From the IMG/VR virus record IMGVR_UViG_3300002895_000002, positions 64,001 to 128,000 of that record: DNA of 64,000 nucleotides; one strand, written 5' to 3'. A program made the translations under genes and the position numbers. The notes under the pieces are model-generated. The model was not told the DNA's origin and made no database searches. It saw only the letters and a list, made by a program, of their open reading frames with translations. Each line of letters begins with the position of its first letter. Positions within the stretch are counted from its first letter, which is position 1. Positions 1 through 64,000 of this stretch are shown piece by piece. This DNA comes from a virus (lineage: Duplodnaviria; Caudoviricetes).

Positions 1-367
1 CTCCATCCGTACTGTTTGTCAATGGACCACCATTGATCGTTCTACCAATCAAAGAAATAAGAAACGGTTCGTAGCAATACAGAGCAGTAAACTCAACCAG
101 GTTGGAAGATGTTTTTATAATATAATCTCTTATATCAAAATGCTGCATTATAGCCCGAATGGTGTTGTTTTTATGTTTATTCGTACATCTCTCCATGCTT
201 TTCTTCTGCAAGTGATATCTCCATCTATCACCAGTACCCTTACCAACATAGAAAGGTTCATAGAAGAAGGTAACGAAATTTCCGTAGGTATATCTTCCGG
301 GCTTCCGAGGGTCAAGATAGATGTAGACATAATACTTGGGTTCGTGGGAGAACTTTGCTGTTTTCAC
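1..367 (-). CDS. GIY-YIG (LEM-3-like) homing endonuclease, N-terminal part (runs off window)
   Basis: Manual translation from GTG at 367 is open to position 1: VKTAKFSHEPKYYVYIYLDPRKPG...EPFYVGKGTGDR...LISLIGR...GPLTNSTDG. SD GAGGTG upstream. Not in the ORF track. Confidence 0.85.
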   Translation of the reverse strand, partial: MKTAKFSHEPKYYVYIYLDPRKPGRYTYGNFVTFFYEPFYVGKGTGDRWRYHLQKKSMERCTNKHKNNTIRAIMQHFDIRDYIIKTSSNLVEFTALYCYEPFLISLIGRTINGGPLTNSTDG

Positions 368-379
368 GATTTCACCTCT

Positions 380-469
380 ATAAATAGATGTGACGGGGAC
401 AGTGGAGTTTCACCTCCTCCATTGGTTGTCAGTGCCACCTGCAACCTTACCCGTTCCATCCTTATTTAT
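380..469 (+). ncRNA. HEG-associated structured element, copy E0
   Basis: ATAAATA..GGGA CAGTGGAG[tttcacctc]CTCCATTG GTTG t CAG[tgccac]CTG CAAC CTTACC..TATTTAT; same architecture as four other copies. Confidence 0.7.
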
Positions 470-501
470 CAAATCCTAAGAAAATCAATGGAAATAAACC
501 A

Positions 502-681
502 ATGAATAAAGAAATGAAGATCAGATGTCAGGTTTGTGGTGAATGGATTCCAGTTCGGTACATTCATAACCACGTGGATTGGCAACACCAGGCCAACACC
601 GAATACCATAGTTACATTATGGGATTAACAGTCGAAGAGATATTAGAAAATTCAAAGAATAATTTCCAGCTCAGAATTTGA
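502..681 (+). CDS. small C2H2-like zinc-finger protein (59 aa)
   Basis: Manual translation MNKEMKIRCQVCGEWIPVRYIHNHVDWQH...; CxxC..HxxxxH spacing. Confidence 0.5.
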   Translation: MNKEMKIRCQVCGEWIPVRYIHNHVDWQHQANTEYHSYIMGLTVEEILENSKNNFQLRI

Positions 682-706
682 CAGATCCCTCTCTTCATGT
701 TACCAT
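678..706 (+). promoter_or_regulatory. sigma70-type (early) promoter upstream of folE
   Basis: TTGACA(678-683)-17 nt-TACCAT(701-706) with TGn extended -10. Confidence 0.65.
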
Positions 707-745
707 ACTTTTACATTGAACATGTGAACAAGAAAGGAACCACCA

Positions 746-1423
746 ATGGCATTTGATCCATCAAAACTCGACAAAACACTCGGCAATCAAATTCACGAAC
801 ATCTGAAGACACTCGGGATTGAAACTCCCACGACAGATCTGCTTTTGCTGGATGATGAACAGAAGATCCAGACCATTATGCCACACGTCCAAGCAATTCT
901 CGAGACTCTCGGTCTTGACCTGACCGATGACAGTCTTCAGGACACTCCGAAGCGGGTTGCGAAGATGTGGGTTCGAGAAAAGTTCTGGGGTCTGTGTCCG
1001 GGCAAGTTCCCGAAGATGATGACTATCGAGAACAAGATGAAATACCAACAGATGGTCTGTGAGAAAAACATTCGGGTCCTGTCCGACTGTGAACACCACC
1101 TGGCTCAGATCGATGGTTTCGCTCACGTCGCGTATATCTCCAACGGCAAGATTCTCGGTCTGTCCAAGCTCAACCGGATCGTTCAGTATTTCTCGGCAAG
1201 ACCCCAGGTCCAAGAGAGGATTGGCGAGCAGATCGGTGAGGCTCTCAAGTTCATCCTGGGCACAGAAGACGTCGCTGTATGCATCGAAGCTTCTCATTAC
1301 TGCGTGATTGCTCGTGGTGCAAGGGACTACGAATCTTCGACCACCACATCGTTCCTTTCCGGCGTATTCAGGGATGATCCCATGGTCCGGTCGGAGTTCT
1401 ACTCCATGGTCAACGGAAAATAA
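746..1423 (+). CDS. folE: GTP cyclohydrolase I
   Basis: DDSLQDTPKRVAKM, CEHH, GLSKLNRIVQYFSARPQVQER and H.C...RG motifs. Confidence 0.97.
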   Translation: MAFDPSKLDKTLGNQIHEHLKTLGIETPTTDLLLLDDEQKIQTIMPHVQAILETLGLDLTDDSLQDTPKRVAKMWVREKFWGLCPGKFPKMMTIENKMKYQQMVCEKNIRVLSDCEHHLAQIDGFAHVAYISNGKILGLSKLNRIVQYFSARPQVQERIGEQIGEALKFILGTEDVAVCIEASHYCVIARGARDYESSTTTSFLSGVFRDDPMVRSEFYSMVNGK

Positions 1424-1433
1424 AACCGGTATA

Positions 1434-1480
1434 AATGAGAGGTGGGTGAATTTGACATCCACCTCTCATTCTGTTACTAT
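1434..1480 (+). promoter_or_regulatory. sigma70-type promoter inside a 12-bp inverted repeat
   Basis: TTGACA(1452-1457)-17 nt-TACTAT(1475-1480); IR AATGAGAGGTGG(1434-1445)/CCACCTCTCATT(1459-1470). Confidence 0.7.
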
Positions 1481-1507
1481 AAGGTATCAAACAAAGGAAG
1501 GAACCAA

Positions 1508-2767
1508 ATGGCCAATCATCTTGAGTATGTTCTGTCTGGTGTAGGGTTTACTCGCCTCGTGGCAAAACCCCTCCAGGAAAGTGCCGAAGGTGTTGCATGG
1601 GTCAACGATATGTTCACCTCCATGCAAAGTGTCGGTGCTACCCACGGATTTTCCCTTCTGTACAACGCATGGATCGAGCATAGCTTTGGTGAGATTTTCA
1701 AGCTGTTCCGACCTGGGCTTGAAAACGTGTATGCTGACTCGGGTGGTCTTCAGATCGTTACCCAGGGTAAGGCGATCACTGAGGATATGAAGGAGAAGGT
1801 CTACTTCAACCAGGCAAACGGATCTACTAAGGCCATGTGTTTTGATGAGATCCCGGTAACAATCCTGGGTGACAAATCAACCCGGCTGGATCTCGGGTCT
1901 CGTTTCTTTGATGAGACCAAATTCATGGACTGTGCGATCCTTACCGGCAAGAATATTGCCCGGCAGATTGAGATCTTCCTGGATGAGAAAACCAAGTCCC
2001 AACCGATCCTAATCACCCAAGGTAACTGTCTCGAGACCTACATGCAGTGGACTGATCTCGTTCTCCAACAGATCCCAACGAGCCACCACAAGTATATCGG
2101 TGGTATTGCTATGGGGGCGGCGGCTCTCGGCCATGGTCAGCTCGAAGATATCAAACGGGCGTTTTATTTTACCCAGCTCCCGTTTGAGGCAGCTCATAAT
2201 CACGTTCACATCCTGGCTCTCGGATCAGTAACCAGAATCCTTCCTTACCTCATCTTCATGCAAAACGGGGTGTTTCAGGATCTGCACCTGTCATACGACT
2301 CCACCACCCACAGCTCAGGGATTCACATGGGTCGGTATTACAGCCGAAAGGGTGCAAATCTTGAGTTTGGACGGAAGATGGGCCCTGAGTGGGCTGAGAT
2401 CTACGAAGATGTTTGTGCATTGGCTGATGTCGGTCTCGACTTTGAGGAGTTTGTTCGAGTTATTAATATGCCGGCAACCGCGTACGAGAAAGAAACCGGT
2501 GATAGAGTTCCTGCGGTGAAAGCTCTTGCTGCGATGTGTTGTGCATCAGTAAAAAACTTCATTCAGCACGTGGAAAGATGTGTACAATCAAGGAAAGATG
2601 TGTTAAAATTAGCAGACAGTCGGAAGAGCTACCTGGCGTTCAAGCATTTGCATGAGGTCAAGACCCTGCAGGACTTCGTACATTGGGAGACCCAGCTTGG
2701 ACGGTTCCTTCACTCTGTCCCTGTTCAAAGCTCAAGGCCGGCAACACTCGAAAATTTCTTTGAATAA
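1508..2767 (+). CDS. tRNA-guanine transglycosylase-fold protein (DpdA-like deazaguanine DNA transglycosylase candidate)
   Basis: TGT-like DSGGLQ, FDEIP, ITQGN, GGIAMG, HILALG, SYDS motifs in order; next to folE and a QueD-like gene; start at ATG 1508 after AAGGAAGG. Confidence 0.7.
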   Translation: MANHLEYVLSGVGFTRLVAKPLQESAEGVAWVNDMFTSMQSVGATHGFSLLYNAWIEHSFGEIFKLFRPGLENVYADSGGLQIVTQGKAITEDMKEKVYFNQANGSTKAMCFDEIPVTILGDKSTRLDLGSRFFDETKFMDCAILTGKNIARQIEIFLDEKTKSQPILITQGNCLETYMQWTDLVLQQIPTSHHKYIGGIAMGAAALGHGQLEDIKRAFYFTQLPFEAAHNHVHILALGSVTRILPYLIFMQNGVFQDLHLSYDSTTHSSGIHMGRYYSRKGANLEFGRKMGPEWAEIYEDVCALADVGLDFEEFVRVINMPATAYEKETGDRVPAVKALAAMCCASVKNFIQHVERCVQSRKDVLKLADSRKSYLAFKHLHEVKTLQDFVHWETQLGRFLHSVPVQSSRPATLENFFE

Positions 2768-2780
2768 GGAGAACGAACGA

Positions 2781-3143
2781 ATGATCAAAAGGTACATTGA
2801 AGTTCAGATTGTTAAGGAAGGGTGTCACCGTTATCCAGCAGCAGAAACAGATCCAAAACTGGCTGACGTTGATTATCTAGCAAACAGACATTTTCACTAT
2901 TTCTACATCACGGTCAAGATTGAAGTATTTCATAATGATCGGTGTCTTGAATTTCAACAATTTCGTCGATATCTCGAGAAACTCTATAATCAAGGAATTC
3001 TCGAGATAGATTTCAAGTCATGTGAAATGCTCGCCGAAGACCTCATCGGAACTTTGAGCCGAACATATCCAGACCGGGATATGTCAATTCGAGTGTTTGA
3101 AGATAATATCAACGGTGCTGAATTAGTGTATACTGTTGACTAG
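2781..3143 (+). CDS. QueD-like (6-pyruvoyl/6-carboxy-tetrahydropterin synthase-like) protein
   Basis: EGCHRYP, RHFHYF, EF..F, SCEMLAEDL and VFEDNING motifs; T-fold size; RBS AAGGAG. Confidence 0.7.
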   Translation: MIKRYIEVQIVKEGCHRYPAAETDPKLADVDYLANRHFHYFYITVKIEVFHNDRCLEFQQFRRYLEKLYNQGILEIDFKSCEMLAEDLIGTLSRTYPDRDMSIRVFEDNINGAELVYTVD

Positions 3144-3917
3144 GATTGAACTGACAGTTTCTGGGTTATTGTATATTTCAGATTCTTTGAATCGAATGAC
3201 ACGATAACCCAGACTGTCAGCAATCAATTCACATTCATTATCGCGTTTTATTGTTTCTGGTTTTGAATGCCAATAATCACCATCTACTTCAACTAGGATG
3301 TTTGTATTTTTGATCAAAAAATCATAACAGTGGCGCCAATTTGAATTTTTGGTCTTTTTGAATTGGATAAGAAATTGTTGCTCATATTCTATTCCAAGAG
3401 ATGACATGATCTCAATCATTTTCCTCTCTGGTTTAGTATTGGAACCCAAACGACCGGATTTGATTAGAGAAATAACATTTCTCGACGTTGCATCTTTGTG
3501 TTTTTCCGTTCTGGTATATCGCCCAATTCTAGAATTATCACGAACAGCAGCAGATCTCTTCATTTTTTCTTTTGCATCTTCAGAATGGGTCTTTCCAAAC
3601 ATGGGATTATTTTCACCAATCGTTTTGCCCTTCTTTGCATTGGAAATATTCTCATTTCTATTCTTTACCCATTCTGGATCTTTTGATTTTTCATCTATTG
3701 ATTTTCTTGCACGTTCAGCCATTCTTTTTGCATGGCTGGATCTTTCTTCCGGGGTTGTTCTCGCTTCTCTTGATTCTTTTTGTCTTCTAATTATTTCGGG
3801 GCATTTGGTTATTGATTTTTGACATCGCTTTGTTTTTGTGTTATAACTGATGTATAGAGCAGGAAGACCACAATATGCACAGACGTCTTGTTCGGTTGGG
3901 TTCTCAATCAATGGCAT
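3123..3917 (-). CDS. homing endonuclease: NUMOD3 plus C-terminal DUF559/Vsr-like PD-(D/E)XK domain
   Basis: GENNPMFGKTHSEDAKEKM, NTKPERKM, YDFLI..LVEVDGDYWH..RD; AT-rich; converges on the QueD-like gene. Confidence 0.8.
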   Translation of the reverse strand: MPLIENPTEQDVCAYCGLPALYISYNTKTKRCQKSITKCPEIIRRQKESREARTTPEERSSHAKRMAERARKSIDEKSKDPEWVKNRNENISNAKKGKTIGENNPMFGKTHSEDAKEKMKRSAAVRDNSRIGRYTRTEKHKDATSRNVISLIKSGRLGSNTKPERKMIEIMSSLGIEYEQQFLIQFKKTKNSNWRHCYDFLIKNTNILVEVDGDYWHSKPETIKRDNECELIADSLGYRVIRFKESEIYNNPETVSSILVNSIH

Positions 3918-3980
3918 GGTAAATACTCCAGACATAAATTCATTCTATCCATCATTATTTATCAAGAAAGGCAAGAAATA

Positions 3981-5036
3981 ATGAAAAAACAGCTCTTTAT
4001 CTTCTCTCTGGAGCCATTGGAGTCCCGCTACACCAAGCAATGGTTCACTCATTTGCCGAAAGTGTTTGGCGAGAAGCTTCCTGAGTTTGAAATCATTCAG
4101 CTCAACGGAACAACGACGTCAGGAAAGCCCACGGAGGGTGCTTTCCTTGACTTCGCTGCAACCAACCTGTGGAAGAACGAGCAAATGAACCTCTTCTTTC
4201 AACGGCTGGGAGCAGGTCAGATTGATGACAATGCTGTGATCCTGTTCACTGACGCATGGAACCCGACTATCCTTGAGGTCAAGTACACCAAGGATCTACT
4301 CAAGAAGAATTGGAAGTTGGTTTCGATCTGGCACGCAGGGTCCTACATAGATGAAGACCCACTCGGTCAGCTCATTCAGGACAAGAGATGGTCCTTGGCT
4401 GCCGAGCGTTCGTTCTACGAGGCATGTGATGTCAACCTGTTCGCCAGCGTTGATCACATTCGCCGGTTTGTTCATGTTATGCCGGGTATCAATGTCAAGA
4501 AGGCACACCGGACAGGATTTCCGATGGAATATATCAGTGAGATTGAACTTCCAAAGGTTCCAAAGAAGAATCAGATTCTGTTTGGTGCTCGACTCAGTCC
4601 TGAGAAGCAACCGGATATTTTCGACGCTCTGTCTGTCCTGCTCCCTGAGTACGAGTTTGTTGCTCCCTTGAGGGATCCCAACCCAACGAAAGAAAAGTAT
4701 CACCTGGCTCTGGCGGAATCAAAGGTCGCTGTTTGGTTCTCAACTCTCGAGACCCTTGGCATAGGTCAGCATGAGGCTCTCCACGCTGGGGCGATACCGC
4801 TAGTTCCTTCCCGGTTGTGTTATCCAGAGCAGTATCCGATCAACTCACCGTTCATCTACCCAGGGGAATGGGCTCAGAATCTTGCTACATCCAATTTACC
4901 TGCGTTGGCTAAGAAGATCAAAGACCTGGTTGAGAATCACGAGAGCTACCATGAAGAAATGGCAAGTGCATATCACTTCCAGCGTGAGAATTTCTTTGGC
5001 TGTGACATTATGTGTAATATCATAAGGGGACTCTAA
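3981..5036 (+). CDS. glycosyltransferase (GT-B-like)
   Basis: LEPLESRYTKQW N-terminus; C-terminal RLSPEKQP..STLETLGIGQHEALHAGAIPLVP resembles the GT-B nucleotide-sugar motif. Confidence 0.7.
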   Translation: MKKQLFIFSLEPLESRYTKQWFTHLPKVFGEKLPEFEIIQLNGTTTSGKPTEGAFLDFAATNLWKNEQMNLFFQRLGAGQIDDNAVILFTDAWNPTILEVKYTKDLLKKNWKLVSIWHAGSYIDEDPLGQLIQDKRWSLAAERSFYEACDVNLFASVDHIRRFVHVMPGINVKKAHRTGFPMEYISEIELPKVPKKNQILFGARLSPEKQPDIFDALSVLLPEYEFVAPLRDPNPTKEKYHLALAESKVAVWFSTLETLGIGQHEALHAGAIPLVPSRLCYPEQYPINSPFIYPGEWAQNLATSNLPALAKKIKDLVENHESYHEEMASAYHFQRENFFGCDIMCNIIRGL

Positions 5037-5566
5037 TGAAGAGAGACTATTCGGACGGCAACACAAACAAAGCAGTTAAATTCTTTGTAGGTAATGAGAT
5101 TGAAAAGACCTCAGCCTATGGAAAGAAGACTCTGTTTGTCGTAATCGACGAAGGCCTTACCAAAGAAGAAGTTGTTGATCAGCTTGTCAACGATGTATCC
5201 ATTGAGCATGTGTATCTCGGAGCAAACAAGTCCAACGAAAACAAATTCAGAGAGGCGTTGCTTGAAAGGATAATCAGGTCAATTCTTATCCTTGATCACC
5301 GACCCATCCACGTCACCATCGATGTCCCATACGAGAAATATGCGAATGTTACTCGGTGGGATCCGGAACTGATGCTTCATAATCGGGTTCATGTGAACTT
5401 GTCTGTTCCTGTTGATAACATCAAGAGGATTAAAAATCTCACAATTAAGATAGACGATATCGGATTCAATATCACCAACGATGGGGTCTGGTGTTTCGAG
5501 CTTGACAAACATCCCGAGTGCAAAACTACATGGGACGAATACAAAGATGACAAGATCATCGAATAG
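5036..5566 (+). CDS. hypothetical protein of the deazaguanine cluster
   Basis: TAATG translational coupling to the glycosyltransferase; 176 aa ORF. Confidence 0.75.
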   Translation: MKRDYSDGNTNKAVKFFVGNEIEKTSAYGKKTLFVVIDEGLTKEEVVDQLVNDVSIEHVYLGANKSNENKFREALLERIIRSILILDHRPIHVTIDVPYEKYANVTRWDPELMLHNRVHVNLSVPVDNIKRIKNLTIKIDDIGFNITNDGVWCFELDKHPECKTTWDEYKDDKIIE

Positions 5567-5576
5567 AGGAATCAAT

Positions 5577-6116
5577 ATGATACGATCTGGACTTATCATC
5601 TTCGCACTCATCATCATGAGCATTCTCGGTGTTCATGCCTCTGCGTATGGCGTCGAGTTACTCGTGGAGAACATCAAGGTTTCTGACGGTGACACGTTCA
5701 AAGGGATGTACTACCAACTCCCAATGACTGTCCGTCTAAAGGGCATCGACACTTTCGAGAGTCGACTCGGAGCACGCCTAAACACCCAGATGAACCGGTT
5801 TGGCTTCACTGACCAGTATGAGGCTAAGGCGGTCGGTGTGGCTGCTCGTGAACGACTGAAGCAGATCATGGCCAGCACCCGAGCATGCGTGGTGATTGAT
5901 GAGAATGACCCTACCGACAGCTACGGTCGGTTTGTCGGAAAGGCTCGTCCTGGCACGTGCGGCATTCAGTCGGTCTATGCCATGGACACACTCGTCCGGG
6001 AAGGACTGGCATACGTGGACTACCGCGGCACCACTGATGTGTACTATGCTGATTTGAAGTTGATCGAGGCTCAAGCCAAGGCAGCCAAGCTGGGCATCTG
6101 GAAATACACCAAGTAA
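5577..6116 (+). CDS. thermonuclease (SNase-like) with N-terminal signal/membrane segment
   Basis: VSDGDTF, VRLKGIDTFE, DSYGRFVG, LVREGLA and AKAAKLGIW motifs; hydrophobic N-terminus. Confidence 0.9.
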   Translation: MIRSGLIIFALIIMSILGVHASAYGVELLVENIKVSDGDTFKGMYYQLPMTVRLKGIDTFESRLGARLNTQMNRFGFTDQYEAKAVGVAARERLKQIMASTRACVVIDENDPTDSYGRFVGKARPGTCGIQSVYAMDTLVREGLAYVDYRGTTDVYYADLKLIEAQAKAAKLGIWKYTK

Positions 6117-6138
6117 TTACGATGAAAGGAAAGAACGA

Positions 6139-6840
6139 ATGAGCAATCTGAAGGTCGTACTTTTGCAGCACACCCCTGAGCCTGAGCGGACATGTGCTCT
6201 CGCGGCTCGGCTCTGCTACTCTCCGGTTGGCATCGAGCAGCTCCAGGAGAAGATGAGCGACAAGGACTGTCGTACGCTGTTGGAGAAGATCATGTCCATC
6301 GGGCACTTCTCGGTGCTGGAGCACGCCTCCTTCACCTTTGGCATCGAGGGGATCAGCCGAGCCTTGAGCCATCAGTTGGTCCGGCACCGTCTGGCATCAT
6401 ACTCCCAGCAGTCCCAGCGGTATGTGAAGTTCAGCGGTGGTATCCCGGCGGTTATCCCGGAGAGCATCAGGGCAAACGAGGATGCCATGAATCTCTTCGA
6501 GTGGGTCATGGAGACATGCGAGCAGGCTTACAACGAGCTGATAGAGCATGGGATACCGGCTGAGGATGCCCGCTTCGTGGTACCGAATGCTGCCGAGACG
6601 AAGATCATCATGACCATGAACGCCCGGGAGCTGCTCCACTTCTTCGGTCACCGCTGCTGCAACAGAGCACAGTGGGAGATCCGGAAGATGGCCGACGAGA
6701 TGCTCAGGCTCTGCTACCAGGTGGCGCCGATCATCTTCGAAAAGGGCGGACCGAGCTGCGTCTCTGAAGGTGTATGCCATGAGGGCAAGATGTGCTGCGG
6801 CACGGTCAGGACCAAAGAGGAACTGCTTTACGGAGTCTGA
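6139..6840 (+). CDS. thyX: FAD-dependent thymidylate synthase
   Basis: GHFSVLEHASFTF, RHRLASYSQQSQRY, EDARFVVP, MNAREL..FF..RCC.RAQWEIR. Confidence 0.98.
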   Translation: MSNLKVVLLQHTPEPERTCALAARLCYSPVGIEQLQEKMSDKDCRTLLEKIMSIGHFSVLEHASFTFGIEGISRALSHQLVRHRLASYSQQSQRYVKFSGGIPAVIPESIRANEDAMNLFEWVMETCEQAYNELIEHGIPAEDARFVVPNAAETKIIMTMNARELLHFFGHRCCNRAQWEIRKMADEMLRLCYQVAPIIFEKGGPSCVSEGVCHEGKMCCGTVRTKEELLYGV

Positions 6841-6860
6841 GGAATGACATTTCGTCCATG

Positions 6861-6902
6861 ATAAATAAAGGTGCTTGGGACATAAACCCAAGCACCTTTA
6901 TT
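6861..6902 (+). promoter_or_regulatory. late promoter motif overlapping a 16-bp hairpin
   Basis: ATAAATA 6861-6867; IR AATAAAGGTGCTTGGG(6864-6879)/CCCAAGCACCTTTATT(6887-6902). Confidence 0.6.
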
Positions 6903-6919
6903 CTTATTTGAGGATAATC

Positions 6920-7378
6920 ATGGACAAATTTATTGGAATACTCGAAGAACAAATTATGATCGATCTTATTAATGAAGAAAGATCACAAACTCAAAAGGAT
7001 GCGATGGAACGAGACTATAAAGCTCTCAAAAGTATTCATCGAATCACCGGAAAATTTATTCCTCTTTCAAAAATGGATGGATTGAGATACTCTGTAAATA
7101 ACAAAGGTCAGCATTTCCATCTTATACATGATAGTATTGGTGTTGATCACAAAGTCAGTTTTGATGACGTCAACCATCATGCTGGAATTGGAACACATGA
7201 ATTTGCAGATTTCCTTAATAGACACGGTGCAAGACAAGTAGATTACAATGGGAAAGATATCCCAGATCATCTCAAGTTTGCTCCATCCAGAGTTGCCTCA
7301 TCGTCAAATAATCAAAATGGATCAAAATCATGGAAACAGGTTGGTCCTAACGGATTTTGGAAACTCGTCGACGCCTAG
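6920..7378 (+). CDS. hypothetical protein, candidate head-internal protein
   Basis: MDKFIGILEE N-terminus; late promoter and RBS upstream. Confidence 0.65.
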   Translation: MDKFIGILEEQIMIDLINEERSQTQKDAMERDYKALKSIHRITGKFIPLSKMDGLRYSVNNKGQHFHLIHDSIGVDHKVSFDDVNHHAGIGTHEFADFLNRHGARQVDYNGKDIPDHLKFAPSRVASSSNNQNGSKSWKQVGPNGFWKLVDA

Positions 7379-7387
7379 GAGAATAAT

Positions 7388-9181
7388 GTGAAACGCTTTC
7401 TTCAATATCTAACAGAAGCTCCCCTCAGCCCCAAGCATAAAAAAGAATTGCACCTTATGATGGGGAAAGAATACCCAGAACCAACCAAGGATGATCGGAT
7501 CGAGATTCCTTTACACTCAGGACCTGATGTTACTCCACATCCCGATGTACAATCCCACCTGGAGAAGCACGGTTATCAGATCAAGGATTACAAGGCTGGT
7601 ATTGCCTACCACCCCGAGAAGAAGCAGGAAATCAAAATCGGTAAAGCTCTGGAGAAAACCAAAGCTGAAGGATCGGTTGTTGCTGCGTTCAGAGATGACC
7701 CAAGGCGTGCTCTGTCAAAGAAGGCTGATAGTGATCTGAAGGTTGTTATCACCAAACATCCCCACGATATCGCCAACAAGAGCACCAACCAACACTGGAC
7801 TAGCTGCATGGATATGGATGGTGGGTCAAATCGTCATTATATTCCAGCTGATATTCGTGCTGGTGCTCATGAGGCATATCTGGTTCACAAAGATGATCAC
7901 AATCTCGAGAACCCACTTGGTCGCATCTCACTCAAGCCGTTCCACTCATACGATATCGAACATGGAGACCACACCATCCTCCGCCCTGAGGGTAAAACGT
8001 ATGGTGCCGGTCATGCTGCGTTTCATAAGACAGTTCAGGATTGGGCTGAGAAGACACACCCAGCACATCCCGAACGAGTCTATACCAAAGACGAAGATCT
8101 GTACAATGATGATGACCGTCATAAGATTTACGGATCGAAAGTGATGGATCGCTTCTCTAAATCAGAAGACTTTGATCAACGCAGTTACGCAGCACAACAT
8201 GGTGAAGCTCATCATATCGACAACATAATCAAAACGATGGGAAATCATCCGTATAGCTATGGAATAACGAAAGCAATCGCCCAAAACCCACATGCGACTC
8301 CGGAACACCTTCGGACTCTCGCACACCATGAGCGGGCTTCAGCTACTTTGATGGGTCATGTTGTTAATCATCCAAACGCTCCCGATGATGTGATCGATCA
8401 TGCAATTGACCGATTTGATACTCATGCAATAGAGTTTGCTAAGAGTCCAAATCTGAAACCGGCTCACATTGATAAGCTGTTAGCGAAGGGAAGTGGAAAC
8501 GTTGCTCGGGTTCTTGGCTCTCACCACAACCCGCAACCACATCACTTCGACGCGTTGGCGAATCACGAACATTGGACCGTCCGGCAAGCTGTTGCTGAGA
8601 ACCCAAGGCTCCCCGTTCATCACCAAGAGAAACTGGCTGAGGATGAGGATAGTGACATCAGGGAGAGCCTGACAAAGAACCCGAATCTGAAACATCACGT
8701 CATAAGCAAACTGATTCAGGATCCCGTCAACTCGGTTATCCAACATGTTGCTGAACATGCTAAGGTCAATGATGATCACGTCAAGGAGCTTGCAAAGCAT
8801 CCGAATAACGGGGTCCGATTCAATCTTGTAAACAACCCACACCTCAAGTCTCATCATCTGGATCATATTATCGATCACAGTGATGATGAGACGGTTCATA
8901 ATCTGGTTCTAGAGAATCCTCTTGTCACTAAAGATCACATCCATAAGATGATCAAGAAGGGCAAGGTATTTGGCGGCAGAGTCATTGAGCATCCTTTGAC
9001 TGATGAAAGTCACATGGAAGCAATGGCAAAATCACCAATTGAGGATATGCGGTTCACTGTTGCTCGGCACAGAAACGCACCAGAGCATGTTCTCAAGCAT
9101 TTGTCTAATGATTCTGATGAAATGATCCGCAGTAGAGCACAGAGACAGCTCAGACTACGTTTCGACCACGATACTGAATAA
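7388..9181 (+). CDS. His-rich protein with C-terminal LRV/HEAT-like repeats, candidate head-internal protein
   Basis: GTG start, KRFLQYLTEA; repeats such as VRQAVAENPRLP, IRESLTKNPNL, VRFNLVNNPHL, MRFTVARHRNAP. Confidence 0.75.
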   Translation: MKRFLQYLTEAPLSPKHKKELHLMMGKEYPEPTKDDRIEIPLHSGPDVTPHPDVQSHLEKHGYQIKDYKAGIAYHPEKKQEIKIGKALEKTKAEGSVVAAFRDDPRRALSKKADSDLKVVITKHPHDIANKSTNQHWTSCMDMDGGSNRHYIPADIRAGAHEAYLVHKDDHNLENPLGRISLKPFHSYDIEHGDHTILRPEGKTYGAGHAAFHKTVQDWAEKTHPAHPERVYTKDEDLYNDDDRHKIYGSKVMDRFSKSEDFDQRSYAAQHGEAHHIDNIIKTMGNHPYSYGITKAIAQNPHATPEHLRTLAHHERASATLMGHVVNHPNAPDDVIDHAIDRFDTHAIEFAKSPNLKPAHIDKLLAKGSGNVARVLGSHHNPQPHHFDALANHEHWTVRQAVAENPRLPVHHQEKLAEDEDSDIRESLTKNPNLKHHVISKLIQDPVNSVIQHVAEHAKVNDDHVKELAKHPNNGVRFNLVNNPHLKSHHLDHIIDHSDDETVHNLVLENPLVTKDHIHKMIKKGKVFGGRVIEHPLTDESHMEAMAKSPIEDMRFTVARHRNAPEHVLKHLSNDSDEMIRSRAQRQLRLRFDHDTE

Positions 9182-9205
9182 TCTGAGAGGAATAAATAAT
9201 ACAAG

Positions 9206-9880
9206 ATGAAGATTTTTGGACCGATAGACATAAACCTGAACCAGGCCATCGAGCTTGGCCTGGAGAGACTGCCTGACTTTCCGCCGGTAGATGATGCCAA
9301 GCTCGGCCGGGTGTTCTTCCATCTCGGGAACTCCACTGCATACCTATGCATTCTTGAGTATGACCCGCTGAATCCAACTACCACACCGATCTGGAAGAAC
9401 ATTGGCGGCGGTGCAGAGATCAGCGACACTGAAGTTACTCTGTTCAAGACGTGGTCGTCCCAGAAGATTCGTGATGAGATCGACCTGGCCAAGCTCAACC
9501 GTCAGACGGTGTATGACATTGCTGGATCTATCCATGGGGTTGTGCCGGGTGGTGAAGTTGCAGTCATGCGTTTCGTTGCTGTTACACCGTTCTACTTCGA
9601 GAACAACTTCCCGAACAGCCAAGGGCGGTGTGAGAATGTGGATCACATGGGCATCGACCTGGGCATAGTCATCTCGTTCACTATGTGCAAGAACGGTGTA
9701 CCATTTGGACAGATGACATTCACCTCTGAATATGCGGTGTTCACTGGGCCGCGGACAGACTTCGAGATTCGGGATGTGCTGACTGTACTCTCACCAGCAG
9801 TCGTGCCAACGGTTGAGTTTGCTGGAAACCCATACACGCCATCCAATGCCGAATGGACATTGGTTGCTACTTTACGATAG
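9206..9880 (+). CDS. putative virion fibre/structural protein
   Basis: MKIFGPIDINLNQ N-module and TWSSQKI motif shared with other genes in the cluster; ATAAATA at 9192. Confidence 0.65.
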   Translation: MKIFGPIDINLNQAIELGLERLPDFPPVDDAKLGRVFFHLGNSTAYLCILEYDPLNPTTTPIWKNIGGGAEISDTEVTLFKTWSSQKIRDEIDLAKLNRQTVYDIAGSIHGVVPGGEVAVMRFVAVTPFYFENNFPNSQGRCENVDHMGIDLGIVISFTMCKNGVPFGQMTFTSEYAVFTGPRTDFEIRDVLTVLSPAVVPTVEFAGNPYTPSNAEWTLVATLR

Positions 9881-9886
9881 GAGAAT

Positions 9887-11101
9887 ATGATGGGTCACTT
9901 TGTTAGAAAGCATGGGTTCGTCTCATGGCCTGATCTGATAGGAGACGTGGTTACCGAGATGAGCAATAACGGCTTCAATCTCGTTTTCACGGGTGTGGAT
10001 AAGTACACGTTGGAGGCCACAGCCACGGTAGATCCGTTGGCTGCTACCCAACCTTGGCGGATTCACTTTGATGCTGCTTACTTTGAGTACAAGTATCTCC
10101 CGCCGATTTCCACGAACCATGTTGTGAATGTTGACAACGAGTTCGTAAAGATTGTGGATGTGCCTGAAGATGTTTCCGGACGGCTTCGTTGTCAAACCAA
10201 GCGTGTTACTGACTACGGAAAGATCTACGTCGGTACACCCATTCAACTCCCTGATGATGGAAGTGTAGCTTCGTATTCCCCGACCATTCGGATGTATGAC
10301 AAGTATCTCCGGAAAGTTACGAAGATCTTCCCAGGTCAGCTTTACACCCAGATCCCGACGACTGCCTATAACTTCGACCAAACCTCGGAGATCTCTCATC
10401 CGTCCGATGACTTTGTGCCGGGCAACATCGATACGATCTTCAACAGCATCGACATGAACCCGTGCAATCCATGCACTTACACGTTGGCCATCAGTGATCA
10501 CGGGTTTGTTCTCTCGGTCGTATCTGAAAGCAAGGCGTTGGGTACCGGAAATTTCTGGATGAACTGTCAGCGATTGGTTGACAGTAAGACCGGGGAGATC
10601 TTCACCACGGGTCACAGTCCGGTAGTTTGCCTGTATCACATCGATGTTCTTGATACCGAGACCACCACATTCGTTCTCGGTGACGATAACGTCTTCGTTC
10701 CTGACTGTCTATCATTCAATCTTGCTCGTTATGACAACACCAACATGATCATCATCAGGGAAGCGGATGTATATGCTCCAAACCTACCGGTGCCGGTCAA
10801 TCAGAGCAACCAGTACATCAACGGAATATGGAATGCCAATAAGCAGCTCTCCATCTCCAAGACGGATGAGTATATCGTGAACTTCCCCGACGGCATCACC
10901 ACTGACCGTCACTTTTATCCGAACATGCGGATAGACATGGTAGGCTTCATCTCGGCTCAGGTAATCGCTGAAAGCTCGGTCTTCCCCATCACCCTGCATG
11001 AGGAACCGACACAACGTACATACATTGCACAAAGATCCAATGTGGGTTACATGGAAGGCTCACGGATGGTCATGCAGAAATCCGGTCAAGGAATTGACTA
11101 A
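9887..11101 (+). CDS. putative virion structural protein (paralog of 11123-12331)
   Basis: Shared blocks VDPL..TQ.WR, QLPD.G, Y.LAISD.G, QRLVD..TGE, IRE.DV.AP, FP.G..T.RH.Y. Confidence 0.7.
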   Translation: MMGHFVRKHGFVSWPDLIGDVVTEMSNNGFNLVFTGVDKYTLEATATVDPLAATQPWRIHFDAAYFEYKYLPPISTNHVVNVDNEFVKIVDVPEDVSGRLRCQTKRVTDYGKIYVGTPIQLPDDGSVASYSPTIRMYDKYLRKVTKIFPGQLYTQIPTTAYNFDQTSEISHPSDDFVPGNIDTIFNSIDMNPCNPCTYTLAISDHGFVLSVVSESKALGTGNFWMNCQRLVDSKTGEIFTTGHSPVVCLYHIDVLDTETTTFVLGDDNVFVPDCLSFNLARYDNTNMIIIREADVYAPNLPVPVNQSNQYINGIWNANKQLSISKTDEYIVNFPDGITTDRHFYPNMRIDMVGFISAQVIAESSVFPITLHEEPTQRTYIAQRSNVGYMEGSRMVMQKSGQGID

Positions 11102-11122
11102 ACACTAAAGGAGAAATAACTC

Positions 11123-12331
11123 ATGGGATTCACTGTTGAAAGAGGCGGATTCGTAGATATCGCAACGCTGATGAACGCCATCATTAACGATCTTGCTGGA
11201 CACGGCTTCACCCCGAAGTATGTAGACCTCGGAGCAACCACTGACACTCCAGGAACTATGACTGCCACCAAGGCTACCTTTGAGGTAAGCTCGGCTGTTG
11301 ACCCACTCAATGGTACACAGACCTGGCGTCTGATGGTGGACGGTACTGTCCCGGGTGGCCATGTTGTTTTTGGTACTGCTCTTCAGCTTCCGGATACTGG
11401 CGAATGCTACAGGAGCAACGGCACGGTCGTTCCTGCTGGTAACACCACATTCATGGCTGACATCAAGGGCTCGTTCGGTGCACCGTTTGCTGACGCTGCT
11501 TACATCAACCCGGCTACTCCGTGGAGCTACCGTCTGGCTATCTCCGATCGCGGCCTGGTTCTCGAGACCTGGCAGAACGCTCCGATTGCTCAGCGTCGGT
11601 TCTCCTGGTTCTGCGCACAGCGACTGGTTGATGCGCGGACTGGTGAGGTGTATGTAGTAGGCCATGCACCGGTAGTTGCTCTCGGTTCGTTCAATGCTTC
11701 CGCTACGGTCAGCAAGATTGTCATCCGTGAGAACGACGTGTTTGCTCCGACTCCGCCGGAAGTCGTCTCGGCCAACTCTGACTACATTGGTGCTGTCATC
11801 AATGCCGTGAAGCAGATCAGTCTGGCAGAGTCCAACCAGTACTACGTCACCTTCCCGGCCGGCTTCAACACCGAACGGCATCTGTACAACGAAGAGATGG
11901 ACATGCTGGCATTCACCTCTGCTGGTGTTCTCTCCCAGTTCAACGATGCGGTCATCAACGTCTACGGTCACCGTAACATTCAGGTCGTCAACGGTACCTT
12001 CGCCAACACCGCTCTCATCAAGGGTACCGAGATTGTTGGTGTTACTTCCGGTGCACGTGCCAAGATCCTTGCTCTGAATAACGAGGCAGGTACCTGGAGC
12101 ATCGGCACTGGTACTGGTGTTCTCTTCGTCTCCATGTGCGGCGGGGAGTTCGTTGACGGTGAGCTCCTGAAGATTGGTACTCCTACCGGTGATACCCTGG
12201 CTACTACCGAGATCATCTCCCAGGAGTCCACTGTCATCACCCGTACCTACAAGGGCGGCAATGCCAACTACATCAACGACTCCGAGGGTATGCGGATTCT
12301 CATTCTGGTTGGTGGCGGCGGAGTAGTCTAA
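11123..12331 (+). CDS. putative virion structural protein (paralog of 9887-11101)
   Basis: Same shared blocks; RBS AAGGAG. Confidence 0.7.
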   Translation: MGFTVERGGFVDIATLMNAIINDLAGHGFTPKYVDLGATTDTPGTMTATKATFEVSSAVDPLNGTQTWRLMVDGTVPGGHVVFGTALQLPDTGECYRSNGTVVPAGNTTFMADIKGSFGAPFADAAYINPATPWSYRLAISDRGLVLETWQNAPIAQRRFSWFCAQRLVDARTGEVYVVGHAPVVALGSFNASATVSKIVIRENDVFAPTPPEVVSANSDYIGAVINAVKQISLAESNQYYVTFPAGFNTERHLYNEEMDMLAFTSAGVLSQFNDAVINVYGHRNIQVVNGTFANTALIKGTEIVGVTSGARAKILALNNEAGTWSIGTGTGVLFVSMCGGEFVDGELLKIGTPTGDTLATTEIISQESTVITRTYKGGNANYINDSEGMRILILVGGGGVV

Positions 12332-14062
12332 GTGTTCATTCCAAGAGGGACCATAGCGAGGCTGCCATTTGACGGCAGCCTCGCGGATGTTATCGGTACA
12401 TCCGATGCCACCCTTTTGGATGGAGTGGCTCAGTACAGCACTGAGGCCGTGGATAACCAGTGCTTCGTTGCCAACGGTGTGGAGTATGCCAGTATGCCCT
12501 TCACACCCACTACCGAGTGGACCGTACTCTTCTACTCTAGACCAACAGTCAGTGAGCAGAATGCCAGTTCGTCTTTCTTCATCCTGGACGACGGTGTTGG
12601 GAGATATGGCATAGGGGTGTACATGCCACCGGGCTACGGCGAAGATGAGTATAGCCTGGGGAACCACGGTGGATGGGGTTCGCTTGGACTCATCAACAGC
12701 AATGACGTGCCATCCTATACGGATAGTCAGATGCTGATCATGGACCCGCTCTTCCAAGCATGGGCACTGCGGCTGAGCGGTGGATCGGTGGATGTGTTCC
12801 TGAACGGTGTCAAGCTGCCGGTGTCCATCACCAATCTACCGGTACTCACTGCACCCACGGCGTATCTCTTCGGGAATGCTGATGACGGGGGTTTGGTCAC
12901 CAGGACCGACGAGCTGGTAATCAGTGAGGTTGCTCTGACCGATGAGGAGATCCTGGAATGGGTGAACCGCAGGAGACCATTGAAGCTCACGTTCTACCGT
13001 AGGCCTGTCACAGTGCAGTTCATCAAGGCAGAACGGAGTGATGCACTGTTGGTGGATGCCAAGCCTGCGGTGAAGAAGATCCGCTCCACCGAGAAGCAGG
13101 TGAGTATTCTCCCAGAGTGGTTGGCATCATCCCAGAAGTACACCATGAGCACTGAGTTCAGCAAAACTACCAGAAATCTGCTGATGAATCCGGCCATCCC
13201 GTCGTATGTGAAGAAGCTCACTAGTGTGCACCATGAGCATATGATCAAGCGGGATGTCATCAAAAGAACTAGGCAGTCAACCGCGAACATCCAGCAGATG
13301 CGGTTGATAGTTGGTGAAGGCAGAGGTCATCTGAACATTGCTCTACCGAAGTACAAGGAAGCACTGCATGTCTCAACGATCGCGGCCGGGTACAGTCTGG
13401 TCGAGGGCATGGGACGGTTCGGTTATCTGAACGGAGCGGCGTTCAAGTTCATCACTGACCAGGAGCATAACGAAGCCGTCCAGATGATCTATGAGACATC
13501 AGCAGTCATCTCTCACCTCGGGCAAGTCCAACGAGCCATGGAAGAAGCAGGTAGGTTGGCCAAGATTGTCCAGCAGCGGATGGTCAACGAAACCCAGCAG
13601 AAGTCCCATGTTACCAATCAGACGATGCAGAGTACGGCAGTCAGACCAAACATTGCCACCATCGTTACCAACAGCGATCCGCTCCTGAACAAGAAGATCA
13701 CCTCCAACGGTTTCGCTGATAGAAAGTATCAGCTGCCGAAGACGAAGGTGATTGTTCCCGGCACGATAGATCCGCAACGGCCGAAGATTCAGACGACCGT
13801 TCGTACTCCAATCAAGAAGCAACCTGTCATTCGTCGTGGGGTAAGCCACGAAGGTAAATACATAAAAAGAGAGCTGAATGTTGCGGTGAATGCTGAGGAG
13901 AAGGCGTTCATCAAGAAGATTGCTCCACAGAACCCCACTGTCCGGGCGAGCTATGCTAAGTATCTCGACAAGAAGAGAAAACTCAGCAAGTATGTCACGT
14001 CGAGTACAGGCAACATTCAGCGCATCATCATAAACTGCACCCCGTGGAAAGGTGAAGAATAA
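12332..14062 (+). CDS. hypothetical protein with N-terminal LamG/concanavalin-like domain
   Basis: LPFDGSL..., VDVFLNGV, DELVISEVALTDEEI pattern; basic C-terminal half. Confidence 0.6.
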   Translation: MFIPRGTIARLPFDGSLADVIGTSDATLLDGVAQYSTEAVDNQCFVANGVEYASMPFTPTTEWTVLFYSRPTVSEQNASSSFFILDDGVGRYGIGVYMPPGYGEDEYSLGNHGGWGSLGLINSNDVPSYTDSQMLIMDPLFQAWALRLSGGSVDVFLNGVKLPVSITNLPVLTAPTAYLFGNADDGGLVTRTDELVISEVALTDEEILEWVNRRRPLKLTFYRRPVTVQFIKAERSDALLVDAKPAVKKIRSTEKQVSILPEWLASSQKYTMSTEFSKTTRNLLMNPAIPSYVKKLTSVHHEHMIKRDVIKRTRQSTANIQQMRLIVGEGRGHLNIALPKYKEALHVSTIAAGYSLVEGMGRFGYLNGAAFKFITDQEHNEAVQMIYETSAVISHLGQVQRAMEEAGRLAKIVQQRMVNETQQKSHVTNQTMQSTAVRPNIATIVTNSDPLLNKKITSNGFADRKYQLPKTKVIVPGTIDPQRPKIQTTVRTPIKKQPVIRRGVSHEGKYIKRELNVAVNAEEKAFIKKIAPQNPTVRASYAKYLDKKRKLSKYVTSSTGNIQRIIINCTPWKGEE

Positions 14063-14970
14063 TGCCGACAGTTTACACCACAACGCCGAACCTGGGCCTG
14101 AAGAAAATCGCTGACGGTGAGCGTAACTGGGGTCCATTCACCCGGGAGAACCTGGATAAGCTTGACCTCATCTCCGCCTATCTGTTGTCAAGCGGTAAGA
14201 TCAAGATCGGTCTCACACCTCAGTCAGCTGCACTTGTTGGTAAGGCGAATGAGCCGGTTATTTACGGCATCCAGGGAGCAGTCACCTCCTGGTACGAGCT
14301 CCGTTATCCCAACTCCGACAGTGCTGCCTTTTGGGTCATTCCTGGATGCATCACTGCTGACTTCACCAATGACCTGCTGAAAGCCACAATCCGCTGGAAG
14401 ACTCCCACTGTCGGTCCGGTGGTGTGGCAAGTCCAGATGGCCGCGATCCTACCGGGTGATGCCATGGATGTGGTGATGCAACCGGCCAGACTGTTCTCGG
14501 CAGTGGCTGCTGCTGGTGCTGAGAAGATGGTGGAGTCGGAGATCACCTTCACCCCGACCATGCAGGAACTCCGAGCCGGTTACCCGTGCATCATCTCCAT
14601 ATCCAGATTGGCGACTGATCCGGGAGACACACTGGCTGATGTGGCGAATCTGGTTGACGGCAGTGTAACCCTGAGCCTGCCGTTCGTTCAGCCGACCTTC
14701 ACCATCAACACTGGAGACATCGTGGGTGAACCGGATGCTTCCCAGGCAGTGTACAGCTATGACGCTGAAGGACGTGTCATTGGAGTCAGCGAGATGGTTG
14801 ACAGCGTGCTGAAGACCACCACGATCACCTACTACCCTGATGCAGACCCGAACTATCCGGAAGGGAAGATCCACACCGTCGCTGAGCAGTACGGCGGCAC
14901 AACCCGCACCGAGACCTACACCTACAATCCGGATGGTACCATAGCTGGAATGACAGCCACGGTGGTGTAA
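14062..14970 (+). CDS. putative virion protein with C-terminal YD-like repeats
   Basis: YSYDAEGRV and YTYNPDGTI motifs; coupled to the upstream ORF. Confidence 0.6.
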   Translation: MPTVYTTTPNLGLKKIADGERNWGPFTRENLDKLDLISAYLLSSGKIKIGLTPQSAALVGKANEPVIYGIQGAVTSWYELRYPNSDSAAFWVIPGCITADFTNDLLKATIRWKTPTVGPVVWQVQMAAILPGDAMDVVMQPARLFSAVAAAGAEKMVESEITFTPTMQELRAGYPCIISISRLATDPGDTLADVANLVDGSVTLSLPFVQPTFTINTGDIVGEPDASQAVYSYDAEGRVIGVSEMVDSVLKTTTITYYPDADPNYPEGKIHTVAEQYGGTTRTETYTYNPDGTIAGMTATVV

Positions 14971-14972
14971 TC

Positions 14973-15569
14973 ATGCCAGTCCTGAAGAGAGAAGGGTATG
15001 ATGTCTATACCTCACCCCTAGACACACGGTTCGCCAACAACACTCTGTGGAGCCTTGGGAACTTCTACAACGGTCAGACCATCCACTTCTCTCGGACATC
15101 CACATCCAACATCGTCTGGGGGACTACCTACAAGGTGCACATGGTATGGCGGATGATCTCTGGTGGAGGTTATCATCAACTCGTGCATCGGTCTGCTGGT
15201 GGAGTGGACACCTACTTCCCGCTGCCGTACGAAGGGCTCGGTAACGCGGTGGCGAACGCATGGAGAACCACCAAGTATGACATCGTGATCGACCATACAT
15301 CACCGGGTGTCATCAACATCACCGGGCTTTACAAAACCGGCCCATTCAGCTTCAGCGGTGCCACCGATCCTATCCCAAGCATTCCACTGAACGTCACTGT
15401 AAACGTACCAGTAGAAGACGGTAGGCTGAACATCTACGTCGGTAACGGTGGATGGTGGGAGTTGTACATCGTGGATGACCTCGAGGACCAAGGTCCACTT
15501 ATGGGCTCCTATGTGAAAGCGGCAAGACCAGATTCAACTTACATCACAAATGCCCCGATTTCTGGATGA
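14973..15569 (+). CDS. hypothetical protein
   Basis: 198 aa ORF in operon context. Confidence 0.6.
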   Translation: MPVLKREGYDVYTSPLDTRFANNTLWSLGNFYNGQTIHFSRTSTSNIVWGTTYKVHMVWRMISGGGYHQLVHRSAGGVDTYFPLPYEGLGNAVANAWRTTKYDIVIDHTSPGVINITGLYKTGPFSFSGATDPIPSIPLNVTVNVPVEDGRLNIYVGNGGWWELYIVDDLEDQGPLMGSYVKAARPDSTYITNAPISG

Positions 15570-15584
15570 TAAATAAGGCTGACC

Positions 15585-16100
15585 ATGATAAACATAGCCA
15601 AGATCATATCCGTCGTCAAGTCTCTGCTCGTCAACTATTACACCAAGAGCCAGGTTGACAATTTGGTGGTAAGCGGTCTTTTCTGGAAATCTCCAGTAGA
15701 CACTTATGCCGACCTAGCCACTACCTACCCAACACCGGAGGAAGGGTGGACTGTTTCCGTATCGGACACCAATGAGGTCTATCGGTACAATGCGGTAGCA
15801 CCTGATGTGGGTTGGCTACGGATTGACAGCGGCGCACTTGCCACTACCGAGGTTGCTGGCAGAATTGAGCTTGCCACATCGGCAGAAGTAACAGCAGGCA
15901 CCGATAGCACACGTGCCGTTGTTCCGTCTACTCTCAAGACCGAGTTGGATAAAAAAGAGGACGATCTGGGCAACCCGTCCATAAACGGACAGATGCTGGT
16001 AAGTACCACAACTGGCGTAAGATCATGGGCCACGCCACCAACAGGCGGAAGTGGAGGAGCTGACATTGAAGGACTTTTTCACATGCAAGATCATGGATAA
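15585..16100 (+). CDS. putative tail-fibre-like protein
   Basis: WKSPVDTYADLATTYP and ATTEVAGRIELATSAEV fibre-type motifs; ATAAATA at 15569. Confidence 0.6.
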   Translation: MINIAKIISVVKSLLVNYYTKSQVDNLVVSGLFWKSPVDTYADLATTYPTPEEGWTVSVSDTNEVYRYNAVAPDVGWLRIDSGALATTEVAGRIELATSAEVTAGTDSTRAVVPSTLKTELDKKEDDLGNPSINGQMLVSTTTGVRSWATPPTGGSGGADIEGLFHMQDHG

Positions 16101-16110
16101 GGAGAAATAG

Positions 16111-16653
16111 ATGAGGATTCTCGGTAACGTCAACCTCAAACATAACCAACTTCAAGAGTCAATTATGGAGTTGGTTTCATCTTTTCCGGCCGCTTCAGTC
16201 GGAAAGTTCGTTTTCAGGTTGGATCTGGCACAGGCATATATCTGCATCAGTGATTCGCCGGTTGCCTGGTTGCCTATCGGTAATAAAGCAGCCTATGTGC
16301 ATTATCAAGCTGTTCCTGCGATGTTGTGGACCGTCACCCATAACTTCGACAGCACCGACCTCTTCTTTGAGGTGTATGACACTGCGGGGAATGTGATCAT
16401 TGCTGATGAGATCACTATCGTTGATGCCAACTCCATTACCGTGTCATTCGGCACCTCCTCAGTGTCTGGTAGAGTTGTCATTGCCGCTCTTGACGGCAAT
16501 GCTGCACAAAATCTTCAGCTCATCAACGATGCATTGGAAGGACCTAACACCACATGGTCATCCGATAAGATCGCTGCCGAGATTGCTGCTGGTGGCGGAG
16601 GAGGCGGTGGAGTAATGGATGGGCTGCATCTGATGGGTGGTATGGGTGAGTAG
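16111..16653 (+). CDS. putative virion fibre module protein
   Basis: MRILGNVNL N-module, W.VTHN beta module, TWSSDKI and Gly linker. Confidence 0.65.
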   Translation: MRILGNVNLKHNQLQESIMELVSSFPAASVGKFVFRLDLAQAYICISDSPVAWLPIGNKAAYVHYQAVPAMLWTVTHNFDSTDLFFEVYDTAGNVIIADEITIVDANSITVSFGTSSVSGRVVIAALDGNAAQNLQLINDALEGPNTTWSSDKIAAEIAAGGGGGGGVMDGLHLMGGMGE

Positions 16654-16705
16654 AACACATCCACGAGCTGATAAATAGACATAGTTCAATACGGAGGATA
16701 ATCAC

Positions 16706-17047
16706 ATGGCAGTTTACACACCTGTTTCACTTTACCAAGGCGTTCTTGTTGATAGCGATACGGAAATTATTACCGACGTCGCCAACAAGACTATCATCAA
16801 GGAAATCATTCTCTGCAACACCACCGGAAACATCGTAAACGTCGACCTGAAAAAGCTTCTTTCCGGCGAAACTGTACCTGCAGCTAAGAACATCCTGTTC
16901 AATTCAAACGGGTTGACCCTTCAAGCCTTTGAGACCAAACAACTCACTCTGAGCATTGTTCTCGAGACTGGTGATTCTCTCTGGGCCAAGAGTAATGCTG
17001 CTTCTTCGGTTGCATGCCAGGTTTCCGGCGTCAGCGTAACGGCATAA
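16706..17047 (+). CDS. hypothetical virion protein
   Basis: RBS GGAGG; ATAAATA at 16671. Confidence 0.65.
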   Translation: MAVYTPVSLYQGVLVDSDTEIITDVANKTIIKEIILCNTTGNIVNVDLKKLLSGETVPAAKNILFNSNGLTLQAFETKQLTLSIVLETGDSLWAKSNAASSVACQVSGVSVTA

Positions 17048-17059
17048 GGAGACTATGCA

Positions 17060-18112
17060 ATGATTCATAGCTCGCTCGGCACGGTTGTCCAAGAGACATC
17101 CAACTTTCTGGTGGAAGAGAAGATTATTGCTTCTCCAACTACCTCCGTCACTTTCTCAGATCTAGATGGGATAAAAGATGCTGGTTATGTCCTGGAGATC
17201 GCCGGCATTATTAACTCAGCCGCTGCCTCACGTTGGTTCTGTTATGTCAATGGCGATACTACCTTAGCAAACTATCATTCAACATGGGTCGGTCAATCCA
17301 GCAATACCGGGGGCACAGCGGCATACTCAATAGTAGCCGAGCCTTATCAAGCATTTGGTGTTGGGGTAGGCACGCGAGTCTTTTCAAAGGCAGATATTCT
17401 CTTCTGTCCCGGAAGTGGTCTCACTACCTTTTTCTCAATGACACGTTCATTCCATCCAACTTCTACAACAAACGGTGGTTGGTCTGGATATCATGAACAT
17501 CGTGTTGCACAAGTAAACATCACCTCGCTTACTATAACATCGGATGTTGCTAATGCAATAGGAGCTGGAACTGTCATTCGTTTGTATCGCAAGAAGCAGG
17601 GCGTTCCTTCGGCGTTTCCATCGGCACAAGGGATGCTGGTTGCGGACATTCTAGTTCCTACCAATGTAACACAGATTGACATCACTGGTCTGGATGCAAA
17701 TCTGCATGGTGGATATACCATTCTTGCCAATGTAAGTAATGCAACATCATCATCTTCATTGATTTCATGTTATGTGAATGACGATGTAACCGCTGCTAAC
17801 TATTATACACAACAAATAAACGCCGATTCAACATCTTTGACTGCTACCAGATATAACACCAATAGATGTATGGCAATGGAAGCTTCTCTTGGAGCTGCTG
17901 TTTTTGGAATGATTGAAGTTTCTTTAGGTGGTGGTGATAGGTGCAGGATTTCATCGACTACCTCAAGAGGCAATGGATCTGGGATTACCATTGACCAAGA
18001 GTTCTGTACAAAGGTCGCAACTGTTTCTAATATTACCAAGTTATCTTTTGTTGCTGCAGTTGCCAGTTCCATAGCTGCAGGATCAAGGATTAGTGTGTAT
18101 CGTCGCAAATAA
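17060..18112 (+). CDS. putative receptor-binding protein with two internal repeats (paralog of 18761-19765)
   Basis: LVEEKI..TSVTFS.L and LVADI..QIDITGLDANLHGGY modules; ends in RRK. Confidence 0.65.
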   Translation: MIHSSLGTVVQETSNFLVEEKIIASPTTSVTFSDLDGIKDAGYVLEIAGIINSAAASRWFCYVNGDTTLANYHSTWVGQSSNTGGTAAYSIVAEPYQAFGVGVGTRVFSKADILFCPGSGLTTFFSMTRSFHPTSTTNGGWSGYHEHRVAQVNITSLTITSDVANAIGAGTVIRLYRKKQGVPSAFPSAQGMLVADILVPTNVTQIDITGLDANLHGGYTILANVSNATSSSSLISCYVNDDVTAANYYTQQINADSTSLTATRYNTNRCMAMEASLGAAVFGMIEVSLGGGDRCRISSTTSRGNGSGITIDQEFCTKVATVSNITKLSFVAAVASSIAAGSRISVYRRK

Positions 18113-18136
18113 CACTTTACCATAGGAGAAACACTC

Positions 18137-18736
18137 ATGGCAACAAATAAGATTCTTTCGTTCGATGCATCCACTGGTGAAATGACCGAGACCACCGTGC
18201 CGTTCGTGCTCCCGGACGTTGCTGCACTCAAGGAGCAGAAGAAGGCTGAAATCGAGGCTGCTTGTGCCGCCGAGATCAACAACGGGACCGAACTTGGCCT
18301 GCTCAGCTCACTCGGCTATCGGGTCTATGACGCCAAGGAGGACCTCGGGAACTACCAGGTTGCTCTTGCCGCCATGCAAGCTCAGGGGATGACCGAGAGA
18401 ACAATCAAGGTGAAGGACCCGGTTGATCCGTTCAAGACTGTCACCGAAGCACAACTCAAGATCATCCTGGGTGAACTGACTGTTCGGGGCGACAATCTGT
18501 TCCTGAAGAAGTTCACGTTGAAGGGTCAGGCAGATGCCATTACCCAGGAAGCATATGAAGCTGCTTATGCTGCTGGTGTAGCAACTGCCCAAGCCGCCGT
18601 GGTCGCCGCTGCTGCTCTTCCGGAAACAACGGATGAGGAGAAGGCAGCAAAGGCTGATGCAGTTGCCGCTGCTGCTGCTGCTCTCGAAGTTGCTGAATTG
18701 AAGACCGACTATCTCTTCGAAACGATCGTTTGGTAA
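18137..18736 (+). CDS. putative tail-fibre assembly chaperone-like protein
   Basis: LKEQKKAEIEAACAAEI pattern and position between fibre paralogs. Confidence 0.5.
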   Translation: MATNKILSFDASTGEMTETTVPFVLPDVAALKEQKKAEIEAACAAEINNGTELGLLSSLGYRVYDAKEDLGNYQVALAAMQAQGMTERTIKVKDPVDPFKTVTEAQLKIILGELTVRGDNLFLKKFTLKGQADAITQEAYEAAYAAGVATAQAAVVAAAALPETTDEEKAAKADAVAAAAAALEVAELKTDYLFETIVW

Positions 18737-18760
18737 TCCAACAGAAAGGGAGACATCAAT

Positions 18761-19765
18761 ATGATCAGTTCATCTTTCGGTCAACAACTTGCACAGTATC
18801 AGACGAGTTTCTTGGTTGAGGAGAAGATTCTCGCTGCGGCGGCCACCTCGGTAACCTTTAGTAACCTGAATGCACTACGTGATGGTGGGTATACTATTGA
18901 TATCTTAGCCATATCCAACACAACAGGCCAACCCAATATAAATCTCATAGTTAACGGTGATACCAACACCGCTAATTATACCGGCAGAATGATGTATGCA
19001 TCCAGCAACAGTGCTCTAGGTTTAGCAACAACCAATCGCATATCTGCTCTTGCTCCAGCTGTCGGTCAACTATGTGCATCATTTACTGATGTTGCATTTG
19101 CTGGTGGAAAGATATCGGCTTATACAAGAGCTACCGATCAGTTCCCGGAAGTCTTTGTTGTTGGTACTCAATACACACCAACAGTAAGCAATATCACTTC
19201 TATTACTATCGAATGTGCAACTGCATCTGGATTGGCTGCAGGAACGATCATTCGTCTTTATCGTAAGCTTAACGGAAACACCGCGACATTTACTCCACTT
19301 CAGAACAATCTTGTTGCGGACATCATGATTACATCAGCAGCTACTCAGGTGGACATTACTGGGTTGGATGCAAATCTTCATGGTGGCTATGATGTTATTT
19401 TTTGTGGTGTGCCTGGTGTAGCAAGTGCTATTAATACCTACATAAATGGTGATACCAATAATGCAAATTACGCAGGAAGAAGAATATATACTTCCGGCAG
19501 CGGCACCCCGGGTGAATCGGTTCTGCAATCCTTTGCGACATCAGATACACAGTTGGCATTCGCAAAAATTAATATAAGTCCTGTGATTAATTCCAAAGCT
19601 TTAATGCTGAGTCATTTCAGTTATCAAGGTGCAGGAACTGAATATCTTATGTATACCTCAGTTAGATATAGAATAGCAATTTCAAACATAAACCAACTTT
19701 CATTTGTTGGCACAACAAATGCTTTCGGTGTAGGATCAAGATTCCAGGTGTACCGTAGGAAATAA
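18761..19765 (+). CDS. putative receptor-binding protein with two internal repeats (paralog of 17060-18112)
   Basis: Same two-module architecture and terminal RRK. Confidence 0.65.
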   Translation: MISSSFGQQLAQYQTSFLVEEKILAAAATSVTFSNLNALRDGGYTIDILAISNTTGQPNINLIVNGDTNTANYTGRMMYASSNSALGLATTNRISALAPAVGQLCASFTDVAFAGGKISAYTRATDQFPEVFVVGTQYTPTVSNITSITIECATASGLAAGTIIRLYRKLNGNTATFTPLQNNLVADIMITSAATQVDITGLDANLHGGYDVIFCGVPGVASAINTYINGDTNNANYAGRRIYTSGSGTPGESVLQSFATSDTQLAFAKINISPVINSKALMLSHFSYQGAGTEYLMYTSVRYRIAISNINQLSFVGTTNAFGVGSRFQVYRRK

Positions 19766-19777
19766 AAGGCCTTTAAC

Positions 19778-19828
19778 TTGACTACCGAGTCTCATCTATC
19801 TACACTGATAAATAGACTCGGTAGTCAA
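19778..19828 (+). promoter_or_regulatory. overlapping sigma70 and late promoters within a 15-bp inverted repeat
   Basis: TTGACT(19778)-17 nt-TACACT(19801); ATAAATA 19808-19814; IR TTGACTACCGAGTCT/AGACTCGGTAGTCAA. Confidence 0.7.
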
Positions 19829-19851
19829 CCATCGTATGAAAGGATGGAACA

Positions 19852-20583
19852 GTGAAGGTCTTCGGGTCCATCGATCTCAATAATAATGAAATAAAGCAAA
19901 CGGGCTTCGAAGTCCTGACCTACTTTCCAGCAGCCAAGGAAGGCAAAGTAGTTTATCGGTCAGACTACGGTGACACCTATGTTTGTGTCTCTGTTTCTCC
20001 ACCGGTTTGGATGCCAACCACCAACGCCGCTGCATACACTCATCATCAACCCGGTGGAGGGATGATATGGGATGTTATGCATATGCTTGGAACGACTGAG
20101 GTGTTCGTTCAGGTATATGACGATAACGGTCAGCAGATCATACCAGACTCCATCAACATTATCAACCAGGACAACATCGTCATCACATTTGGGTCATCCA
20201 CTGTAGCAGGAAAAGCGGTTGTCTCTGCTCTCAAGGATCACGTCGGCATTACTCTTGAGGGTGCCACCATTTCCGACATAACGACCACCACGACTGCTAC
20301 TTGGTCCTCCCAGAAGATCCAGGACACCATCAACGCAGCGGTGTCTGGCAACATCACACCAATCGTTGCTCAAATATTATACCCAAATGTCACTCAGGAC
20401 GATGTGTTGATTTTGGATTGTAAGACCGTTGTGGGTATCTATGAGTTTGATGGTTCTGGGTATGACCAATTGATACCCGGTATTGATTATAGCATTAGGC
20501 GTGAATTTGCCGATGGTTCCCAGATCCACGTCATTACCAAAATAAAGCAAACCACGGCTGATCTTGTCGTGGATTACATGTAG
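19852..20583 (+). CDS. putative virion fibre module protein
   Basis: GTG start, KVFGSIDLNNNEI N-module, H.LG..EVFVQVYD module, TWSSQKI. Confidence 0.65.
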   Translation: MKVFGSIDLNNNEIKQTGFEVLTYFPAAKEGKVVYRSDYGDTYVCVSVSPPVWMPTTNAAAYTHHQPGGGMIWDVMHMLGTTEVFVQVYDDNGQQIIPDSINIINQDNIVITFGSSTVAGKAVVSALKDHVGITLEGATISDITTTTTATWSSQKIQDTINAAVSGNITPIVAQILYPNVTQDDVLILDCKTVVGIYEFDGSGYDQLIPGIDYSIRREFADGSQIHVITKIKQTTADLVVDYM

Positions 20584-20591
20584 GAGCTGAT

Positions 20592-21044
20592 ATGGCCCGC
20601 AAACCAACTGTAATGAGTAGAACCTGGCTGCGATCCCGTTTTGAGAACGGTGACACACCAGATCAGAATGAATGGTATGTAATATTTGACAGCTTCGTCC
20701 ATAAGGTAGAAGACAGCCATCTATTCAATTTTGCGGACATCATTGATGACGATGTAACTGCTCTTGATAAGACTTGGTCATCAGAAAAAATTGCTGATGA
20801 GATTGCTGCTAATGCTTCACCTATTTTGAAGATTAAACAGACCTTCACAAATGCAAGCATTGTTGACATATATCACAATTTTAATACTGACTACATCACA
20901 TACAAAGCATTTTATCCAGGACCTGATGGTTATGAAGAATTCATTCCTTCTAGGTTTATTCTGATAAATAGTAACCACGCCAGGATGGAAATGAACCCAC
21001 CAACATCCGGATTCGTTATTCTAATGGGAACAGAAATCGCGTAA
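20592..21044 (+). CDS. putative virion fibre module protein
   Basis: FENGDTP..F..IFDSFVHK anchor-like N-terminus; TWSSEKI; I.HN module. Confidence 0.6.
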   Translation: MARKPTVMSRTWLRSRFENGDTPDQNEWYVIFDSFVHKVEDSHLFNFADIIDDDVTALDKTWSSEKIADEIAANASPILKIKQTFTNASIVDIYHNFNTDYITYKAFYPGPDGYEEFIPSRFILINSNHARMEMNPPTSGFVILMGTEIA

Positions 21045-21089
21045 CAACTGTCGGGTGGTCCGACATACAACACAAAGGAGAAAACACGC

Positions 21090-23525
21090 ATGAAACTGTA
21101 TGGTAACCTCAAGCTTCACGGAGGCGAGCTTCAGAACCTCAAGCTGGAAGTTCTGACAGATGATCCGACTGGCATAGGTCTGTTTGAAGGTCGTCTGTGG
21201 TACAACAGCACCGCTGATGCTATCAAGTATTATGACGGGGCTGATGTACAAATCGTTGGTGATACCGCCGAACTCCAAACTGTCATCAACAACCTCAACA
21301 CCGAGATCACCGCACGTCAGAACGCAGATACTACTCTTCAGGCTAACATTGACGCTGAAGAAACTGCTCGTGTTGCTGCCGATGCTACTCTGACTTCTAA
21401 CCTTGCTGCTGAGGTTACGAACCGCCAGAATGCAGATTCCACTCTGCAAAGCAACATCAACACCGTTCAGAGCAACCTGAACACCGAGGCAACGACTCGT
21501 CAGAATGCAGACACAACTCTTCAGGCCAATATCGACGCTGAAGCAACTACTCGCGCTGCTGCGGACACAACTCTGACCAACAACCTGAATGCAGAGATTA
21601 CTGCACGTCAAAATGCAGATTCAACGCTGCAAGCAAACATTGACGCTGAAGCAACTGCTCGTGCTGCGGCTGATTCCACATTGACATCGAACCTTGCTGC
21701 TGAGGTTACGAACCGTCAAAATGCCGACTCTACTCTCCAGGCTAACATTGACACTGAAGCAACTGCTCGTGCTGCTGCTGATACGACGTTAACCAACAGC
21801 CTGGATGCAGAGGCAACTGCTCGTGCTAATGCTGACACCACTCTCCAGGCTAACATCGATAATGAAGTCTCGGCCCGTACCGCTGCCGTTGCTCTGAAGG
21901 TAAGCAAGTCCGGCGATAGCATGAGCGGTAACCTGGCCATGGGCGGAGTTGCCAAAGTAACCGGCATGGTTGCCCCGACTGATCCGACTGATGCTGCTAC
22001 CAAAGCATACGTTGACAGTCTGGCTTCCGGTCTTGTCTGGCGTGATCCGATCGTTCTCATCAACTTCACGGGTTCTGCTTCTGCTCCGGTTGCTTCTCCT
22101 GTCAAGTACGATTCGTATGTCATCGATGTCGGCGGCGCTACTGGTGCATGGGCAGGCTTTGCTGAAGGTGATGTTGTTCAGTGCACCGATGAAGCTGGCC
22201 CGGTTTGGACCAAGGTAACCGATTTTACCGTTGGTCAGCACTATGTAATCTCCGGTATCACTGAGACCACCCCGATTGGTATTGCTGCTGGTCACCTCAC
22301 CGATTACATGACCGTAACCAATGCTGTTCCGGGTTCGTATGCAGCTACCTTTGACGAGCCTATCGAGGGCAACGCAGTGTTCGTTGGTGATCCGGGTGCC
22401 GCTCTGTTCGGCCGTTCATACACCTATGCCGCTTCTACCGCTGCACCGACCGGCAACCCGACCCATACCTGGATTCAGTTCGGCGGTCCGGGTGCTACTG
22501 GCGCAGGCGTTGGTCTGTACTACGAAGGCAACGTTCTTCACGTCAACCTCGGTGCTGGTATTGCTCAGCTCCCGACTGACGAAGTTGGTATCGACCTGTA
22601 TGCAACTGGCGGTCTTGAACTGGTTGATCCGGGTACCGGTCTTCCGTCGAATGCTTCGGATGCAGTTCTTGCTATCAATGCAGCTGATACATCCATCACT
22701 GTAGACGGCAATGGTATCAAACTTGCTACTACGCTTCAGACGGCAATCTCTTCCAACACTTCTGCCATTGCTGCTGAGACGACTGCTCGTCAGAATGCCG
22801 ATACCACACTGCAGGCTAACATCGACGCTGAAGCAACTGCTCGCATTGCAGCAGACAGCACTCTCCAGGCAAACATCGATGCTGAAGCTACCACAAGGGC
22901 AGCAGCTGATACGACATTGACCAACAACCTCAATGCAGAGATCACGGCACGTCAGAACGCAGACAGTACGCTCCAAGCTAACATCGATGCAGAGGTAACG
23001 GCAAGGACCGGTGCAGATACCACCCTTACTAACAACCTCAACGCTGAGATCACTGCACGTACCAACGCTGACACTACGCTCCAGGCTAACATTGATGCTG
23101 AAGCAACTGCTCGTGCCAACGCTGATACGACACTGACCAACAATCTCAACGCTGAGATCACTGCCAGGACGAATGCTGATACGACTCTCCAGGCTAACAT
23201 CGATGCAGAGGCAACCGCAAGAGCCAATGCTGATACGACGCTCCAAGCCAATATCGATGCTGAAGCAACTGCTCGTGCTAACGCCGACACAACGCTCCAG
23301 ACCAACATCGATGCATGTGCCAAGCGTTATCAGTTCACTGCCGGCGCTGCGAACACCTCGTTCACCATCAACCACAACCTCGGTTACAAGTATGTCAACG
23401 TAACTGTATACGACTCGGTTGACGACGAAGTTATCATCCCGAACAGCATCCAGGCAATCAGCACCAACAGCCTAACAATCACCTTTACCTCCGCTGTTCA
23501 ACCGATCGTCAAGATCGTTGCCTAA
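21090..23525 (+). CDS. long coiled-coil fibre protein with 18-aa repeats
   Basis: Repeats of the type EATARANADTTLQANIDA in two blocks; DAATKAYVD motif; C-terminal INHNLG module. Confidence 0.8.
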   Translation: MKLYGNLKLHGGELQNLKLEVLTDDPTGIGLFEGRLWYNSTADAIKYYDGADVQIVGDTAELQTVINNLNTEITARQNADTTLQANIDAEETARVAADATLTSNLAAEVTNRQNADSTLQSNINTVQSNLNTEATTRQNADTTLQANIDAEATTRAAADTTLTNNLNAEITARQNADSTLQANIDAEATARAAADSTLTSNLAAEVTNRQNADSTLQANIDTEATARAAADTTLTNSLDAEATARANADTTLQANIDNEVSARTAAVALKVSKSGDSMSGNLAMGGVAKVTGMVAPTDPTDAATKAYVDSLASGLVWRDPIVLINFTGSASAPVASPVKYDSYVIDVGGATGAWAGFAEGDVVQCTDEAGPVWTKVTDFTVGQHYVISGITETTPIGIAAGHLTDYMTVTNAVPGSYAATFDEPIEGNAVFVGDPGAALFGRSYTYAASTAAPTGNPTHTWIQFGGPGATGAGVGLYYEGNVLHVNLGAGIAQLPTDEVGIDLYATGGLELVDPGTGLPSNASDAVLAINAADTSITVDGNGIKLATTLQTAISSNTSAIAAETTARQNADTTLQANIDAEATARIAADSTLQANIDAEATTRAAADTTLTNNLNAEITARQNADSTLQANIDAEVTARTGADTTLTNNLNAEITARTNADTTLQANIDAEATARANADTTLTNNLNAEITARTNADTTLQANIDAEATARANADTTLQANIDAEATARANADTTLQTNIDACAKRYQFTAGAANTSFTINHNLGYKYVNVTVYDSVDDEVIIPNSIQAISTNSLTITFTSAVQPIVKIVA

Positions 23526-23549
23526 TCTGAACAACTTCGGTTGTCATCA

Positions 23550-23583
23550 GGGGAGGAGGGTTTCCTCCTCCTCCCCTTTCTTT
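23550..23583 (+). terminator. intrinsic terminator
   Basis: GGGGAGGAGG..CCTCCTCCCC stem followed by TTTCTTT. Confidence 0.7.
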
Positions 23584-23596
23584 ATAAGGAGTCTCA

Positions 23597-24433
23597 ATGA
23601 GAGTACACGGTAACGTCAATCTCAACGATAACGAACTACAGGACTTCCTGATTCATCCAACATCCGAGTTTCCCGGCACCGCTAAAGTCGGTAAAGCGGT
23701 GTTCAGGGTGGACCTGGGTCAGGTTTATGTCTGTGTTCAGGAGTCACCGGCTATCTGGTACCCGATGGCCAACCATAACACCTACGTGCACACCCAAGCC
23801 TCTCCCTCTGCACAGTGGAACATCACGCATAACCTCGGCACCACCGACGTGTTTGTCCAGACCTACGGTGACGACGGTGAGATCTTCATGGCTGACACCA
23901 AGGTCATCGATGAGAACACCGTGCGTATCACCGCGAGCACCACGATCACCGGTAAGGCAGTCATCGCTGCGCTGAACGATCTCGTCGGCATACCGGTAAC
24001 ACATAGCCACACCAACAAGGCCGTGCTTGACCAACTCTCTGATGTTGGGGGTGCTCTCTACTACAACGGGAATGCCATCGGTGGGGGTGGAGGCGGTGCT
24101 GACTCGGTCATACTCAATCAGCCAGGTGCAGTGACGGTACTGTCCGGCTCAGCACGTTGGTATGCACCGGGAAACATCACTGTGGATGACGTCATGGTAG
24201 CATGTGGGGTTGCTCCGACCGGTCAGAACCTCGTCATCGATGTGAAGAAGAACGGGGTGTCCATTTTCAACAGCACGAAACCGACTGTCACTGCTGGTCA
24301 GAATGCTGGTTCAACGGTAGCACCGTATGTAGCCACCACAATGACCGATACCGACTACCTGACCGTGGATGTCACTCAAATTGGAAGTATAAACCCGGGT
24401 GCAGACATGACGGTCCGCATCCGTTATCACTGA
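23597..24433 (+). CDS. putative virion fibre module protein
   Basis: MRVHGNVNLNDNEL N-module, ITHNLG module, C-terminal LTVDVTQIGS domain. Confidence 0.65.
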   Translation: MRVHGNVNLNDNELQDFLIHPTSEFPGTAKVGKAVFRVDLGQVYVCVQESPAIWYPMANHNTYVHTQASPSAQWNITHNLGTTDVFVQTYGDDGEIFMADTKVIDENTVRITASTTITGKAVIAALNDLVGIPVTHSHTNKAVLDQLSDVGGALYYNGNAIGGGGGGADSVILNQPGAVTVLSGSARWYAPGNITVDDVMVACGVAPTGQNLVIDVKKNGVSIFNSTKPTVTAGQNAGSTVAPYVATTMTDTDYLTVDVTQIGSINPGADMTVRIRYH

Positions 24434-24463
24434 TAAATAATCACAACAACATCATAGGAGCAG

Positions 24464-24682
24464 ATGATGACCAAGAGAGAAATAGCTACACTTTTCATTC
24501 CTGAAGCAGTCGACCCTGAGTATGTGATCGATGCTTCCCTCCGGTTCTACGAAGTACCGGGAGAAACCGTGCAGTCCGCCGGAGAGCATGCGGTGACTGA
24601 CATTTTCGCTACCCCTATCGACGGCGGCATTGCCGTTATGACTGCTGGTGAGTACTTCGCCGGTACGGAGGTTACTGCATAA
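24464..24682 (+). CDS. hypothetical protein
   Basis: RBS AGGAG; ATAAATA at 24433. Confidence 0.55.
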   Translation: MMTKREIATLFIPEAVDPEYVIDASLRFYEVPGETVQSAGEHAVTDIFATPIDGGIAVMTAGEYFAGTEVTA

Positions 24683-25629
24683 TGGCTGTAAACAATATTG
24701 TTATCGGACCTAACTCCCATCGCATCCAGTACGGCCCGGCGACAGCTCTCGCAGATCTACGGGCAGCTGTTGAAGCGGCTATTCTTGCTTCTCACGGCTG
24801 GGAAGTACACGACGCTGCTGCTGGTACAAATGCGGTCTGCTATCGTGCACTGAATGCCGATGGTATCACCTACAAGTATGTTGTCCTTGACTTCAACACT
24901 GCTGGGTATATGTTGTTGAAAGCCTTCGAGTCTTGGAACAGTACAACCCACGTCGGAACCAACCAATGTTATCTCATGGAGTCAACAAACTACAATCAGC
25001 GCGTTGATCTTACCAACGGTGGCAACATATACATCTTCGTCAGTCCGAGATGGTTGGCTGCGGTGTCATATAACAACGGCGTGATCGGATCATCCAGCGG
25101 ACAATCGTTCACTGGCTGCTTCGAGAGGACTCGGGTTGAAGATGAACTTGCTTCCGGGTCAACTGATCTGCCGCCGTTCATTGGTGCTATCCCGGGGTGG
25201 ATAAACGGTATATTGAACTTGCCTGGATTCAGTGCACCAAGAATCAAATCAAGCAACTTTGTTGGCATCAATGCTTTCTGCAGATTGAGTGATGGTATTC
25301 GTACCCTCGCCAACTGTTCATCCAACCCGTATCTGCCATATCCGAACCAACCGAGTCCTTGGACTGGGAAATACGTTGTTCGTGACATTGTTGTTGCATA
25401 TAACAATGCTCAGGCAGGCTCGAGTTCTGGCGTGGGTAACGACGAGCCTCTTGGTAAACTTTATGGTCTGAAAGTAACCGCTAGAAGTGTTGGTACCATT
25501 CTCGATGAAATGACCATCAACCTGGACGCCAACTACTTCTGCGACCCGGCCGGATCGCCTGCAGGATGTTGGTTGCTTACAGAAGCAGCCAATGCAAACG
25601 CGGGTTACCGATACGTCATTCCGAAATAA
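24682..25629 (+). CDS. putative virion structural protein
   Basis: 315 aa ORF coupled via TAATG. Confidence 0.6.
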   Translation: MAVNNIVIGPNSHRIQYGPATALADLRAAVEAAILASHGWEVHDAAAGTNAVCYRALNADGITYKYVVLDFNTAGYMLLKAFESWNSTTHVGTNQCYLMESTNYNQRVDLTNGGNIYIFVSPRWLAAVSYNNGVIGSSSGQSFTGCFERTRVEDELASGSTDLPPFIGAIPGWINGILNLPGFSAPRIKSSNFVGINAFCRLSDGIRTLANCSSNPYLPYPNQPSPWTGKYVVRDIVVAYNNAQAGSSSGVGNDEPLGKLYGLKVTARSVGTILDEMTINLDANYFCDPAGSPAGCWLLTEAANANAGYRYVIPK

Positions 25630-25639
25630 GGATCTCATC

Positions 25640-25855
25640 ATGGCAATCATTGATGCTATTGTTGGTGGAGTGGCAACGAACAGGGATGCTTCATACATCG
25701 ACAGACAACCCGGTCTTATGGGGTTATATCCAGAAGTTGTGAGCATCTTTACAGTCAAGAAGTCAGATATGACTTCTCTTGGTATTGCTGCTGGTGTTTC
25801 CACGATCAACGGGCAAGCCCAGGCTGCTCCAGTTCCATTCCAGGTTTGGGGATAA
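25640..25855 (+). CDS. small hypothetical protein
   Basis: MAIIDAIVGG start after AAGGA. Confidence 0.5.
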   Translation: MAIIDAIVGGVATNRDASYIDRQPGLMGLYPEVVSIFTVKKSDMTSLGIAAGVSTINGQAQAAPVPFQVWG

Positions 25856-25860
25856 AACAA

Positions 25861-25880
25861 GGGGGAGGGGAACCTCCCCC
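25861..25880 (+). terminator. GC-rich hairpin (possible terminator/stabiliser)
   Basis: GGGGGAGG-GGAA-CCTCCCCC; no U-tract. Confidence 0.45.
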
Positions 25881-25895
25881 ACCAAAGGACATCAC

Positions 25896-26258
25896 ATGAA
25901 GTCATTCAAGTCATTCATTGCTGAAGGAAAGATCCCTTCTGAGGTTGCTGCCAGGAACGAGCAGATCGACATTGAGGCCGTTGTGCGCGATGCCGTCAAG
26001 GAGTTTCATGGTATGGATGATGCAGCCATCAAGGCCATCACTGACTATATGCGTCCGAAGAAAGTGTTCAGCCTTGGCAAGATGATCGACGATCTTCCTT
26101 ACGGTGCAGGTGCAATGAAGGCTGCCATCGAAGCGGTCAAGAAGGCTGCTTCCACTGCCGGGTTCGGTAAGACGGGTGGTGGGTCTAAACCTCAGACCCA
26201 GGCTCAGAGAATAGACACGTACCTGAAGCAGAAGCACATCGGACCAATCAAGAGATAA
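25896..26258 (+). CDS. candidate head-internal protein with CTS-like N-terminus
   Basis: MKSFKSFIAE versus T4 IPII/IPIII capsid-targeting sequence MKTYQEFIAE. Confidence 0.7.
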   Translation: MKSFKSFIAEGKIPSEVAARNEQIDIEAVVRDAVKEFHGMDDAAIKAITDYMRPKKVFSLGKMIDDLPYGAGAMKAAIEAVKKAASTAGFGKTGGGSKPQTQAQRIDTYLKQKHIGPIKR

Positions 26259-26267
26259 GGAATAAAC

Positions 26268-26555
26268 ATGCGGTTCTATGGTGATGTAGATACACAAGGC
26301 ACAGGTAAGGTACCCTGGGAAGATGTAGCCAAGACAGGTGCAACTCCAGCTGATATCGGAGCAGCATCTTCGACTGACCTACAGAACCACATCAACGACG
26401 GCCAAGCTCATTCCGGCTCCGCCTCTGTAGCTACACTGTCTGATGCTGTTATTACTACACCGGCTGACGGGGAAGTGTTGACATATGAAGCATCTACCCA
26501 AAAGTGGAAAACGTTGCACCTACTGGTGGACCCGGTGGCGGTGCATCGGAGATAA
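26268..26555 (+). CDS. small fibre-module protein, probably frameshifted near 26508
   Basis: MRFYGDVD N-module, LSDAVITTPADGEVLTY motif; alternative-frame tail ends at 26584. Confidence 0.55.
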   Translation: MRFYGDVDTQGTGKVPWEDVAKTGATPADIGAASSTDLQNHINDGQAHSGSASVATLSDAVITTPADGEVLTYEASTQKWKTLHLLVDPVAVHRR

Positions 26556-26665
26556 ACGGTATGAATGTTATGATGGAGTGGTAAATCAAAAAAATCCATC
26601 TTTATAAATAAACGTAGAATTGTTCAAGACGCTCTCGGAAGCGATAAAACAAGGAGACATTACAC

Positions 26666-27247
26666 ATGAAGAAATTTACTGACATGATCCGGGAAGCTGC
26701 TGAGACCAAAGCGGGATCCCAGGCACTGACCGACTTTGTTGGTCTGCTCAACGATTTCATCGAGCAGGACGTTGAAGAAGGCTGCTGTGAGTCTGCTGAA
26801 GATCATCCCCTCAACGCTCTCATCTATATTGCCAACACCCTGCCGGAAGACTGCCTCGGAAACATCACCCACGGTCTGATGGACTTCTACGGATATGACA
26901 CCGACGAGACTGCTGGTGAGGACGACGAAGATGACGTGATTGAAGAGTCCATCGATCCGGAAGAGTTTTATCTCATCACGGAAGGGTCCGTTGCTTCTGA
27001 TATGATCGCTCGTGCACGCCACGCTGTTGAGAAGAGCAAGGAAGCTCACGGCAAGAAGGGCATCCAGGCTCTCATCGCTCACGGCTACAGTGCAGAAGGT
27101 GCTCGTGCACTCCTGAAGCAGGCCAAGAAGAACCTCAAGAAGGGTCGCAAGAAGGCTCTCATGACGAGGAAGAAGCACCGCAAGATCATCGCAAAGCTCC
27201 GTGATAAAATAAGCAAGATCCGGTCTAAGATGGTCGGCAAAGACTAA
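26666..27247 (+). CDS. candidate head-internal protein, acidic N-half and very basic C-half
   Basis: MKKFTDMIRE N-terminus, internal I-x-E sites; TATAAATA at 26603. Confidence 0.7.
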   Translation: MKKFTDMIREAAETKAGSQALTDFVGLLNDFIEQDVEEGCCESAEDHPLNALIYIANTLPEDCLGNITHGLMDFYGYDTDETAGEDDEDDVIEESIDPEEFYLITEGSVASDMIARARHAVEKSKEAHGKKGIQALIAHGYSAEGARALLKQAKKNLKKGRKKALMTRKKHRKIIAKLRDKISKIRSKMVGKD

Positions 27248-27272
27248 CCGAAGGTCAAGACAACGGTTGACG

Positions 27273-27301
27273 AAGGGGAGCAAGAGATTGCTCCCCTTTT
27301 T
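27273..27301 (+). terminator. intrinsic terminator
   Basis: AAGGGGAGCAA-GAGA-TTGCTCCCCTT followed by T-run. Confidence 0.8.
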
Positions 27302-27330
27302 CTATGAAAAGAACATCAATCCAAATAAAT

Positions 27331-27359
27331 TTGACAGATAGTCAGATCTGTGTTATCCT
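27331..27359 (+). promoter_or_regulatory. sigma70-type promoter
   Basis: TTGACA-17 nt-TATCCT with TGn extended -10. Confidence 0.65.
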
Positions 27360-27433
27360 TGAATCAGAGGTTGGGGCTTGGTTCTATATCCATTCCTGAT
27401 CATTGTCTATCGTTTGAGAAAAAAGGAGAACGA

Positions 27434-28090
27434 ATGATTGCTATTTCGGCAAGTATCGAAAAAATTGAAGCAAACCCAGAATTTGATTTTCAGTGGTCTC
27501 TTTTCGAGTGCACTGAACATTACATCCAACGGCTCTGGGACAATAACATCCCTGACAACGTGGCAGTTATTCACCTCCCACCAAAGAGCACTGAGGCTCA
27601 GATCGAGAGGTTGATTGGATGGGCAGCAATCAATAATGATAGGCCGGTTGTTGTCCACCCAAACCATACGGTGATGCGGGTCCTCGGTAAACATGAGAGA
27701 CAGGGTCTCACTCACATCTGTCTAGAGAATTTTCCATACTCCAGCAAGAAACCACTCCGGACACCACTGAACATTATGGACTATGCTGTCAGGAACGGCT
27801 TCGGGATCTGTTACGATTATGCTCACGTGGATCCGGATAATGAGCCAGCCTTTCGCTCACTAGAATTCCTCAGATCATATCTCCCGTTCGTTAGAGTGAT
27901 TCATTTCTCAGGGAACCGACACGATAAGCTCACTGAAGATGACTGGAGGGTGTGGAAGAACCTCATTCTCAATTACCCTGGAAGCTTGAGTGGTGTTGAA
28001 TGGTTCTGTCTTGAGCATAAACATGAAGCAGACAAAACAAATGACGGGAACAGGTTGGCAAAGGTGTTTAGTGAATTGTCTAAACAATAA
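27434..28090 (+). CDS. xylose-isomerase/AP-endonuclease-2-like TIM-barrel protein
   Basis: VVVHP, CLENFP, ICYDYAH, IHFSG and CLEH metal-ligand spacing; RBS AAGGAG. Confidence 0.6.
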   Translation: MIAISASIEKIEANPEFDFQWSLFECTEHYIQRLWDNNIPDNVAVIHLPPKSTEAQIERLIGWAAINNDRPVVVHPNHTVMRVLGKHERQGLTHICLENFPYSSKKPLRTPLNIMDYAVRNGFGICYDYAHVDPDNEPAFRSLEFLRSYLPFVRVIHFSGNRHDKLTEDDWRVWKNLILNYPGSLSGVEWFCLEHKHEADKTNDGNRLAKVFSELSKQ

Positions 28091-28098
28091 ATAATGAC

Positions 28099-29019
28099 AT
28101 GGTAAAGTCATTCAAAAAATATCTTGCGGAAGAAGAATCGGTATCTGCTACTAAAAGGCAGAATATGCAACATCTCACCCAAATGAAGCCCCGGGAATTT
28201 ATAGATCTCATGCGGCAGTTTCGGGATGAGCTCAACGGGATTATTTCTTCAGAGAAGGTTGATGTCTCAGAGAAGGTTGATGGCTTCGGTATCCGTTTTG
28301 GGGTTGATGATGGTGGTAAGTTCTTCATTGAATCATCCCGGTCCGGACCACAGTTCCACCACGGAGCATTCTCAGCCTACGCAAAAGCAAAGTTTGGCGT
28401 CGCTGATAACATCTCAGCAGGGTATGATGATATTTTCAAGAAGCTTGGAGAGTATAAGCAACTTCAGGATCTTTTGAAGAAGAATGGCCCAGTCAAGGTC
28501 ATTGGTGAGTGTCTTTACAATCCGAACGCTACTCTGACGGATCATGGGCTGAAATTCATTGCCACAACATACAACCCGAAGCTGCTCGGGAAGTGGGCGA
28601 CCTTCGTTCTCTTCCATACTGATCCGGATAAGGATCACCTCATAGATCAGATCAAGGCATTATCCACTCATGAGATCAAGTTCGCAACACCAGAAGTTGA
28701 TTATAATGATGTGGATATTACCTATCACATCAAAGACTTCTTCCAATTCGTTGATCAATATCCTAATATCAAAGAGATTCTCGCTTCCAGAAAAGCAGCG
28801 GATCGAGACCTCAAGAAAATGATCATTGACACATTCCAACGCTTCCAGAAGGATGTGACTGACAAGATAGCTTCGGGGATTGAGAAAGGGCAGTTTGGTC
28901 CGGAGGTTGAGGGAGCTGTCTTTGGGGTCAATGATACCAAGTTCAAGGTAACCACTCAGAGCTTCAAGAAGAACAAAGAACTGTTCAACACAGAATTCAA
29001 GGCCAAGAAGGGATTATAG
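28099..29019 (+). CDS. ATP-dependent ligase-like nucleotidyltransferase with CTS-like N-terminus
   Basis: SEKVDG (motif I KxDG), VIGECL (III), EGAVF (IV), KFKV (V); MVKSFKKYLAE; ATAAATA at 28087. Confidence 0.65.
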   Translation: MVKSFKKYLAEEESVSATKRQNMQHLTQMKPREFIDLMRQFRDELNGIISSEKVDVSEKVDGFGIRFGVDDGGKFFIESSRSGPQFHHGAFSAYAKAKFGVADNISAGYDDIFKKLGEYKQLQDLLKKNGPVKVIGECLYNPNATLTDHGLKFIATTYNPKLLGKWATFVLFHTDPDKDHLIDQIKALSTHEIKFATPEVDYNDVDITYHIKDFFQFVDQYPNIKEILASRKAADRDLKKMIIDTFQRFQKDVTDKIASGIEKGQFGPEVEGAVFGVNDTKFKVTTQSFKKNKELFNTEFKAKKGL

Positions 29020-30147
29020 ATGGGCGGTAATGCTTCGGTATTCAAGGATGGTCAACTCGTTGCTCAGGCTGAGAAGATAGACCTCAGCAAAGTAAGCAGA
29101 GGGTCCATAATTCCTGAGGTCAAAAAGACCCTTCATGCTATCGACTCTGCTTTCGCAAAGGAGTATGGTGTCCATCTCTGGCCCAATCATTCCATCATTG
29201 ACAACGGGTCGATCTTTGCTGGGTCGTCACAGTTCTTCATGGACCAGAGTATTAGTCACGATGAGTTTACACAACACAAACCGACCGTGGGTGACATTGA
29301 TGTCCAGATACCTCATGCGTACAAAGATCACCTGGACAAAATTCTCAAGCCAGGAAAACATTTTGGGTTGATGAAATATCACGGTCGGGCTGATACTTCT
29401 CTGTCTCAGCTCAACTGCGTGTTTGAACTCAAAGCTGGAATACACACCATCAACATCCAGATCGACTTCGAACCCGTTGATTGGCACGAGGAAGGCCCGA
29501 CTGGTTGGTCGCAGTTTGCTCATTCAGCAGATTGGGACGACATCAAGAGCGGTGTCAAGGGAGTCTTTCACAAATATCTGGTTGGTGCGGTTGACTTTGC
29601 TTACCAAAAACCAATCACTGTCCTTACAAGAAAAACCCTGAAGCCGAAGAAGGTTGATGCCCACGATTATGCCTTCAGTGTAGAGAAGGGCCTCCGTCAA
29701 AAATATGTCCTGGCCAAAGATGAGCACAGCAAGCCGATCATGGTTGATGGTGTCCAGGCCTTCTTCGAGATAGACCCCAAAGAGGCTGACTATATCACCG
29801 ACGTGGCTAGCATCTTCGTGGTTCTCTTTCGTATCGTTCCTGATCACGATGATCTGAAAAAGTTTGCGAGCTTCACTGGTGTTGTTGACCTGATTGATCG
29901 GGAGTTCAGTGGTTCCCAGCAGGCTTTGATCGTTGACGAGTTCCTGAAGCGGTGCTGGGGCAAGGGGGCTCAAGCTTTAGAAAGGGACGCACCAGAAATA
30001 GACGCTAAAGCTAAATGGGCAGCCGTCAACTATTTGGCCGATAAGTTACAAATGCCAAGCATTATAAAGAAAGCAGAATTATTAGTCGGCGAGTATTATA
30101 AGTCATATAAGATGAGTAAAGACAGGAGGGAGTATGCTAAAAGTTGA
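29020..30147 (+). CDS. Pol-beta-superfamily nucleotidyltransferase
   Basis: IFAGSS, GDIDV (DxD) and IQIDF catalytic motifs. Confidence 0.7.
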   Translation: MGGNASVFKDGQLVAQAEKIDLSKVSRGSIIPEVKKTLHAIDSAFAKEYGVHLWPNHSIIDNGSIFAGSSQFFMDQSISHDEFTQHKPTVGDIDVQIPHAYKDHLDKILKPGKHFGLMKYHGRADTSLSQLNCVFELKAGIHTINIQIDFEPVDWHEEGPTGWSQFAHSADWDDIKSGVKGVFHKYLVGAVDFAYQKPITVLTRKTLKPKKVDAHDYAFSVEKGLRQKYVLAKDEHSKPIMVDGVQAFFEIDPKEADYITDVASIFVVLFRIVPDHDDLKKFASFTGVVDLIDREFSGSQQALIVDEFLKRCWGKGAQALERDAPEIDAKAKWAAVNYLADKLQMPSIIKKAELLVGEYYKSYKMSKDRREYAKS

Positions 30148-30673
30148 CGAAGTACCAACAACTCCAGGACATGATAAAGTGACAGTGCTTATCGGTCGCT
30201 TTCAGCCTGTCACTTTCGGCGGCCATGGGAAGATGTACAATGAGGCCAAGAAGCTCGGTCATCCAGTAGTCATCTTCGTCGTCCGTGGAGAGAAGTCTGA
30301 CCCCAAAAAGAGTCCGTTCCCACTGGATCTAACGATAGAGATGGTGAGGAGTACATTTCCGGAGGCGACTGTATTACATGTTGGTTCCGCCTTTATAGGA
30401 GATTTCGTAAAGATTCTGCGGGATCAAAACATGGAACCAACCACTATCTTTTGTGGAACGGATCGGGCTAAAAGCTACAGAAAACAGATTGAATCATACA
30501 GTGATGTATGGAATCTAAAACTGGATTTACATGAAGTTGAACGAAATTCAGAAGATGTAAGTGCTACCTCAGTTCGGGATGCAATCAAAAATAACGACCG
30601 GATTCTTTTCCAAAACATGACAGCACCTCAGTGTCATCACTATTTCGACAAGCTGTTGTCCTTTCTCAAATAA
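30134..30673 (+). CDS. HxGH-type (cytidylyl/adenylyltransferase-like) nucleotidyltransferase
   Basis: GRFQPVTFGGH, PFP, GTDR and SATSVR motifs. Confidence 0.8.
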   Translation: MLKVDEVPTTPGHDKVTVLIGRFQPVTFGGHGKMYNEAKKLGHPVVIFVVRGEKSDPKKSPFPLDLTIEMVRSTFPEATVLHVGSAFIGDFVKILRDQNMEPTTIFCGTDRAKSYRKQIESYSDVWNLKLDLHEVERNSEDVSATSVRDAIKNNDRILFQNMTAPQCHHYFDKLLSFLK

Positions 30674-30684
30674 GGAGAGAACAA

Positions 30685-30834
30685 ATGAAAGAGCAGTGGA
30701 AGACTTTGGTTATTGAAATTGACTTCATGCCACCAAATGACGAAGCTGAGCAGAGTTTCGTTGATTATGCTATTAAGGCGATGAGTCCGCAACAAATAGC
30801 AGATTTCCGATACAAAGTCATTGAAAAGAAGTAA
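30685..30834 (+). CDS. small hypothetical protein
   Basis: RBS AAGGAG; MKEQWKTLVIE. Confidence 0.45.
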   Translation: MKEQWKTLVIEIDFMPPNDEAEQSFVDYAIKAMSPQQIADFRYKVIEKK

Positions 30835-30884
30835 TAATCACCTGTGATAAATAGTTCCAGTTAAATTGAAGGGAGACTATTATC

Positions 30885-31115
30885 ATGGCACATTTTGATA
30901 AGATCATCAATGCTCTGGAGAGTGGCAGGACAGCAGAACAACAGGTTGGTGACAAGTCGAACGATCCGGCTGAGAAGAGGCGGTATTACGACGCGATGCA
31001 CGATTCTTCGATTGCTATCCATACTGGGTCAAAGAGAGAACACCAAGAAGCTCTCAAGAACCACAAGGACGCTCTGTCAAAAGCAACTACTCCGGAGATA
31101 ATCGAAAAAGCATAA
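30885..31115 (+). CDS. small hypothetical protein
   Basis: ATAAATA at 30847 and GGGAG RBS. Confidence 0.55.
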   Translation: MAHFDKIINALESGRTAEQQVGDKSNDPAEKRRYYDAMHDSSIAIHTGSKREHQEALKNHKDALSKATTPEIIEKA

Positions 31116-31157
31116 AGAGTACATCGAATATCACTCCAAAGAGATAGGAGTATAACA

Positions 31158-31409
31158 ATGGCTGACGACTTGATGGCAATATACAAGGAAATTCGGGAAA
31201 AGAATCCAACCGTGATAGAGGAAGCACTGGATCCAATGAAAATGGGGAAAGTTAAGCTCATCTCTTTTCTTCTCCCCATTGTCAAGGTGTCTGAGAAATT
31301 CCTCAAGAAAATGGCTGAAGAAGATCTCCGCATTATGGCTGCACTTTTCCTCAAGTTCGGGAAATCCAGACTGGATAAAGATCTCGAAGGCATTCACGTA
31401 GAAGAGTAA
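31158..31409 (+). CDS. small hypothetical protein
   Basis: RBS AGGAG. Confidence 0.55.
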   Translation: MADDLMAIYKEIREKNPTVIEEALDPMKMGKVKLISFLLPIVKVSEKFLKKMAEEDLRIMAALFLKFGKSRLDKDLEGIHVEE

Positions 31410-31418
31410 GGTACTATC

Positions 31419-32627
31419 ATGACAACTGGTTATAAAAAGAACGGAGTTGATATAGACACGCTGTTGGAACCTCGTACCACCGGTGACCCTCAAGCAGCTG
31501 CCACCGGTTACAAGGTCAACGACGTGGATATATCCACGATGTTCTATCCATTGGCTAGTGGTGGTACTGCACCATCAGTGATTGGAATGAAGGTCAATGG
31601 TGATGATCTAAACACCATCTTTGCTGCTATCGGCACTGTTAGTACTACCGGGTCTGGTATTTTTACCGCATATTGGTTTGATTCTGCTGGAAGCATGTTT
31701 GTGGATGGTGTTGCCATTCCGTATGACACACTCATGGATGTTGTTATTGATGACCCGGCTGACATAACAGCCGGAGCTGATGGTTCTGGGTCATTTGATG
31801 TTTATGATTTTTCAACCCAGGGTTTAGTTGGAACGGTGGCTTGGCCGAATGGAGGAACCGATACATTAGGATTAACTGTTCTCGATGGACATTATTATGG
31901 AAATGTGACAGTGACAGTAATAAATGAACTCGGTCCTGGAGAAATAATAAAAGCCTACCCAACCATACCAACAATCGCGGGTGAAAGTTATGCATCGGCA
32001 TCAAATACTAATAGCTTCTTTTTCGGTGCTGGGCATTATGTGTGGGCTAATGTTCCCTTTGACATAGTAAATGACATCGGAGAAATAATGTTTGCATCAA
32101 CACAATCACCAAGTGGCAAACATTATGTGAAATCTAATGTACCAATGTCAACAACATCTAATCACGCGGTGCCAAAGACTTCATTATTCAATGATAACTA
32201 TACATTCGGTACCATTGGTGAACTTGATCCATATTACACACCAACCGGATTTACCGGCGGCAGTGCAAGTTGGTCCATAAGTAGAAATGTTGCATTGGAA
32301 GCTGTTGATCTGATAGGCAACGGCGGAGCATCCGGTGAGAACGTTTTCACTATTCTTTCTTTCGATGCACCAACAGACATTTCTGGCAAAACGGTGAAAT
32401 TCCATTATAGCCTAGATATACCGCACATTGGGCAAATGGGATTCATTTATTATTATGTAGCAGGTGGAAGTGATATTGTTGAGTTGTTTGATACCGGTGG
32501 GACAGTTCAATTTGCTGAAATAGTTCTACCGGCCGGTGTATCGGTAATAACATGGACTCTTGGCACGGCAGGAATATTAATACCAAACACTAATACATTC
32601 AGAATGTTTGACTTGATAATCGTATAA
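31419..32627 (+). CDS. putative tail-fibre-like protein
   Basis: Repeated TGYK.NGVDI N-terminal modules followed by a beta-rich region. Confidence 0.55.
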   Translation: MTTGYKKNGVDIDTLLEPRTTGDPQAAATGYKVNDVDISTMFYPLASGGTAPSVIGMKVNGDDLNTIFAAIGTVSTTGSGIFTAYWFDSAGSMFVDGVAIPYDTLMDVVIDDPADITAGADGSGSFDVYDFSTQGLVGTVAWPNGGTDTLGLTVLDGHYYGNVTVTVINELGPGEIIKAYPTIPTIAGESYASASNTNSFFFGAGHYVWANVPFDIVNDIGEIMFASTQSPSGKHYVKSNVPMSTTSNHAVPKTSLFNDNYTFGTIGELDPYYTPTGFTGGSASWSISRNVALEAVDLIGNGGASGENVFTILSFDAPTDISGKTVKFHYSLDIPHIGQMGFIYYYVAGGSDIVELFDTGGTVQFAEIVLPAGVSVITWTLGTAGILIPNTNTFRMFDLIIV

Positions 32628-32637
32628 ATAGTTTGTA

Positions 32638-32982
32638 ATGATTGATATAACGAAACAACATATTGATTTTGCTAGAGCTTACATCTGTTATCGGACTACA
32701 CCGATGATAGATATTGACGTGAAGCAGTTCAAGAAGATAAACACTCTTCTTGGAAAACTGGAACGGACTGAGAAAGACTCTTACGCACTTGAAATCATCA
32801 ACATTATCAGAACCCTCTCAAACGTGATGGATCTGAATTTGATTATCCTTGCGATGTATGAACTTATTGATTTCAAGTACCACCCAACAATGGAGTATAT
32901 CCTTTTAAGGATAGATTCAGTTGACTCAGTGGCTGTTCGTAAGGCGTTCGAAGTGGATGAAACAGATGTCATTTTTGATTAG
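32638..32982 (+). CDS. hypothetical protein (T4-like phage conserved type)
   Basis: TATAAATA at 32623; K.FK.I..LL..IINIIRTLSNV pattern. Confidence 0.55.
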   Translation: MIDITKQHIDFARAYICYRTTPMIDIDVKQFKKINTLLGKLERTEKDSYALEIINIIRTLSNVMDLNLIILAMYELIDFKYHPTMEYILLRIDSVDSVAVRKAFEVDETDVIFD

Positions 32983-33481
32983 TGAATCTTTATCAGATAC
33001 AATCATTACCTACATGGTTTTGAAGCGGCTTACCAAACCTTTTGAGGAATGGGACGCATATAAACTGGGTATTATTGATGCTGAGGGTAAAAAGATCAAG
33101 ACTCCCACATCATCGAAAGAGAAAGAAGCGTGGACTTCTCTTGATGTAATGGTGTGGAACATGAAGAAGTTGCTGGGTAAGTACATCAACAAGTCTACTC
33201 TGGCCAGATACTTCACTGCCGCAATGCTTATTTCAGAGAACATTCGGCCGTACATGAATTACAAGCTGATAACAGAGAACAAAACATATCCAGAGCTGAA
33301 TGACTTTGATTGTGACAAGCAGCTTATTCTGTTTCAAATAATCAAGAGAGTACAACTCAATCGTATAAATATGAATGAGGATGATACAGTAATCTATGAG
33401 ATTATGTTGAAGGAAAAGACAATAGATGTTTTCCTCAACGAACATGAAACAGAATTTCTCAGAAAGATAGTAGGTGAGTGA
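32966..33481 (+). CDS. hypothetical protein (T4-like phage conserved type)
   Basis: KRLTKPFEEWDAYKLGIIDAEG motif. Confidence 0.65.
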   Translation: MSFLISESLSDTIITYMVLKRLTKPFEEWDAYKLGIIDAEGKKIKTPTSSKEKEAWTSLDVMVWNMKKLLGKYINKSTLARYFTAAMLISENIRPYMNYKLITENKTYPELNDFDCDKQLILFQIIKRVQLNRINMNEDDTVIYEIMLKEKTIDVFLNEHETEFLRKIVGE

Positions 33482-33642
33482 TGGAAGTATCACCCCCACA
33501 AGGTCAAACTACCACATCTGATATAGCGCAGGGCCCCGGACAAGTGATAGGAGACCCAGCACGCAGGGGATCTCAACCCAAAGCCGGTTCAGGCAAACCC
33601 AAACGATTCCGGGAATGGAAAAAGGAGAAGTCAAGTGAGTGA
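33481..33642 (+). CDS. small hypothetical protein (53 aa)
   Basis: TGATG coupling; MEVSPPQGQTTTSDIA...KRFREWKKEKSSE; manual translation. Confidence 0.45.
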   Translation: MEVSPPQGQTTTSDIAQGPGQVIGDPARRGSQPKAGSGKPKRFREWKKEKSSE

Positions 33643-33656
33643 TAACAAATAACGTC

Positions 33657-34424
33657 TTAGGGCCTCTCTGATTTAGATTTTCTCTTTTCCCAAGAGTTCT
33701 TTATTGCCTGTTTATGAGATTCTGATTTTTTCTTTCCTGTATGAATTTCTGATAATTTTTTCTTTGTTTCTTCGGACATTGGCTTTCGATTTTTTGCTGC
33801 TTTTTTCATTTTTTGTTTCGTTTCTTCGGACACTGGCTTTCGATTTTTTGCTGCTTCTTTCATTTTTTGTTTCGTTTCTTCGGAATGTTCTTTACGGGGT
33901 TTCCCTTTGTGGCTTTCACTTAAATTGTTTTTGTGTTCTTCAGAAAAGAGTCTACCTTTTAATGACTTAGAAATTTTGGCCCGATGTTCACTTGTAAATT
34001 TTCTGTCTTTGAGCGTATTTTTTATTTTTTGTTTTCGCTCATTATCAAGTAAAGAACCCAATAATTTGCCTTTATTTGAATTTCCAATTTTTTGTTTGGT
34101 TTCTTCTGAATGATTGTAGTTTAGGTTCAACCATTTATAATCTTTAGAGGTATATTTTCCATTATTTGACATATAGGAAAATGCTCTAGTCATTTTCGGC
34201 CCCTTGATTTTATGTCCTCTCCATATACGGGCAAGAAGTAGATGAGCAATGAAGTGCTCACGAAGGGGAAGATTTACTCTGTTCCAGGATCCATCAATAT
34301 CATCTATTCCGTCGATTTTTGCAAATGAACGAGGAATGATGTGGTGATCCTCTGTTTGTTTCTTTACTTTTGGGGTGTTACGATTACGTTCGATAATGCG
34401 GTTATAGATTGTTTGATAATCCAT
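33657..34424 (-). CDS. HNH homing endonuclease with NUMOD3 repeats
   Basis: EDHHIIPRS..N.V.L..REHFIAHLLL; HSEETKQK repeats. Confidence 0.88.
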   Translation of the reverse strand: MDYQTIYNRIIERNRNTPKVKKQTEDHHIIPRSFAKIDGIDDIDGSWNRVNLPLREHFIAHLLLARIWRGHKIKGPKMTRAFSYMSNNGKYTSKDYKWLNLNYNHSEETKQKIGNSNKGKLLGSLLDNERKQKIKNTLKDRKFTSEHRAKISKSLKGRLFSEEHKNNLSESHKGKPRKEHSEETKQKMKEAAKNRKPVSEETKQKMKKAAKNRKPMSEETKKKLSEIHTGKKKSESHKQAIKNSWEKRKSKSERP

Positions 34425-34484
34425 ATAAATACCTTTAGAGAAGTTTTTAACTATCAAACTTATTTATCTACATCGGAGAAAATT

Positions 34485-34694
34485 ATGAAAATTTCGGATT
34501 TTGAAACCCATGTCGAATATGAGCTCGAAACACCCGAAGGACATGCTGCATTTGTCCAGGGTGTAAAGAGCGGAGATCGTGGACAGTGGCGTCGATCTCC
34601 AGAAACTGCTGAGCTTCTGGATCAAGTCAACGCAAACACCAGACACAACAGAATCTTCGTCAAAGTCGGGAATCTCAACACCCGAGTGAAGTAA
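34485..34694 (+). CDS. small hypothetical protein
   Basis: RBS GGAG; MKISDFETHVEYE. Confidence 0.5.
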   Translation: MKISDFETHVEYELETPEGHAAFVQGVKSGDRGQWRRSPETAELLDQVNANTRHNRIFVKVGNLNTRVK

Positions 34695-34713
34695 TCCAAC
34701 AACGGAGAATGAC

Positions 34714-35706
34714 ATGAAAGTTAATGAACGACACACCTATGTCAGCACTGCCAAGACATACTGGTGGGGTGTAACTGATACAACACATTCTCTCAAGCAA
34801 TATCCCGATACTCCTCCACTTCCCCTCCCTCCAGGCTGGGTCCAGACGTACCATACTGAACGCTTCACTAACCACGTTGATCTCTATAATGAGATTGTAA
34901 CGCTGTTGGACGGTATCAGCGACTACATTGACAATTATTTGGACGATGTGTCTGTCACTGGTTTGGATAAGATAAAGAACATCCTGATGCCGCTCTATAC
35001 CTACGTCAGTTTGAAAGAGTGTATCCTTCCTGATGTTGGTGATAGCGGCGTTCCTGATATGCCCCTGCAGCTTGGAAGCACAGTGAAGGACTGGTTTGCT
35101 TGGTGGACTAAGGACCTTCCGGCATATACGCCGTTCTTCGAGCTCAGAGAGTACTTTACCTTCACTCAGAAGTTCGCTGATGATTTAGATGGCGAATACT
35201 ATCTCCCGACACAGTTCCAGCCATGGGCTCAGTACCTTCCCATAGTCATCCCGGAGCAACCCGAGCCTACCCCAGAGAACCCCACACCGGTCTTCATTCC
35301 GATAGAGGCACAGTCGTTCGTCGGCACCGATTTACAGAGGGATGCTTTTGACTTCATCGCCTGGGCCTATGCTGAAGGTTACGCTACACCCAAAGGTAGT
35401 GCATGGGTGCAGATCAAAGATGAGTACAACGACCTGCTCGTGGAGATCACTGGGTATGCCTCGGCTGACCTGAACAACATCACCACATTTCAAGCGTTCG
35501 TTCCTGGTGCCATCCAAGACCGGATGATCTGGCAGGTGTATGCTCAGCCAAGACTTCGTGCTGTTAGCAGAACTGTCACAACCAACGATCCAATCGTTCC
35601 TGAATATGATGAGCCAATACCAGTCAGAGAGTTTGTCATTGGTGATTACGGCCTAGGTGATGTGGTGGATACGTTCGGGTGGGTCATCCGGGGGATCAAT
35701 GCGTAA
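34714..35706 (+). CDS. hypothetical (possible baseplate-associated) protein
   Basis: 330 aa ORF with GGAG RBS, upstream of a PAAR-like gene. Confidence 0.6.
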   Translation: MKVNERHTYVSTAKTYWWGVTDTTHSLKQYPDTPPLPLPPGWVQTYHTERFTNHVDLYNEIVTLLDGISDYIDNYLDDVSVTGLDKIKNILMPLYTYVSLKECILPDVGDSGVPDMPLQLGSTVKDWFAWWTKDLPAYTPFFELREYFTFTQKFADDLDGEYYLPTQFQPWAQYLPIVIPEQPEPTPENPTPVFIPIEAQSFVGTDLQRDAFDFIAWAYAEGYATPKGSAWVQIKDEYNDLLVEITGYASADLNNITTFQAFVPGAIQDRMIWQVYAQPRLRAVSRTVTTNDPIVPEYDEPIPVREFVIGDYGLGDVVDTFGWVIRGINA

Positions 35707-35848
35707 GCAGGGCGAGTCCTGCCGGTTCTTCTGCACCGACCTCTGTGGGCAGGTGTTATCGTGCACGAGAGGACCGGACAACGGCTGGATATGTCCGCTG
35801 AGACCGTACTGGGAGAGGCCGAAGAATGCAAGTCGCGAGGGTGTCTGA
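35699..35848 (+). CDS. small Cys-rich protein
   Basis: MRKQGESCRFFCTDLCGQVLSC..C; overlaps both neighbours. Confidence 0.35.
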   Translation: MRKQGESCRFFCTDLCGQVLSCTRGPDNGWICPLRPYWERPKNASREGV

Positions 35849-36128
35849 CGTAGTAGTGGGGACGTGCTGCTGCCATGCCGATCCGCCGTGCCGGGGAGTC
35901 ACCGGGATGATCGTGAGCGGCTCTGGGATGGCGATGGCATCAGGCCTGCCGGTTGGTCGTACCGGAGATGTGGTGATGTTCTCCTGCGGACACACGGCGG
36001 TCATCGTCACTGGTTCACTGATGTCATCCTCAGACGGTCTGTTGATAGCGCGAGTTGGTGATGCAACGGCTGGGTGTGTCACTGGTACTATAGTCACAGG
36101 TGATCCGCTGTCATCGGCGGATGGATAG
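35826..36128 (+). CDS. PAAR-like spike-tip protein (gp5.4 analogue)
   Basis: Three ARxSD/RTGD/ARVGD repeats with Cys/His metal ligands. Confidence 0.75.
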   Translation: MQVARVSDVVVGTCCCHADPPCRGVTGMIVSGSGMAMASGLPVGRTGDVVMFSCGHTAVIVTGSLMSSSDGLLIARVGDATAGCVTGTIVTGDPLSSADG

Positions 36129-36137
36129 GAGATAGAG

Positions 36138-36461
36138 ATGGACATAACAGCGATATTGGCAGTGATTGCTCTAATAGCAGCGACGAATGAGCGGATCACG
36201 GAAGTAGTGAAGGGCCAGGTAGCTCCGCAGCTGAAGGGACTGAAGGAGAACACCAGGAAGAGTGTGGTGATTACTCTCTCGTGCCTGATTGGTGTAGCGG
36301 TGGCGTTCTTTATGCAGGACTCAGTCTATGCGGTGCTCCCAGTTGCTCTGCAAACCTGGCAGTCTCTCGTTGGGTGCGGACTGATCTCGGCATCGGGTGC
36401 TGGATTTATCAACAGTCTCCTGGAAGTGGTGAAGATGCTTCCGAACAAGAAAAAAGACTGA
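36138..36461 (+). CDS. holin-like small membrane protein
   Basis: Two to three hydrophobic segments and basic C-terminus. Confidence 0.5.
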   Translation: MDITAILAVIALIAATNERITEVVKGQVAPQLKGLKENTRKSVVITLSCLIGVAVAFFMQDSVYAVLPVALQTWQSLVGCGLISASGAGFINSLLEVVKMLPNKKKD

Positions 36462-36463
36462 AT

Positions 36464-36492
36464 TTGACTTTTCCTTTCCTTGGTTGTATAAT
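36464..36492 (+). promoter_or_regulatory. sigma70-type promoter
   Basis: TTGACT-17 nt-TATAAT. Confidence 0.7.
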
Positions 36493-36495
36493 GAA

Positions 36496-37126
36496 CTAAA
36501 TGGATAGTTTACGTTTCAGATGTGCAAGTCTCATTTTTTCTTTGGTTTCAGGTGAATGTGTTTTTCCTTTCATGCCTTTTGGATGCCCATTTTTTAAACT
36601 ATCCTTTATTTTTTGGCAATGCTCTAATGAAAGTTTTTTACCTTTCTTTTCTGAAGGTTTTCCTTTGTTGGCTTTACTCATGATGTCTTTAATTTCATCA
36701 GCACGGTCAGGGCTCATTTCTTCTAAAGTACGTCCTTTACGCGCTGATGGTTTTCCTTTATGCCATTTTCCTCCACGTGCGCTTGATTCTCTAAGTCGCT
36801 CTTTGGTTTTTTCATCGGCAAATTGATACGTATTGCCGCCATTACCACCAGGAACTAAGTTATAGGTGTCTTTTCTGGAAATAAACCATTCATCAACTAT
36901 TTGTTTTTCTATTTCTAACGCATGTTCAGCTGATATACAGTAATGAAGAATAATTCTGACGAAGTTTTCTTTTCCATATTTCTTTACTGCTTTGACTATG
37001 TTTCTACCAGAACCAATATAACCGTCATCAATGCGATTAGTTGACCTTTTTTCCAACATAGATTTTGCTGTTTATTAAATTGGTGGTAAGATAAACAAAA
37101 TGAAATGACTTTTCTTCATGTGCCAT
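36496..37126 (-). pseudogene. GIY-YIG/NUMOD3 homing endonuclease split by a frameshift
   Basis: ATG 37126 gives MAHEEKSFHFVYLTTNLINSKIYVGK, then stops; the domain continues (RSTNRIDDGYIGSG) in another frame after an A6 run at 37047-37052. Confidence 0.8.
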
Positions 37127-37143
37127 GACGGTCTCCTATAACC

Positions 37144-37227
37144 ATAAATAGAGTTGACAGGGACAACAGTTTCCTAGCTGCTGGTTGTCGTTGGCAGACG
37201 CAACCTTACCCGTTCAATACTATTTAT
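37144..37227 (+). ncRNA. HEG-associated structured element, copy E1
   Basis: ATAAATA..GGGA CAACAGT[ttccta]GCTGCTG GTTG t CGTT[ggca]GACG CAAC CTTACC..TATTTAT. Confidence 0.7.
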
Positions 37228-37243
37228 AAACTAAGGAAAGAAA

Positions 37244-37972
37244 ATGATAAGTTTACCAAATGAATTACGATTTTCTCCCTACAGTCACAGCAAGATGTCA
37301 CTCTTCTATGAGTGTCCTCACAAGTGGTACCATACATACATCACGAAATCCATGCCGCGTGAACAGAAAGCCGCGTTTGAGAAAGGCGGCTTCATTCACT
37401 ACGCTCTGGATCATTACCCCAACCCCACCCCGAAGAAATACACGTTCAAACTCGCCAGTAATGAAATGCAAGAGGAATGGGTTGATCTTCTCAAAACCAT
37501 CCTTCAGCAGCCTCGAGTCAGAACTATCATCAAGAACAAGATTAACAGTGAATTTACCTGGATCTTGGATCACAACTTCACTCTCGGAACAAACAAGTGG
37601 AAATCGTTAATCTACGGGGTTGTTGACGGAATGACACAGACAGGAAACCGGCTCTGTCTGTACTACTGGAAGACCGGTAAGTCCGATGGCGATAGTGACC
37701 AACTCAAACTCTATGCTCTCTGGGCAATGATTGCTCGTCCCAACCTGAAAGAAGTCCTTTGCAGTTTTGAATATGTGGAGCGAAACACTTTCGATGAATT
37801 CCGGTACGACCAGAGCCAAGTCCCGGAAATGAAAGAATGGCTCTATGAGAAGATATCAAACATAGAAAACGCAACAGAATTTAGTCCAACTCCGTGCAAA
37901 GGATGTTCTTACTGTCCGAAATACACAGTATGTCCGGCACATAAGATCACAATACCTATTTCACGCGGTTGA
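37244..37972 (+). CDS. PD-(D/E)XK RecB/Cas4-like nuclease with Fe-S cysteines
   Basis: SHSKMSLFYECP, G..IH..L, GVVD, WKTG, QLKLYA, CSYC..VC; expected catalytic Asp reads Tyr. Confidence 0.8.
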   Translation: MISLPNELRFSPYSHSKMSLFYECPHKWYHTYITKSMPREQKAAFEKGGFIHYALDHYPNPTPKKYTFKLASNEMQEEWVDLLKTILQQPRVRTIIKNKINSEFTWILDHNFTLGTNKWKSLIYGVVDGMTQTGNRLCLYYWKTGKSDGDSDQLKLYALWAMIARPNLKEVLCSFEYVERNTFDEFRYDQSQVPEMKEWLYEKISNIENATEFSPTPCKGCSYCPKYTVCPAHKITIPISRG

Positions 37973-38639
37973 TATGTGATTGTCTGATTTTATTTTTGGT
38001 TTCTTCCGATCTGGCTCTACCTAATAATGAGTCCCGAATTTTTTGTTTGGTTTCTTCTGAACATTTTCTTCCAGTGTTCACTTCTAATAATTTTGCTCTA
38101 TGTGATTCTGATATAGGTTTACCTTTTCTTGATTTACTCATATTTTCTTTATGTTCATCAGAAAATATTATACCTTTTCTAGACTCACTTATTTTTCTCT
38201 TGGTTTCTTCTGATCTGGGTTTAGAATTTTTACCTTTCATTGCTTTGCTTCTTTTATCAATATGCTCTTTTGATTGTTTTCTGCCTTTTTGAGATTTGCT
38301 CATTTTTATTATTGTAGCTGACGAATGTTTGTAACCTAACTTTAGCCAAGAATAATCTTTGGATGTATATTTTCCATTATTTGACATATAGGAAAAGGCT
38401 CTAGCCATCTTCGGACCTTTCACTTTATGACCTCGCCATATACGAGCAAGAAGCAGATGGGCAATGAAGTGCTCACGTAAAGGAAGATTAACTCGATTCC
38501 ATCGTCCATCGATATCATCTATTCCATCAAGTTTAGCAAAGGACCTAGGGATGATGTGGTGATTTTCAGTTTGCTTTTTGATCTTGGGGGTGGTACAATT
38601 GCGTTCGATGATACGGTTGTAAATTGATTGATAATCCAT
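37956..38639 (-). CDS. HNH homing endonuclease with NUMOD3 repeats (paralog of 33657-34424)
   Basis: ENHHIIPRS..REHFIAHLLL; near-identical N-terminal ~95 aa to the paralog. Confidence 0.88.
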   Translation of the reverse strand: MDYQSIYNRIIERNCTTPKIKKQTENHHIIPRSFAKLDGIDDIDGRWNRVNLPLREHFIAHLLLARIWRGHKVKGPKMARAFSYMSNNGKYTSKDYSWLKLGYKHSSATIIKMSKSQKGRKQSKEHIDKRSKAMKGKNSKPRSEETKRKISESRKGIIFSDEHKENMSKSRKGKPISESHRAKLLEVNTGRKCSEETKQKIRDSLLGRARSEETKNKIRQSHINRVK

Positions 38640-38658
38640 AGACGGTTTCTCCTAACCG

Positions 38659-38745
38659 ATAAATAAGAGTAGAACAGGGACAGCGGTTTCTCCACCGTTG
38701 AGTTTCAGGGCCAACTGAACTCTTACCTGTTTCATGTTTATTTAT
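38659..38745 (+). ncRNA. HEG-associated structured element, copy E2
   Basis: ATAAATA..GGGA CAGCGGT[ttctcc]ACCGTTG AGTT t CAG[ggccaa]CTG AACT CTTACC..TATTTAT. Confidence 0.7.
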
Positions 38746-38769
38746 ATTTTAACAGAAAGGAATAAGACA

Positions 38770-39147
38770 ATGGCTGAGAAATTTGAAGTAGTAGCTCCGA
38801 ACGGGAAGGATATCACCTTCTCTGACATGAAAGGCCGTAAAACCTATGCTCATGGCGAGCAGATTGAGATGAATTCTTTCGTTGCTATGTTCCCGGGATT
38901 CTTCAAGCGAGTTGAAGATGCAGTCAAGGAAGTAGTTGCTGATGCCAAGGAAGCGGTCGAGGAGATCGTGGAGAAGGTTGAGGAGCAGATCGAGGAGATC
39001 AAGGAAGAGGTGGCTGAGGCCGTCGAGACCGCTGAGGAAGTAGTGGAAGCGGTTGTCGAAGAGGTGAAGGAAGCCGCCGCCGAGATCGAAGAGAAGGTCG
39101 AAGGGATCGTCGAAAAGAAAACGGCTGGTAAGAAGGGCAAAAAATAA
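38770..39147 (+). CDS. acidic low-complexity protein
   Basis: Glu/Ala/Val-rich helix with Lys-rich tail; RBS AAGGA. Confidence 0.6.
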   Translation: MAEKFEVVAPNGKDITFSDMKGRKTYAHGEQIEMNSFVAMFPGFFKRVEDAVKEVVADAKEAVEEIVEKVEEQIEEIKEEVAEAVETAEEVVEAVVEEVKEAAAEIEEKVEGIVEKKTAGKKGKK

Positions 39148-39157
39148 GAGGTGACTC

Positions 39158-39922
39158 ATGGCCCTTCCGGTCCGGATCAAGAAAAAGTCAGAGCTGGTTG
39201 ATTACATTCTCCGCAAGCTGGGTTCCCCTGCTGTCAACGTAGAATTAACCAACGAGCACCTCGACGACGCAATTGAGGATACGCTCGAGGAATTCCTTCC
39301 TCGAGCTTATTCCGGCACACTCGAACGGTATGTTCAACTCCAGCTCATAAAGGATCAGCAAGATTACAGACTTCCTGATTCTGTTTTTGCTGTTCTCGGT
39401 GTGTTCAACAACAACATCGGTGACTATACTGTCTCCTCCACTGATATGTTCTCTGCCAACCAGTACATCGCCGCAGACATCTTTGGCGGGAACCTAAAGA
39501 ACGTTGACCTGCTTACCTATACAATGACCCAGCAGTTTATTGAAACGATGGGTTTGATCTTTGGTAAGCGGATCACGTTTGACTTTAACTCCAACACCAG
39601 AATCCTTCACCTTCATGAGCCGCCGAAGAGCAACATATTCACAGTAATGCACTTCTACATGTTCCTTGAGCGTGACGAAGATCCATTAACTCAGGACGAA
39701 CTCACGAACATCTACGATAACAAGTGGGTCAAAAGGATGGCGGTTGAGATGGCTCGGTATCAATGGGGTGTGAACCTCATGAAGTACAATGGCACAGTCC
39801 TTCCGAACGGGATGAATCTCAATGCTGGTGGCATCCTGGATATGGCAGAGAAGAATAAAGAGAAACTGATGGAAGAACTCCATAACGAATGGTCTTTACC
39901 TACCGACTTCTACATCGGGTGA
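39158..39922 (+). CDS. gp13: neck protein gp13
   Basis: ELVDYILRKLGSPAVNVEL, WVK.MA..QWG.NL.KY....LP.G..LN and LP.DFYIG motifs. Confidence 0.9.
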   Translation: MALPVRIKKKSELVDYILRKLGSPAVNVELTNEHLDDAIEDTLEEFLPRAYSGTLERYVQLQLIKDQQDYRLPDSVFAVLGVFNNNIGDYTVSSTDMFSANQYIAADIFGGNLKNVDLLTYTMTQQFIETMGLIFGKRITFDFNSNTRILHLHEPPKSNIFTVMHFYMFLERDEDPLTQDELTNIYDNKWVKRMAVEMARYQWGVNLMKYNGTVLPNGMNLNAGGILDMAEKNKEKLMEELHNEWSLPTDFYIG

Positions 39923-39985
39923 ATGTAGGTTTCCGGTTGATTTTTTACCTTTCTTGATAAATAGTATTACAAGAAAGGAAATATC

Positions 39986-41101
39986 ATGCGAGACTTTATT
40001 CTCAGCACTTTTATCACCAAACGAGGAACTTGTGATAGTTCAAAAATAAATCTTCTCTCAAATTATCATGATGACCTAGTTGAACTTGTTCCTGGGTGTG
40101 ATGGTGATGATAAAGAACGATTGTTTTGGTTATCGAGAGGGATAACAGAAGCTCCGGTTTGCAAAACTTGTGGTGGAAAAACAAAGTGGAAAGGGCTCTT
40201 TACTGTTGGAAAGAAGAGCTCTTATCCACTTTTCTGTTCTCCTGCTTGTAGAGCAAAAGATCCAGATGTTACCGAAAAACTCAAGGACTCTCAGTCAAAT
40301 CTCTATCAAGATGAAATGTTAGCAGTTTCTAATAAAGATGAATTGATAGAAATAATCAAACGTCGTTATTATAATGGCAGCAAAACAAATGGCAACTTCC
40401 TTCGTGCTCTCACTCCAAATATAAAAAGTCTACTCAATACTCTTACTCCAAAACTCAAATCTAACGACTACAAAGAAAAGATCTATTGGGTGATGAACGG
40501 ATTTGAAGACTACCCAAATTGGTGTTCGTGTGGCAACCCAATCACTCAGTTTAGAAAAGAATATAAGTGGAAGTTCTGTTCTAACAAATGCAAAGCAAAT
40601 GATCCTGATTTCCAAAAACAAAGAATCGAAACAACAACCTCACGATATGGGACTTCAAATAACAATGCAAAAACCAAACAAACAAACATAAAGAAGTATG
40701 GTGTTGAAAACGTATCACAAATCCCAGCGGTAGCTGATAAGATACTCAAAAATGGACACAGAAAGAAAGTATACACATTTCCTTCTGGAAGAAAAGTATT
40801 CGTTCAAGGATACGAGCCCCAAGCAATCGATGAATTGTTGAAAACATATAATGAAGATGATATTGTTCTTGATCGAAAACAAATACCAACATTTTGGTGG
40901 AACGACAAAACAGGAAAGAAGCACAGATATTTCCCTGATATATTCATCCCAAAAGACAATCTGGTAGTTGAAGTAAAGAGTAAGTGGACCTATGACTCTG
41001 CAAAAGATGTAAATGAGCGAAAGTTCGAACGTGTTCGGGAATCTACCTACAACTTTCGTTTGATGATACTTGATAAATACCAATGGAGGATTCTACCATG
41101 A
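39986..41101 (+). CDS. putative homing endonuclease (Zn-ribbon repeats plus C-terminal PD-(D/E)XK domain)
   Basis: CKTCG/CSPAC/CSCG/CSNKC, KKYGVENVSQ, VQGYE, YFPDIFIP..VVEVKS; AT-rich. Confidence 0.75.
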   Translation: MRDFILSTFITKRGTCDSSKINLLSNYHDDLVELVPGCDGDDKERLFWLSRGITEAPVCKTCGGKTKWKGLFTVGKKSSYPLFCSPACRAKDPDVTEKLKDSQSNLYQDEMLAVSNKDELIEIIKRRYYNGSKTNGNFLRALTPNIKSLLNTLTPKLKSNDYKEKIYWVMNGFEDYPNWCSCGNPITQFRKEYKWKFCSNKCKANDPDFQKQRIETTTSRYGTSNNNAKTKQTNIKKYGVENVSQIPAVADKILKNGHRKKVYTFPSGRKVFVQGYEPQAIDELLKTYNEDDIVLDRKQIPTFWWNDKTGKKHRYFPDIFIPKDNLVVEVKSKWTYDSAKDVNERKFERVRESTYNFRLMILDKYQWRILP

Positions 41102-41535
41102 ACAAATTCATAGATATGCTCGAAACAGCTCCACAAGTCAATAAGAAACTTGCTGACAGTCAGGCCAAGATTGCTCAGCGAATCCGTATCCAGAAGGAAC
41201 GGGAAGCTCAGATCAAAGCAATGACCATGCAGGAATCTGAGGACTTTGATCAGTATCTTTCGTCCATTGACTCTGTGATCTATGAGAACGCTGCTGTTCA
41301 TCCTGAAGGTGGGGCAGTTCGGGATGGTGGTCGTTTTGTTCTGAGTCATCATGTCATAAAGACGGATCCCTATCTCTTCGGCATGGACACGGACGAGCAC
41401 AAGCGATTCATTTCGAAGGCAGGGACCAAAGGCGATGCAAAAGTAACAATGCATGCTCCTGGGTTCTACGATCTGTATTTTGACGATGGTGACATTGTTC
41501 CAGCAATATCCGGTCATTTCGTTAAGCCGGCATAA
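41098..41535 (+). CDS. hypothetical protein, candidate head-internal protein
   Basis: MNKFIDMLE start; RBS GGAGG. Confidence 0.6.
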   Translation: MNKFIDMLETAPQVNKKLADSQAKIAQRIRIQKEREAQIKAMTMQESEDFDQYLSSIDSVIYENAAVHPEGGAVRDGGRFVLSHHVIKTDPYLFGMDTDEHKRFISKAGTKGDAKVTMHAPGFYDLYFDDGDIVPAISGHFVKPA

Positions 41536-41556
41536 TATACCAAGGAGAAATCAAAC

Positions 41557-42123
41557 ATGAGTAAAATGGATCTGTATCTCAAAGGTCTCGATGGTCTTGC
41601 TACAGTGATCGGTGCTGCCCTGGTTGTTGAGAGCAAAGAAGAAGTAAAAGAAGAGCCGACAGTCATCGAAGAGAGTGTTGAGGAAGAATACCTCTGTGAA
41701 GGCATCAAATCTTCCTCACTCAAGAAGGGTGATCGGGTGATGATGAAGGACAAGTATGAAGAGATTCCGGTTGAAATTCTCGGGTTCTCTCATCACTCCG
41801 CTAAGTATGGTGATCATAGCAAATATGACGCCAAACACGACCCGGAAGGCAAGTTCAAAGGCAAGGACTTTGAATCCCATAAGGAAATGTTGGATCACTA
41901 CGGAGTAAAGAGCCTCAAGGACCTCGAGCAACACGAAGACATCAAGAAAGCGGAGTATGGTCATCACCCATACATGAAACTCAAAGCCCATGAGAACGGA
42001 AACTCGTACGACTTCAACGCATACCCGTATAAGGGTCGGTGGAATGTTGGTACTAGCGCTGACAGCATTTCCTTCCGTAAGATGACCCCGGAAGAGGAAG
42101 AGAAGCATTTCGGTAGTAAGTAA
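41557..42123 (+). CDS. hypothetical protein, acidic propeptide-like N-terminus
   Basis: RBS AAGGAG; E-rich leader ending in LCE. Confidence 0.65.
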   Translation: MSKMDLYLKGLDGLATVIGAALVVESKEEVKEEPTVIEESVEEEYLCEGIKSSSLKKGDRVMMKDKYEEIPVEILGFSHHSAKYGDHSKYDAKHDPEGKFKGKDFESHKEMLDHYGVKSLKDLEQHEDIKKAEYGHHPYMKLKAHENGNSYDFNAYPYKGRWNVGTSADSISFRKMTPEEEEKHFGSK

Positions 42124-42138
42124 CCTATACCGCTTAGA

Positions 42139-42852
42139 TCATTTCCAGAAAAGAAACGCGACTAGTCCAATAAGGGCGGATTCACGTTGTTCCGCCCTTC
42201 GTTGTTTTATTATTTTGGACATGTATGCTTTGTGTTCATCTGAGTGGATGTGTTTACCCTTATTTGCTTCACTTATTTTTCGACAATGCTCCTCAGACCT
42301 CTGGGGTTTTGGTACTCCCCTCAATGAATCGGAAATCTTACGTTTGGTTTCGTTGGATAATGTCTTACCAGTTTGTGCTCTGGAATTTTTTGCTCTCTCT
42401 TCCACACTCACAACTCGACCAGATAGAGATTTACTTCTTTTCTCTCGAGTTTCGTTGCTTATAGATGTTGCTGCTATCCTTTTCTTGGCTCTGGTTTCTT
42501 CTGATGGGTTACGATTAGCATCTCCTATCTTCTGACGGTGTTCTTTAGAAGGGGACCTTCCTTTTCTATTGGGTGGTCTATATCCACCAGGCGTTAGGTT
42601 ATAAACATCTGTTCTGGAAAGAAATGATCTATCCACAATCCAAGACTCAATCTCATAAGCCTCTTCCTCGTTTCTGGCTAGATGAAGGATGTGTCGTTGG
42701 AAATTATTCTTTCCATACTTTTTGATGGCTTTGAGGATGTTATCTCCCGAACCCAGATATGAATCCTTGAGTCGATTAGCGGAATGGACGCCGACGTAGA
42801 TTTTGCCGTTGATAAGATTGTGAGTGAGGTAGATAAAGTGATACAGTTTCAT
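42139..42852 (-). CDS. GIY-YIG homing endonuclease with NUMOD3 repeats
   Basis: FIYLTHNLINGKIYVGVH..YLGSG..YNL; start ATG 42852 after GGAG. Confidence 0.9.
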   Translation of the reverse strand: MKLYHFIYLTHNLINGKIYVGVHSANRLKDSYLGSGDNILKAIKKYGKNNFQRHILHLARNEEEAYEIESWIVDRSFLSRTDVYNLTPGGYRPPNRKGRSPSKEHRQKIGDANRNPSEETRAKKRIAATSISNETREKRSKSLSGRVVSVEERAKNSRAQTGKTLSNETKRKISDSLRGVPKPQRSEEHCRKISEANKGKHIHSDEHKAYMSKIIKQRRAEQRESALIGLVAFLFWK

Positions 42853-42862
42853 GGTGACTCCG

Positions 42863-42948
42863 ATAAATAGATGTGACAGGGACATCGGGAGTGACTCCCT
42901 TCCGTTGAGTCTCAGCTGCAACTGGACTCTTACCTGTCTATTATTTAT
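42863..42948 (+). ncRNA. HEG-associated structured element, copy E3
   Basis: ATAAATA..GGGA CATCGG[gagtgactccctt]CCGTTG AGTC t CAG[ctgcaa]CTG GACT CTTACC..TATTTAT. Confidence 0.7.
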
Positions 42949-42964
42949 AATACCTGGATAGAAA

Positions 42965-43639
42965 ATGCCAATACCAACATTCAACAGACAGACGACGGTT
43001 TTTAAGTTCAATGAACGTTATGCACCAGACCAAGGTGAAGCTCATTTATATCATACAATCTTGTGCGAGGCCGTTTGGAAGCACGGAACTGATGTTATTT
43101 TCATTCCCCGGGTCATCTCGGGGATTGAGAAAATCTTTGGAGAGTACCTTGCTCCTGTTCTGGAGAAAGGACATCCGTTCCGGATGTTTGTTGATGAGGT
43201 AGAGAACTGGAACGGGACTGGTGACATGTATTCCCGCTTTGGTCTCAAGGTTCAAGATTCGATGACCTGCTGGCTCCCCATCGATAGCTTCCGGGAACAG
43301 AACCCAGATGGTAGTGATGGGGAGTTGCTTTTCCCTCAGCACAATGACCTCTTATACCACGTGCCGTCCAAGAAGCTCTTTGAGATCACTCACGTGGAAA
43401 ATGAGAGTCACCCAAGTTTCTATCTGTTTGGAAACCTCCGTTGCTATAAGTTTACCACCACTCTGTACTCTTACAACCACGAAGAAGTGGTTGACGATGC
43501 ATCGCTCCCTGAAGGGCTGTTTGAGCTTAGCCAGCAAGCTGAGCCCCAAGATTTTGATCGAAACAATCAGCGGTATCAGGATAGAACAGTAACAGAGCAA
43601 ACGTTGGACAAAACTGAGAAAAATCCAATTTTTGAGTAG
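42965..43639 (+). CDS. gp14: neck protein gp14
   Basis: E....HG.DV.FIPR, FG..., GD.YSRFG..VQD, DLLY....KLFEI.HVE...FY..G motifs. Confidence 0.9.
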   Translation: MPIPTFNRQTTVFKFNERYAPDQGEAHLYHTILCEAVWKHGTDVIFIPRVISGIEKIFGEYLAPVLEKGHPFRMFVDEVENWNGTGDMYSRFGLKVQDSMTCWLPIDSFREQNPDGSDGELLFPQHNDLLYHVPSKKLFEITHVENESHPSFYLFGNLRCYKFTTTLYSYNHEEVVDDASLPEGLFELSQQAEPQDFDRNNQRYQDRTVTEQTLDKTEKNPIFE

Positions 43640-44259
43640 CTATTTCTTATATTTGCAGTTATCACCATGCCATCTCTTTATCAATGAGGGGATGGCTTCT
43701 TTTTTGCAATAAGGACATATAGCATTTGGTCTATTTCTTATAGACTCACTCATCTTCTGTTTGCTTTCTTCAGTGTGGGTCCACCCAGTATAAGGTGTTC
43801 GTTGTTTTGCTTTTTCGCTTATTATCTTTTTTGATTCATCCGAATGTTTCCACCCAGTATAAGGTGTTCGTTGTTTTGCTTTCTCACTCATTATCTTCTT
43901 TGAGTCGACTGAGTGTTTTTGCCCCTTTCTTCTCAATGCTCTTTTTTCTACATGTTCTTTTGATTGTTTTTCCCTTTTTGATTTGGTGGTCGACGACCAC
44001 CCGGGACAAGATTATAGGTGTCTTTTCTCTTTATAAAAGAATTGTCAACCATCCAAGATTCAAACTCGTAAGCTTCCTCTTCATTCCTACCGATAAAAAG
44101 AATGGTTCTTTTGAATTGATCTTTTCCATACTTTTTGATCGCAGGAAGTAATAAAAACCCAGATCCCAAGTATGAATCTTCAAACGAATCAGACGAATGA
44201 ACACCAACATAAATCATATTGTTTATAAGGTTCTGAGTAAGATAGACGAAGTGATACAC
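43640..44259 (-). pseudogene. GIY-YIG/NUMOD3 homing endonuclease split by a frameshift
   Basis: GTG 44259: VYHFVYLTQNLINNMIYVGVH..YLGSG; frame breaks at an A5 run (43967-43971); the other frame continues KQSKEHVEKRA. Confidence 0.8.
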
Positions 44260-44276
44260 GAATGTCTCCTGATGAC

Positions 44277-44358
44277 ATAAATAGGATTGTGGGGACAGCA
44301 GTTTCCTGGACTGTTGGTGTTCGTTGCCCGACGACACCTTACCCACAATCCTATTTAT
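44277..44358 (+). ncRNA. HEG-associated structured element, copy E4
   Basis: Perfect 17-bp terminal IR ATAAATAGGATTGTGGG/CCCACAATCCTATTTAT; core GGGA CAGCAGT[ttcctgg]ACTGTTG GTGT t CGTT[gccc]GACG ACAC CTTACC. Confidence 0.72.
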
Positions 44359-44362
44359 CAAA

Positions 44363-45190
44363 ATGGATGTCAACATGGTTTATTTCGCTCATAACAATCT
44401 AACTAGACGGGTTTTGGTATCTTTTCTGGATTTCTTATCAAGATTTACCATTGAAAAATATCAATATAACCAAACTACGGGAGAGTTTGAATCCAGAAAG
44501 TTCGTGAGAGTTCCTATACAATATGCGAGCAAGGAAGAATGGTTGCAGGTTCTCGATTCTACGACAGGAAGGAGACAATTCAATCCTGCTCTCATGAATC
44601 CAATAGAATCTGAATGGATTCTCCCTAGATTGTCTGCCAACATTGTGAATATGACGTATGATTCAAATAGAAAAGTTTCATCGTTGAACCGAGTTCCTGA
44701 CATTGGAAGAAATCCAGACTCAACGATGAAAAATTACTACATGCCGGTTCCTTATTCGCTGGATCTTGATGTATATGCTGTTGCCAAGAGCATGGATGAC
44801 ATCCTCCAGATAACTGAGCAGATGGTTCCATTCTTCAGTCCGTCTATGAGCATGGATGTTAAGCTGTTCCCTGATGCGCCAGCAGAGAGCATTCCCGTTG
44901 TTCTCCAAAGCACAGTTCCTGATTACCCGGACGAGATTGGTTCTGAGGATGAGATCCGACTCTATCAAATGACCTTTGGGTTCCAGATCCGCATGAACTA
45001 TTACCTGCCGAGAAGGATTGACCCAACTGTCAAGAGCGTTGTTGTTGACTACGAGCTTGAGGATGCAGAACGGTTTGCTCGGTATGTTCAGACTGCTCGA
45101 GATCTATACCCAGTAGGTGAGTATAAGGACCGTCCTAATCTTGATCTCAATCCTGTTGATGTCTCTGAGGATTTTCCTGGGATACCTTGA
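44363..45190 (+). CDS. gp15: tail sheath stabiliser/terminator gp15
   Basis: VPIQYASKE, LPRLS....YD..RK, PVPY.L, QI.EQ.VPFF.P motifs. Confidence 0.92.
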   Translation: MDVNMVYFAHNNLTRRVLVSFLDFLSRFTIEKYQYNQTTGEFESRKFVRVPIQYASKEEWLQVLDSTTGRRQFNPALMNPIESEWILPRLSANIVNMTYDSNRKVSSLNRVPDIGRNPDSTMKNYYMPVPYSLDLDVYAVAKSMDDILQITEQMVPFFSPSMSMDVKLFPDAPAESIPVVLQSTVPDYPDEIGSEDEIRLYQMTFGFQIRMNYYLPRRIDPTVKSVVVDYELEDAERFARYVQTARDLYPVGEYKDRPNLDLNPVDVSEDFPGIP

Positions 45191-45215
45191 TAAATAAAGG
45201 TGGAGGATTCCACCA

Positions 45216-45776
45216 ATGAATAAAAGCGAAAAACTACAACGACTTGAACAGAAATTTGGAGCAGCACAGACGGCAGTTGCACAGATTGATGATCTGGTTT
45301 CTGAACTAGGTATTAATAACATAGACGTAGAACCGGCGGGTGCTTTGACAGTAAAGGAAGCAAATCTTCCCTCTACTGAAACAGAGCACCTTGAGTTATT
45401 TTCTGTTCAGCGATTACTGACGGACTTTGAAATGGTCCGGAGTAACATCATTCGTCTTATCAATACCGGACAAAGGATTCTTGAAAGTACCCAGGTTCTT
45501 GATCTGGGAGATCTAAAAGCATCACAGCTTGATGCTCTCACAAATCTTCAACGAACGATTGCTGAGAACACGAAAATGCTCCTTGAGATCTACAAGGACA
45601 TGGCAGCAATCGAGAAGGCTCGGGGTGCTGGGAAAGCAAAGCCTGTTGATGTACCTGCTGGAAACGTTATGACGGGACCAGTGACACAGAACAACATTGT
45701 GTTTCAAGGAAGCACCGCAGAGCTTATGAAGTTGATACACAATGGCGGAAAAGTGATTGAGGGTGAGACTGTATGA
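45216..45776 (+). CDS. gp16: terminase small subunit
   Basis: DFEMVRSNI..LI..G helical core, NNIVFQGSTAEL.K; overlaps gp17 start. Confidence 0.8.
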   Translation: MNKSEKLQRLEQKFGAAQTAVAQIDDLVSELGINNIDVEPAGALTVKEANLPSTETEHLELFSVQRLLTDFEMVRSNIIRLINTGQRILESTQVLDLGDLKASQLDALTNLQRTIAENTKMLLEIYKDMAAIEKARGAGKAKPVDVPAGNVMTGPVTQNNIVFQGSTAELMKLIHNGGKVIEGETV

Positions 45777-47449
45777 TTCATTTCTCTCTTCCAGATTTTA
45801 CGGAAGACCTAAATGGCAATAAGCTTCAGTTCAACGGGAACGAGCAGCTTAAGGGCTTACGTCAACCGCTTGCATTTACTCCCGAACACATTCAGGAGAT
45901 AATGAAGTGTAAGGATGACATCCAGTATTTCGCTGAGAAATATTATCACATCCTAAGTCTTGATGATGGTATGATCAAGATCAAGATGAGGGACTACCAG
46001 AAAGAACTGGTCCAGAACTTCAAGAACCACAGATTCAATATCGTTATGGCCACTCGGCAGTGCGGTAAGTCAACGAGCTTTGAAGTTTTCGTTCTCCATT
46101 ACATCCTTTTCCATACAGACAAGAACGTTGCTCTTCTTGCCAACAAAGCAGCAAACAGTTTCGACTTGCTCCGGAAGATTAAGAACGCATACGAGCTTCT
46201 TCCAAAGTGGCTCCAGGTTGGTGTAAAGGTTTGGAACCAAAGTCGAATTGAACTTGAAAACGGTTGTATGGTAATTGCAGCAGCAACAAGCTCATCTGCA
46301 ATTCGTTCGAAGTCCATCAACTTACTGATCATAGACGAATGTGCATTTATTCCGCCCAACATCTGGGAGAACTTCTATTCATCATCATATCCGACGATTT
46401 CATCTTCCAAAACATCAAAGGTCATCTTCGTTTCTACTCCGAACGGTATGAACCACTTCTACAAGTTCTGGACAGATGCGCAGGCAGGAAAGAATACTTT
46501 TACACCATATCAGATCCACTGGTACCAAGTACCTGGTCGTGACGAGAAGTGGAAAGAAGAGACCATTGCTAACGTCGGTCTCCAGACATTCAACCAGGAA
46601 TACCTCTGTCACTTCCTTGGGTCGGCAGGTACTCTTATTGAGGGACATGTTCTGTCCCTCATGCGGTACAAAGACCCGCTCGAGTTTACTGAGATACATC
46701 AGGACCTTCCGAATGACCTCCATAGCATGATGAGGGTCTTTGAAGTACCACAGAAGGGACATACCTACTCCATTGGTGTTGACTCGTCCAAGATGACCAA
46801 GGAGTCCAACGGTGATGCATTCTGTGTTCAGGTCCTTGACATAACCTGTCTCCCATACCGGCAGGTTGCTACGTTCTATGCCAAGAACGGATTCAACTAC
46901 ATGCAGGGACCTGAGGTCATAGTCAAACTCGGGTGGTGGTACAACGATGCTTATATTTTCATCGAGAACAATGAGATCGGTCAAGAGGTAGCAAACATCA
47001 CCGCCTTTGACTACGAATACGAGAATGTGTTCTACGAAAAACCATCTTTGCCTGGATTCCGAACCACAAAGCTCTCAAAGCGATTGGGATGTTCAAACAC
47101 AAAGATCCTTGCTGAGAACTTCAAGGTTGAGATCAACGACTTTGAAACCATCAGTCAGTTCAGTACCTTCATCAAGAAGGGAACGTCGTATGCAGCAGAG
47201 GGTGGATATCAGGATGATGCTGTTATGTCATTCATGGCGTGTTTGTTCTTCATGCAACGACAAGAATTTCAGGAGCACGAGAACAAACAGGATCTCTTCA
47301 AAGAGATTTTTGACAAACAAGCATCACAAAGAGCAGCAGAAGTTCAGCTCAACGATGATGTCCCGAGCTTCGGGATCTGTCCGGACATTGATGTTGGTGG
47401 GGACATCTCAATGCCTTGTGCATTTCCACCAGATCCTTATGATTGGTAA
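45773..47449 (+). CDS. gp17: terminase large subunit
   Basis: RQCGKS Walker A, LLIIDECAF Walker B, STPNGMNHFY, FNQEY.C.F and QDDAVM. Confidence 0.97.
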   Translation: MIHFSLPDFTEDLNGNKLQFNGNEQLKGLRQPLAFTPEHIQEIMKCKDDIQYFAEKYYHILSLDDGMIKIKMRDYQKELVQNFKNHRFNIVMATRQCGKSTSFEVFVLHYILFHTDKNVALLANKAANSFDLLRKIKNAYELLPKWLQVGVKVWNQSRIELENGCMVIAAATSSSAIRSKSINLLIIDECAFIPPNIWENFYSSSYPTISSSKTSKVIFVSTPNGMNHFYKFWTDAQAGKNTFTPYQIHWYQVPGRDEKWKEETIANVGLQTFNQEYLCHFLGSAGTLIEGHVLSLMRYKDPLEFTEIHQDLPNDLHSMMRVFEVPQKGHTYSIGVDSSKMTKESNGDAFCVQVLDITCLPYRQVATFYAKNGFNYMQGPEVIVKLGWWYNDAYIFIENNEIGQEVANITAFDYEYENVFYEKPSLPGFRTTKLSKRLGCSNTKILAENFKVEINDFETISQFSTFIKKGTSYAAEGGYQDDAVMSFMACLFFMQRQEFQEHENKQDLFKEIFDKQASQRAAEVQLNDDVPSFGICPDIDVGGDISMPCAFPPDPYDW

Positions 47450-47555
47450 AAGTAAATCGATTTCTTTGATTGAGATAAATAAAGAAGAACTCAATGTGGT
47501 AGATTGAAATGGGATAGCCCTCAGTCGAGAACATAAAACAAAGGAGACATAAGAC

Positions 47556-49904
47556 ATGGCATTTTCGCTCAGCCCTTCAGTTGATGTGAGAGAGTTCGAT
47601 CTGTCCTTGACGATTCCGAACCTCCCTTCCGCTAAGACCGGCATGGTCCTGCCGGCCGACAAGGGTCCTTGCCTCGCCATCACTGCAATCACCAGTGAAG
47701 CCGACCTTGTCAACAAGTTCGGCAAGCCGACCAAGGACAATTACAAAGAGTGGTTCAACGCATGGAACTTCCTTCAGTATGCATCGAGCCTCTACGTTGC
47801 TCGCCCGCTGCCGCAGGTTGGTGGTGTTCCTGTTGAGAACGCAGCTCTGAAGTTCAACGCTCCAGGCGGGGTTTTTGATTCCGTCAACAATGAGAGCCTC
47901 GGCGATTTCTACAACGAGGAGCTGGCTTTTGGACAGATTGAGAACCAGCATACCATGGTCGCTCTTGACGACCTGATCTTCGTCAATCGTGCTGTTACGT
48001 CAACACAAGACGCTGCTGTTGCTACTTGTTCCGACCCAGCATACTGGAACAGCCCAATCGCTAATGATGTTGCCGCTAAAGGCAAGATTGTTTTCACTGC
48101 CGGCGTTGGTGATTGTGTTGTTGATGCAACCCTGTTGGGTGAAGGTACTCCGAGCAACACCAGCCCGATCGCCACTCGCCCTGTTTATCCGGCTGGCTCT
48201 ACCAAGATCGGAGTGGAAGACGCTTCATTCTTTGCTGTAGGTGACACCTTCATTGTTGGCAACAAGAACATCGTTGTCAAAGATGTTGATGTAGTGAACA
48301 ACATCCTGACAATCTCTCCGGGTCTGCCTGTTGCTGTCGCTCAACTCAAGAAGCTCTCTATCTTCTTTGACTTTACTGCCGGACCGATCCCGGTTGGTGC
48401 AACCACCATTCCGTGTCTTTCAACATCCGGTCTGGTAAACGGAGATAAGGTTGTTGTGTATGATGACAACACCGACCAGAAGATGGAACTGACCGTTGCT
48501 GGATTGACTCCAACTTCGTTCAGTTGTGCTGCTACTACGTTCACCATTGAAGAAGATACTGCCGGATACGTTGTTGGGTCTGACTCATACCTTCGTTCAT
48601 ACGATGCTCTGTATGATTCCGCTCTGGTCAAGACTGTTCAAGCTGGTGGTTCGACTGTCAGCACCTACATCATCGGAACTGGTTCGGTTGTAACGGAAGA
48701 ACTTGTTACCTTCAACGAACTGTTCGAGTTTGAGCCGGACTGGTCCAATGACGAGTTTGTTGTTGTTGTTCTTCAGAAGTCCAATAACAAGTTCGGTCTT
48801 GCTGAGACCTTCACTGGTTCCTACAATGAGACCGCACGTGACTTCAGTGGCCGCAACATGTTCATGGAGTCCGTGATCAACAGCCAGTCCAAGCTCGTGT
48901 ACTGTCTGGTCAAAGAGAACGGCAACAAGGTTGATACTGCTCCTCAGCCGCTGCAGAAGTTTGCTTCTTCCGCTCTTACTGTTGGCGATCCAGTCGGCAC
49001 CAACGACATCATCTTCGCAGAGGACCTCTTCAGAGATCCGGAAGGCTTCGATATCAACATCCTGATTGCCAGCAAAGGCAACCTTAACGGAATGTCCGAG
49101 ATTGCCGAAACCAGGAAAGACTGTGTTGCTATCGTATGTCCGTATCAAGAGACGGACTACATTGGCAAGTCTGCAACTGACGCCTGTGCCAAACTGATTG
49201 AAGAGTTTGGTGTCAAGTCCACAATGACTGGCTCCAGGGACTTCAGCAGATTCGGTACTTACTCCGCAGTATACGGCAACATGAAATACCAGTATGACAA
49301 GTTCAACGACGTCAACCGCTGGGTAGGTGTTGCTGGTGATATCGCTGGTCTGTATGCTGCGATGGATGCAGACAGGGATCCGTGGTGGGCTCCGGCAGGT
49401 CTCGAGCGTGGTAAGATCAAAAACGCTATCAAGCTCGTCATCAACCCGAACAAGCAAAACAGAGACGACCTGTATGTCAACAGCATCAACCCGATCCTGG
49501 GCATCCCGGGTGAAGGCAACGCTGTTGTATGGGGTCAGAAGACTGCAACTGCCAAGCCGAGTGCATTTGATCGCGTCAACGTTCGTCGACTCCTAATAAC
49601 GATCGAGAAGGCTGTTGCAACTGCATCCCGCTACGGTCTCTTCGAGTTCAACGATGCATTTACCCGGTCCAGGCTGTTTGCTCTCATCGACCCGTATCTC
49701 CGCACCGTTCAGGCTCGCCGGGGTGTTTATGACTTCCTGGTTGTCTGTGATGAAAGCAACAACCCGGCAACTGTGATTGACGCTAACGCGTTGGTTATCG
49801 ACGTTTACCTGAAGCCGACCAAGGTAGCAGAATTCATCCAGATAAATATGAAAGTAACAAGGACGGATGCTAACTTCCAAGAAATTGTCGGTCAAGCCCC
49901 ATAA
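47556..49904 (+). CDS. gp18: tail sheath protein
   Basis: SPSVDVREFDL, FGKPT, W.APAGLERG, WGQKT, FDRVNVRRL and EFND.FTR. Confidence 0.97.
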   Translation: MAFSLSPSVDVREFDLSLTIPNLPSAKTGMVLPADKGPCLAITAITSEADLVNKFGKPTKDNYKEWFNAWNFLQYASSLYVARPLPQVGGVPVENAALKFNAPGGVFDSVNNESLGDFYNEELAFGQIENQHTMVALDDLIFVNRAVTSTQDAAVATCSDPAYWNSPIANDVAAKGKIVFTAGVGDCVVDATLLGEGTPSNTSPIATRPVYPAGSTKIGVEDASFFAVGDTFIVGNKNIVVKDVDVVNNILTISPGLPVAVAQLKKLSIFFDFTAGPIPVGATTIPCLSTSGLVNGDKVVVYDDNTDQKMELTVAGLTPTSFSCAATTFTIEEDTAGYVVGSDSYLRSYDALYDSALVKTVQAGGSTVSTYIIGTGSVVTEELVTFNELFEFEPDWSNDEFVVVVLQKSNNKFGLAETFTGSYNETARDFSGRNMFMESVINSQSKLVYCLVKENGNKVDTAPQPLQKFASSALTVGDPVGTNDIIFAEDLFRDPEGFDINILIASKGNLNGMSEIAETRKDCVAIVCPYQETDYIGKSATDACAKLIEEFGVKSTMTGSRDFSRFGTYSAVYGNMKYQYDKFNDVNRWVGVAGDIAGLYAAMDADRDPWWAPAGLERGKIKNAIKLVINPNKQNRDDLYVNSINPILGIPGEGNAVVWGQKTATAKPSAFDRVNVRRLLITIEKAVATASRYGLFEFNDAFTRSRLFALIDPYLRTVQARRGVYDFLVVCDESNNPATVIDANALVIDVYLKPTKVAEFIQINMKVTRTDANFQEIVGQAP

Positions 49905-49924
49905 CATCGACAATAATTCATAAG

Positions 49925-49969
49925 TTGATAAAAATCCTCCTTGTGTTATAATAAACAAGGAGGATTTTT
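49925..49969 (+). promoter_or_regulatory. promoter in the loop of an RBS-sequestering hairpin
   Basis: TTGATA(49925)-16 nt-TGnTATAAT(49947); IR AAAAATCCTCCTTGT/ACAAGGAGGATTTTT, whose 3' arm contains the SD. Confidence 0.7.
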
Positions 49970-49970
49970 T

Positions 49971-51668
49971 ATGGCCTGGAATGCTCAAAAATATAAAGAA
50001 ATAGTAGATGAGATTTTGTCCAATGATACCATTATCCCAGCATCAGAAGAAGAATTAAAAAATCACATAATAAAAAATAATTTAGAAAAAGATCCTGCGA
50101 ATATCAAGAAAAAAATAATAAATTATCCATCAATATTCAAATCGTTTATTATACTGCAACAGAAATTTGGAAATGAAACTATCCGAAGAATTTTGGAGCA
50201 AAATTTCAATCCATTTTTTTGTTCATGTGGCTCTGAGATTGCGTTTGGAAAAACACTTTGTTCAAGATGTGCAGGTATACAAACAAAAAAAGGATGGAAA
50301 GAAAATAATAAAATCATAAACATTGATGAATTATATAATTTACTTAATAATATCAAAAATAATAATTCAATGTCTCAGGAAATCATCAAACAGGGACTCT
50401 TATCTAGTCTAATTACTCATACATCTTTTTTGCCAAATTCAGCAAAGATTACAGAACGATGTTTCTGTATATTAAACCATATATCTTCTATTCAATTGTG
50501 TAAATGTGGTGCTCCTTTATCATTTTCTACTTTTAAGAAAGGATATAGATCTACATGTTCAAAAGTATGTAATGGGAAAATATCCAAAGGAAGAAATCAA
50601 ACTAAGAAGAAAAATCAGGGTTGGGAAACACTAAACAAAAAATATAACGACAATTCAACAATGAATATCATATCACCCGCTATTGATTTTTTTGATTCTA
50701 GAAAAATTACAATCAAATGTTCAAAATGTGGGTTTGAAGAACAATGGCAATATTTAGGATCTACATATTCAAAAAATTGTCCCAAGTGCACAAAAAATGG
50801 AGTTTCTTTTCCCGAAATTCAGCTAACTGAATTTCTTACGGAACATAATATCAGAGTTGAACGGGGGTTGAAAAAGAAATTTGGTCATAACGAAATTGAT
50901 CTTTTTCTTCCAGAATACAATCTTGGGATCGAATACAATGGTTTATTCTACCATTCTGAATATAATGGAGGGAAAGACCGAAGATATCATATCAACAAAA
51001 CAATAGCAATGGAAAATTGCGGATTTCAATTGCTTCATATATTTGAGGATGAATGGATTTATCACCAAGAAATAGTTAAGTCAATGATTTTATCAAAAAT
51101 AGGGAAACTTTCAAATCGAATATATGCAAGAAATACAATACCATCCATTCTAACATCCAAAGAAAAATCATTATTTCTTAATGAAAATCATATTCAAGGA
51201 AATGACCAATCATCAATAGCAATAGGTCTAAAAGACAAGACGGGAAATATTGTTGCTGTTGGTACATTTGGAAAAAGAAAACTAGGACAAAATAAAAATC
51301 CAGATTGGGAATTGATAAGATTTTGCAATATGATAAATACTAATGTTATTGGTGGAATGAGTAAAGTTATATCTGAATTTTTCAAAATAAATCCCGAAAT
51401 TAACAAACTTATTTCATATGCTGACAGACGATGGAGCACTGGAAAATCATATCTGAAAATTGGGTTTGAGCTAGTATCAGTAACACCACCAAATTATTGG
51501 TATGTCAAAGGGCAAAAAAGAATACATAGAAGTGCTTTCATGAAGAGCACATTACATTCAAAACTAAAAGATTTTGATCCACAGAAAACCGAATGGGAAA
51601 ACATGATTATAAATAATTATGATCGAGTATGGGATTGTGGATCGATGAAATTTATTCTAACCAAATAA
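49971..51668 (+). CDS. large putative homing endonuclease (Zn ribbons plus DUF559-like PD-(D/E)XK domain)
   Basis: EIDLFLPEYNLGIEYNGLFYH, IFEDEW, ARN, RFC..V.GG.SK and R.WDCG; very AT-rich. Confidence 0.8.
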   Translation: MAWNAQKYKEIVDEILSNDTIIPASEEELKNHIIKNNLEKDPANIKKKIINYPSIFKSFIILQQKFGNETIRRILEQNFNPFFCSCGSEIAFGKTLCSRCAGIQTKKGWKENNKIINIDELYNLLNNIKNNNSMSQEIIKQGLLSSLITHTSFLPNSAKITERCFCILNHISSIQLCKCGAPLSFSTFKKGYRSTCSKVCNGKISKGRNQTKKKNQGWETLNKKYNDNSTMNIISPAIDFFDSRKITIKCSKCGFEEQWQYLGSTYSKNCPKCTKNGVSFPEIQLTEFLTEHNIRVERGLKKKFGHNEIDLFLPEYNLGIEYNGLFYHSEYNGGKDRRYHINKTIAMENCGFQLLHIFEDEWIYHQEIVKSMILSKIGKLSNRIYARNTIPSILTSKEKSLFLNENHIQGNDQSSIAIGLKDKTGNIVAVGTFGKRKLGQNKNPDWELIRFCNMINTNVIGGMSKVISEFFKINPEINKLISYADRRWSTGKSYLKIGFELVSVTPPNYWYVKGQKRIHRSAFMKSTLHSKLKDFDPQKTEWENMIINNYDRVWDCGSMKFILTK

Positions 51669-51681
51669 AGGAGATTTTACA

Positions 51682-52200
51682 ATGGCAGATATCAAACTGG
51701 ATAGCTTCAGAAACAACCTGAAGGACCTTGCCCGTCCGAACCGGTTTCTGATGATCTTTACCAGGAGCTCAGACGAGACTCTTTCCTATCTGGCGAAAGG
51801 TGCTCAGCTCCCGGGTAGGGTGATTGACGAGATTCAGGCAAACTGGCAAGGAATGCAGGCAAAGATCGCAGGCGACCCGACCTTCAACGACTTCACTGTT
51901 ACCTTCATCAACGACTATGAGCTCAAGGCTCGCAAGTTTGTCGAGAAGTGGCTCGAAGACATCGCCGCTATGTCGACCAACGTTCGTTCAGCTCCCAGCT
52001 CAGCTGTCGCTGGTCATCACCTGGATCAAGGGTGTAGGGTTCAGCAGCTTGGGCGGACTGGTGAAGTGCTTCGTGAGTACAAGCTGGTCAATGCATGGCC
52101 GGCAGACATGGCTGACATCGATCTGAACATGGACAGCACGTCGCAGATGGCGGAGTTCACGGTTACGTTCAAATATGACTACTTCGAGGTTGTCAAGTAA
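51682..52200 (+). CDS. gp19: tail tube protein
   Basis: ARPNRF, LPGR, AGD.TF..FTVTF.ND, Y.L..AWP and F.VTF.YDY. Confidence 0.92.
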   Translation: MADIKLDSFRNNLKDLARPNRFLMIFTRSSDETLSYLAKGAQLPGRVIDEIQANWQGMQAKIAGDPTFNDFTVTFINDYELKARKFVEKWLEDIAAMSTNVRSAPSSAVAGHHLDQGCRVQQLGRTGEVLREYKLVNAWPADMADIDLNMDSTSQMAEFTVTFKYDYFEVVK

Positions 52201-52228
52201 CCAGGACACGTCACAACATTCGGCAGGA

Positions 52229-52260
52229 AAGAAAGGGGTTTCTTTAGCCCCTTTTCTCTT
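52229..52260 (+). terminator. probable intrinsic terminator after gp19
   Basis: AAAGAAAGGGG..CCCCTTTTCTCTT. Confidence 0.55.
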
Positions 52261-52287
52261 GATAAATAACATAGAACTGGAGGAAAA

Positions 52288-53241
52288 ATGAGACGGTCAT
52301 TCATCTACGCATTCATCTTGATTTTGTTTCTGTGTTCGCTCCCTTCACAAGCAGGGCCCAGGAAAGATCTGATTGCAATAATATTCCCAAGCAATGTCAA
52401 AGAGCATCTAACATCAATGACTGAAAATAGTGTTCTTGGTTGTTGCTTTCTCGGCAAGTTCAACGAGTACACCATCCGAACGTTTTTTTATGATGCTCAT
52501 ATCGACAGCCTGGATATTAGTCAATATAAAGCTAAGAAAATTGTTGAACGAATTACTCAAATCAAACCGAAGATGGTTGTTGTTTACAGCGATCAAACAT
52601 TTACCGATATAGCAGTTCCTTATCTTTACGGAAAGGTTCCTGTGGTTTTCGTAGGTGTGCATAAAGATATAGTTGACAAGAGTGGTGTTGATAAAAAACT
52701 ACTCACTGGAAGTGTAATCGACCACAATAAAGTCAATATTATAGAAAACTTATTTTCCAGTAGAAATATCAACATTTCTGGATGGACTATTCTTTACTCA
52801 AATGATCGGATATCAAAAACCGAACTTTCCATGCTACAACCAACTCTCAAAAATTCAACAACCATCCTAATAAATAACGCTCAAGATCTAAAAAGAACAT
52901 TACACGATCTAAATAAGAAAAAACCAATGTTTCTGGTAAGTCTTATTCATCAGCTGGATGACGTTGATCGTATAAATAAACTTTACCGTGATGACATAAC
53001 AAAAATCATCGTTCAATATAACAACAAGCATCCAGAAATATCATTTCATCAAGATTATGTCTATAATGGGTATATGCTTTCTATTACTCACCGAAATCAT
53101 GTAGGGTGTAAAAATGAAAGTATCGACTTTGGGTCATACAAAATATTCAATGAAGAACTGTTGATAAATAGAAATAGAGCCATTGAACTTGGATTTGACG
53201 ACCTATTCGACCAGCTCGATTATATAGATGAGGTTATATAG
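52288..53241 (+). CDS. exported substrate-binding-protein-like protein
   Basis: Signal peptide; PKMVVVYSD..VPVVFVGV..TGSV resembles the ABC substrate-binding (periplasmic binding) fold. Confidence 0.5.
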   Translation: MRRSFIYAFILILFLCSLPSQAGPRKDLIAIIFPSNVKEHLTSMTENSVLGCCFLGKFNEYTIRTFFYDAHIDSLDISQYKAKKIVERITQIKPKMVVVYSDQTFTDIAVPYLYGKVPVVFVGVHKDIVDKSGVDKKLLTGSVIDHNKVNIIENLFSSRNINISGWTILYSNDRISKTELSMLQPTLKNSTTILINNAQDLKRTLHDLNKKKPMFLVSLIHQLDDVDRINKLYRDDITKIIVQYNNKHPEISFHQDYVYNGYMLSITHRNHVGCKNESIDFGSYKIFNEELLINRNRAIELGFDDLFDQLDYIDEVI

Positions 53242-53528
53242 TGATTGCCCAAGAAAGGACAAAAAAGTACGTCGAACTGATTTTGATTGTTATTTTCGTG
53301 ATATTCATTGGCGCTAGAGTAATAGGCAATTTTTTTGTTGATTCTAATAAGACAGAGGTAGTCAAAACATTTCCGATCGAGAAAATTAGCAGAGTGTGCG
53401 TAAAGACTTCTGATGTAGAGGAGTGTATTGAACTAGATGGGACTATGGTCAAAGTCTCGCTAGTTAAAGATAACATACAGAATGGCCGGCCAGGAATGGC
53501 ATTATTAATAGAAACGAGGACGAAGTAA
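53241..53528 (+). CDS. small membrane-anchored protein
   Basis: Single N-terminal TM helix. Confidence 0.55.
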   Translation: MIAQERTKKYVELILIVIFVIFIGARVIGNFFVDSNKTEVVKTFPIEKISRVCVKTSDVEECIELDGTMVKVSLVKDNIQNGRPGMALLIETRTK

Positions 53529-54193
53529 TGCTGGAATATTTGGATTTACTCAAGTACATCCTGTCCTCGGACACAATAGCATTCATAGTTGTGATTGCAT
53601 GTGCCTGGATGTATTTGATGAAGTATAAGCCCGCAATGGAGCGGAAGGAAAAACTCGAAAAAGAACTTGAAGTAAAGATTCTGGCAATACCAACGATCGA
53701 AGAAATAACCAAAGTCATAACTGACAATCGAGATGAACTTGCTGAGCTAGCTATTCTTGATTCCCACCGCAAAGAAATCATCAAACAGATCGAATTCCAT
53801 GTGGTTGAACTCAAGAAGGCATTGACCCAGCAGGTAGGGGAGCAGGATACACAACACCGAACCTTTGGTGAAGGCATCAATAAAATTCTAAACTTCATTT
53901 CTATCGCCAAAGACTACATCATCAAATCAGAAAACCGATTGGATGCAATAGAGAAACGTCTGGAGAAGGTAATGATATCCCTTCGAATGACGTATGCTCT
54001 GCTTGACTCTTTTGTTTCAAAAATGGAAGAATCTGGAAATGTAGGCAAAGTCGATAGAAAGTCAATAGATGACTTCCGTGAGAACATCCAAATTACCCAG
54101 GATGAACTCACTGATCTCATGACAGTTATTGGGAAGTTTATGAAGCAATCGAAACAGACCTCCAGGATGGATCGGTTTCTTAACGAGGAATAA
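53528..54193 (+). CDS. single-TM coiled-coil protein
   Basis: TIAFIVVIACAWMYL followed by long heptad helices. Confidence 0.6.
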   Translation: MLEYLDLLKYILSSDTIAFIVVIACAWMYLMKYKPAMERKEKLEKELEVKILAIPTIEEITKVITDNRDELAELAILDSHRKEIIKQIEFHVVELKKALTQQVGEQDTQHRTFGEGINKILNFISIAKDYIIKSENRLDAIEKRLEKVMISLRMTYALLDSFVSKMEESGNVGKVDRKSIDDFRENIQITQDELTDLMTVIGKFMKQSKQTSRMDRFLNEE

Positions 54194-54196
54194 ACC

Positions 54197-55114
54197 ATGT
54201 GTAACTTTGCAGTTGATTTAGCAACATCGATTCTGAATCTGGAGATTCGGAAGAACCGTATACTTGAGAAAGACTCAAAGACAAAAAGACTCTGTCACTG
54301 TCGTAGGGAAATTCTCAAATCGTATATCAAAGCATCAGAGATGTTGTTCGTTAGAACTACTGCGAGGATCATGAAGTTTATTGATGACCACAATCCTCAA
54401 TATGCATCCATCCATGATCCCGATGAACTGAGAGAGTGGTTTCGTTCAGCTACTTATTCATCCATGTATTCCAACCCTTGTGTTAGCAATAAGATGGTTG
54501 TTGTGTTCAAACTCCTCCAGGAAGTCCTTGATGACCATTTCTTTGATTTCTTCCAGGAAAAATATGAGAAGATGATTAATGAAATGGACCCATCCACAAT
54601 ACGAAGTGACTCGAAACTTCCTGTTGTTCGTGATTTTCTCAATGAAATGTCAGAATGGCTCGAAGCATCTGTATTCAACATCCTATCGATTCGTATCGAC
54701 TGTCGTCATATAAGCGATGAAATATACTCAGATTACTATGTTCCGAGAGATACACAATGCTGCACACTGAACAATGAATTAGGAAACTGCTCGTCATGTG
54801 TTTTTGTTGACAACAAAATGACCGACTGTTCTTCACAACATGATTTGATGGTGAATCATGGTGAAGACATTCATTTGTACATAGTAGAAGAAATGCTCGG
54901 AACTGAAGGATGGATGTCAAACTTCTTTACAACCATTAACAAATATCACACCAATATCCAGAATGTTTACTTAATACTCGACTTCAGTCTTTTGGAAACA
55001 GATCAAATTATCAATCAGAAAAACATCGATGCCATAAACAAAGCAAAAGAAATATTCTGCTCTGTCTCATTCTTAGGGTATGCACGAGTTAAAAATATCA
55101 ACGAGGTCATCTGA
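54197..55114 (+). CDS. hypothetical protein
   Basis: 305 aa with scattered Cys clusters. Confidence 0.6.
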   Translation: MCNFAVDLATSILNLEIRKNRILEKDSKTKRLCHCRREILKSYIKASEMLFVRTTARIMKFIDDHNPQYASIHDPDELREWFRSATYSSMYSNPCVSNKMVVVFKLLQEVLDDHFFDFFQEKYEKMINEMDPSTIRSDSKLPVVRDFLNEMSEWLEASVFNILSIRIDCRHISDEIYSDYYVPRDTQCCTLNNELGNCSSCVFVDNKMTDCSSQHDLMVNHGEDIHLYIVEEMLGTEGWMSNFFTTINKYHTNIQNVYLILDFSLLETDQIINQKNIDAINKAKEIFCSVSFLGYARVKNINEVI

Positions 55115-55593
55115 TGTCTTATATCGACGTAGCAAAACAGAGTAACTTCTACCTCCTGTTGAAGGACCGCAAACATGCTGAGTTCTTTGTTCAGGAGGCT
55201 TCTCTGCCTGGATTTACTCTGGCAGATGTTAACGTTCGATTCAACTGGAACCTTGTCAAACATCCAGGCGATGAAATAACCTGGGATCAACTCACACTGA
55301 CTATTCTGTGTGATGAGGATCTCAAGGCATGGACTGACATTTTTGATCTCATCTGTACCCTCAAAGACCCCGTCAAGAATACTATGGAGCTGAATGTTCC
55401 GATTTTTGATGCAGTTCTGCTCTGGACTACGAACAAGAAGAATATCGCATTTGAAATAACGTTCCACGATGCATGGTTCAGCTCATTGAGTGCTCTTCCA
55501 CTAACTCACCAAACCCTGGATGATGATCCGATTACATTCACTGCAGATTTATTCTACAACTATTATACTATAAAAAAGAAAGAGGTAGCATAA
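55114..55593 (+). CDS. gp3: tail completion protein gp3-like
   Basis: FFVQEASLPG, PGD.I.WDQL.LT.LCDEDL..W and F.A.LFY motifs. Confidence 0.8.
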   Translation: MSYIDVAKQSNFYLLLKDRKHAEFFVQEASLPGFTLADVNVRFNWNLVKHPGDEITWDQLTLTILCDEDLKAWTDIFDLICTLKDPVKNTMELNVPIFDAVLLWTTNKKNIAFEITFHDAWFSSLSALPLTHQTLDDDPITFTADLFYNYYTIKKKEVA

Positions 55594-55605
55594 AGGATCG
55601 AACGA

Positions 55606-56079
55606 ATGAATGGAAACAAGTATTATTCCATCGTGGATATGTTCCCGCATCTCAAAAATCCCGAACGATACGTTGGAACCCGCCCAATCACCCTCCGCTC
55701 TGGATGGGAAATCAAATTTGTAACATCCTTCCTCGATTCAAACCCAAGTGTGGTGCAATGGTCCTCTGAGTCTGTTGTCCTTCAGTATTTCTATCCTGTT
55801 GACAAAAAGTGGCATCGATACTTTACTGACTTCTGGGCCCGGATGCGTCAAGAAGATGGAAGCTACAAAGACTTTCTGATTGAAATCAAGCCATACTCTC
55901 AAACTCAACAACCAAAAGAACCTAAACGAAAGACTAAGGGTTACGTCAACCAAGTCCACACCTACATCAAAAATCAAGCGAAGTGGGATACCGCTCGAGC
56001 ATACTGTGCAGAACAAACCCGAGTTGGTAAGCCGACGGAATTTTTGATCCTCACAGAAAAAGACATCCCAGGTGTCTAA
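55606..56079 (+). CDS. gp4: head completion nuclease gp4
   Basis: RSGWE..F, WSSE, HRYFTDF, IEIKP, NQAKW..A and F.ILTE. Confidence 0.92.
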   Translation: MNGNKYYSIVDMFPHLKNPERYVGTRPITLRSGWEIKFVTSFLDSNPSVVQWSSESVVLQYFYPVDKKWHRYFTDFWARMRQEDGSYKDFLIEIKPYSQTQQPKEPKRKTKGYVNQVHTYIKNQAKWDTARAYCAEQTRVGKPTEFLILTEKDIPGV

Positions 56080-56127
56080 TTTCTAATTTCTAACTGATTT
56101 TGATAAATAAATCAGGAGGAAATAGTA

Positions 56128-56778
56128 ATGAGACAACCACACAGTGAAGAAACAAAAGAAAAAATAAGACAATCCCTTCTTGGTAGAAAACATTCAGAAG
56201 AAACTAAGGAGAAAATCGGAAAATCTTCTCAGGGTAGAATTCATTCAGAAGAAACTAAAGAGAAGATGAGAAGCCATAAACGATCTGAGGAAACGAAAGA
56301 GAAAATCAGACAATCTCGTTTAGGAAAACCACTACCCGAAGAAACTAAGGAAAAATTACGGGGTCAAAAAAGATCTGAGGAAACGAAAGAGAAAATCAGA
56401 CAAGCAAGACTGGGTACCAAAAGTTCTGACGAAACCAAAGCAAAAATTAGTGCAGCTACAAGTGGATCCAAAAATCCAATGTATGGAAAAGTAGGTGCAA
56501 TGAAAGGTAAGCCTAGTGCAAAAGGCTTTCTCGGAAAGAAACATACAAAAGAAACAAAACAACAAATGTCAAAGAATAATAAAGGTAAGATATTATCACC
56601 GGAAACAAGAGCAAAAATTCAATCATCTACTATTCATCATATGAGTCAACTTACTGATGATGAATTCAAGAAGTATATCCCCAAACCCAAATCAGAAAAT
56701 GATGCCATTGAATTAATCAATCAACCACAGGATATTGAATTATGGGATGACATTTGCTCCCGTATTTTCAACTTATAA
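56128..56778 (+). CDS. NUMOD3-repeat protein lacking a recognisable nuclease domain
   Basis: About 8 (H/R)SEETKEKI repeats starting right after Met; ATAAATA at 56103 and GGAGG RBS. Confidence 0.7.
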   Translation: MRQPHSEETKEKIRQSLLGRKHSEETKEKIGKSSQGRIHSEETKEKMRSHKRSEETKEKIRQSRLGKPLPEETKEKLRGQKRSEETKEKIRQARLGTKSSDETKAKISAATSGSKNPMYGKVGAMKGKPSAKGFLGKKHTKETKQQMSKNNKGKILSPETRAKIQSSTIHHMSQLTDDEFKKYIPKPKSENDAIELINQPQDIELWDDICSRIFNL

Positions 56779-56796
56779 ATAGAGTGGGAGATTACA

Positions 56797-57219
56797 ATGG
56801 CCAAACCTTCAAAAATATCTCATTCAAGCATGTACTATTTCCGGTATGTTCATCCTGCTGGAGAAGGAAAACTCAACGTCTTTGACAAGGCTCCGTTGGT
56901 TATTCCGCTCGACTGGAACCGGAAATCCATGCTCGCTGTCAACGTTCACTGGCTGCCCCGGGGAACTAGAATGAAACTCATTCAACAAGTCCTTGCTGTT
57001 GCTGAACAGAGACGAAATGGTAAAAAACTTCCGAAGTTGCTTTACAGCATGGTTAAGTATGACCCGAACTTTCGGTTTGCTATGCAAGCAATTCGTCGGT
57101 ACCATATAGGCAGGATTACAAATTGGACAGAAATTCCACCAGAGAAATGGGAACATGCTCTGGGTGTTACACGATTCAGGGCCCGGAAAGCATATAAAGC
57201 AAAAGGCTACCGTATATAA
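56797..57219 (+). CDS. gp2: DNA end protector protein gp2-like
   Basis: MYYFRY, FDKAPLVI, .AVNVHWLP...R, IRRY and P..W motifs. Confidence 0.8.
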   Translation: MAKPSKISHSSMYYFRYVHPAGEGKLNVFDKAPLVIPLDWNRKSMLAVNVHWLPRGTRMKLIQQVLAVAEQRRNGKKLPKLLYSMVKYDPNFRFAMQAIRRYHIGRITNWTEIPPEKWEHALGVTRFRARKAYKAKGYRI

Positions 57220-57229
57220 AGGACAGATC

Positions 57230-59008
57230 ATGGCAAATCTACTCGAAATAATCAAACATCCGTTTCAAACAATTGAAGAAGCTCTGAACAAACCGTTCTA
57301 CAGTCCTGTTGAAGCTGAGCTTGAGGCTCTCAAGGATTCGAGTCAGATAACCAAGGAAAAGGATACTGAACGCGGTTACGTTGCTTACGATCCATTCTCT
57401 GTCACCGCGAACATGGATCTCATCAGCTCCATTTCTGCGAATGGAAACTATGTCGATCGTCTTCGTAAGTGGCGGGATGTTGCTCAGCTTCCTGAAGTTG
57501 ATGAAGCCATTCAAGAGATTGTGAACGAAGCTATCGTTTATGATGATATTGAAGAAACGATTAAACTGAACCTGGATGGAGTTGAACTTCCCGACAAGTT
57601 TAGGAAAGCCATGAAAGACAGTTTTAATCACATTCTCTACTTACTCGACTTCAACCAACGCGGTGATGAACTGTTCCGTCAGTGGTATGTTGACGCTAAA
57701 CTGGCCCTTGAGGTTGTGTACGATAACGAGAATGTTCAAGCTGGTATCCAAAAGGTTGTTCTACTTCCTCCTCAGTACATTACCAAAGTCAAGAACGTTC
57801 AAACCGGTGAGTATCGATGGATCGTTAAGGAGAAGCCCTCATACAATCCAGTCAAAGATATTGAAGATCCAGAAAAGACTCTGTATGACGAGCAGGTCAC
57901 CTACATCGATTCCGGAGTATACTCACAGGATAAGAAATTTCCAATTTCTCATCTGAACAAGGCCCTGAAGGTTATCAACCAGCTGTATCTGATTGAGGAC
58001 TCAGTCATCATTTACCGGATCACCAGAGCCCCCGAGAAAAGGATCTTCTACGTTGATACAGGTAACCTTCCCAAGACCAAGGCTGAAGAATACATCAAGA
58101 GCTTGATTCTCAAGTATCGCCAGAAGAAGATATACAACTTCGAGACTGGTCAGGTTGAGAACAAAGCTAAGCAGATATCCATCCTGGAAGATTTCTGGTT
58201 CCCAGTCAACGCAGCAGGTAGGGGGACAAAGGTTGAGAACCTAGCTGGCACTGGTGCTGATCTTACCAACCTGGCTGACATTGATTATTTCCAGAACAAG
58301 CTCTACAAGGCACTGAATCTTCCTATCTCCCGGAGAAACCCGGAAGGTCGGATGATGATGGGGTCTAACCTGGACATTGAGAAGGACGAGCTCAAGTTCT
58401 TTAAATTCGTCCTCAAGCTACGTCGTCGCTTCAACAATATGTTCGTTGATTTGATGAAGAAGGACCTCTTGGCTAAGCAGGTCTTTACTCTGGATGACTG
58501 GAAACAGATCCAAGAGAAGATTAAGTTCATCTACGCTAATGATAATGCTTATTCTGAGATCCGTCAACTGCAAATCCTGAACATGAGAACTGAAGCTGCT
58601 CAAGGTCAATTTGGTTTGGTTGAGCAAGGCATGAATTCTAAGATCCGCATCCAGAAAGAAATCTTCAAGCGGACCGATGAAGAGATTATGGAGATTCATA
58701 ATGAATGGCTTGCAGAAAACCCACCGCCAGATGCATCTCCTGCTCAGATCCAGGAAATGATTGAAGAAGCAGTGGATGGACTCAGAGACGAAGTAAAATC
58801 CGCTCTCAGCTCAGTGATAAATACGTTGAACCTGGAGAATCTCGCAGAATTGGTTGCTGAGAAACTCAAGCCAGTTACCTCAAAAGATTCCGTCGTTATT
58901 AAGCGTTCTGTTCTCGAATCCATGAAAGAAGGCGATGTTATTGAAAGCGGAAACGAGCGATTGAAGGTCGAGAACGGCCGGGTTGTTTTTGAAAAAATAA
59001 CTAAATAG
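57230..59008 (+). CDS. gp20: portal protein
   Basis: PEVDEAI.EIVNEA, WYVD, EDSVIIYRITRAPEKRIFYVD.GNLPK.KAEEY, LEDFW and KLYKALN.P.SR. Confidence 0.97.
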   Translation: MANLLEIIKHPFQTIEEALNKPFYSPVEAELEALKDSSQITKEKDTERGYVAYDPFSVTANMDLISSISANGNYVDRLRKWRDVAQLPEVDEAIQEIVNEAIVYDDIEETIKLNLDGVELPDKFRKAMKDSFNHILYLLDFNQRGDELFRQWYVDAKLALEVVYDNENVQAGIQKVVLLPPQYITKVKNVQTGEYRWIVKEKPSYNPVKDIEDPEKTLYDEQVTYIDSGVYSQDKKFPISHLNKALKVINQLYLIEDSVIIYRITRAPEKRIFYVDTGNLPKTKAEEYIKSLILKYRQKKIYNFETGQVENKAKQISILEDFWFPVNAAGRGTKVENLAGTGADLTNLADIDYFQNKLYKALNLPISRRNPEGRMMMGSNLDIEKDELKFFKFVLKLRRRFNNMFVDLMKKDLLAKQVFTLDDWKQIQEKIKFIYANDNAYSEIRQLQILNMRTEAAQGQFGLVEQGMNSKIRIQKEIFKRTDEEIMEIHNEWLAENPPPDASPAQIQEMIEEAVDGLRDEVKSALSSVINTLNLENLAELVAEKLKPVTSKDSVVIKRSVLESMKEGDVIESGNERLKVENGRVVFEKITK

Positions 59009-59020
59009 GATATACAGTAG

Positions 59021-60298
59021 ATGAAATCCTTCAAGGATAGAACATTGGGTGAGCAGACTGGTCCTGTCGAGGTATTTGACACGATCATCCGCAAAGATCA
59101 CTTTGATGCACAGGTATTATCCGAGGCGATCGTCACTGCATTGTCCTCTATTCATCAACTGTCTGTGACCCAAGGTGAGCAAGGCCCGGCAGGGCCCTCA
59201 GGTCCTCAAGGCCCGCCTGGGGAGAAGGGTGACCAGGGTCTTACTGGACCTGAAGGACCGCAAGGTATCCCGGGACCAAAGGGAGACCAAGGCATCCAGG
59301 GCGAGCAGGGCCCACAAGGGGAACGGGGTCCTCAGGGTCCACAAGGTGAGCGTGGCGAGCAAGGGCCTGAGGGTCCTCGGGGTCCTCGGGGGGAACAGGG
59401 TCCTGAAGGTCCGATTGGCCCACAAGGGGAACAGGGTCCTCAGGGTCCACAAGGTGAGCGTGGTGAGCAAGGCCCTGTTGGCCCAAAGGGTGATAAAGGT
59501 GATAAGGGAGAACGTGGTGAGCAGGGCCCAATGGGTCTTGAAGGTCCGCGTGGCCCAGCTGGTCCAAAAGGTGATCCAGGTAAAGATGGAAAGCCAGGCA
59601 AAGACGGAGCTAAAGGACCGAAGGGTGAGAAGGGTGAGAAGGGTGAGAAGGGTGATCCTGGTCCTCAGGGTGAGAAGGGTGAAAGGGGTCCACAAGGCTT
59701 TACTGTTGTAGGTCCAGAAGGCCCTGCTGGTCCGCCAGGCCCACAAGGGGAACAGGGTCCTGAAGGTCCACAAGGACCAAAGGGCGATCCAGGCAAGACA
59801 CCCGCCCATCAGTGGAACGGTGCAGCTATCCGTTTTGAGAACCCAGATGGGACCTGGGGTACAGCTGTTGACCTGAGCAAGCTGATCGTTCGTGCACAAC
59901 CTACAGGTGGTGGGTCTGGTGCACATCCCATGTCGTTCGTTTATGATGGCCAGGTTTTACAAGAGCCACGGTACATCATCGTCGACGACCACAGCATGGA
60001 GTTGATCCCTGATGGGCTCGGTGGGGCAACACTGAAGGCCAAAGCTGGTGGTGGAGGGAATGTAGGGAACGGATGGGAGCGATCACTCTTTGTGGTAACT
60101 AATCCAGCTCAAAGAGACTACGTGGTTCCTGGAGCTATCTTTGAAAACAGCGAGACGGTAGATGTCAACGGTCTGGTTGTTGTGAATGATCCAGATTGGG
60201 ATTATGTCGTAATAAATAGTAACACCATAAGATTCAGTCCTGCAGTCATTCTGAAAGCAGGGTGGAGAATCCAAGTAAAGTACCAAACTCCGGTATAA
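59021..60298 (+). CDS. collagen-like protein
   Basis: Long G-X-Y run ([10 protein letters not shown]...) between N- and C-terminal globular parts. Confidence 0.9.
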
Positions 60299-60326
60299 CC
60301 GGACATTTCAAAAAGGAGAAAAACAG

Positions 60327-61187
60327 ATGCCTATCACACAAATCCATGGTAGCGATCAGATCCAAGATCTTACCATAAAGAACGTCGATGTGGCTACCGA
60401 TGCCGGTATCTACACAACGAAACTTCAGACCAATGCCAACTTCGACATGATGGATGTTGACACTGTCACGATGCGGAAGATCGTCAACCTGGCTGATGGT
60501 GTTGCTGACAATGACGGTGTGAACGTTGGTCAGCTGAACAATGCCATCACGACCGCTCTGACCTCGGCATTCATCTACAAGGGCACACTCGATGCCACCC
60601 TTGCAGCGAATCTGCCGACAGTCCCTGCTCCGAAAGTTGGTGACTTCTACAAGGTCACTGTTGCCGGTAACTTCGAGAACAGCGTAAGCCTGACCGATCC
60701 GACTGCCTACTTCAACATCGGTGATGCCGTTGTATGGAATGACACGACCTGGGACAAGATCGATAACGTTGACACCGTGTACAGCGAAGGCAACGGTATC
60801 AACATCACCACCAACGGTACGGGCACTGAGACTGTTTCTGTTCAGGCTAAAGCCAACGGCGGTATCGGTGTTGATGTAGACGGTGTTTACGTCGACCTCG
60901 ACGGCAACTCCCTTGTTGCTGGTCCGGGTGGTATCTCTCTGAACCAGAACGGCTTTGTTGTTGGTGAAGCTCCTGCTCAGGACGGTGGTGACGCTCGTAT
61001 CTTCACCTTGGCAAACACCCCGGTTGCTTCGTCCGAAGCCGTGTACTACAACGGTGTGAGGATGCGTCGTGGAGCCGGCAACGACTACACCATCGTCGGT
61101 GCGGTCATCACGTTCGCTGCTGGCGTAAGAGCACCGAACCTGCTCGTCGATAACGTCATCGTCGATTATCGTTTCATCCCGGCATAA
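60327..61187 (+). CDS. putative head/neck fibre protein
   Basis: QI.D.TI....I.T, IVNLADG..DND.VNV.QL, YKG, GD.YKV and SEAVYYNGVR motifs. Confidence 0.65.
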   Translation: MPITQIHGSDQIQDLTIKNVDVATDAGIYTTKLQTNANFDMMDVDTVTMRKIVNLADGVADNDGVNVGQLNNAITTALTSAFIYKGTLDATLAANLPTVPAPKVGDFYKVTVAGNFENSVSLTDPTAYFNIGDAVVWNDTTWDKIDNVDTVYSEGNGINITTNGTGTETVSVQAKANGGIGVDVDGVYVDLDGNSLVAGPGGISLNQNGFVVGEAPAQDGGDARIFTLANTPVASSEAVYYNGVRMRRGAGNDYTIVGAVITFAAGVRAPNLLVDNVIVDYRFIPA

Positions 61188-61248
61188 TCAGTAGCTGATG
61201 GTGGTGTGAAAGCCATCATCAGCACCAAGCAGCAACCAAGGAGCATCC

Positions 61249-61827
61249 ATGGCAATCACCAGAGTCACTGATGAGCAAATAAAAGACGAAGGCGTAACCA
61301 GAGCTGACCTGAACGTTTCCACTCCAGGTCAAGCGGTTATTACGAAAGTCGTTGCTGGACCTGGGGTGAGCATCAGTCAAACCGGTATCGATGACGGGAC
61401 AGGTGATGTCACTATTAACTATGCGGGAACATACTCGTTTGCTGAGTTGATAACATCAGCACCTCAAGCAATCGCTCAGAACGTAAACACGAAAGTTGTC
61501 TTCGGTACTGTCAGATCAGACCTAAATACTGAGTGGTCCACCGCCAATAACAGATTCGTTGCTAAGACAGCAGGGGTGTTCCAGGTCAACTCCATAATTA
61601 CCACCACCACGGCTTTCAATAACAGCATTTACTATATGTCCATCTACAAGAACGGTTCTGAATATGTAAGAGGCATTCAACATCAGAGATATAACGGATG
61701 GTCTGTCATGGTGAATGGACTTATTCCGCTTGATGTCAATGACTTCATCGAAATTTATGTGAGGTTCGATGCCTCAAGAACAATCGCTGCAGGACTTGGC
61801 TCACATCTGTCAATAGCAAAGGTATAA
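61249..61827 (+). CDS. fibre protein with C1q-like C-terminal domain
   Basis: KVVF....D...WS..NNRFVA..AGVFQV..IYKNG..L...D.IEIYV pattern. Confidence 0.6.
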   Translation: MAITRVTDEQIKDEGVTRADLNVSTPGQAVITKVVAGPGVSISQTGIDDGTGDVTINYAGTYSFAELITSAPQAIAQNVNTKVVFGTVRSDLNTEWSTANNRFVAKTAGVFQVNSIITTTTAFNNSIYYMSIYKNGSEYVRGIQHQRYNGWSVMVNGLIPLDVNDFIEIYVRFDASRTIAAGLGSHLSIAKV

Positions 61828-61828
61828 T

Positions 61829-62428
61829 ATGACTTCTCAAGAGTTGTTCAACTACATAGTACCCAGAAGCAACGTTATGCGTGCTGCTGAGATAATGTAC
61901 CCTGGAATCACTGCAGATGATTTCTCTGTCAGATGTGATGATGGGGTGAACTACTATGTCGACATTTGGAACACTGCTTTTGGACCGAAGCCGACAGTCG
62001 ATGAGATACTAGCGGTTGTTCCAATCGTTTATGCTCAGATAAAGCGAGAAGAAATCAACGAGGCACGTGATAAGGAAGAGAAACTTGGGTTCAACTATTT
62101 GGACAGACGGTTCGACTCCGATCACGAAGCACTCCGCCGAATAAGCGTTGCTGTAATGTCTGCACAGGCTGCTATCAGTAACGGAACACCCGAAGCATTC
62201 TCGATTATCTGGACTTGCCAGGATAACTCCACTATCACCTTGGATGCATTTCAGATGGTAAGTATGCCGGTTGCTATGGCACAACATGGTGCTGCCATAC
62301 ATTACTATGCATCAGATCTCAAGAACCAGATTGAATCAATCAAGCAACAATACATCAACCAAGAGATTGATATGCCAACCGCCGCCAACATGATGGAAGC
62401 AATAGTCTGGGCGTTCCAAGAACAATGA
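61829..62428 (+). CDS. DUF4376-like tail-fibre assembly protein
   Basis: EINEARD, FDSD.., W...DNS.ITLDA.QM and A..LK.QI pattern. Confidence 0.65.
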   Translation: MTSQELFNYIVPRSNVMRAAEIMYPGITADDFSVRCDDGVNYYVDIWNTAFGPKPTVDEILAVVPIVYAQIKREEINEARDKEEKLGFNYLDRRFDSDHEALRRISVAVMSAQAAISNGTPEAFSIIWTCQDNSTITLDAFQMVSMPVAMAQHGAAIHYYASDLKNQIESIKQQYINQEIDMPTAANMMEAIVWAFQEQ

Positions 62429-62880
62429 TACCAACAAGAAAGGAACGCTTTATGCGAGCCGCATTCTACATAGGTGATCCAAAGCTCAATCCTGATGCTC
62501 GGACATTTGACAAGCTCATCTCATGGTGGACGAAGTCTCCGTACACTCACGTCGAATGGGTGTTTGATAATGGGATGTGCTTCTCTGCATCTCCGGTGGA
62601 TGGTGGGTGCCGCTTCAAGAACATCGACATCACCACACCGAAGTGGAAAGTGGTTGATGTACACTGGGCGAACCATGACGAGATCTGGGAGTTCTGTACG
62701 GACCGCGATGGGCTGAAGTATGATTGGTTGGGGATCTTCCTGAGCCAAACTCTGCCGCTGAACGTTCATGACCCCAACCGGTGGTTCTGCTCGGAGATCG
62801 TTATGGCTTCATTGCAGTGCAAGAGACCCAATGCTTATAACCCAGCGGATGTCTATGAAGTTTTTACAAGAAATCGGTAA
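62425..62880 (+). CDS. permuted papain-like (NlpC/P60-related) peptidase/amidase
   Basis: YTHVE (His) precedes KYDWLG and WFCSE (Cys). Confidence 0.7.
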   Translation: MIPTRKERFMRAAFYIGDPKLNPDARTFDKLISWWTKSPYTHVEWVFDNGMCFSASPVDGGCRFKNIDITTPKWKVVDVHWANHDEIWEFCTDRDGLKYDWLGIFLSQTLPLNVHDPNRWFCSEIVMASLQCKRPNAYNPADVYEVFTRNR

Positions 62881-62923
62881 ATACAAAAAGGATAGATAAA
62901 TAACATCACGGAGGAACTAACAG

Positions 62924-63097
62924 ATGTCAATGAAAACTCAAACTATCGGTACCGCGGTGCTTTCCGCAGCGAAAAAAGACTATGCCGGCTTCTCGGATAG
63001 CATTGAGAAGATCTTTACTGCTAAGATGCAGGCAAAAGTTGATCAGATGGTCGCTGACAAAAAGAGCACTCTATTCCACAATGCGGAAGAGGAGTAA
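62924..63097 (+). CDS. prohead core protein gp67-like (57 aa)
   Basis: Manual translation MSMKTQTIGTAVLSAAKKDYAGFSDSIEKIFTAKM..; ATAAATA 62896, GGAGG RBS, directly before gp21. Confidence 0.6.
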   Translation: MSMKTQTIGTAVLSAAKKDYAGFSDSIEKIFTAKMQAKVDQMVADKKSTLFHNAEEE

Positions 63098-63099
63098 TC

Positions 63100-63783
63100 A
63101 TGAAGCCCAGTTTGTTGATTGAAGAGGTGGACTATCAGTCCATCGACAATCAAATCATTGTTGAGGCAGAAGAAGGATCAGCCCCGGTAAAGAAATATTA
63201 CATCAACGGGCCTTACCTTGAAGCTGAGACGAAAAACCACAATGGTCGGATCTATCCTCAGGCCGTTCTTGAGCGTGAGGTCAAGAAGCTCGTCGAAGGT
63301 AAGATCAAACAGAACCGGCTCATGGGTGAGCTGGAACATCCCACCACTACCACCATCAATCTGGATCGCGTTTCCCACCTGATCAAAGAACTGAAGATGG
63401 AGAAAAACATCGGCGTCGGGAAGAGCCTTGTTCTCGAGACCCCGATGGGTAAGATCGCACAGAGCCTGATCGACGCTGGTGTGAAGCTCGGTGTATCTAC
63501 TCGTGGTGTTGGCTCGCTGCGTGAGAGCATCGTCCAGAACGATTTCAGTCTCATTACTGTCGACATCGTTGCTGATCCTTCTGCTCCGAGTGCTTTCGTT
63601 GACGGCATCCTTGAGTCCAAGAAGGAATGGGTCATGGAGAATGGCATCCTGGTCGAGAAAGACTTGGAAACACTGGAAGAAAATCTTGATAAGTACACGG
63701 TAGAAGAGAAAGCAACCGCGGCTGTCAAGGTGTTTGAAGACTTTATGTCCATGATTCGCGGCGAGTACATCGCAAAAAAGTAA
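63100..63783 (+). CDS. gp21: prohead protease
   Basis: I.G....AE..N.NGRIYP, GELEHP, LDRVSH, GVSTRG.GSL and DIVADPSAP.AFV.GI.E. Confidence 0.96.
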   Translation: MKPSLLIEEVDYQSIDNQIIVEAEEGSAPVKKYYINGPYLEAETKNHNGRIYPQAVLEREVKKLVEGKIKQNRLMGELEHPTTTTINLDRVSHLIKELKMEKNIGVGKSLVLETPMGKIAQSLIDAGVKLGVSTRGVGSLRESIVQNDFSLITVDIVADPSAPSAFVDGILESKKEWVMENGILVEKDLETLEENLDKYTVEEKATAAVKVFEDFMSMIRGEYIAKK

Positions 63784-63860
63784 GAAATTTCGATGCTCTA
63801 TTATAAATAACCGTGTAATAGAGTTTCGGAAGTATTTCACGATAAGAGGAGACAACACAG

Positions 63861-64000
63861 ATGAAGGAACTTTTTGAGAAGATCAACTCAGAAGTTCTCA
63901 CCGACGAAGTAAAACTCCAGATCTCCGCTATCTTCGAGTCCCAGGTGAACGAGGCAATCAAAGCCAAGGAAGCCGAGCTCGAGGAAGCGAACCGTACTGA
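63861..64000 (+). CDS. gp22: prohead core scaffold protein, N-terminal part (runs off window)
   Basis: MKELFEKINSEVLTDEVKLQISAIFESQVNEA; follows gp21; TATAAATA at 63802. Confidence 0.7.
   Translation, partial: MKELFEKINSEVLTDEVKLQISAIFESQVNEAIKAKEAELEEANRT

What the first reader, a model, noticed from the sequence alone, without database searches (positions are those of the whole stretch)
370..44308. The element's variable loop is matched to the Shine-Dalgarno of its own nuclease: candidate guide/antisense repressor
Seen in all five copies: the P2 loop region repeats the + strand sequence of the cognate HEG ribosome-binding site. E0 TTTCACCTC 408-416 = 370-378. E2 CGGTTTCTCC 38684-38693 = 38643-38652. 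E3 GTGACTCC 42891-42898 = 42854-42861. E1 GTTTCCTA 37169-37176 versus GTCTCCTA 37131-37138. E4 GTTTCCTG 44301-44308 versus GTCTCCTG 44264-44271. A + strand RNA would therefore show a loop antisense to its partner's SD. Both mismatches are C-to-T, which gives a tolerated U-G pair in exactly that orientation. Inference: constant scaffold plus individually tuned 8-10 nt guide, silencing a toxic nuclease in a type-I-antitoxin-like way, possibly with a protein cofactor binding the GGGA/CUUACC junction. Alternative: a decoy SD or structural switch inside the HEG 5' UTR.
Basis: partly seen in the sequence, partly recalled or inferred. Interest (0 to 1): 0.95.

Follow-up and report, generated by a model that had tools for sequence, protein, structure and literature searches.

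The report
Loop-programmed antisense RNA beside homing endonucleases
A small folded RNA sits next to each selfish DNA-cutting-enzyme gene of this T4-like phage, and one of its loops is the exact antisense of that gene's own ribosome landing site, so it most likely acts as a re-programmable brake on making the enzyme.

Summary
The element is a ~60-65-nt three-way-junction RNA. It has 16 copies in this 213-kb T4-like phage genome, all on the + strand, each next to the start of a minus-strand homing-endonuclease gene (HEG). I found 32 further unique copies in other uncultured phages.

- **Structure:** 17 of 19 base pairs covary. G.U pairs outnumber A.C 64 to 10, so the + strand RNA is the folded one.
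- **Promoters:** T4-type late-promoter motifs flank the element face to face. Both predicted starts fall at the base of P1.
- **Loop match:** the P2 loop repeats the 6-11 nt between the HEG start codon and the + promoter (Shine-Dalgarno plus spacer). Over 48 loci the cognate shared word averages 7.7 nt against 4.9 for non-cognate pairs (z=16, 0 of 50,000 permutations). Seven control comparisons are null.
- **Partners:** GIY-YIG, HNH, DUF559 and DUF7487 nuclease genes.

Best reading: an antisense repressor of HEG translation with a fixed scaffold and a tunable loop. This is inferred; no expression data exist. Rfam and the literature searched hold no match. The scan reached the same reading earlier on other DNA (e1-5324421).

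The parts
2..367 (-). E0 HEG, GIY-YIG (LEM-3-like). It starts with GTG at 365-367 and runs off the window; it is 259 aa in the genome.
370..378 (+). E0 site. This is the + strand of the HEG SD plus spacer (mRNA sense GAGGUGAAA), 2 nt from the start codon and abutting the + promoter.
379..386 (+). E0 + strand T4-type late-promoter motif TATAAATA. The predicted start is about 6 nt downstream, at the first base of P1.
   Evidence: start position inferred from knowledge of T4 late promoters
392..455 (+). E0 three-way-junction RNA. P1 392-397/450-455, junction GAC 398-400, P2 401-407/417-423, P3 424-432/439-446 with bulged T429, junction TTA 447-449.
408..416 (+). E0 P2 loop of 9 nt, identical to 370-378 and so antisense to the HEG SD region.
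463..470 (-). E0 minus-strand late-promoter motif (TATTTATC on +, GATAAATA on -). It faces the + promoter, and its predicted start is at the other base of P1.
502..681 (+). 59-aa CxxC...H ORF downstream of E0. The identical element with a paralogous ORF recurs at genome 50932-51200 next to a different HEG.
36496..37126 (-). E1 HEG, SegE-type GIY-YIG with NUMOD3. It is frameshifted in an A-run near 37040-37060 (ATG at 37124-37126; second frame 36496-37059).
37131..37138 (+). E1 site, GTCTCCTA.
37144..37150 (+). E1 + late-promoter core, ATAAATA.
37156..37214 (+). E1 three-way-junction RNA. The P2 loop word is at 37169-37176, GTTTCCTA (one U.G against the site).
37221..37228 (-). E1 minus-strand late-promoter motif (TATTTATA on +).
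37244..37972 (+). Gene downstream of E1, a PD-(D/E)XK nuclease. The element is its predicted 5' leader.
37956..38639 (-). E2 HEG, Mob-like HNH with NUMOD3, 227 aa.
38643..38652 (+). E2 site, CGGTTTCTCC.
38659..38665 (+). E2 + late-promoter core.
38673..38731 (+). E2 three-way-junction RNA. The P2 word is at 38684-38693.
38739..38745 (-). E2 minus-strand late-promoter core (TATTTAT on +).
42139..42852 (-). E3 HEG, SegE-type GIY-YIG with NUMOD3, 237 aa.
42854..42861 (+). E3 site, GTGACTCC, 1 nt from the start codon.
42863..42869 (+). E3 + late-promoter core.
42875..42938 (+). E3 three-way-junction RNA. The P2 word is at 42891-42898.
42943..42949 (-). E3 minus-strand late-promoter core.
42965..43639 (+). 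T4-type neck protein gene downstream of E3.
43640..44259 (-). E4 HEG, GIY-YIG with NUMOD3. It starts with GTG at 44257-44259 and is split by a frameshift into 43948-44259 and 43640-43936.
43669..43696 (+). Terminator-like hairpin on the + strand, inside the 3' end of the E4 HEG and just after the neck gene. It would shield the HEG from read-through antisense transcription.
44264..44271 (+). E4 site, GTCTCCTG.
44277..44283 (+). E4 + late-promoter core.
44288..44347 (+). E4 three-way-junction RNA. The P2 word is at 44301-44308 (one U.G against the site).
44352..44358 (-). E4 minus-strand late-promoter core.
44375..45190 (+). gp15-like tail sheath stabiliser gene downstream of E4.

Best explanation
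Each cassette has the order: minus-strand nuclease gene, its SD and spacer, a + strand late promoter, a ~60-65-nt three-way junction, and a minus-strand late promoter.

The + promoter makes an RNA whose 5' end is the three-way junction. This RNA also forms the leader of the next phage gene. The junction holds the 8-10-nt P2 loop open. That loop is the Watson-Crick or wobble complement of the SD-plus-spacer of the nuclease mRNA, which is made from the facing promoter.

Loop-to-SD pairing blocks 30S binding and keeps the potentially harmful nuclease at a low level. The ~65-nt antisense overlap of the two 5' ends may also allow duplex cleavage. Specificity lies only in the loop, so the same scaffold serves nucleases of unrelated families.

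Shown here: the RNA structure, its strand, the cognate complementarity and the promoter motifs. Inferred: that both RNAs are made, that they pair, and that pairing represses translation.
For: Structure:
- The junction folds the same way in independent folds of all five copies.
- 13 of 19 pairs covary in 12 copies. 17 of 19 covary with 95.7% of cells paired in 44 copies, 0 of 500 shuffles.

Strand:
- There are 64 G.U against 10 A.C, including one G.U conserved in 34 of 44 copies.

Promoters:
- ATAAATA occurs 83 times on the + strand (28 expected). Of 23 minus-strand copies, 16 flank the 16 elements.

Cognate match:
- All 16 own copies and 32 external loci carry the match.
- z=16.5; duplex energy -13.6 kcal/mol for cognate against -8.1 for non-cognate pairs, 0 of 20,000 permutations.
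- The controls are null.
- The word ends mostly 1-7 nt from the start codon (mode 4-5) and is predicted 81% unpaired in the + RNA.

Compensatory changes in close relatives:
- CCCCT to CCCTT in both loop and site, genome 61320/143188 against 206402.
- CTCAC to CTCTC in both, L208/L215 against L196.

Direction of mismatches:
- Internal mismatches are mostly loop-T over site-C (6 w, 1 v, 1 other). This gives U.G in the proposed pairing but weakens the SD look of the loop on the other strand.

Partners and promoter use:
- Partners include GIY-YIG, HNH, DUF559 and DUF7487 genes.
- Three cassettes are followed by a sigma70-like promoter, so the + late promoter is not there only to feed a late gene.
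Against: - There is no transcript evidence of any kind; no public run was listed.
- Whole-element folding energies do not differ between the strands.
- The wobble asymmetry rests on about five independent events.
- No terminator follows the junction, so the regulator would be a leader or a processed piece.
- If the nuclease mRNA starts at the facing promoter, it is already fully complementary to the + leader over ~65 nt. A second contact at the SD then looks partly redundant.
- About six other minus-strand genes in this genome use a facing late promoter without the junction, so the RNA is not indispensable.
Confidence: 0.6

Rival explanations
1. The functional RNA is the minus-strand 5' UTR of the nuclease mRNA. 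Its mirror-image junction shows a second copy of the SD in a loop, which serves as a ribosome standby site, a decoy or a structural switch.
For: All 16 elements carry a minus-strand late-promoter motif whose predicted start puts the mirror junction at the 5' end of the nuclease mRNA. The minus strand also folds into a three-way junction of similar energy.
Against: - The conserved G.U pairs become A.C mismatches on the minus strand, 64 against 10.
- The identity covers spacer bases that a ribosome does not read.
- In several lineages the loop copy has lost the SD core (GGAG to GGAA or GAAG) by exactly the change that keeps a U.G pair in the antisense reading.
- The minus RNA holds no sequence complementary to the SD that a decoy could compete with.
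Confidence: 0.12
2. The loop does pair with the nuclease mRNA, but the outcome is not simple occlusion of the ribosome. The conserved junction would recruit a factor, such as an RNase or an RNA-binding protein, to the paired mRNA. Alternatively, pairing activates or times expression.
For: The junction bases GGGAC(A) and CUUACC are invariant or nearly so across very divergent copies, and one G.U next to the junction is conserved. That is more conservation than a passive scaffold needs.
Against: No candidate partner protein was identified. The covered region (SD plus spacer) is what a plain translational block would need.
Confidence: 0.15
3. The repeat has no RNA function. It is a by-product of how the cassette is copied or recombined at the DNA level, for example by microhomology-mediated shuffling of nuclease genes onto a shared promoter cassette.
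For: The element behaves as a shuffling module. E0 and genome 50932 share an identical element and downstream ORF but have different nucleases.
Against: - There are 38 distinct words in 48 loci, with parallel changes at both places in close relatives.
- The two copies are 37-41 nt apart with no flanking homology to drive conversion.
- The word sits exactly in an exposed loop of a covarying RNA.
- One relic copy without a nuclease gene shows a decaying P2 stem.
Confidence: 0.06

Closest known systems
c4 antisense RNA of phages P1 and P7 (immI; Citron and Schuster 1990, from my own knowledge; role summarised in PMC8198154)
   Same: It is a small structured phage RNA whose exposed loops are complementary to a ribosome-binding region lying outside the RNA's own gene. 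Specificity is changed by matched substitutions in loop and target.
   Different: c4 is cut from the same transcript as its target, on the same strand, and controls an antirepressor in a temperate phage. Here regulator and target are on opposite strands with facing late promoters, the fold is a three-way junction, the targets are homing endonucleases, and Rfam's models give no match.
Type I toxin-antitoxin pairs with divergently encoded antitoxin RNAs (tisB/istR-1, zorO/orzO, shoB/ohsC; from my own knowledge)
   Same: Regulator and target lie on opposite strands and are linked by a short direct repeat in the DNA, which gives limited complementarity in the target's 5' region. The target product is potentially harmful.
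   Different: Those toxins are small membrane peptides, whereas these are 160-390-aa nucleases. The promoters here face each other, so the RNAs also overlap. The scaffold is shared across many cassettes with only the loop varying.
IS10 RNA-OUT / RNA-IN (from my own knowledge)
   Same: A mobile element limits its own enzyme through a stable folded antisense RNA made from a promoter that faces the enzyme's promoter. A loop makes the first contact with the ribosome-binding region.
   Different: In IS10 the overlap itself covers the start region. Here the overlap stops short of the SD, and the SD is reached by a separate, non-contiguous loop copy.
Leader hairpins with embedded late promoters of T-even HEGs (I-TevI, I-TevII, I-TevIII, segB, mobE; PMC2988022)
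   Same: T4-type phages hold down HEG translation through RNA structure at the ribosome-binding site, combined with late promoters.
   Different: Those are hairpins within the same mRNA that sequester the SD on early or middle transcripts. Here the complementary sequence is on the other strand, and the nuclease mRNA carries an identical copy rather than a complementary one.
PeSL mobile regulatory cassettes of T4-type phages (PMC2839356, PMC4122927)
   Same: A repeated promoter-plus-structure module lies between genes and appears to mediate modular shuffling. Here the same element is found with different nucleases.
   Different: PeSLs are an early promoter plus a terminator stem-loop with no target-matched loop. 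This cassette has two facing late promoters and a three-way junction with a cognate loop.

Membership tests
Any described RNA family (Rfam 15, including C4, RNA-OUT, SymR, Sok, ribozymes, group I introns) | Match to the family's covariance model | tested here: not met
   There were no matches at gathering scores over the whole window. Over 37050-44500 at E up to 5, only three irrelevant matches appeared, none at an element.
Antisense RNA regulators of translation (general kind) | An exposed stretch of the RNA is complementary to the ribosome-binding region of the target mRNA, and the two change together | tested here: met
   48 loci, z=16.5, duplex energy -13.6 against -8.1 kcal/mol. The word lies mostly 1-7 nt from the start codon and is 81% unpaired. 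Compensatory changes are seen in close relatives.
Antisense RNA regulators of translation (general kind) | The RNA is made and lowers target expression | not testable with these tools
   No sequencing run was listed. Only promoter motifs support transcription.
Type I toxin-antitoxin system | The toxin is a small (usually under 60 aa) toxic peptide | tested here: not met
   The intact targets are 157-311 aa in this genome (some copies are truncated or frameshifted) and up to 388 aa elsewhere. They are GIY-YIG, HNH, DUF559 or DUF7487 proteins.
Type I toxin-antitoxin system | A labile antitoxin RNA and a stable toxin mRNA give addiction | not testable with these tools
   No half-life data exist.
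P1/P7 c4-type antisense RNA | Regulator and target are cotranscribed on one strand, with the regulator processed out | tested here: not met
   All 16 elements are on the + strand and all partner genes on the minus strand.
IS10-type cis-antisense pair | Facing promoters whose transcripts overlap at their 5' ends | tested here: inconclusive
   Facing late-promoter motifs flank 15 of 16 own elements on the + side and all 16 on the minus side. The start sites are predicted, not mapped.
IS10-type cis-antisense pair | The overlap itself covers the target's start region | tested here: not met
   The + RNA is predicted to start about 15-25 nt short of the SD. The SD is matched only by the separate loop copy.
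T-even HEG leader hairpin (RBS sequestration within one mRNA) | A sequence in the same mRNA pairs with the SD | tested here: not met
   There is no cognate inverted match between P2 or P3 and the upstream flank (z=-0.2 and 1.2). The minus-strand leader leaves the SD about half unpaired.
PeSL cassette | An early (sigma70-type) promoter plus a terminator stem-loop | tested here: not met
   The flanking motifs are late-type ATAAATA, and no terminator follows the junction.

The most novel reading that the evidence does not exclude
The three-way junction is a general programmable scaffold rather than a passive holder. Its invariant junction would recruit a phage or host factor to whatever the 8-11-nt loop specifies. 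The cassettes would then form 'immunity groups' in which one nuclease cassette silences rivals that share its word during co-infection. Weaker copies without a nuclease gene, one with its own sigma70-like promoter and a U-run, hint that the scaffold is also used as a free-standing small RNA against other targets.
Probability: 0.15. Interest if true: 0.9.

Novelty: new variant of a known kind. Interest (0 to 1): 0.78.

Why it matters
Homing endonucleases are the commonest selfish genes of large phages. How a phage genome tolerates a dozen or more of them is only partly understood. The known controls are hairpins within the mRNA and autorepression.

This would be a third and portable solution: one RNA scaffold that can be re-aimed at any nuclease gene by changing about nine loop bases. 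It is carried together with its promoters as a plug-in cassette. It serves at least four unrelated nuclease families in many uncultured T4-like phages.

The natural set of 38 loop/target pairs amounts to a ready-made specificity table for testing how short loop-to-SD contacts discriminate. It also offers a compact design for orthogonal translational repressors.

Tried and rejected
- **Rfam:** a gathering-score search of the window and a permissive search over four elements gave nothing.
- **Expression data:** two look-ups listed no run.
- **Close or cultured relatives:** megablast of 8.8 kb found none. BLAST of two elements against cultured phages found nothing real. The covariance model found nothing in Vibrio phage SRILMA, Dickeya phage LIMEstone1, Aeh1 or KVP40.
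- **Empty sites:** a search with the neck protein found no relatives.
- **Folding energies:** comparing whole-element energies on the two strands as a strand test gave no difference. The G.U count decided the strand instead.
- **Loop regulates the downstream gene in cis:** there is no cognate inverted match to the downstream flank (z=0.0).
- **P3 loop as a second guide:** no signal.
- **SD hairpin within the nuclease mRNA:** no complementary partner exists in general. A local hairpin is seen only in the TTCACCTC lineage.
- **Outer ATAAATA/TATTTAT as an extension of P1:** rejected. The spacers between the motifs and P1 are not complementary, and both motifs sit at promoter distance from P1.
- **Target-site duplication:** rejected. 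The ~30 nt between the repeats is half a promoter and half an RNA, not a mobile unit.
- **Literature:** four of the six searches returned relevant results and none turned up a description of this element. One search failed on input, and one concerned c4 only.

Full report
**Observation.**
In each case an 8-10-nt word lies between the start codon of a minus-strand nuclease gene and an ATAAATA motif, and it recurs 37-41 nt to the right. Three pairs are identical and two differ by one C-to-T. The second copy is the loop of one arm of a small three-way junction that ViennaRNA predicts independently for all five copies.

**The element.**
The window is bases 64001-128000 of a 213-kb virus record. 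It is a deep-branching T4-like myovirus. It has a T4-type neck protein and a gp15-like gene, and the gp15 homologue is at most 31% identical to any cultured phage.

A simple pattern found 12 copies of the element and a covariance model found 16. All are on the + strand.

The fold has the following parts:
- P1: 6 bp.
- Junction: GAC.
- P2: 5-8 bp, with a loop of mostly 8-10 nt.
- P3: 5 bp, a bulged U, 3 bp and a 6-nt loop.
- Junction: UUA, followed by the return strand of P1.

Covariation is strong. In 12 copies, 13 of 19 pairs show compensatory change. In 44 copies from this and other contigs, 17 of 19 do, with 95.7% of cells paired, 0 of 500 shuffles reaching this, and slid controls at 37-52%.

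There are 64 G.U pairs against 10 A.C, including one G.U in P2 kept in 34 of 44 sequences. The selected fold is therefore an RNA read from the + strand, antisense to the nuclease genes. Whole-element folding energies do not separate the strands, so this conclusion rests on the pair counts. Rfam has no match.

**Surroundings.**
Every one of the 16 copies lies immediately to the right of the start of a minus-strand gene.
- In the window the partners are four GIY-YIG genes (E0 LEM-3-like; E1, E3 and E4 SegE-type) and one Mob-like HNH gene (E2). Those seen in full carry NUMOD3 repeats.
- E1 and E4 are frameshifted in A-runs, and two copies elsewhere in the genome are truncated.

On the left of each junction is (N)ATAAATA, the T4 late-promoter core, in 15 of 16 copies. 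On the right is TATTTAT(A/C), the same motif on the other strand, in all 16.
- ATAAATA occurs 83 times on the + strand, where 28 are expected.
- Only 23 copies lie on the minus strand, and 16 of them are these.
- With the usual T4 spacing (my own knowledge), both starts fall on the outermost pair of P1. The two promoters therefore face each other, and both transcripts would begin with the junction or its mirror image.

No terminator follows the junction, so the + RNA is probably the leader of the next gene. These are a PD-(D/E)XK nuclease, the neck protein, gp15 and small ORFs.

A terminator-like hairpin at 43669-43696, inside the 3' end of the E4 nuclease gene, would stop read-through from the neck gene.

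Three cassettes elsewhere are followed by a sigma70-like promoter. The + late promoter is therefore not there merely to feed a late gene.

**The loop/site relation.**
An unbiased search for all exact words of 7 nt or more shared between element and flanks recovers essentially one relation: upstream, direct orientation, at the P2 loop.

| Set | Loci | Cognate shared word (nt) | Non-cognate (nt) | z | Permutations reaching it |
|---|---|---|---|---|---|
| All unique nuclease-adjacent loci | 48 | 7.71 | 4.88 | 16.5 | 0 of 50,000 |
| External loci only | 32 | 7.81 | 4.92 | 12.9 | 0 of 20,000 |
| One locus per distinct word | 33 | 7.42 | 4.78 | 13.7 | 0 of 20,000 |

- Predicted duplex energy is -13.6 kcal/mol for cognate pairs against -8.1 for non-cognate pairs.
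- Seven control comparisons give z of at most 1.2: P2 inverted, P2 against the downstream flank, and P3 against either flank.
- There are 38 different words among the 48 loci.
- Close relatives differ at both places in parallel. CCCCT becomes CCCTT in genome 61320/143188 against 206402. CTCAC becomes CTCTC in L208/L215 against L196.
- The word ends mostly 1-7 nt from the start codon (mode 4-5) and usually abuts the + promoter. It is therefore the SD plus the spacer, including bases the ribosome does not read. It is predicted 81% unpaired in the + RNA.
- Internal mismatches are mainly loop-T over site-C (6 w, 1 v, 1 other; about five independent events). These are U.G wobbles if the + loop pairs with the nuclease mRNA. 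On the other strand they destroy the SD core of the loop copy.

**Beyond this genome.**
Pattern scans of viral and metagenomic contigs, filtered with the model, gave 32 further unique nuclease-adjacent loci.
- Their partners include GIY-YIG, HNH with NUMOD3, a C-terminal HNH, DUF559 (Vsr-like), DUF7487 with a C2H2 finger, and proteins with no Pfam match.
- Most of these loci also carry the minus-strand promoter motif, although two of the three patterns did not require it.
- One lineage has lost the nuclease gene but kept the element, with a weakened P2 stem (L132/L218/L228).
- A few weaker matches lie in ordinary intergenic regions with short P2 loops. One has a sigma70-like promoter and a U-run after P1 (L076/L131).
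- In this genome about six other minus-strand genes have only the facing late promoter and no junction.

**Mechanism.**
A + strand RNA with a fixed scaffold shows a loop that pairs with the ribosome-binding region of the adjacent nuclease mRNA and represses its translation. This would limit the cost of a selfish nuclease expressed late in infection.

- Shown here: the fold, its strand, the cognate complementarity, its position on the start region, and the promoter motifs.
- Inferred: transcription, pairing and repression.
- Weak point: if the nuclease mRNA starts at the facing promoter, the two RNAs are already complementary over ~65 nt. The loop-SD contact may be the fast, functionally decisive one between two stably folded RNAs, but that is conjecture.

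Three rival readings remain:
- A decoy or standby SD in the nuclease leader. This is disfavoured by the G.U asymmetry, by matching of spacer bases and by loss of the SD core in some loops.
- Pairing with a different outcome or with a recruited factor. This stays open, because the junction bases are more conserved than a passive scaffold needs.
- A DNA-level by-product. This is unlikely given parallel changes with no flanking homology.

**Comparison with what is known.**
It works most like the c4 RNA of P1/P7, the divergent type I antitoxin RNAs and IS10 RNA-OUT. It is a member of none of them:
- It gives no model match.
- The targets are large nucleases, not small peptides.
- Regulator and target are on opposite strands, not cotranscribed.
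- The overlap does not cover the start region.

Known T-even HEG controls are hairpins within the mRNA and autorepression (PMC2988022). PeSL cassettes (PMC2839356, PMC4122927) share only the modular, shuffling character. Four of the six literature searches returned relevant results and found no description of this element. An earlier follow-up in this scan, on another genome, reached the same reading independently (e1-5324421).

**Verdict.**
I class this as a new RNA family and a new variant of antisense control, of clear interest to phage, mobile-element and RNA biologists.

Noticed in passing
window 33657-34470: An HNH HEG on the minus strand (start at 34421-34423) has no three-way junction. 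A + strand ATAAATA and a minus-strand late-promoter motif face each other across only ~27 nt. This looks like the bare version of the cassette.
   Followed up: partly
window 3123-3965: A 270-aa Cys-rich minus-strand gene has a minus-strand late-promoter motif (TTATTTATC near 3957-3965) and no junction. About 22 minus-strand genes in the genome look real, and 16 of them carry the element.
   Followed up: partly
window 36496-37126 and 43640-44259: The E1 and E4 GIY-YIG genes are each split by a frameshift in an A-run. This is either decay or a homopolymer assembly error. The loop/site match is intact in both.
   Followed up: partly
window 388-681 and genome 50932-51230 (L118): An identical element plus a paralogous 59-aa CxxC...H ORF sits next to two different GIY-YIG genes. 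The element and small ORF seem to move as a unit, independently of the nuclease gene.
   Followed up: partly
window 43669-43696: A strong terminator-like hairpin on the + strand lies inside the 3' end of the minus-strand E4 HEG, 30 nt after the neck-protein stop codon.
   Followed up: no
genome 21287-21358: This copy lacks the + strand ATAAATA and has CTAACC instead of CTTACC. It keeps an 8-nt loop/site match and an intact 311-aa HNH gene.
   Followed up: no
L076 2153-2220 (-) = L131 542-609 (-): This is a weaker match to the model (27.6 bits) with no nuclease gene. It is preceded by TTGACA-17-TATAAT and followed by a U-run after P1, so it looks like a free-standing small RNA built on the same scaffold. 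Similar nuclease-less copies are at L004 6095-6157, L004 6682-6735, L030 6011-6075 and L074 8582-8648.
   Followed up: partly
L132 2862-2925 (-), L218 731-794, L228 8743-8806: An element nearly identical to the nuclease-linked L003, L226 and L234 copies lies directly after an upstream gene with no nuclease gene. Its P2 stem has picked up a mismatch. It is probably a relic left after loss of the nuclease gene.
   Followed up: partly
window 746-1423: A GTP cyclohydrolase I-like gene (by reading of the sequence only) follows the E0 cassette, which hints at a modified-base pathway in this phage.
   Followed up: no

Follow-up and report, generated by a model that had tools for sequence, protein, structure and literature searches.

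How selfish nucleases stay harmless enough to persist in phage genomes is only partly understood. Homing endonuclease genes (HEGs) are known to be restrained by hairpins of the same strand in which the ribosome-binding site (RBS) is concealed. For this the answer has so far been a single one, and a repeated element found next to such genes in a 213-kb T4-superfamily phage genome suggests a second, modular one. The window analysed is a 64,000-nt stretch of this genome, in which a first-pass annotation had placed five copies of a structured element near the start codons of minus-strand HEGs. All five are present where they had been placed, and were scored with a covariance model. The elements and their associated genes are listed below.

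380..469, + strand: element copy 1 (91.9 bits), with left box 380-386, P1 392-397/450-455, P2 400-424, P3 425-445 and right box 463-469
1..367, − strand: LEM-3-like GIY-YIG HEG of copy 1, intact (PF22945, E 2e-8)
37144..37227, + strand: element copy 2 (88.5 bits)
36496..37126, − strand: GIY-YIG/NUMOD3 HEG of copy 2, one frameshift, ATG at 37126
38659..38745, + strand: element copy 3 (83.1 bits)
37956..38639, − strand: HNH-type HEG of copy 3 with NUMOD3 repeats, intact, 227 aa (phrog_655, E 2e-37; phrog_12434 HNH)
42863..42948, + strand: element copy 4 (81.5 bits)
42139..42852, − strand: GIY-YIG/NUMOD3 HEG of copy 4, intact, 237 aa
44277..44358, + strand: element copy 5 (77.1 bits)
43640..44259, − strand: GIY-YIG HEG of copy 5, frameshifted, GTG start at 44259

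The copy 1 HEG runs past the window start (genome positions 63588-64367). The nuclease assignments made earlier from the translations were right for all five genes, i.e., LEM-3-like GIY-YIG for copy 1, GIY-YIG for copies 2, 4 and 5 (2 and 5 frameshifted) and HNH-type for copy 3, and the claimed adjacency is borne out by distances of 10-19 nt between element and start codon. The count of five holds for the window and is an undercount for the genome, where the covariance model detects 16 copies, 16/16 on the + strand and all of them 10-20 nt from the start of a minus-strand HEG. The anchors GGGACA-N38-62-CTTACC occur six times in the window versus 0.09 expected from shuffled sequences, and five of the six occurrences are elements.

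About 70 more copies were found in viral and metagenomic contigs, and the family is widespread among uncultured T4-type phage contigs. The covariance model found no element in 13 cultured phages (Los1, PTm1, LR756500, Melnitz, DLP6, phiM7, Syn1, 05F, phage 25, Aeh1, T4, KVP40 and S-PM2), a scan confined to these records. A blastn search for the element in cultured phages returned nothing meaningful. Among sequencing runs, a single DNA run contained a small part of the region, and the phage was found in no RNA run.

The partners are indeed unrelated nucleases, as first noted, and belong to at least six families: GIY-YIG, LEM-3-like GIY-YIG, HNH, Vsr-like DUF559, Hef-like DUF7487 and DUF4379 zinc-finger proteins. 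That the element travels with them is supported by paralogue comparison, in which homology spans the HEG N-terminus and the element and stops at the right end of the element; the copies form the boundaries of shuffled modules. HEG-less empty alleles were sought in relatives, but IMG/VR contains nothing closely related to the gp15-like flank protein and a megablast search with 9.5 kb matched no phage record, so that the cassette boundaries are drawn from the paralogues only.

The position of the element relative to the HEG start is constant across this genome and five other records, within each of which all copies share one strand, and its orientation to the HEG is fixed whatever orientation the neighbouring genes have. 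In this genome a + strand gene follows 14/16 copies. In about one third of the other contigs the right-hand gene runs in the direction of the HEG and ends at the right box; an early idea, that the element occurs only with HEGs antisense to their neighbours, fails on these contigs. Orphan copies, which have no divergent gene, lie between co-oriented genes immediately upstream of the next gene, and their P2 loops are very short. A separate sigma-70-like promoter, TTGACA-N17-TATAAT, comes after three copies, and thus the downstream gene there has no need of the element.

Each copy follows the architecture originally described: ATAAATA, a spacer, P1, GA, P2, P3 with a bulged U, CUUA, P1′, a spacer and TATTTAT. 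Covariation had been reported for P1 and P3; this holds, and P1, P2 and P3 all covary, both in 13 genome copies and in an alignment of 46 sequences. Among the 13 genome copies 96% of cells are paired, with double changes in 13 of 20 pairs. The 46-sequence alignment has 94% of cells paired and 265 double-change cells, versus 32-55% paired in slid controls. The covariation supports the interpretation as a three-way-junction RNA, and the larger alignment keeps the signal. The junction invariants are GA, CUUA, the closing pairs and one conserved wobble; conserved unpaired nucleotides are few, and the P3 loop varies freely. Pairing that continues past the boxes to cover either RBS was not found in the one copy inspected. 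In agreement with the earlier failure to recognise any known consensus, no Rfam 15 family, among them hammerhead, twister, pistol, hatchet, HEARO and the riboswitches, matched any element at the gathering score, nor the window and metagenomic copies at E up to 10 or 1.

The strand of the RNA is less readily read from the structure. Non-Watson-Crick pairs had been described as mostly G-U on the + strand. This is correct for one special pair, which is G-U in 27 sequences, A-C in 10 and almost never Watson-Crick; elsewhere G-U and A-C are found in a ratio of 12:12, and the G-U argument for strand was therefore dropped. G-U pairing is a weak marker of strand, and the remaining evidence favours the + strand too. 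Folding is as good on one strand as on the other, and the z-scores are only near −2. It should be noted, against an antisense reading, that neither wobble pairs nor folding energy aid the choice of strand.

The P2 loop has a property that was overlooked in the first-pass annotation: it copies the + strand sequence of the Shine-Dalgarno (SD) and spacer of the adjacent HEG. An RNA with the + strand sequence would thus be complementary to this site. Copy 1 serves as the example, in which the loop word is antisense to the SD and spacer of its HEG.

408..416, + strand: 9-nt word in the P2 loop of copy 1, the same sequence as 370-378
370..378, − strand: Shine-Dalgarno and spacer of the copy 1 HEG, GTG start at 367

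A 10-nt word in copy 3 (38684-38693) is equal to the flank at 38643-38652, and an 8-nt word in copy 4 (42891-42898) to that at 42854-42861. In copy 2 the loop word 37172-37176 matches the flank 37134-37138 and extends to 11 nt with two transitions; in copy 5 the word 44304-44308 matches 44267-44271, with an 8-nt match if one C-to-T change is allowed. The longest word common to loop and RBS has a median of 8 nt for cognate versus 4 for non-cognate pairs (permutation p<5e-5), and the duplex energy is −11.4 versus −6.2 kcal/mol, the cognate site ranking in the top 5 in 43/51 cases. After de-duplication at least 7 nt are common to 27/42 cognate pairs, about a third sharing less than 7 nt, versus 79/1722 non-cognate pairs, and 31 distinct words are represented. 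The match was repeated in two later, independently collected sets, making three sets altogether. Neither P3 nor the flank of the downstream gene gave a signal of this kind, and a same-strand control of loop versus RBS gave no pairing signal (−4.3 versus −3.9 kcal/mol).

The RBS itself sits 0-12 nt outside the left box and is not part of any same-strand helix. The loop match reaches into the spacer between SD and start codon, and in some copies, e.g., copy 4, part of the anti-RBS word is taken up by the upper P2 stem. Counted over the first and metagenome sets, and read from flank to loop, the mismatches comprise 10 C-to-T and 2 T-to-C changes, an excess that amounts to just 5-7 independent events, and several loop copies weaken the SD core, GGAG becoming GGAA. 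For a C-to-T change to yield a G-U pair, the loop must be that of the + strand and its partner the HEG mRNA, and this is thus evidence on direction. The complementarity of the loop to the neighbouring RBS suggests a re-programmable antisense brake on translation.

The invariant ATAAATA and TATTTAT ends, whose likeness to promoters had been missed, are probably T4-type late-promoter boxes set face to face. The phage genome has genes for a gp55 homologue (E 9e-16) and a gp23 capsid protein. Outside the elements ATAAATA is found 68 times on the + strand and 7 times on the minus strand, in most cases with an RBS and ATG 15-40 nt downstream. A purine is present at +6 after the box in 34/39 generic sites, in 15/15 left boxes and in 15/16 right boxes. 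The left box and P1 are separated by 4-6 nt in 44/59 elements, with a mode of 5, and since the T4 late-promoter box covers −13 to −6 (PMC2988020), P1 would be located at the predicted late +1. This coincidence of the P1 start with the predicted +1 of the left box had also escaped notice.

Between P1 and the right box the spacing is loose, at 0-6 nt. The right box, taken in the direction of the HEG, has the full-consensus late promoter sequence in 16/16 copies and agrees at −2 and −1 with the consensus of this phage. The left box deviates from that −2/−1 consensus in about one third of copies, and is CTAAATA or degenerate in some metagenomic members; it may thus be a weak promoter.

From the structure, the HEG linkage, the loop-to-RBS match and the promoter-like boxes with their spacing, all of which are observed here, we infer that both RNAs are transcribed, that they pair in vivo and that repression results. 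The element would then be the 5′ control region of a mobile HEG cassette in T4-superfamily phages. Its right box would drive the HEG mRNA, and its left box an opposite-strand RNA whose first nucleotide is the first of P1. This + strand RNA is predicted to fold into the three-way junction, its P2 loop offering 6-11 nt able to base-pair with the SD and spacer of the HEG, and, as a cis-encoded antisense RNA, would pair with the HEG mRNA and occlude the RBS, so that less nuclease is made. It may be a short RNA whose 3′ end lies at the U-rich right box, or it may form the leader of a downstream gene. The scaffold (P1, junction and P3) would be constant and the loop re-written for each HEG, by which one module could serve unrelated nuclease families. 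A difficulty is that the two predicted RNAs are already fully complementary over about 70 nt, so that the extra contact between loop and RBS looks redundant. We put at about even the chance that the element is a mobile control cassette for HEGs and that the cis-antisense RNA it encodes has a programmable loop directed at the RBS.

Cis-antisense RNAs limit mobile-element or toxin genes in several systems, such as IS10 RNA-OUT/RNA-IN, which has face-to-face promoters, and the type I toxin-antitoxin pairs tisB/istR-1 and hok/sok. The element would resemble these in its opposed promoters and 5′-overlapping transcripts, both predicted from the DNA, and in a structured RNA loop complementary to the start region of a potentially harmful gene carried on the same mobile unit. 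Complementarity to the translation initiation region of the target, which is expected of such RNAs, is found here and is cognate-specific in three sets (p<5e-5). The element differs in that its putative targets are HEGs and its promoters putative phage late promoters. In addition, the predicted antisense transcript starts downstream of the target RBS, and thus, unlike in IS10 or the type I antitoxins, the anti-RBS is a separate, re-written copy within a conserved three-way-junction scaffold.

Leader hairpins with an embedded late promoter control the T-even HEGs I-TevI, I-TevII, I-TevIII, segB and Aeh1 mobE (PMC2988022), and hairpins are found upstream of HEGs in “fractured genes” (PMC2677866). 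As with the element, RNA structure and a TATAAATA-type late promoter lie directly upstream of a phage HEG, the HEGs are of different families, and the presumed role is to restrict translation of the nuclease. However, those leaders are simple same-strand hairpins that lie in spacers of 27-51 nt and take up the RBS in cis, whereas the element is an 85-nt three-way junction with the RBS outside the structure and its complement in the loop of a predicted opposite-strand RNA that has its own late-promoter box. Thus the element shares with the T-even leaders a late promoter adjoining the HEG, and lacks their RBS within a same-strand helix; the same-strand “fractured gene” hairpins of Dassa et al., located in 27-51 nt spacers, are a related theme and not this element (PMC2677866). 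The PeSL/PmSL composite promoter-terminator cassettes of T4-like phages (PMC2839356, PMC4122927) are likewise short repeats in T4-type genomes that combine a promoter with RNA structure at points of modular gene shuffling. PeSLs, however, join a simple stem-loop to a sigma-70-like early or Mot-dependent middle promoter that points the same way as the downstream ORF; they show no link to HEGs and lack a loop matched to an RBS. The element, a three-way junction with late-type boxes of which only three copies precede TTGACA-N17-TATAAT, was not assigned to them.

The functional RNA could instead be the HEG-sense leader, its mirror-image junction acting like the T-even leader hairpins, a possibility that we consider unlikely. 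Read-through transcripts would form the full box-closed structure beside the RBS, late transcripts that start inside P1 would be unable to close it and so would undergo translation, and the P2′ loop, as a copy of the RBS, would be a ribosome standby or decoy site. The full-consensus right box agrees with this, as does its distance of 0-6 nt from P1, which is predicted to truncate P1 in many late HEG transcripts. Read-through RNA is plausible in the third of other contigs with a co-oriented right gene, minus-strand folding is equal to that of the + strand, and I-TevI, segB and Aeh1 mobE provide a precedent (PMC2988022). However, the RBS is outside every helix, and the HEG-sense RNA has no complement to it, as the same-strand control indicates. 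A decoy or standby site need not copy the spacer, yet the match enters it; the GGAG to GGAA changes fit a G-U pair and not a decoy; and the tight 5-nt spacing belongs to the other strand. A composite promoter-terminator or insulator cassette of the PeSL kind, in which the loop-RBS similarity is a by-product, is improbable in our judgement. Promoters in both directions, a 5′-terminal stabilising structure and perhaps a bidirectional terminator would let a HEG insert without disturbing its neighbours. Both boxes are promoter-like, and the order A-rich box, stem, U-rich box is read in both directions. Orphan copies directly upstream of the next gene, the + strand genes after 14/16 copies and the position of the copies at the bounds of shuffled modules, PeSLs being known shuffling points in T4-like phages (PMC4122927), also agree. 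This reading leaves unexplained the 31 distinct co-varying loop/RBS words, the conserved junction nucleotides with the G-U/A-C pair, and the fixed orientation to the HEG regardless of neighbours, and the three copies with a following sigma-70-like promoter show a downstream gene that does not need the element.

A role as a catalytic, ligand-binding or protein-binding RNA (ribozyme, riboswitch or processing site) that is merely carried by the HEG cassettes has, we think, only a slight chance of being correct. The invariant junction, with its GA, CUUA, closing pairs and wobble, resembles a specific fold, and an association of small ribozymes with phage and mobile DNA is common. However, the Rfam ribozymes and riboswitches gave no match even at permissive E values, few unpaired nucleotides are conserved while the P3 loop is free to vary, and the loop-RBS match is not predicted. 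Least credible is a function as DNA, i.e., a MITE-like repeat, cruciform, or recombination or homing site whose covariation is inverted-repeat upkeep. Terminal inverted repeats of 10-17 bp do occur in a few copies, that of copy 5 being perfect over 17 bp, and copies mark recombination boundaries. P1 is usually only 5-8 bp, however, the covariation involves three separate helices, and a non-Watson-Crick pair is conserved, while a common target is not expected for HEGs of different families. The insertion of a transposable repeat at unrelated sites in either orientation is not what is seen, given one strand in 16/16 copies and in each of the five other records, with the copies always at the same place with respect to the HEG start.

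The antisense reading can be put in a wider form, which we hold tentatively and at slightly below an even chance: the element may represent a dedicated family of three-way-junction antisense RNAs, each a type I antitoxin-like anti-RBS module with a conserved scaffold and a rewritten loop “address”, that moves with unrelated HEGs and restrains them across uncultured T4-superfamily phages. If this is true, a new RNA family would join the short list of phage-encoded regulatory RNAs. It would also help account for the assembly and shuffling of HEG cassettes, and would provide a compact natural design for programmable translational repression.

A covariance model trained on 13 element copies, each checked by hand, detects 16 copies in the 213-kb phage genome (source record 213,116 bp, G+C 45.6%), with scores of 47-92 bits and all 16 on the + strand. 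The window covers bases 64001-128000 of this IMG/VR record. Anchors of the form GGGACA-N38-62-CTTACC are found six times in the window, compared with 0.09 expected from shuffles. The five window copies and their partner homing endonuclease genes (HEGs) are listed below.

Element copies in the window and their partner genes
380-469, + strand: copy 1; partner on the minus strand, a LEM-3-like GIY-YIG gene
37144-37227, + strand: copy 2; partner at 36496-37126, minus strand, a frameshifted GIY-YIG/NUMOD3 gene
38659-38745, + strand: copy 3; partner on the minus strand, an HNH-type gene
42863-42948, + strand: copy 4; partner on the minus strand, a GIY-YIG/NUMOD3 gene
44277-44358, + strand: copy 5; partner at 43640-44259, minus strand, a frameshifted GIY-YIG/NUMOD3 gene

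The sequences at these positions read as the first-pass annotation described them, and its gene types (one LEM-3-like GIY-YIG, three GIY-YIG with two frameshifted, one HNH) are borne out. HEG start codons, placed by it within about 20 nt of every window copy, lie 10-19 nt away. A minus-strand HEG start is also present in the upstream flanks of the remaining 11 genome copies, the HEG at genome position 143180 being only a remnant. In each of the two frameshifted window HEGs the reading frame shifts once, between the GIY-YIG domain and the NUMOD3 region, yet the adjoining element is intact and its P2 loop matched.

The proposed covarying helices are well supported. Among the 13 genome copies 96% of cells are paired, with changes on both sides in 13 of 20 pairs. 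A larger alignment of 46 sequences, comprising genome copies and sequences from other contigs, has 94% of cells paired, 265 double-change cells and a covariation score of 0.75, versus 32-55% pairing and scores of 0.04-0.15 when the 3′ partners are slid by 1-3 columns. Covariation is present in all three helices of this alignment. Conserved are the two G-C pairs closing P1, the GA linking P1 to P2, a C-G and an A-U at the base of P2, and the CUUA linking P3 to P1. A further conserved pair, in P2, is almost never Watson-Crick: 27 sequences have G-U and 10 have A-C. With this special pair left out, G-U and A-C stand at 12:12; thus wobble pairs do not tell the strand, and the G-U excess earlier taken as a mark of the + strand does not hold. 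Both strands are predicted to give the mirror-image fold, with z-scores near -2. The window and metagenomic copies match no Rfam 15 family at the gathering score or at permissive E-values. A description of the motif is absent from Rfam and from the literature searchable here; a large IMG/VR screen (PMC10690425) may include it as one of its candidates without a name.

Possible reduced forms of the element are also seen. Minimal face-to-face ATAAATA/TATTTAT box pairs, with 29 nt between boxes and without the three-way junction, are located at window 34425-34467 (genome 98425-98467) and genome 148225-148265. The former directly borders the start codon ATG of an HNH-type HEG on the minus strand (MDYQTIYNR...) and has the look of a primitive element or of one that has suffered a deletion. 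Window 6861-6920, just 5′ of a + strand gene, has an ATAAATA box, then a perfect 13-bp hairpin, then U-rich sequence; its covariance model score is weak (22.9 bits), and it is either an unrelated leader or a relative with a simple hairpin.

Two anchored-pattern scans of IMG/VR and one of metagenome contigs, filtered with covariance models, yielded about 70 additional matches outside the phage's own genome, some of them duplicates, on contigs of 25-51% G+C. Other records have two to four copies, in one orientation within each record. The anticipated HEG linkage is seen here as well: the opposite-strand ORF that begins beside the ATAAATA end nearly always encodes a homing endonuclease, and partner families are GIY-YIG, LEM-3-like GIY-YIG, HNH, Vsr-like DUF559, Hef-like DUF7487/phrog_3339 and DUF4379 zinc-finger proteins. 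On one viral contig (L042:1162-3806) the divergent gene encodes a ResIII helicase-like protein of 843 aa that is not recognisable as a HEG product, and a 13-nt stretch with one mismatch is common to its ribosome-binding site (RBS) region and the P2 loop. Two metagenomic copies (L284:637-1717 and L278:1-427) adjoin tRNA genes or tRNA arrays, and L284 has a group I intron (61.9 bits) near the element; the tRNA-adjacent copies fit HEG-rich tRNA regions such as the T4 segB locus. A T4 gp23-family capsid protein is encoded by the phage genome and by one 142-kb record, its nearest cultured relatives (T4-like cyanophages, Melnitz, DLP6 and the phiM12 group) being just 40-48% identical; RNase H is 28% identical to that of T4-like phages. 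The covariance model found no match in 13 cultured phages, among them T4, Aeh1, phage 25, KVP40, S-PM2, Syn1, Melnitz and a Campylobacter phage with many Hef endonucleases.

The right-hand neighbour in the phage genome is usually on the + strand and includes gp13-, gp14- and gp15-like late genes, and in about one third of the other contigs it runs in the direction of the HEG, with its end at the right box. Thus the fixed relationship is with the HEG 5′ end and not with the surrounding genes. Copies at genome 61401, 193334 and 206483 (all +) are followed 10-20 nt further on by a near-consensus sigma-70 promoter (TTGACA/TTGACT-N17-TATAAT/TATAAA), so these cassettes precede early transcription units. 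Two + strand HEG-like genes, at window 39986-41101 and genome 211917, have plain late-promoter leaders without the three-way junction; one matches phrog_3339 and phrog_15137, and another is an HNH-type gene (MNYQSIY). Use of the element is not universal among the HEGs of this phage.

When paralogous copies are compared, homology typically begins about 250-400 nt inside the HEG, spans the whole element and ends 85-100 nt past the element start, at its right edge. Copies beside unrelated HEGs have the element alone in common. Thus the element is a terminal cassette module exchanged between nuclease families, in keeping with the suggestion that it travels with, or is recruited by, unrelated nucleases. 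Copies at genome 50924 and 64380, whose HEG families differ, share the element and 215 nt downstream (window 470-681; genome 51012-51226) at 87% identity. This region holds a 59-aa ORF (window 502-681) that perhaps belongs to a shuffled module; the GIY-YIG subfamilies upstream are unrelated.

The stretch immediately left of the left box, read on the + strand, is repeated in the P2 loop; this stretch is the complement of the HEG Shine-Dalgarno sequence and spacer. The longest common word has a median of 8 nt in cognate and 4 nt in non-cognate pairs (permutation, p<5e-5), and with near-duplicates removed at least 7 nt are common to 27 of 42 cognate versus 79 of 1722 non-cognate pairs, with 31 different words. 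The predicted duplex of + strand loop and HEG mRNA has -11.4 kcal/mol for cognate and -6.2 for non-cognate pairs, and in 43 of 51 cases the cognate ranks among the best five. The match recurs in two later sets, from the second viral scan and the metagenome scan, with words of up to 11 nt. No matching signal was found for P3 against either flank, for P2 against the downstream flank, or in a same-strand control. Differences within matches, from flank to loop, are C-to-T in 10 and T-to-C in 2 (first and metagenome sets), an excess that represents only about 5-7 independent events; C-to-T retains a G-U pair only with the + strand loop on HEG mRNA. In the five copies that lack a divergent gene, the P2 loop is very short.

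Among the genes of this phage is a homologue of the T4 late sigma factor gp55. Not counting the elements, the genome has 68 ATAAATA sites on the + strand and 7 on the minus strand, and most of them are 15-40 nt 5′ of an RBS and ATG. Locally the consensus reads T, T, G or T, ATAAATA, and a purine six bases past the box; since the T4 late promoter box lies at -13 to -6 (PMC2988020), this purine falls at +1. The right box, on the HEG strand, fits the consensus in all 16 genome copies. In the left box the core and the +6 purine are preserved, with deviations at -2 and -1, positions that overlap the complement of the HEG Shine-Dalgarno sequence. Judged by sequence, both boxes are predicted late promoters. 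From the left box to the first paired base of P1 there are 4-6 nt in 44 of 59 elements (mode 5), so that a predicted + strand late transcript would start exactly at P1; the spacer from P1 to the right box is loose (0-6 nt). This geometry favours a structured RNA from the + strand.

The element is most economically read as a control cassette of the HEG with three components: a consensus late promoter that would drive the nuclease gene, a structured leader, and, nested in the leader, an opposite-strand antisense RNA driven by a late promoter, whose P2 loop would be addressed to the RBS of the nuclease gene. We give the antisense reading about an even chance. Loop-RBS matching and box spacing point to it; however, the left box falls short of the consensus in some members of the family, the fold is equally good on both strands, the two predicted RNAs are already complementary over about 70 nt, and the anti-RBS word is partly paired in some copies. 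The main rival, that function resides in the HEG-sense leader, seems unlikely; the consistent right box and the equally good minus-strand fold speak for it, and the same-strand control without signal speaks against it. Still less favoured are a promoter-terminator insulator, an RNA that is a ribozyme or binds a ligand or protein, and an element acting at the DNA level.

In its purpose the proposed antisense cassette would be akin to the same-strand leader hairpins of T-even phages, which hide the RBS of I-TevI, segB or mobE (PMC2988022), and to the same-strand hairpins 5′ of HEGs in fractured genes (PMC2677866). With PeSL cassettes (PMC4122927) it has the idea of a mobile regulatory module in common, but the anatomy differs. 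The sequestered RBS that defines same-strand hairpins is not found in the element. The regulatory logic of the proposed antisense RNA would resemble that of IS10 RNA-OUT/RNA-IN and type I toxin-antitoxin pairs; unlike in those systems, the anti-RBS of the element would be a copy in its own right, carried by a three-way-junction scaffold that is conserved.

Follow-up and report, generated by a model that had tools for sequence, protein, structure and literature searches.

The internal proteins IPI, IPII and IPIII of phage T4 carry an N-terminal capsid targeting sequence (CTS), which is removed by the prohead protease gp21 (Mullaney & Black 1996, via PMC9026906, PMC3012670). T4 genetics assigned residues 4 and 7 of the CTS to targeting and residues 8 and 10 to processing (PMC9026906). 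In the T4 record, IPII and IPIII both begin with MKTYQEFIAE followed by A, as an earlier note on the DNA analyzed here had correctly quoted, and IPI begins with MKTFKEF... Similar leaders occur in an uncultured, distant relative of T4 recovered as a metagenomic record. They resemble the T4 CTS in their position at the extreme N-terminus, in their length of 10 residues with longer variants like the 19 residues of IPI, and in the same key residues; the closest, MKSFKSFIAE, is identical to MKTYQEFIAE at 6/10 positions with two conservative changes. As in T4, the tag is common to unrelated proteins encoded in small clusters, and a gp21-type protease and a gp22-type scaffold are encoded. By contrast, this genome has at least 15 tagged genes versus three in T4, large proteins and enzymes are among the putative cargo, there is a further leader class of 13 residues, and no mature part is homologous to a T4 internal protein; moreover, this phage is known from its sequence alone.

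After entry into the prohead, gp21 also trims other T4 proteins, including the packaged ADP-ribosyltransferase Alt and the core proteins gp67 and gp68; these show that natural cargo is not confined to small inhibitors. The Alt propeptide differs in sequence from the leaders described here, and no homology to Alt, gp67 or gp68 was found for three of the tagged proteins (B, C and D below). In phage P1, an N-terminal signal likewise suffices to load the anti-restriction protein DarB into the head, but this signal has about 30 residues and no motif in common with the leaders, and P1 lacks a gp22-type scaffold and assembles its Dar proteins stepwise (PMC9024508). In the giant phages SPN3US, phiKZ and 201phi2-1, head-internal proteins are cut after Glu by a T4-related prohead protease, and the paralogous ejection proteins gp53 and gp54 have identical N-termini; unlike the leaders here, however, the giant-phage propeptides mostly exceed 100 residues, and the motif is A-x-E or S-x-E (PMC5694885). 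In the literature searched, we found no description of such expanded tag sets outside the T-even phages.

Leader-bearing genes in the window

The source genome is 213 kb long with 294 genes, and the window, that is, the whole stretch of DNA analyzed, comprises 64,000 nucleotides. Megablast of two pieces of the window returned no match to a cultured phage; the closest relatives of the source phage are short contigs, four of which (L021, L022, L023 and L027) were compared. Seven N-termini resembling the T4 CTS had been listed in the earlier note. All seven were present, each opening an ORF of 120–597 aa, and the starts of A, B, D, E, F and G agreed with the IMG gene calls (exact look-ups, 100% matches). 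Together with a further candidate and the portal gene they are as follows.

6920..7378, forward strand: gene E, 152 aa; leader MDKFIGILEE; ATAAATA box at 6861
7388..9181, forward strand: gene C, 597 aa; GTG start behind an AGGAG site; leader (M)KRFLQYLTE
25896..26258, forward strand: gene A, 120 aa; basic, pI 9.6 without the leader; leader MKSFKSFIAE
26666..27247, forward strand: gene D, 193 aa; leader MKKFTDMIRE; ATAAATA box at 26604
28099..29019, forward strand: gene B, 306 aa; leader MVKSFKKYLAE, with one extra residue; ATAAATA box at 28087
30885..31115, forward strand: possible extra member, 76 aa; start MAHFDKIINALE, of the long-leader type; ATAAATA 38 nt upstream
41098..41535, forward strand: gene G, 145 aa; MNKFIDMLE, then Thr; ATAAATA box at 41073 and GGAGG ribosome site
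57230..59008, forward strand: portal protein, given for context (PHROG 213, 6e-127)
59021..60298, forward strand: gene F, 425 aa; collagen-repeat protein directly after the portal gene; MKSFK start

Every CTS residue defined in T4 (aromatic 4, hydrophobic 7, I/L 8 and Glu 10) was present in A (25896), B (28099), C (7388), D (26666) and E (6920), so that the earlier likening to the T4 CTS held in full for these five, whereas F and G fitted only in part. The two targeting determinants, aromatic 4 and hydrophobic 7, were found in A, C, D, E and G and, shifted by one residue, in B; F (59021) has the first alone. The cleavage motif, I/L 8 with Glu 10, was complete in A–E and partial in F and G. In G, which has Phe 4, Met 7, M-L-E at residues 7–9 and Thr at residue 10, the targeting part is probable and the predicted cleavage site imperfect; its leader scored 13.1 bits with a matrix built without G, and no homologue of G was found among 5.8 billion proteins. 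The gene at 30885, with a predicted A-L-E site instead of I/L-x-E, is a weak, possible member of the family; the seven-member list had missed it, together with the members outside the window. The mature parts of the tagged proteins had no mutual similarity (all-against-all blastp, all E > 0.05), bearing out their earlier description as otherwise unrelated proteins. We conclude that the window encodes at least five, and probably seven or more, tagged unrelated proteins, with a confident assignment for A–E and probable or partial membership for F and G.

Late-promoter-like ATAAATA boxes were strongly strand-biased (83 forward versus 23 reverse) and were located upstream of the sheath, tube, small terminase and scaffold genes. 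The earlier observation that several of the leaders sit directly behind such boxes applied to B, D, E and G (offsets of −12, −62, −59 and −25, respectively), but F has a variant box, CTAAATA, at −20, and neither A nor C has its own box.

With a likelihood only a little short of even, F is a collagen-like fibre on the outside of the head or neck, whose MKSFK start would not be a packaging signal: it contains about 210 residues of Gly-X-Y repeats, matches tail-fibre PHROGs, has Arg-Thr at residues 7–8, and is surrounded by fibre-like genes with YadA-stalk, BclA_C/C1q-like and DUF4376 domains. However, KSFK does not occur once inside the proteins of this phage, yet it stands at the start of A, B, F and a fourth gene; L-G-E at residues 9–11 of F forms a possible gp21 site, albeit a shifted one; and F occupies the position that core genes 67 and 68 have in T4. 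A metagenome scan with the portal protein retrieved relatives of 27–32% identity only.

Putative cargo proteins and their turnover between relatives

In C, an N-terminal domain belonging to a large phage family is followed by LRV/HEAT repeats. An alignment of 44 C homologues (A2) gave the consensus start MKxFxxFLxE, with M1 and E10 conserved in ≥90%. When 147 N-termini of C homologues were scored with a matrix derived from the other leaders of this genome, 29% reached ≥6 bits, compared to 1% of the other genes of this genome and 0% of internal stretches of the C homologues. In the AF2 model of C (pLDDT 90) the leader, residues 1–10, is disordered. Neither C nor B matched PDB sequences by phmmer, and a Foldseek search of the PDB with the N-domain of C gave no match; a wider structural search returned weak GNAT-like matches only (Z 4–6), and this modeled resemblance is a lead, not a finding.

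B has a KxDG motif, with no variation at E58, K59, D61 or G62 across 15 homologues, and its homologues bear similar leaders; Pfam RNA_ligase matched 4/15 of the homologues (best 4e-5). The AF2 model of B (pLDDT 91), in which the leader (residues 1–13) is again disordered, matched Naegleria RNA ligase, T4 Rnl2 and T4 Rnl1 with a Foldseek probability of 1.00. By motif and modeled fold, B is a predicted RNA-ligase-fold nucleotidyltransferase. Downstream of B lie two further enzyme genes and a remnant, all three without a leader.

29020..30147, forward strand: Pol-beta-like nucleotidyltransferase, 375 aa; begins M-GGNA
30134..30673, forward strand: HxGH (NMNAT-like) nucleotidyltransferase, 179 aa
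30685..30834, forward strand: truncated remnant, 49 aa (tblastn and translation)

In four relatives, a leader of 10–11 residues ending in E directly precedes the GGNA of the Pol-beta-like enzyme. The NMNAT-like enzyme has the same pattern of presence and absence, its L027 orthologue starting with MKSFRQYLEE, and the remnant derives from a 242-aa leader-bearing gene of L022. When orthologues with and without a leader were aligned, the boundary fell exactly at the predicted cut. Where the leader is present it is retained: the E orthologue in L023 (54% identical) starts with MNNFQILIEE, the leader of A is identical in the close relative L027, and D orthologues in L021, L022 and L027, although only 32–34% identical overall, keep the leader, with 7/10 leader residues identical between D and its L021 orthologue. 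As judged from these alignments, the leader is a separable module, better conserved than the protein body.

The genes themselves are less stable. A is missing from the equivalent site in L021, C has no counterpart in L023, and several relative-specific leader genes have also been gained or lost between close relatives; by gene content, the cargo set turns over fast. At least 10 further members lie outside the window, in genome clusters at about 4.9–8.2, 35.3–36.8 and 150.3–151 kb, and include the second class with a 13-residue leader. A scan of viral contigs found no relatives of A, and a complex prediction for A with the scaffold gp22 scored 0.02, a value that counts neither for nor against an interaction. 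A scan with the capsid protein recovered relatives of only 33–49% identity, and their capsid loci were almost devoid of leader genes.

D raises the possibility, which we consider the less likely course for the tagged proteins overall, that the leaders do target their proteins and are cleaved, but that these proteins serve in head assembly or in the core, as T4 gp67 and gp68 do, or are retained in the capsid, instead of being injected effectors or anti-defence proteins. D keeps its location in every relative seen, its acidic middle block and very basic tail recall the composition of gp67 and gp68, and the T4 core proteins are all gp21 substrates (PMC5694885); how D is conserved and composed points to a structural part in the core more than to an effector. 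Against this reading of the set, D has no PHROG family in common with gp67 or gp68, A, C and the relative-specific leader genes are gained and lost, unlike essential assembly parts, and B is an enzyme of predicted RNA-ligase fold.

Head protease, virion homologue and frequency of the leader

The genes for the protease and the scaffold are located at the end of the window.

63100..63783, forward strand: gp21-type prohead protease (PHROG 207, 7e-64; Pfam Peptidase_S77, 9e-27)
63861..64000, forward strand: start of the gp22-type scaffold gene (T4_CASP, 7e-22), which runs past the window end and is followed by the capsid gene

In an alignment to T4 gp21 the protease retained the His and Ser motifs. 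The capsid protein, 36% identical to T4 gp23, has VLEE/AQ aligned with FLTE/AE of gp23 (slash, cut), that is, L-x-E followed by A at the T4 cut position, so that its predicted site has the same protease specificity as the leaders. Although capsid proteins of the phages concerned have only about one-third identity, their tags are near-identical, which suggests, at the level of sequence comparison, a very old and portable targeting system.

Virion data exist for a homologue of C. ORF132 of Ralstonia phage RsoM2USA (RsoM2USA_132) shares 35.5% identity with C (E = 5e-35), and its N-terminus reads MKTFKQFLNTLME followed by A; LC-MS/MS placed it among the ten virion bands of highest abundance, a result that shows virion presence alone (PMC8504454). 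RsoM2USA encodes a Peptidase_S77 protease too. The paper on Sinorhizobium phage PhiM9 contains no propeptide data.

Could the leader mark proteins for the protease only, for timed activation or destruction, with no targeting role? The I/L-x-E part is by itself a cleavage motif, and some C homologues start with only a short M-K-V-x-L-x-E. We nevertheless regard this explanation as improbable: residues 4 and 7, a conserved Phe and an aromatic residue, are no part of the cleavage motif and determine targeting in T4, and gp21 acts within the prohead, so its substrates must reach the prohead.

The frequency of the leader was assessed with a search rule that derives from T4 genetics and is independent of this genome (M, aromatic 4, hydrophobic 7, I/L 8, E 10; PMC9026906). 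The rule matched 7 gene starts genome-wide, plus B with a one-residue shift, whereas 0.11 matches were expected among 294 genes (Poisson P = 4e-11) and 0.65 among all 1,684 candidate starts (Poisson P = 6e-6). A leader pattern at the DNA level gave 4 matches versus 0 for the reversed control. At position 4 of the proteins of this phage, Phe is the commonest residue (31/294). The idea that the similarity is due to chance, or is a by-product of a translation-start preference for Lys-rich, A-rich second codons, retains next to no probability and is effectively refuted: Lys is frequent at positions 2 and 3 genome-wide, but start-codon context leaves Phe 4, I/L 8 and Glu 10 unexplained, the enrichment has a P of about 1e-6 to 1e-11, codons differ among the leaders while the residues are kept, and the leader is conserved in orthologue alignments and in whole protein families, as the scores of the C homologues attest. 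A 12-codon antisense frame at genome position 142834 also begins with a perfect leader, which we did not count because it is probably due to chance.

Proposed route into the head and possible functions

Since the tags are nearly identical to the T4 CTS, loading into the head followed by trimming by the head protease is their most likely function. That the leaders are T4-type capsid targeting sequences, with packaging and gp21 trimming, is well supported and in our view probable, and the earlier reading of these proteins as head-packaged, gp21-matured cargo is upheld to the same degree by the position-by-position CTS match, the protease, the capsid site, the separable leader and the virion homologue of C. 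The leader would be a short, disordered, detachable segment of the form M-(K)-x-F-x-x-(F/Y/I/M)-(I/L)-x-E that binds its protein to the prohead scaffolding core as the head assembles. The gp21-type serine protease would then cut the leader after Glu, and the mature protein would stay inside the DNA-filled head. The cargo would be varied, comprising the small basic A, the RNA-ligase-fold B, the 597-aa repeat protein C and, as a possible core component, D.

The analysis establishes the motif with its enrichment and modularity, the protease, the conserved capsid site and, for one homologue in a different phage, presence in the virion. For this phage we infer packaging and cleavage, ejection with the DNA and any anti-defence role; that the proteins are injected and act against host defences, as the earlier note also proposed, is a guess. 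In searches of Pfam, PHROGs and the PDB, the mature parts had no likeness to T4 IPI, IPII or IPIII or to a known anti-defence protein. No internal-protein PHROG family was matched by A, C, E, G and four members outside the window in scans to E = 10, or by B, D and F in scans to E 0.01 to 1 only; T4 IPIII itself matches four such families (phrog_5341, 2667, 8111 and 7857). Relaxing the PHROG cut-offs revealed no link between the leaders and the T-even internal-protein families either, probably because a ten-residue match is too short for the HMMER filters. The turnover of genes from one relative to another is no more than suggestive of an anti-defence function.

Should the tag function here as it does in T4, capsid-borne proteins would bear a label that can be read from sequence. 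Proteins entering the cell with the DNA could then be read from the genomes of uncultured T4-like phages and some jumbo phages, giving a short list of first-minute effectors for defence-system screens, and the use of CTS-based protein delivery may widen beyond T4.

The genes of B and the Pol-beta-like and NMNAT-like enzymes may form a cassette. Speculatively, and with rather low probability, all three enzymes would be tagged, loaded into the capsid and delivered with the DNA in the relatives, the leader acting as an evolutionary switch, and their task, ahead of any phage gene expression, would be to mend RNA that host anticodon nucleases have cut, or to replenish NAD; in the phage studied here delivery would be confined to B, with the other two enzymes synthesized once infection is under way. 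If this is true, gain or loss of a ten-residue leader sets which counter-defence enzymes act at time zero.

Leader-bearing gene starts

The earlier note had read seven N-termini as T4-like tags marking unrelated, head-packaged cargo matured by gp21, the T4 prohead protease. All seven N-termini were confirmed, and the mature parts of the proteins were indeed without similarity to one another. Starts in the window, and further leader-bearing genes outside it (genome coordinates, those of the whole record), were as follows:

A, window 25896
B, window 28099, 306-aa RNA-ligase-fold protein
C, window 7388, 597-aa protein, N-terminal domain then LRV/HEAT repeats
D, window 26666
E, window 6920
F, window 59021, collagen-like; partial fit
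G, window 41098, partial fit
Genome 7823, 35287, 35742 and 36265, ten-residue leaders, the last three genes mutually adjacent
Genome 4897, 5433, 7563, 150340 and 150626, 13-residue class, M-x-x-F ... L-(L/N)-E
Genome 54195, minus strand, leader-bearing gene

The tag family is therefore larger than the seven first listed, and the gene at window 30885 is a weak further candidate. The starts of A, B, D, E, F and G agreed with IMG's independent gene calls, and that of C is a GTG codon with a strong ribosome site upstream.

To avoid circularity, the test pattern was derived from T4, independently of this genome. In the T4 record, the internal proteins IPII and IPIII begin MKTYQEFIAE, followed by A, and IPI begins MKTFKEF, with a leader of 19 residues; a review of the work of Mullaney and Black assigns targeting to residues 4 and 7 and processing to residues 8 and 10 (PMC9026906). 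The pattern (Met 1, aromatic 4, hydrophobic 7, I/L 8, Glu 10) matched 7 gene starts genome-wide, and B joins them if one extra residue is allowed. Within proteins, the same pattern occurred at a background of 3.8e-4 per residue, and the expected matches were 0.11 among 294 genes (Poisson P = 4e-11) and 0.65 among all 1,684 possible starts (P = 6e-6). A DNA-level version gave 4 hits, against 0 in a reversed control, and at position 4, Phe was more frequent than any other residue across the proteins of this phage.

We are confident that A, B, C, D and E bear the tag, whereas the other two N-termini of the original seven fit in part. In G, which has a late promoter, the targeting half is in place, but position 10 is Thr. 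Since a residue-10 change in T4 can stop processing yet leave targeting (PMC9026906), G may, by analogy, be packaged without cleavage, or be cleaved after Glu 9. F starts MKSFK, which occurs nowhere in the interiors of this phage's proteins, and carries a shifted L-G-E at residues 9–11; its length, collagen-like sequence and fibre-like gene neighbours make a place outside the head about as likely as one inside. D, which is conserved in every relative and combines an acidic block with a very basic tail, may be a core component and not an effector.

At genome 142799–142834, on the minus strand and outside the window, a 12-codon frame, MKTFIKSIAENE, lies antisense within an RNase H-like gene. It has no ribosome site and is either a chance match (~0.04 expected per genome) or a relic.

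Protease, predicted cleavage site and late-promoter-like boxes

The product of the protease gene (63100–63783) is a Peptidase_S77 match (9e-27) in which the His and Ser motifs known from T4 gp21 are conserved. The scaffold gene product matched the T4 scaffold family, and the T4 gp23 maturation site, L-T-E before A, aligns with L-E-E before A in this capsid protein. ATAAATA boxes were strongly biased in strand (83 forward vs 23 reverse) and stood upstream of the sheath, tube, small terminase and scaffold genes, indicating that the box acts like a T4 late promoter. The claim that several leader genes sit behind ATAAATA held for B, G, E and D (box 12–62 nt upstream); F has a one-base variant, and A and C, which have none, are probably carried on transcripts from upstream. 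Directly before the ribosome site of A lies a G+C-rich hairpin, GGGGAGG...CCTCCCC, without a T-run (window ~25860–25882). In L021, a short contig of a relative, the same hairpin precedes another gene, starting MRFYGD, so A appears to be an insertion between the two.

The leader in relatives and homologues

Comparison with relatives is the strongest part of the case for a capsid targeting sequence (CTS). Contigs of closer relatives were found through homologues of B, E and A, and among the aligned orthologues the leader is kept while the protein body drifts: D is 32–34% identical to its orthologues overall, with 7/10 leader residues identical to the L021 orthologue, and the E orthologue begins MNNFQILIEE. 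The leader is a module, and its end coincides with the cut that is predicted. In this phage the Pol-beta-like enzyme (29020) begins M-GGNA, and four relatives have a Glu-ending leader immediately before GGNA; the leader is likewise lost from the NMNAT-like enzyme (30134) and from a truncated remnant (30685). All four genes of this cassette (window 28099–30834; ligase-like, Pol-beta-like, NMNAT-like and a small gene) are tagged in relatives; here the leader is kept only on the first, and of the truncated last gene 49 aa remain. The set of tagged genes turns over among relatives. A is missing at the corresponding site of one, in another the interval from thyX/E to the next fibre gene lacks C, tagged genes absent here occur in relatives, and one relative has about ten consecutive tagged genes.

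Homologues of B begin with leader variants, and KxDG is invariant in B and its homologues. The alignment-based AlphaFold model of B (pLDDT 91 except residues 1–13) has the fold of RNA ligases, matching Naegleria RNA ligase, T4 Rnl2 and T4 Rnl1 in Foldseek at probability 1.00. Two homologues, P0007 and P0012, lack the N-terminal leader and have a leader-like C-terminal extension, K-S-F-K-E/D-F/I-Y-F, as if fused in frame with the next tagged gene.

An exhaustive full-length search with C returned 6,983 cluster representatives (E <= 1e-3), some matching the LRV/HEAT repeats only. Of the 150 best, the majority align over residues ~32–250, a domain that defines a very large, unnamed phage protein family and is often followed by LRV/HEAT repeats. 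An alignment of 44 members gave the consensus start MKxFxxFLxE, then ELT..QK, in which M1 and E10 reach at least 90% conservation. Scored with a matrix derived from the other leaders of this genome, 29% of C-homologue N-termini reached the threshold of 6 bits, versus 1% of other genes of this genome and 0% of internal stretches. The alignment-based model of the domain had pLDDT 90 except residues 1–10; the low-confidence stretches of B (1–13) and C (1–10) fit a flexible tag. A structural search with the domain gave weak GNAT-like matches and no clear relative among solved structures. The domain is present in the cultured jumbo phages RsoM2USA, Atu_ph07 and Lu11, and in Erwinia and Dickeya phages. 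ORF132 of Ralstonia phage RsoM2USA, a phage with a Peptidase_S77 protease of its own, shares 35.5% identity with C and begins MKTFKQFLNTLME, followed by A. It is among the ten most abundant virion bands by LC-MS/MS (PMC8504454), a result that establishes virion presence for the family, though not internal location or cleavage.

The mechanism is that already known from T4. The novelty lies in a near-verbatim T4 tag in a very distant lineage, in how many cargo proteins there are and of what kinds, in the existence of two leader lengths, and in leaders gained and lost between orthologues; among the papers searched, only general remarks were found that T-even relatives carry further CTS-bearing proteins (PMC9026906). 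T4 IPI* acts against GmrSD (PMC3012670) and IPIII is needed on ECOR17; given this precedent and the rapid turnover of tagged genes, the proposed anti-defence role is plausible for some members. We would put its probability for a single small tagged member at roughly one in three.

Structural module and fibre-like genes

The record is 213,116 bp long (window, bases 64001–128000), and no close cultured relative of the window was found; the tail sheath shares ~40% identity with its counterparts in Vibrio, Pelagibacter and other T4-like phages. The window holds baseplate, fibre and neck genes, terminase, sheath, tube, portal and the gp21-type protease, with the scaffold and major capsid genes just past its end. 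Many free-standing homing endonuclease genes of GIY-YIG and HNH types break up the structural module (window 33657–34457, 36496–37059, 37956–38639, 39986–41101 and 49941–51668).

Whereas T4 has core genes 67 and 68 between portal and protease, this phage has four fibre-like genes there (window 59021–62428; collagen repeats, YadA-stalk-like, BclA_C/C1q-like and DUF4376), suggesting capsid or neck fibres. Elsewhere, at least six fibre-like genes share the start M-(K/R)-(I/V/L/F)-(F/Y/H/L)-G-x-(I/V/L)-(D/N/K)-(L/I/T) (window 9206, 16111, 19852, 21090, 23597 and 26268, the last fitting as far as D only). These N-termini were rejected as CTSs: position 4 is Phe or Tyr, but I/L-x-E is missing. They probably represent an attachment domain shared by tail-fibre paralogues.
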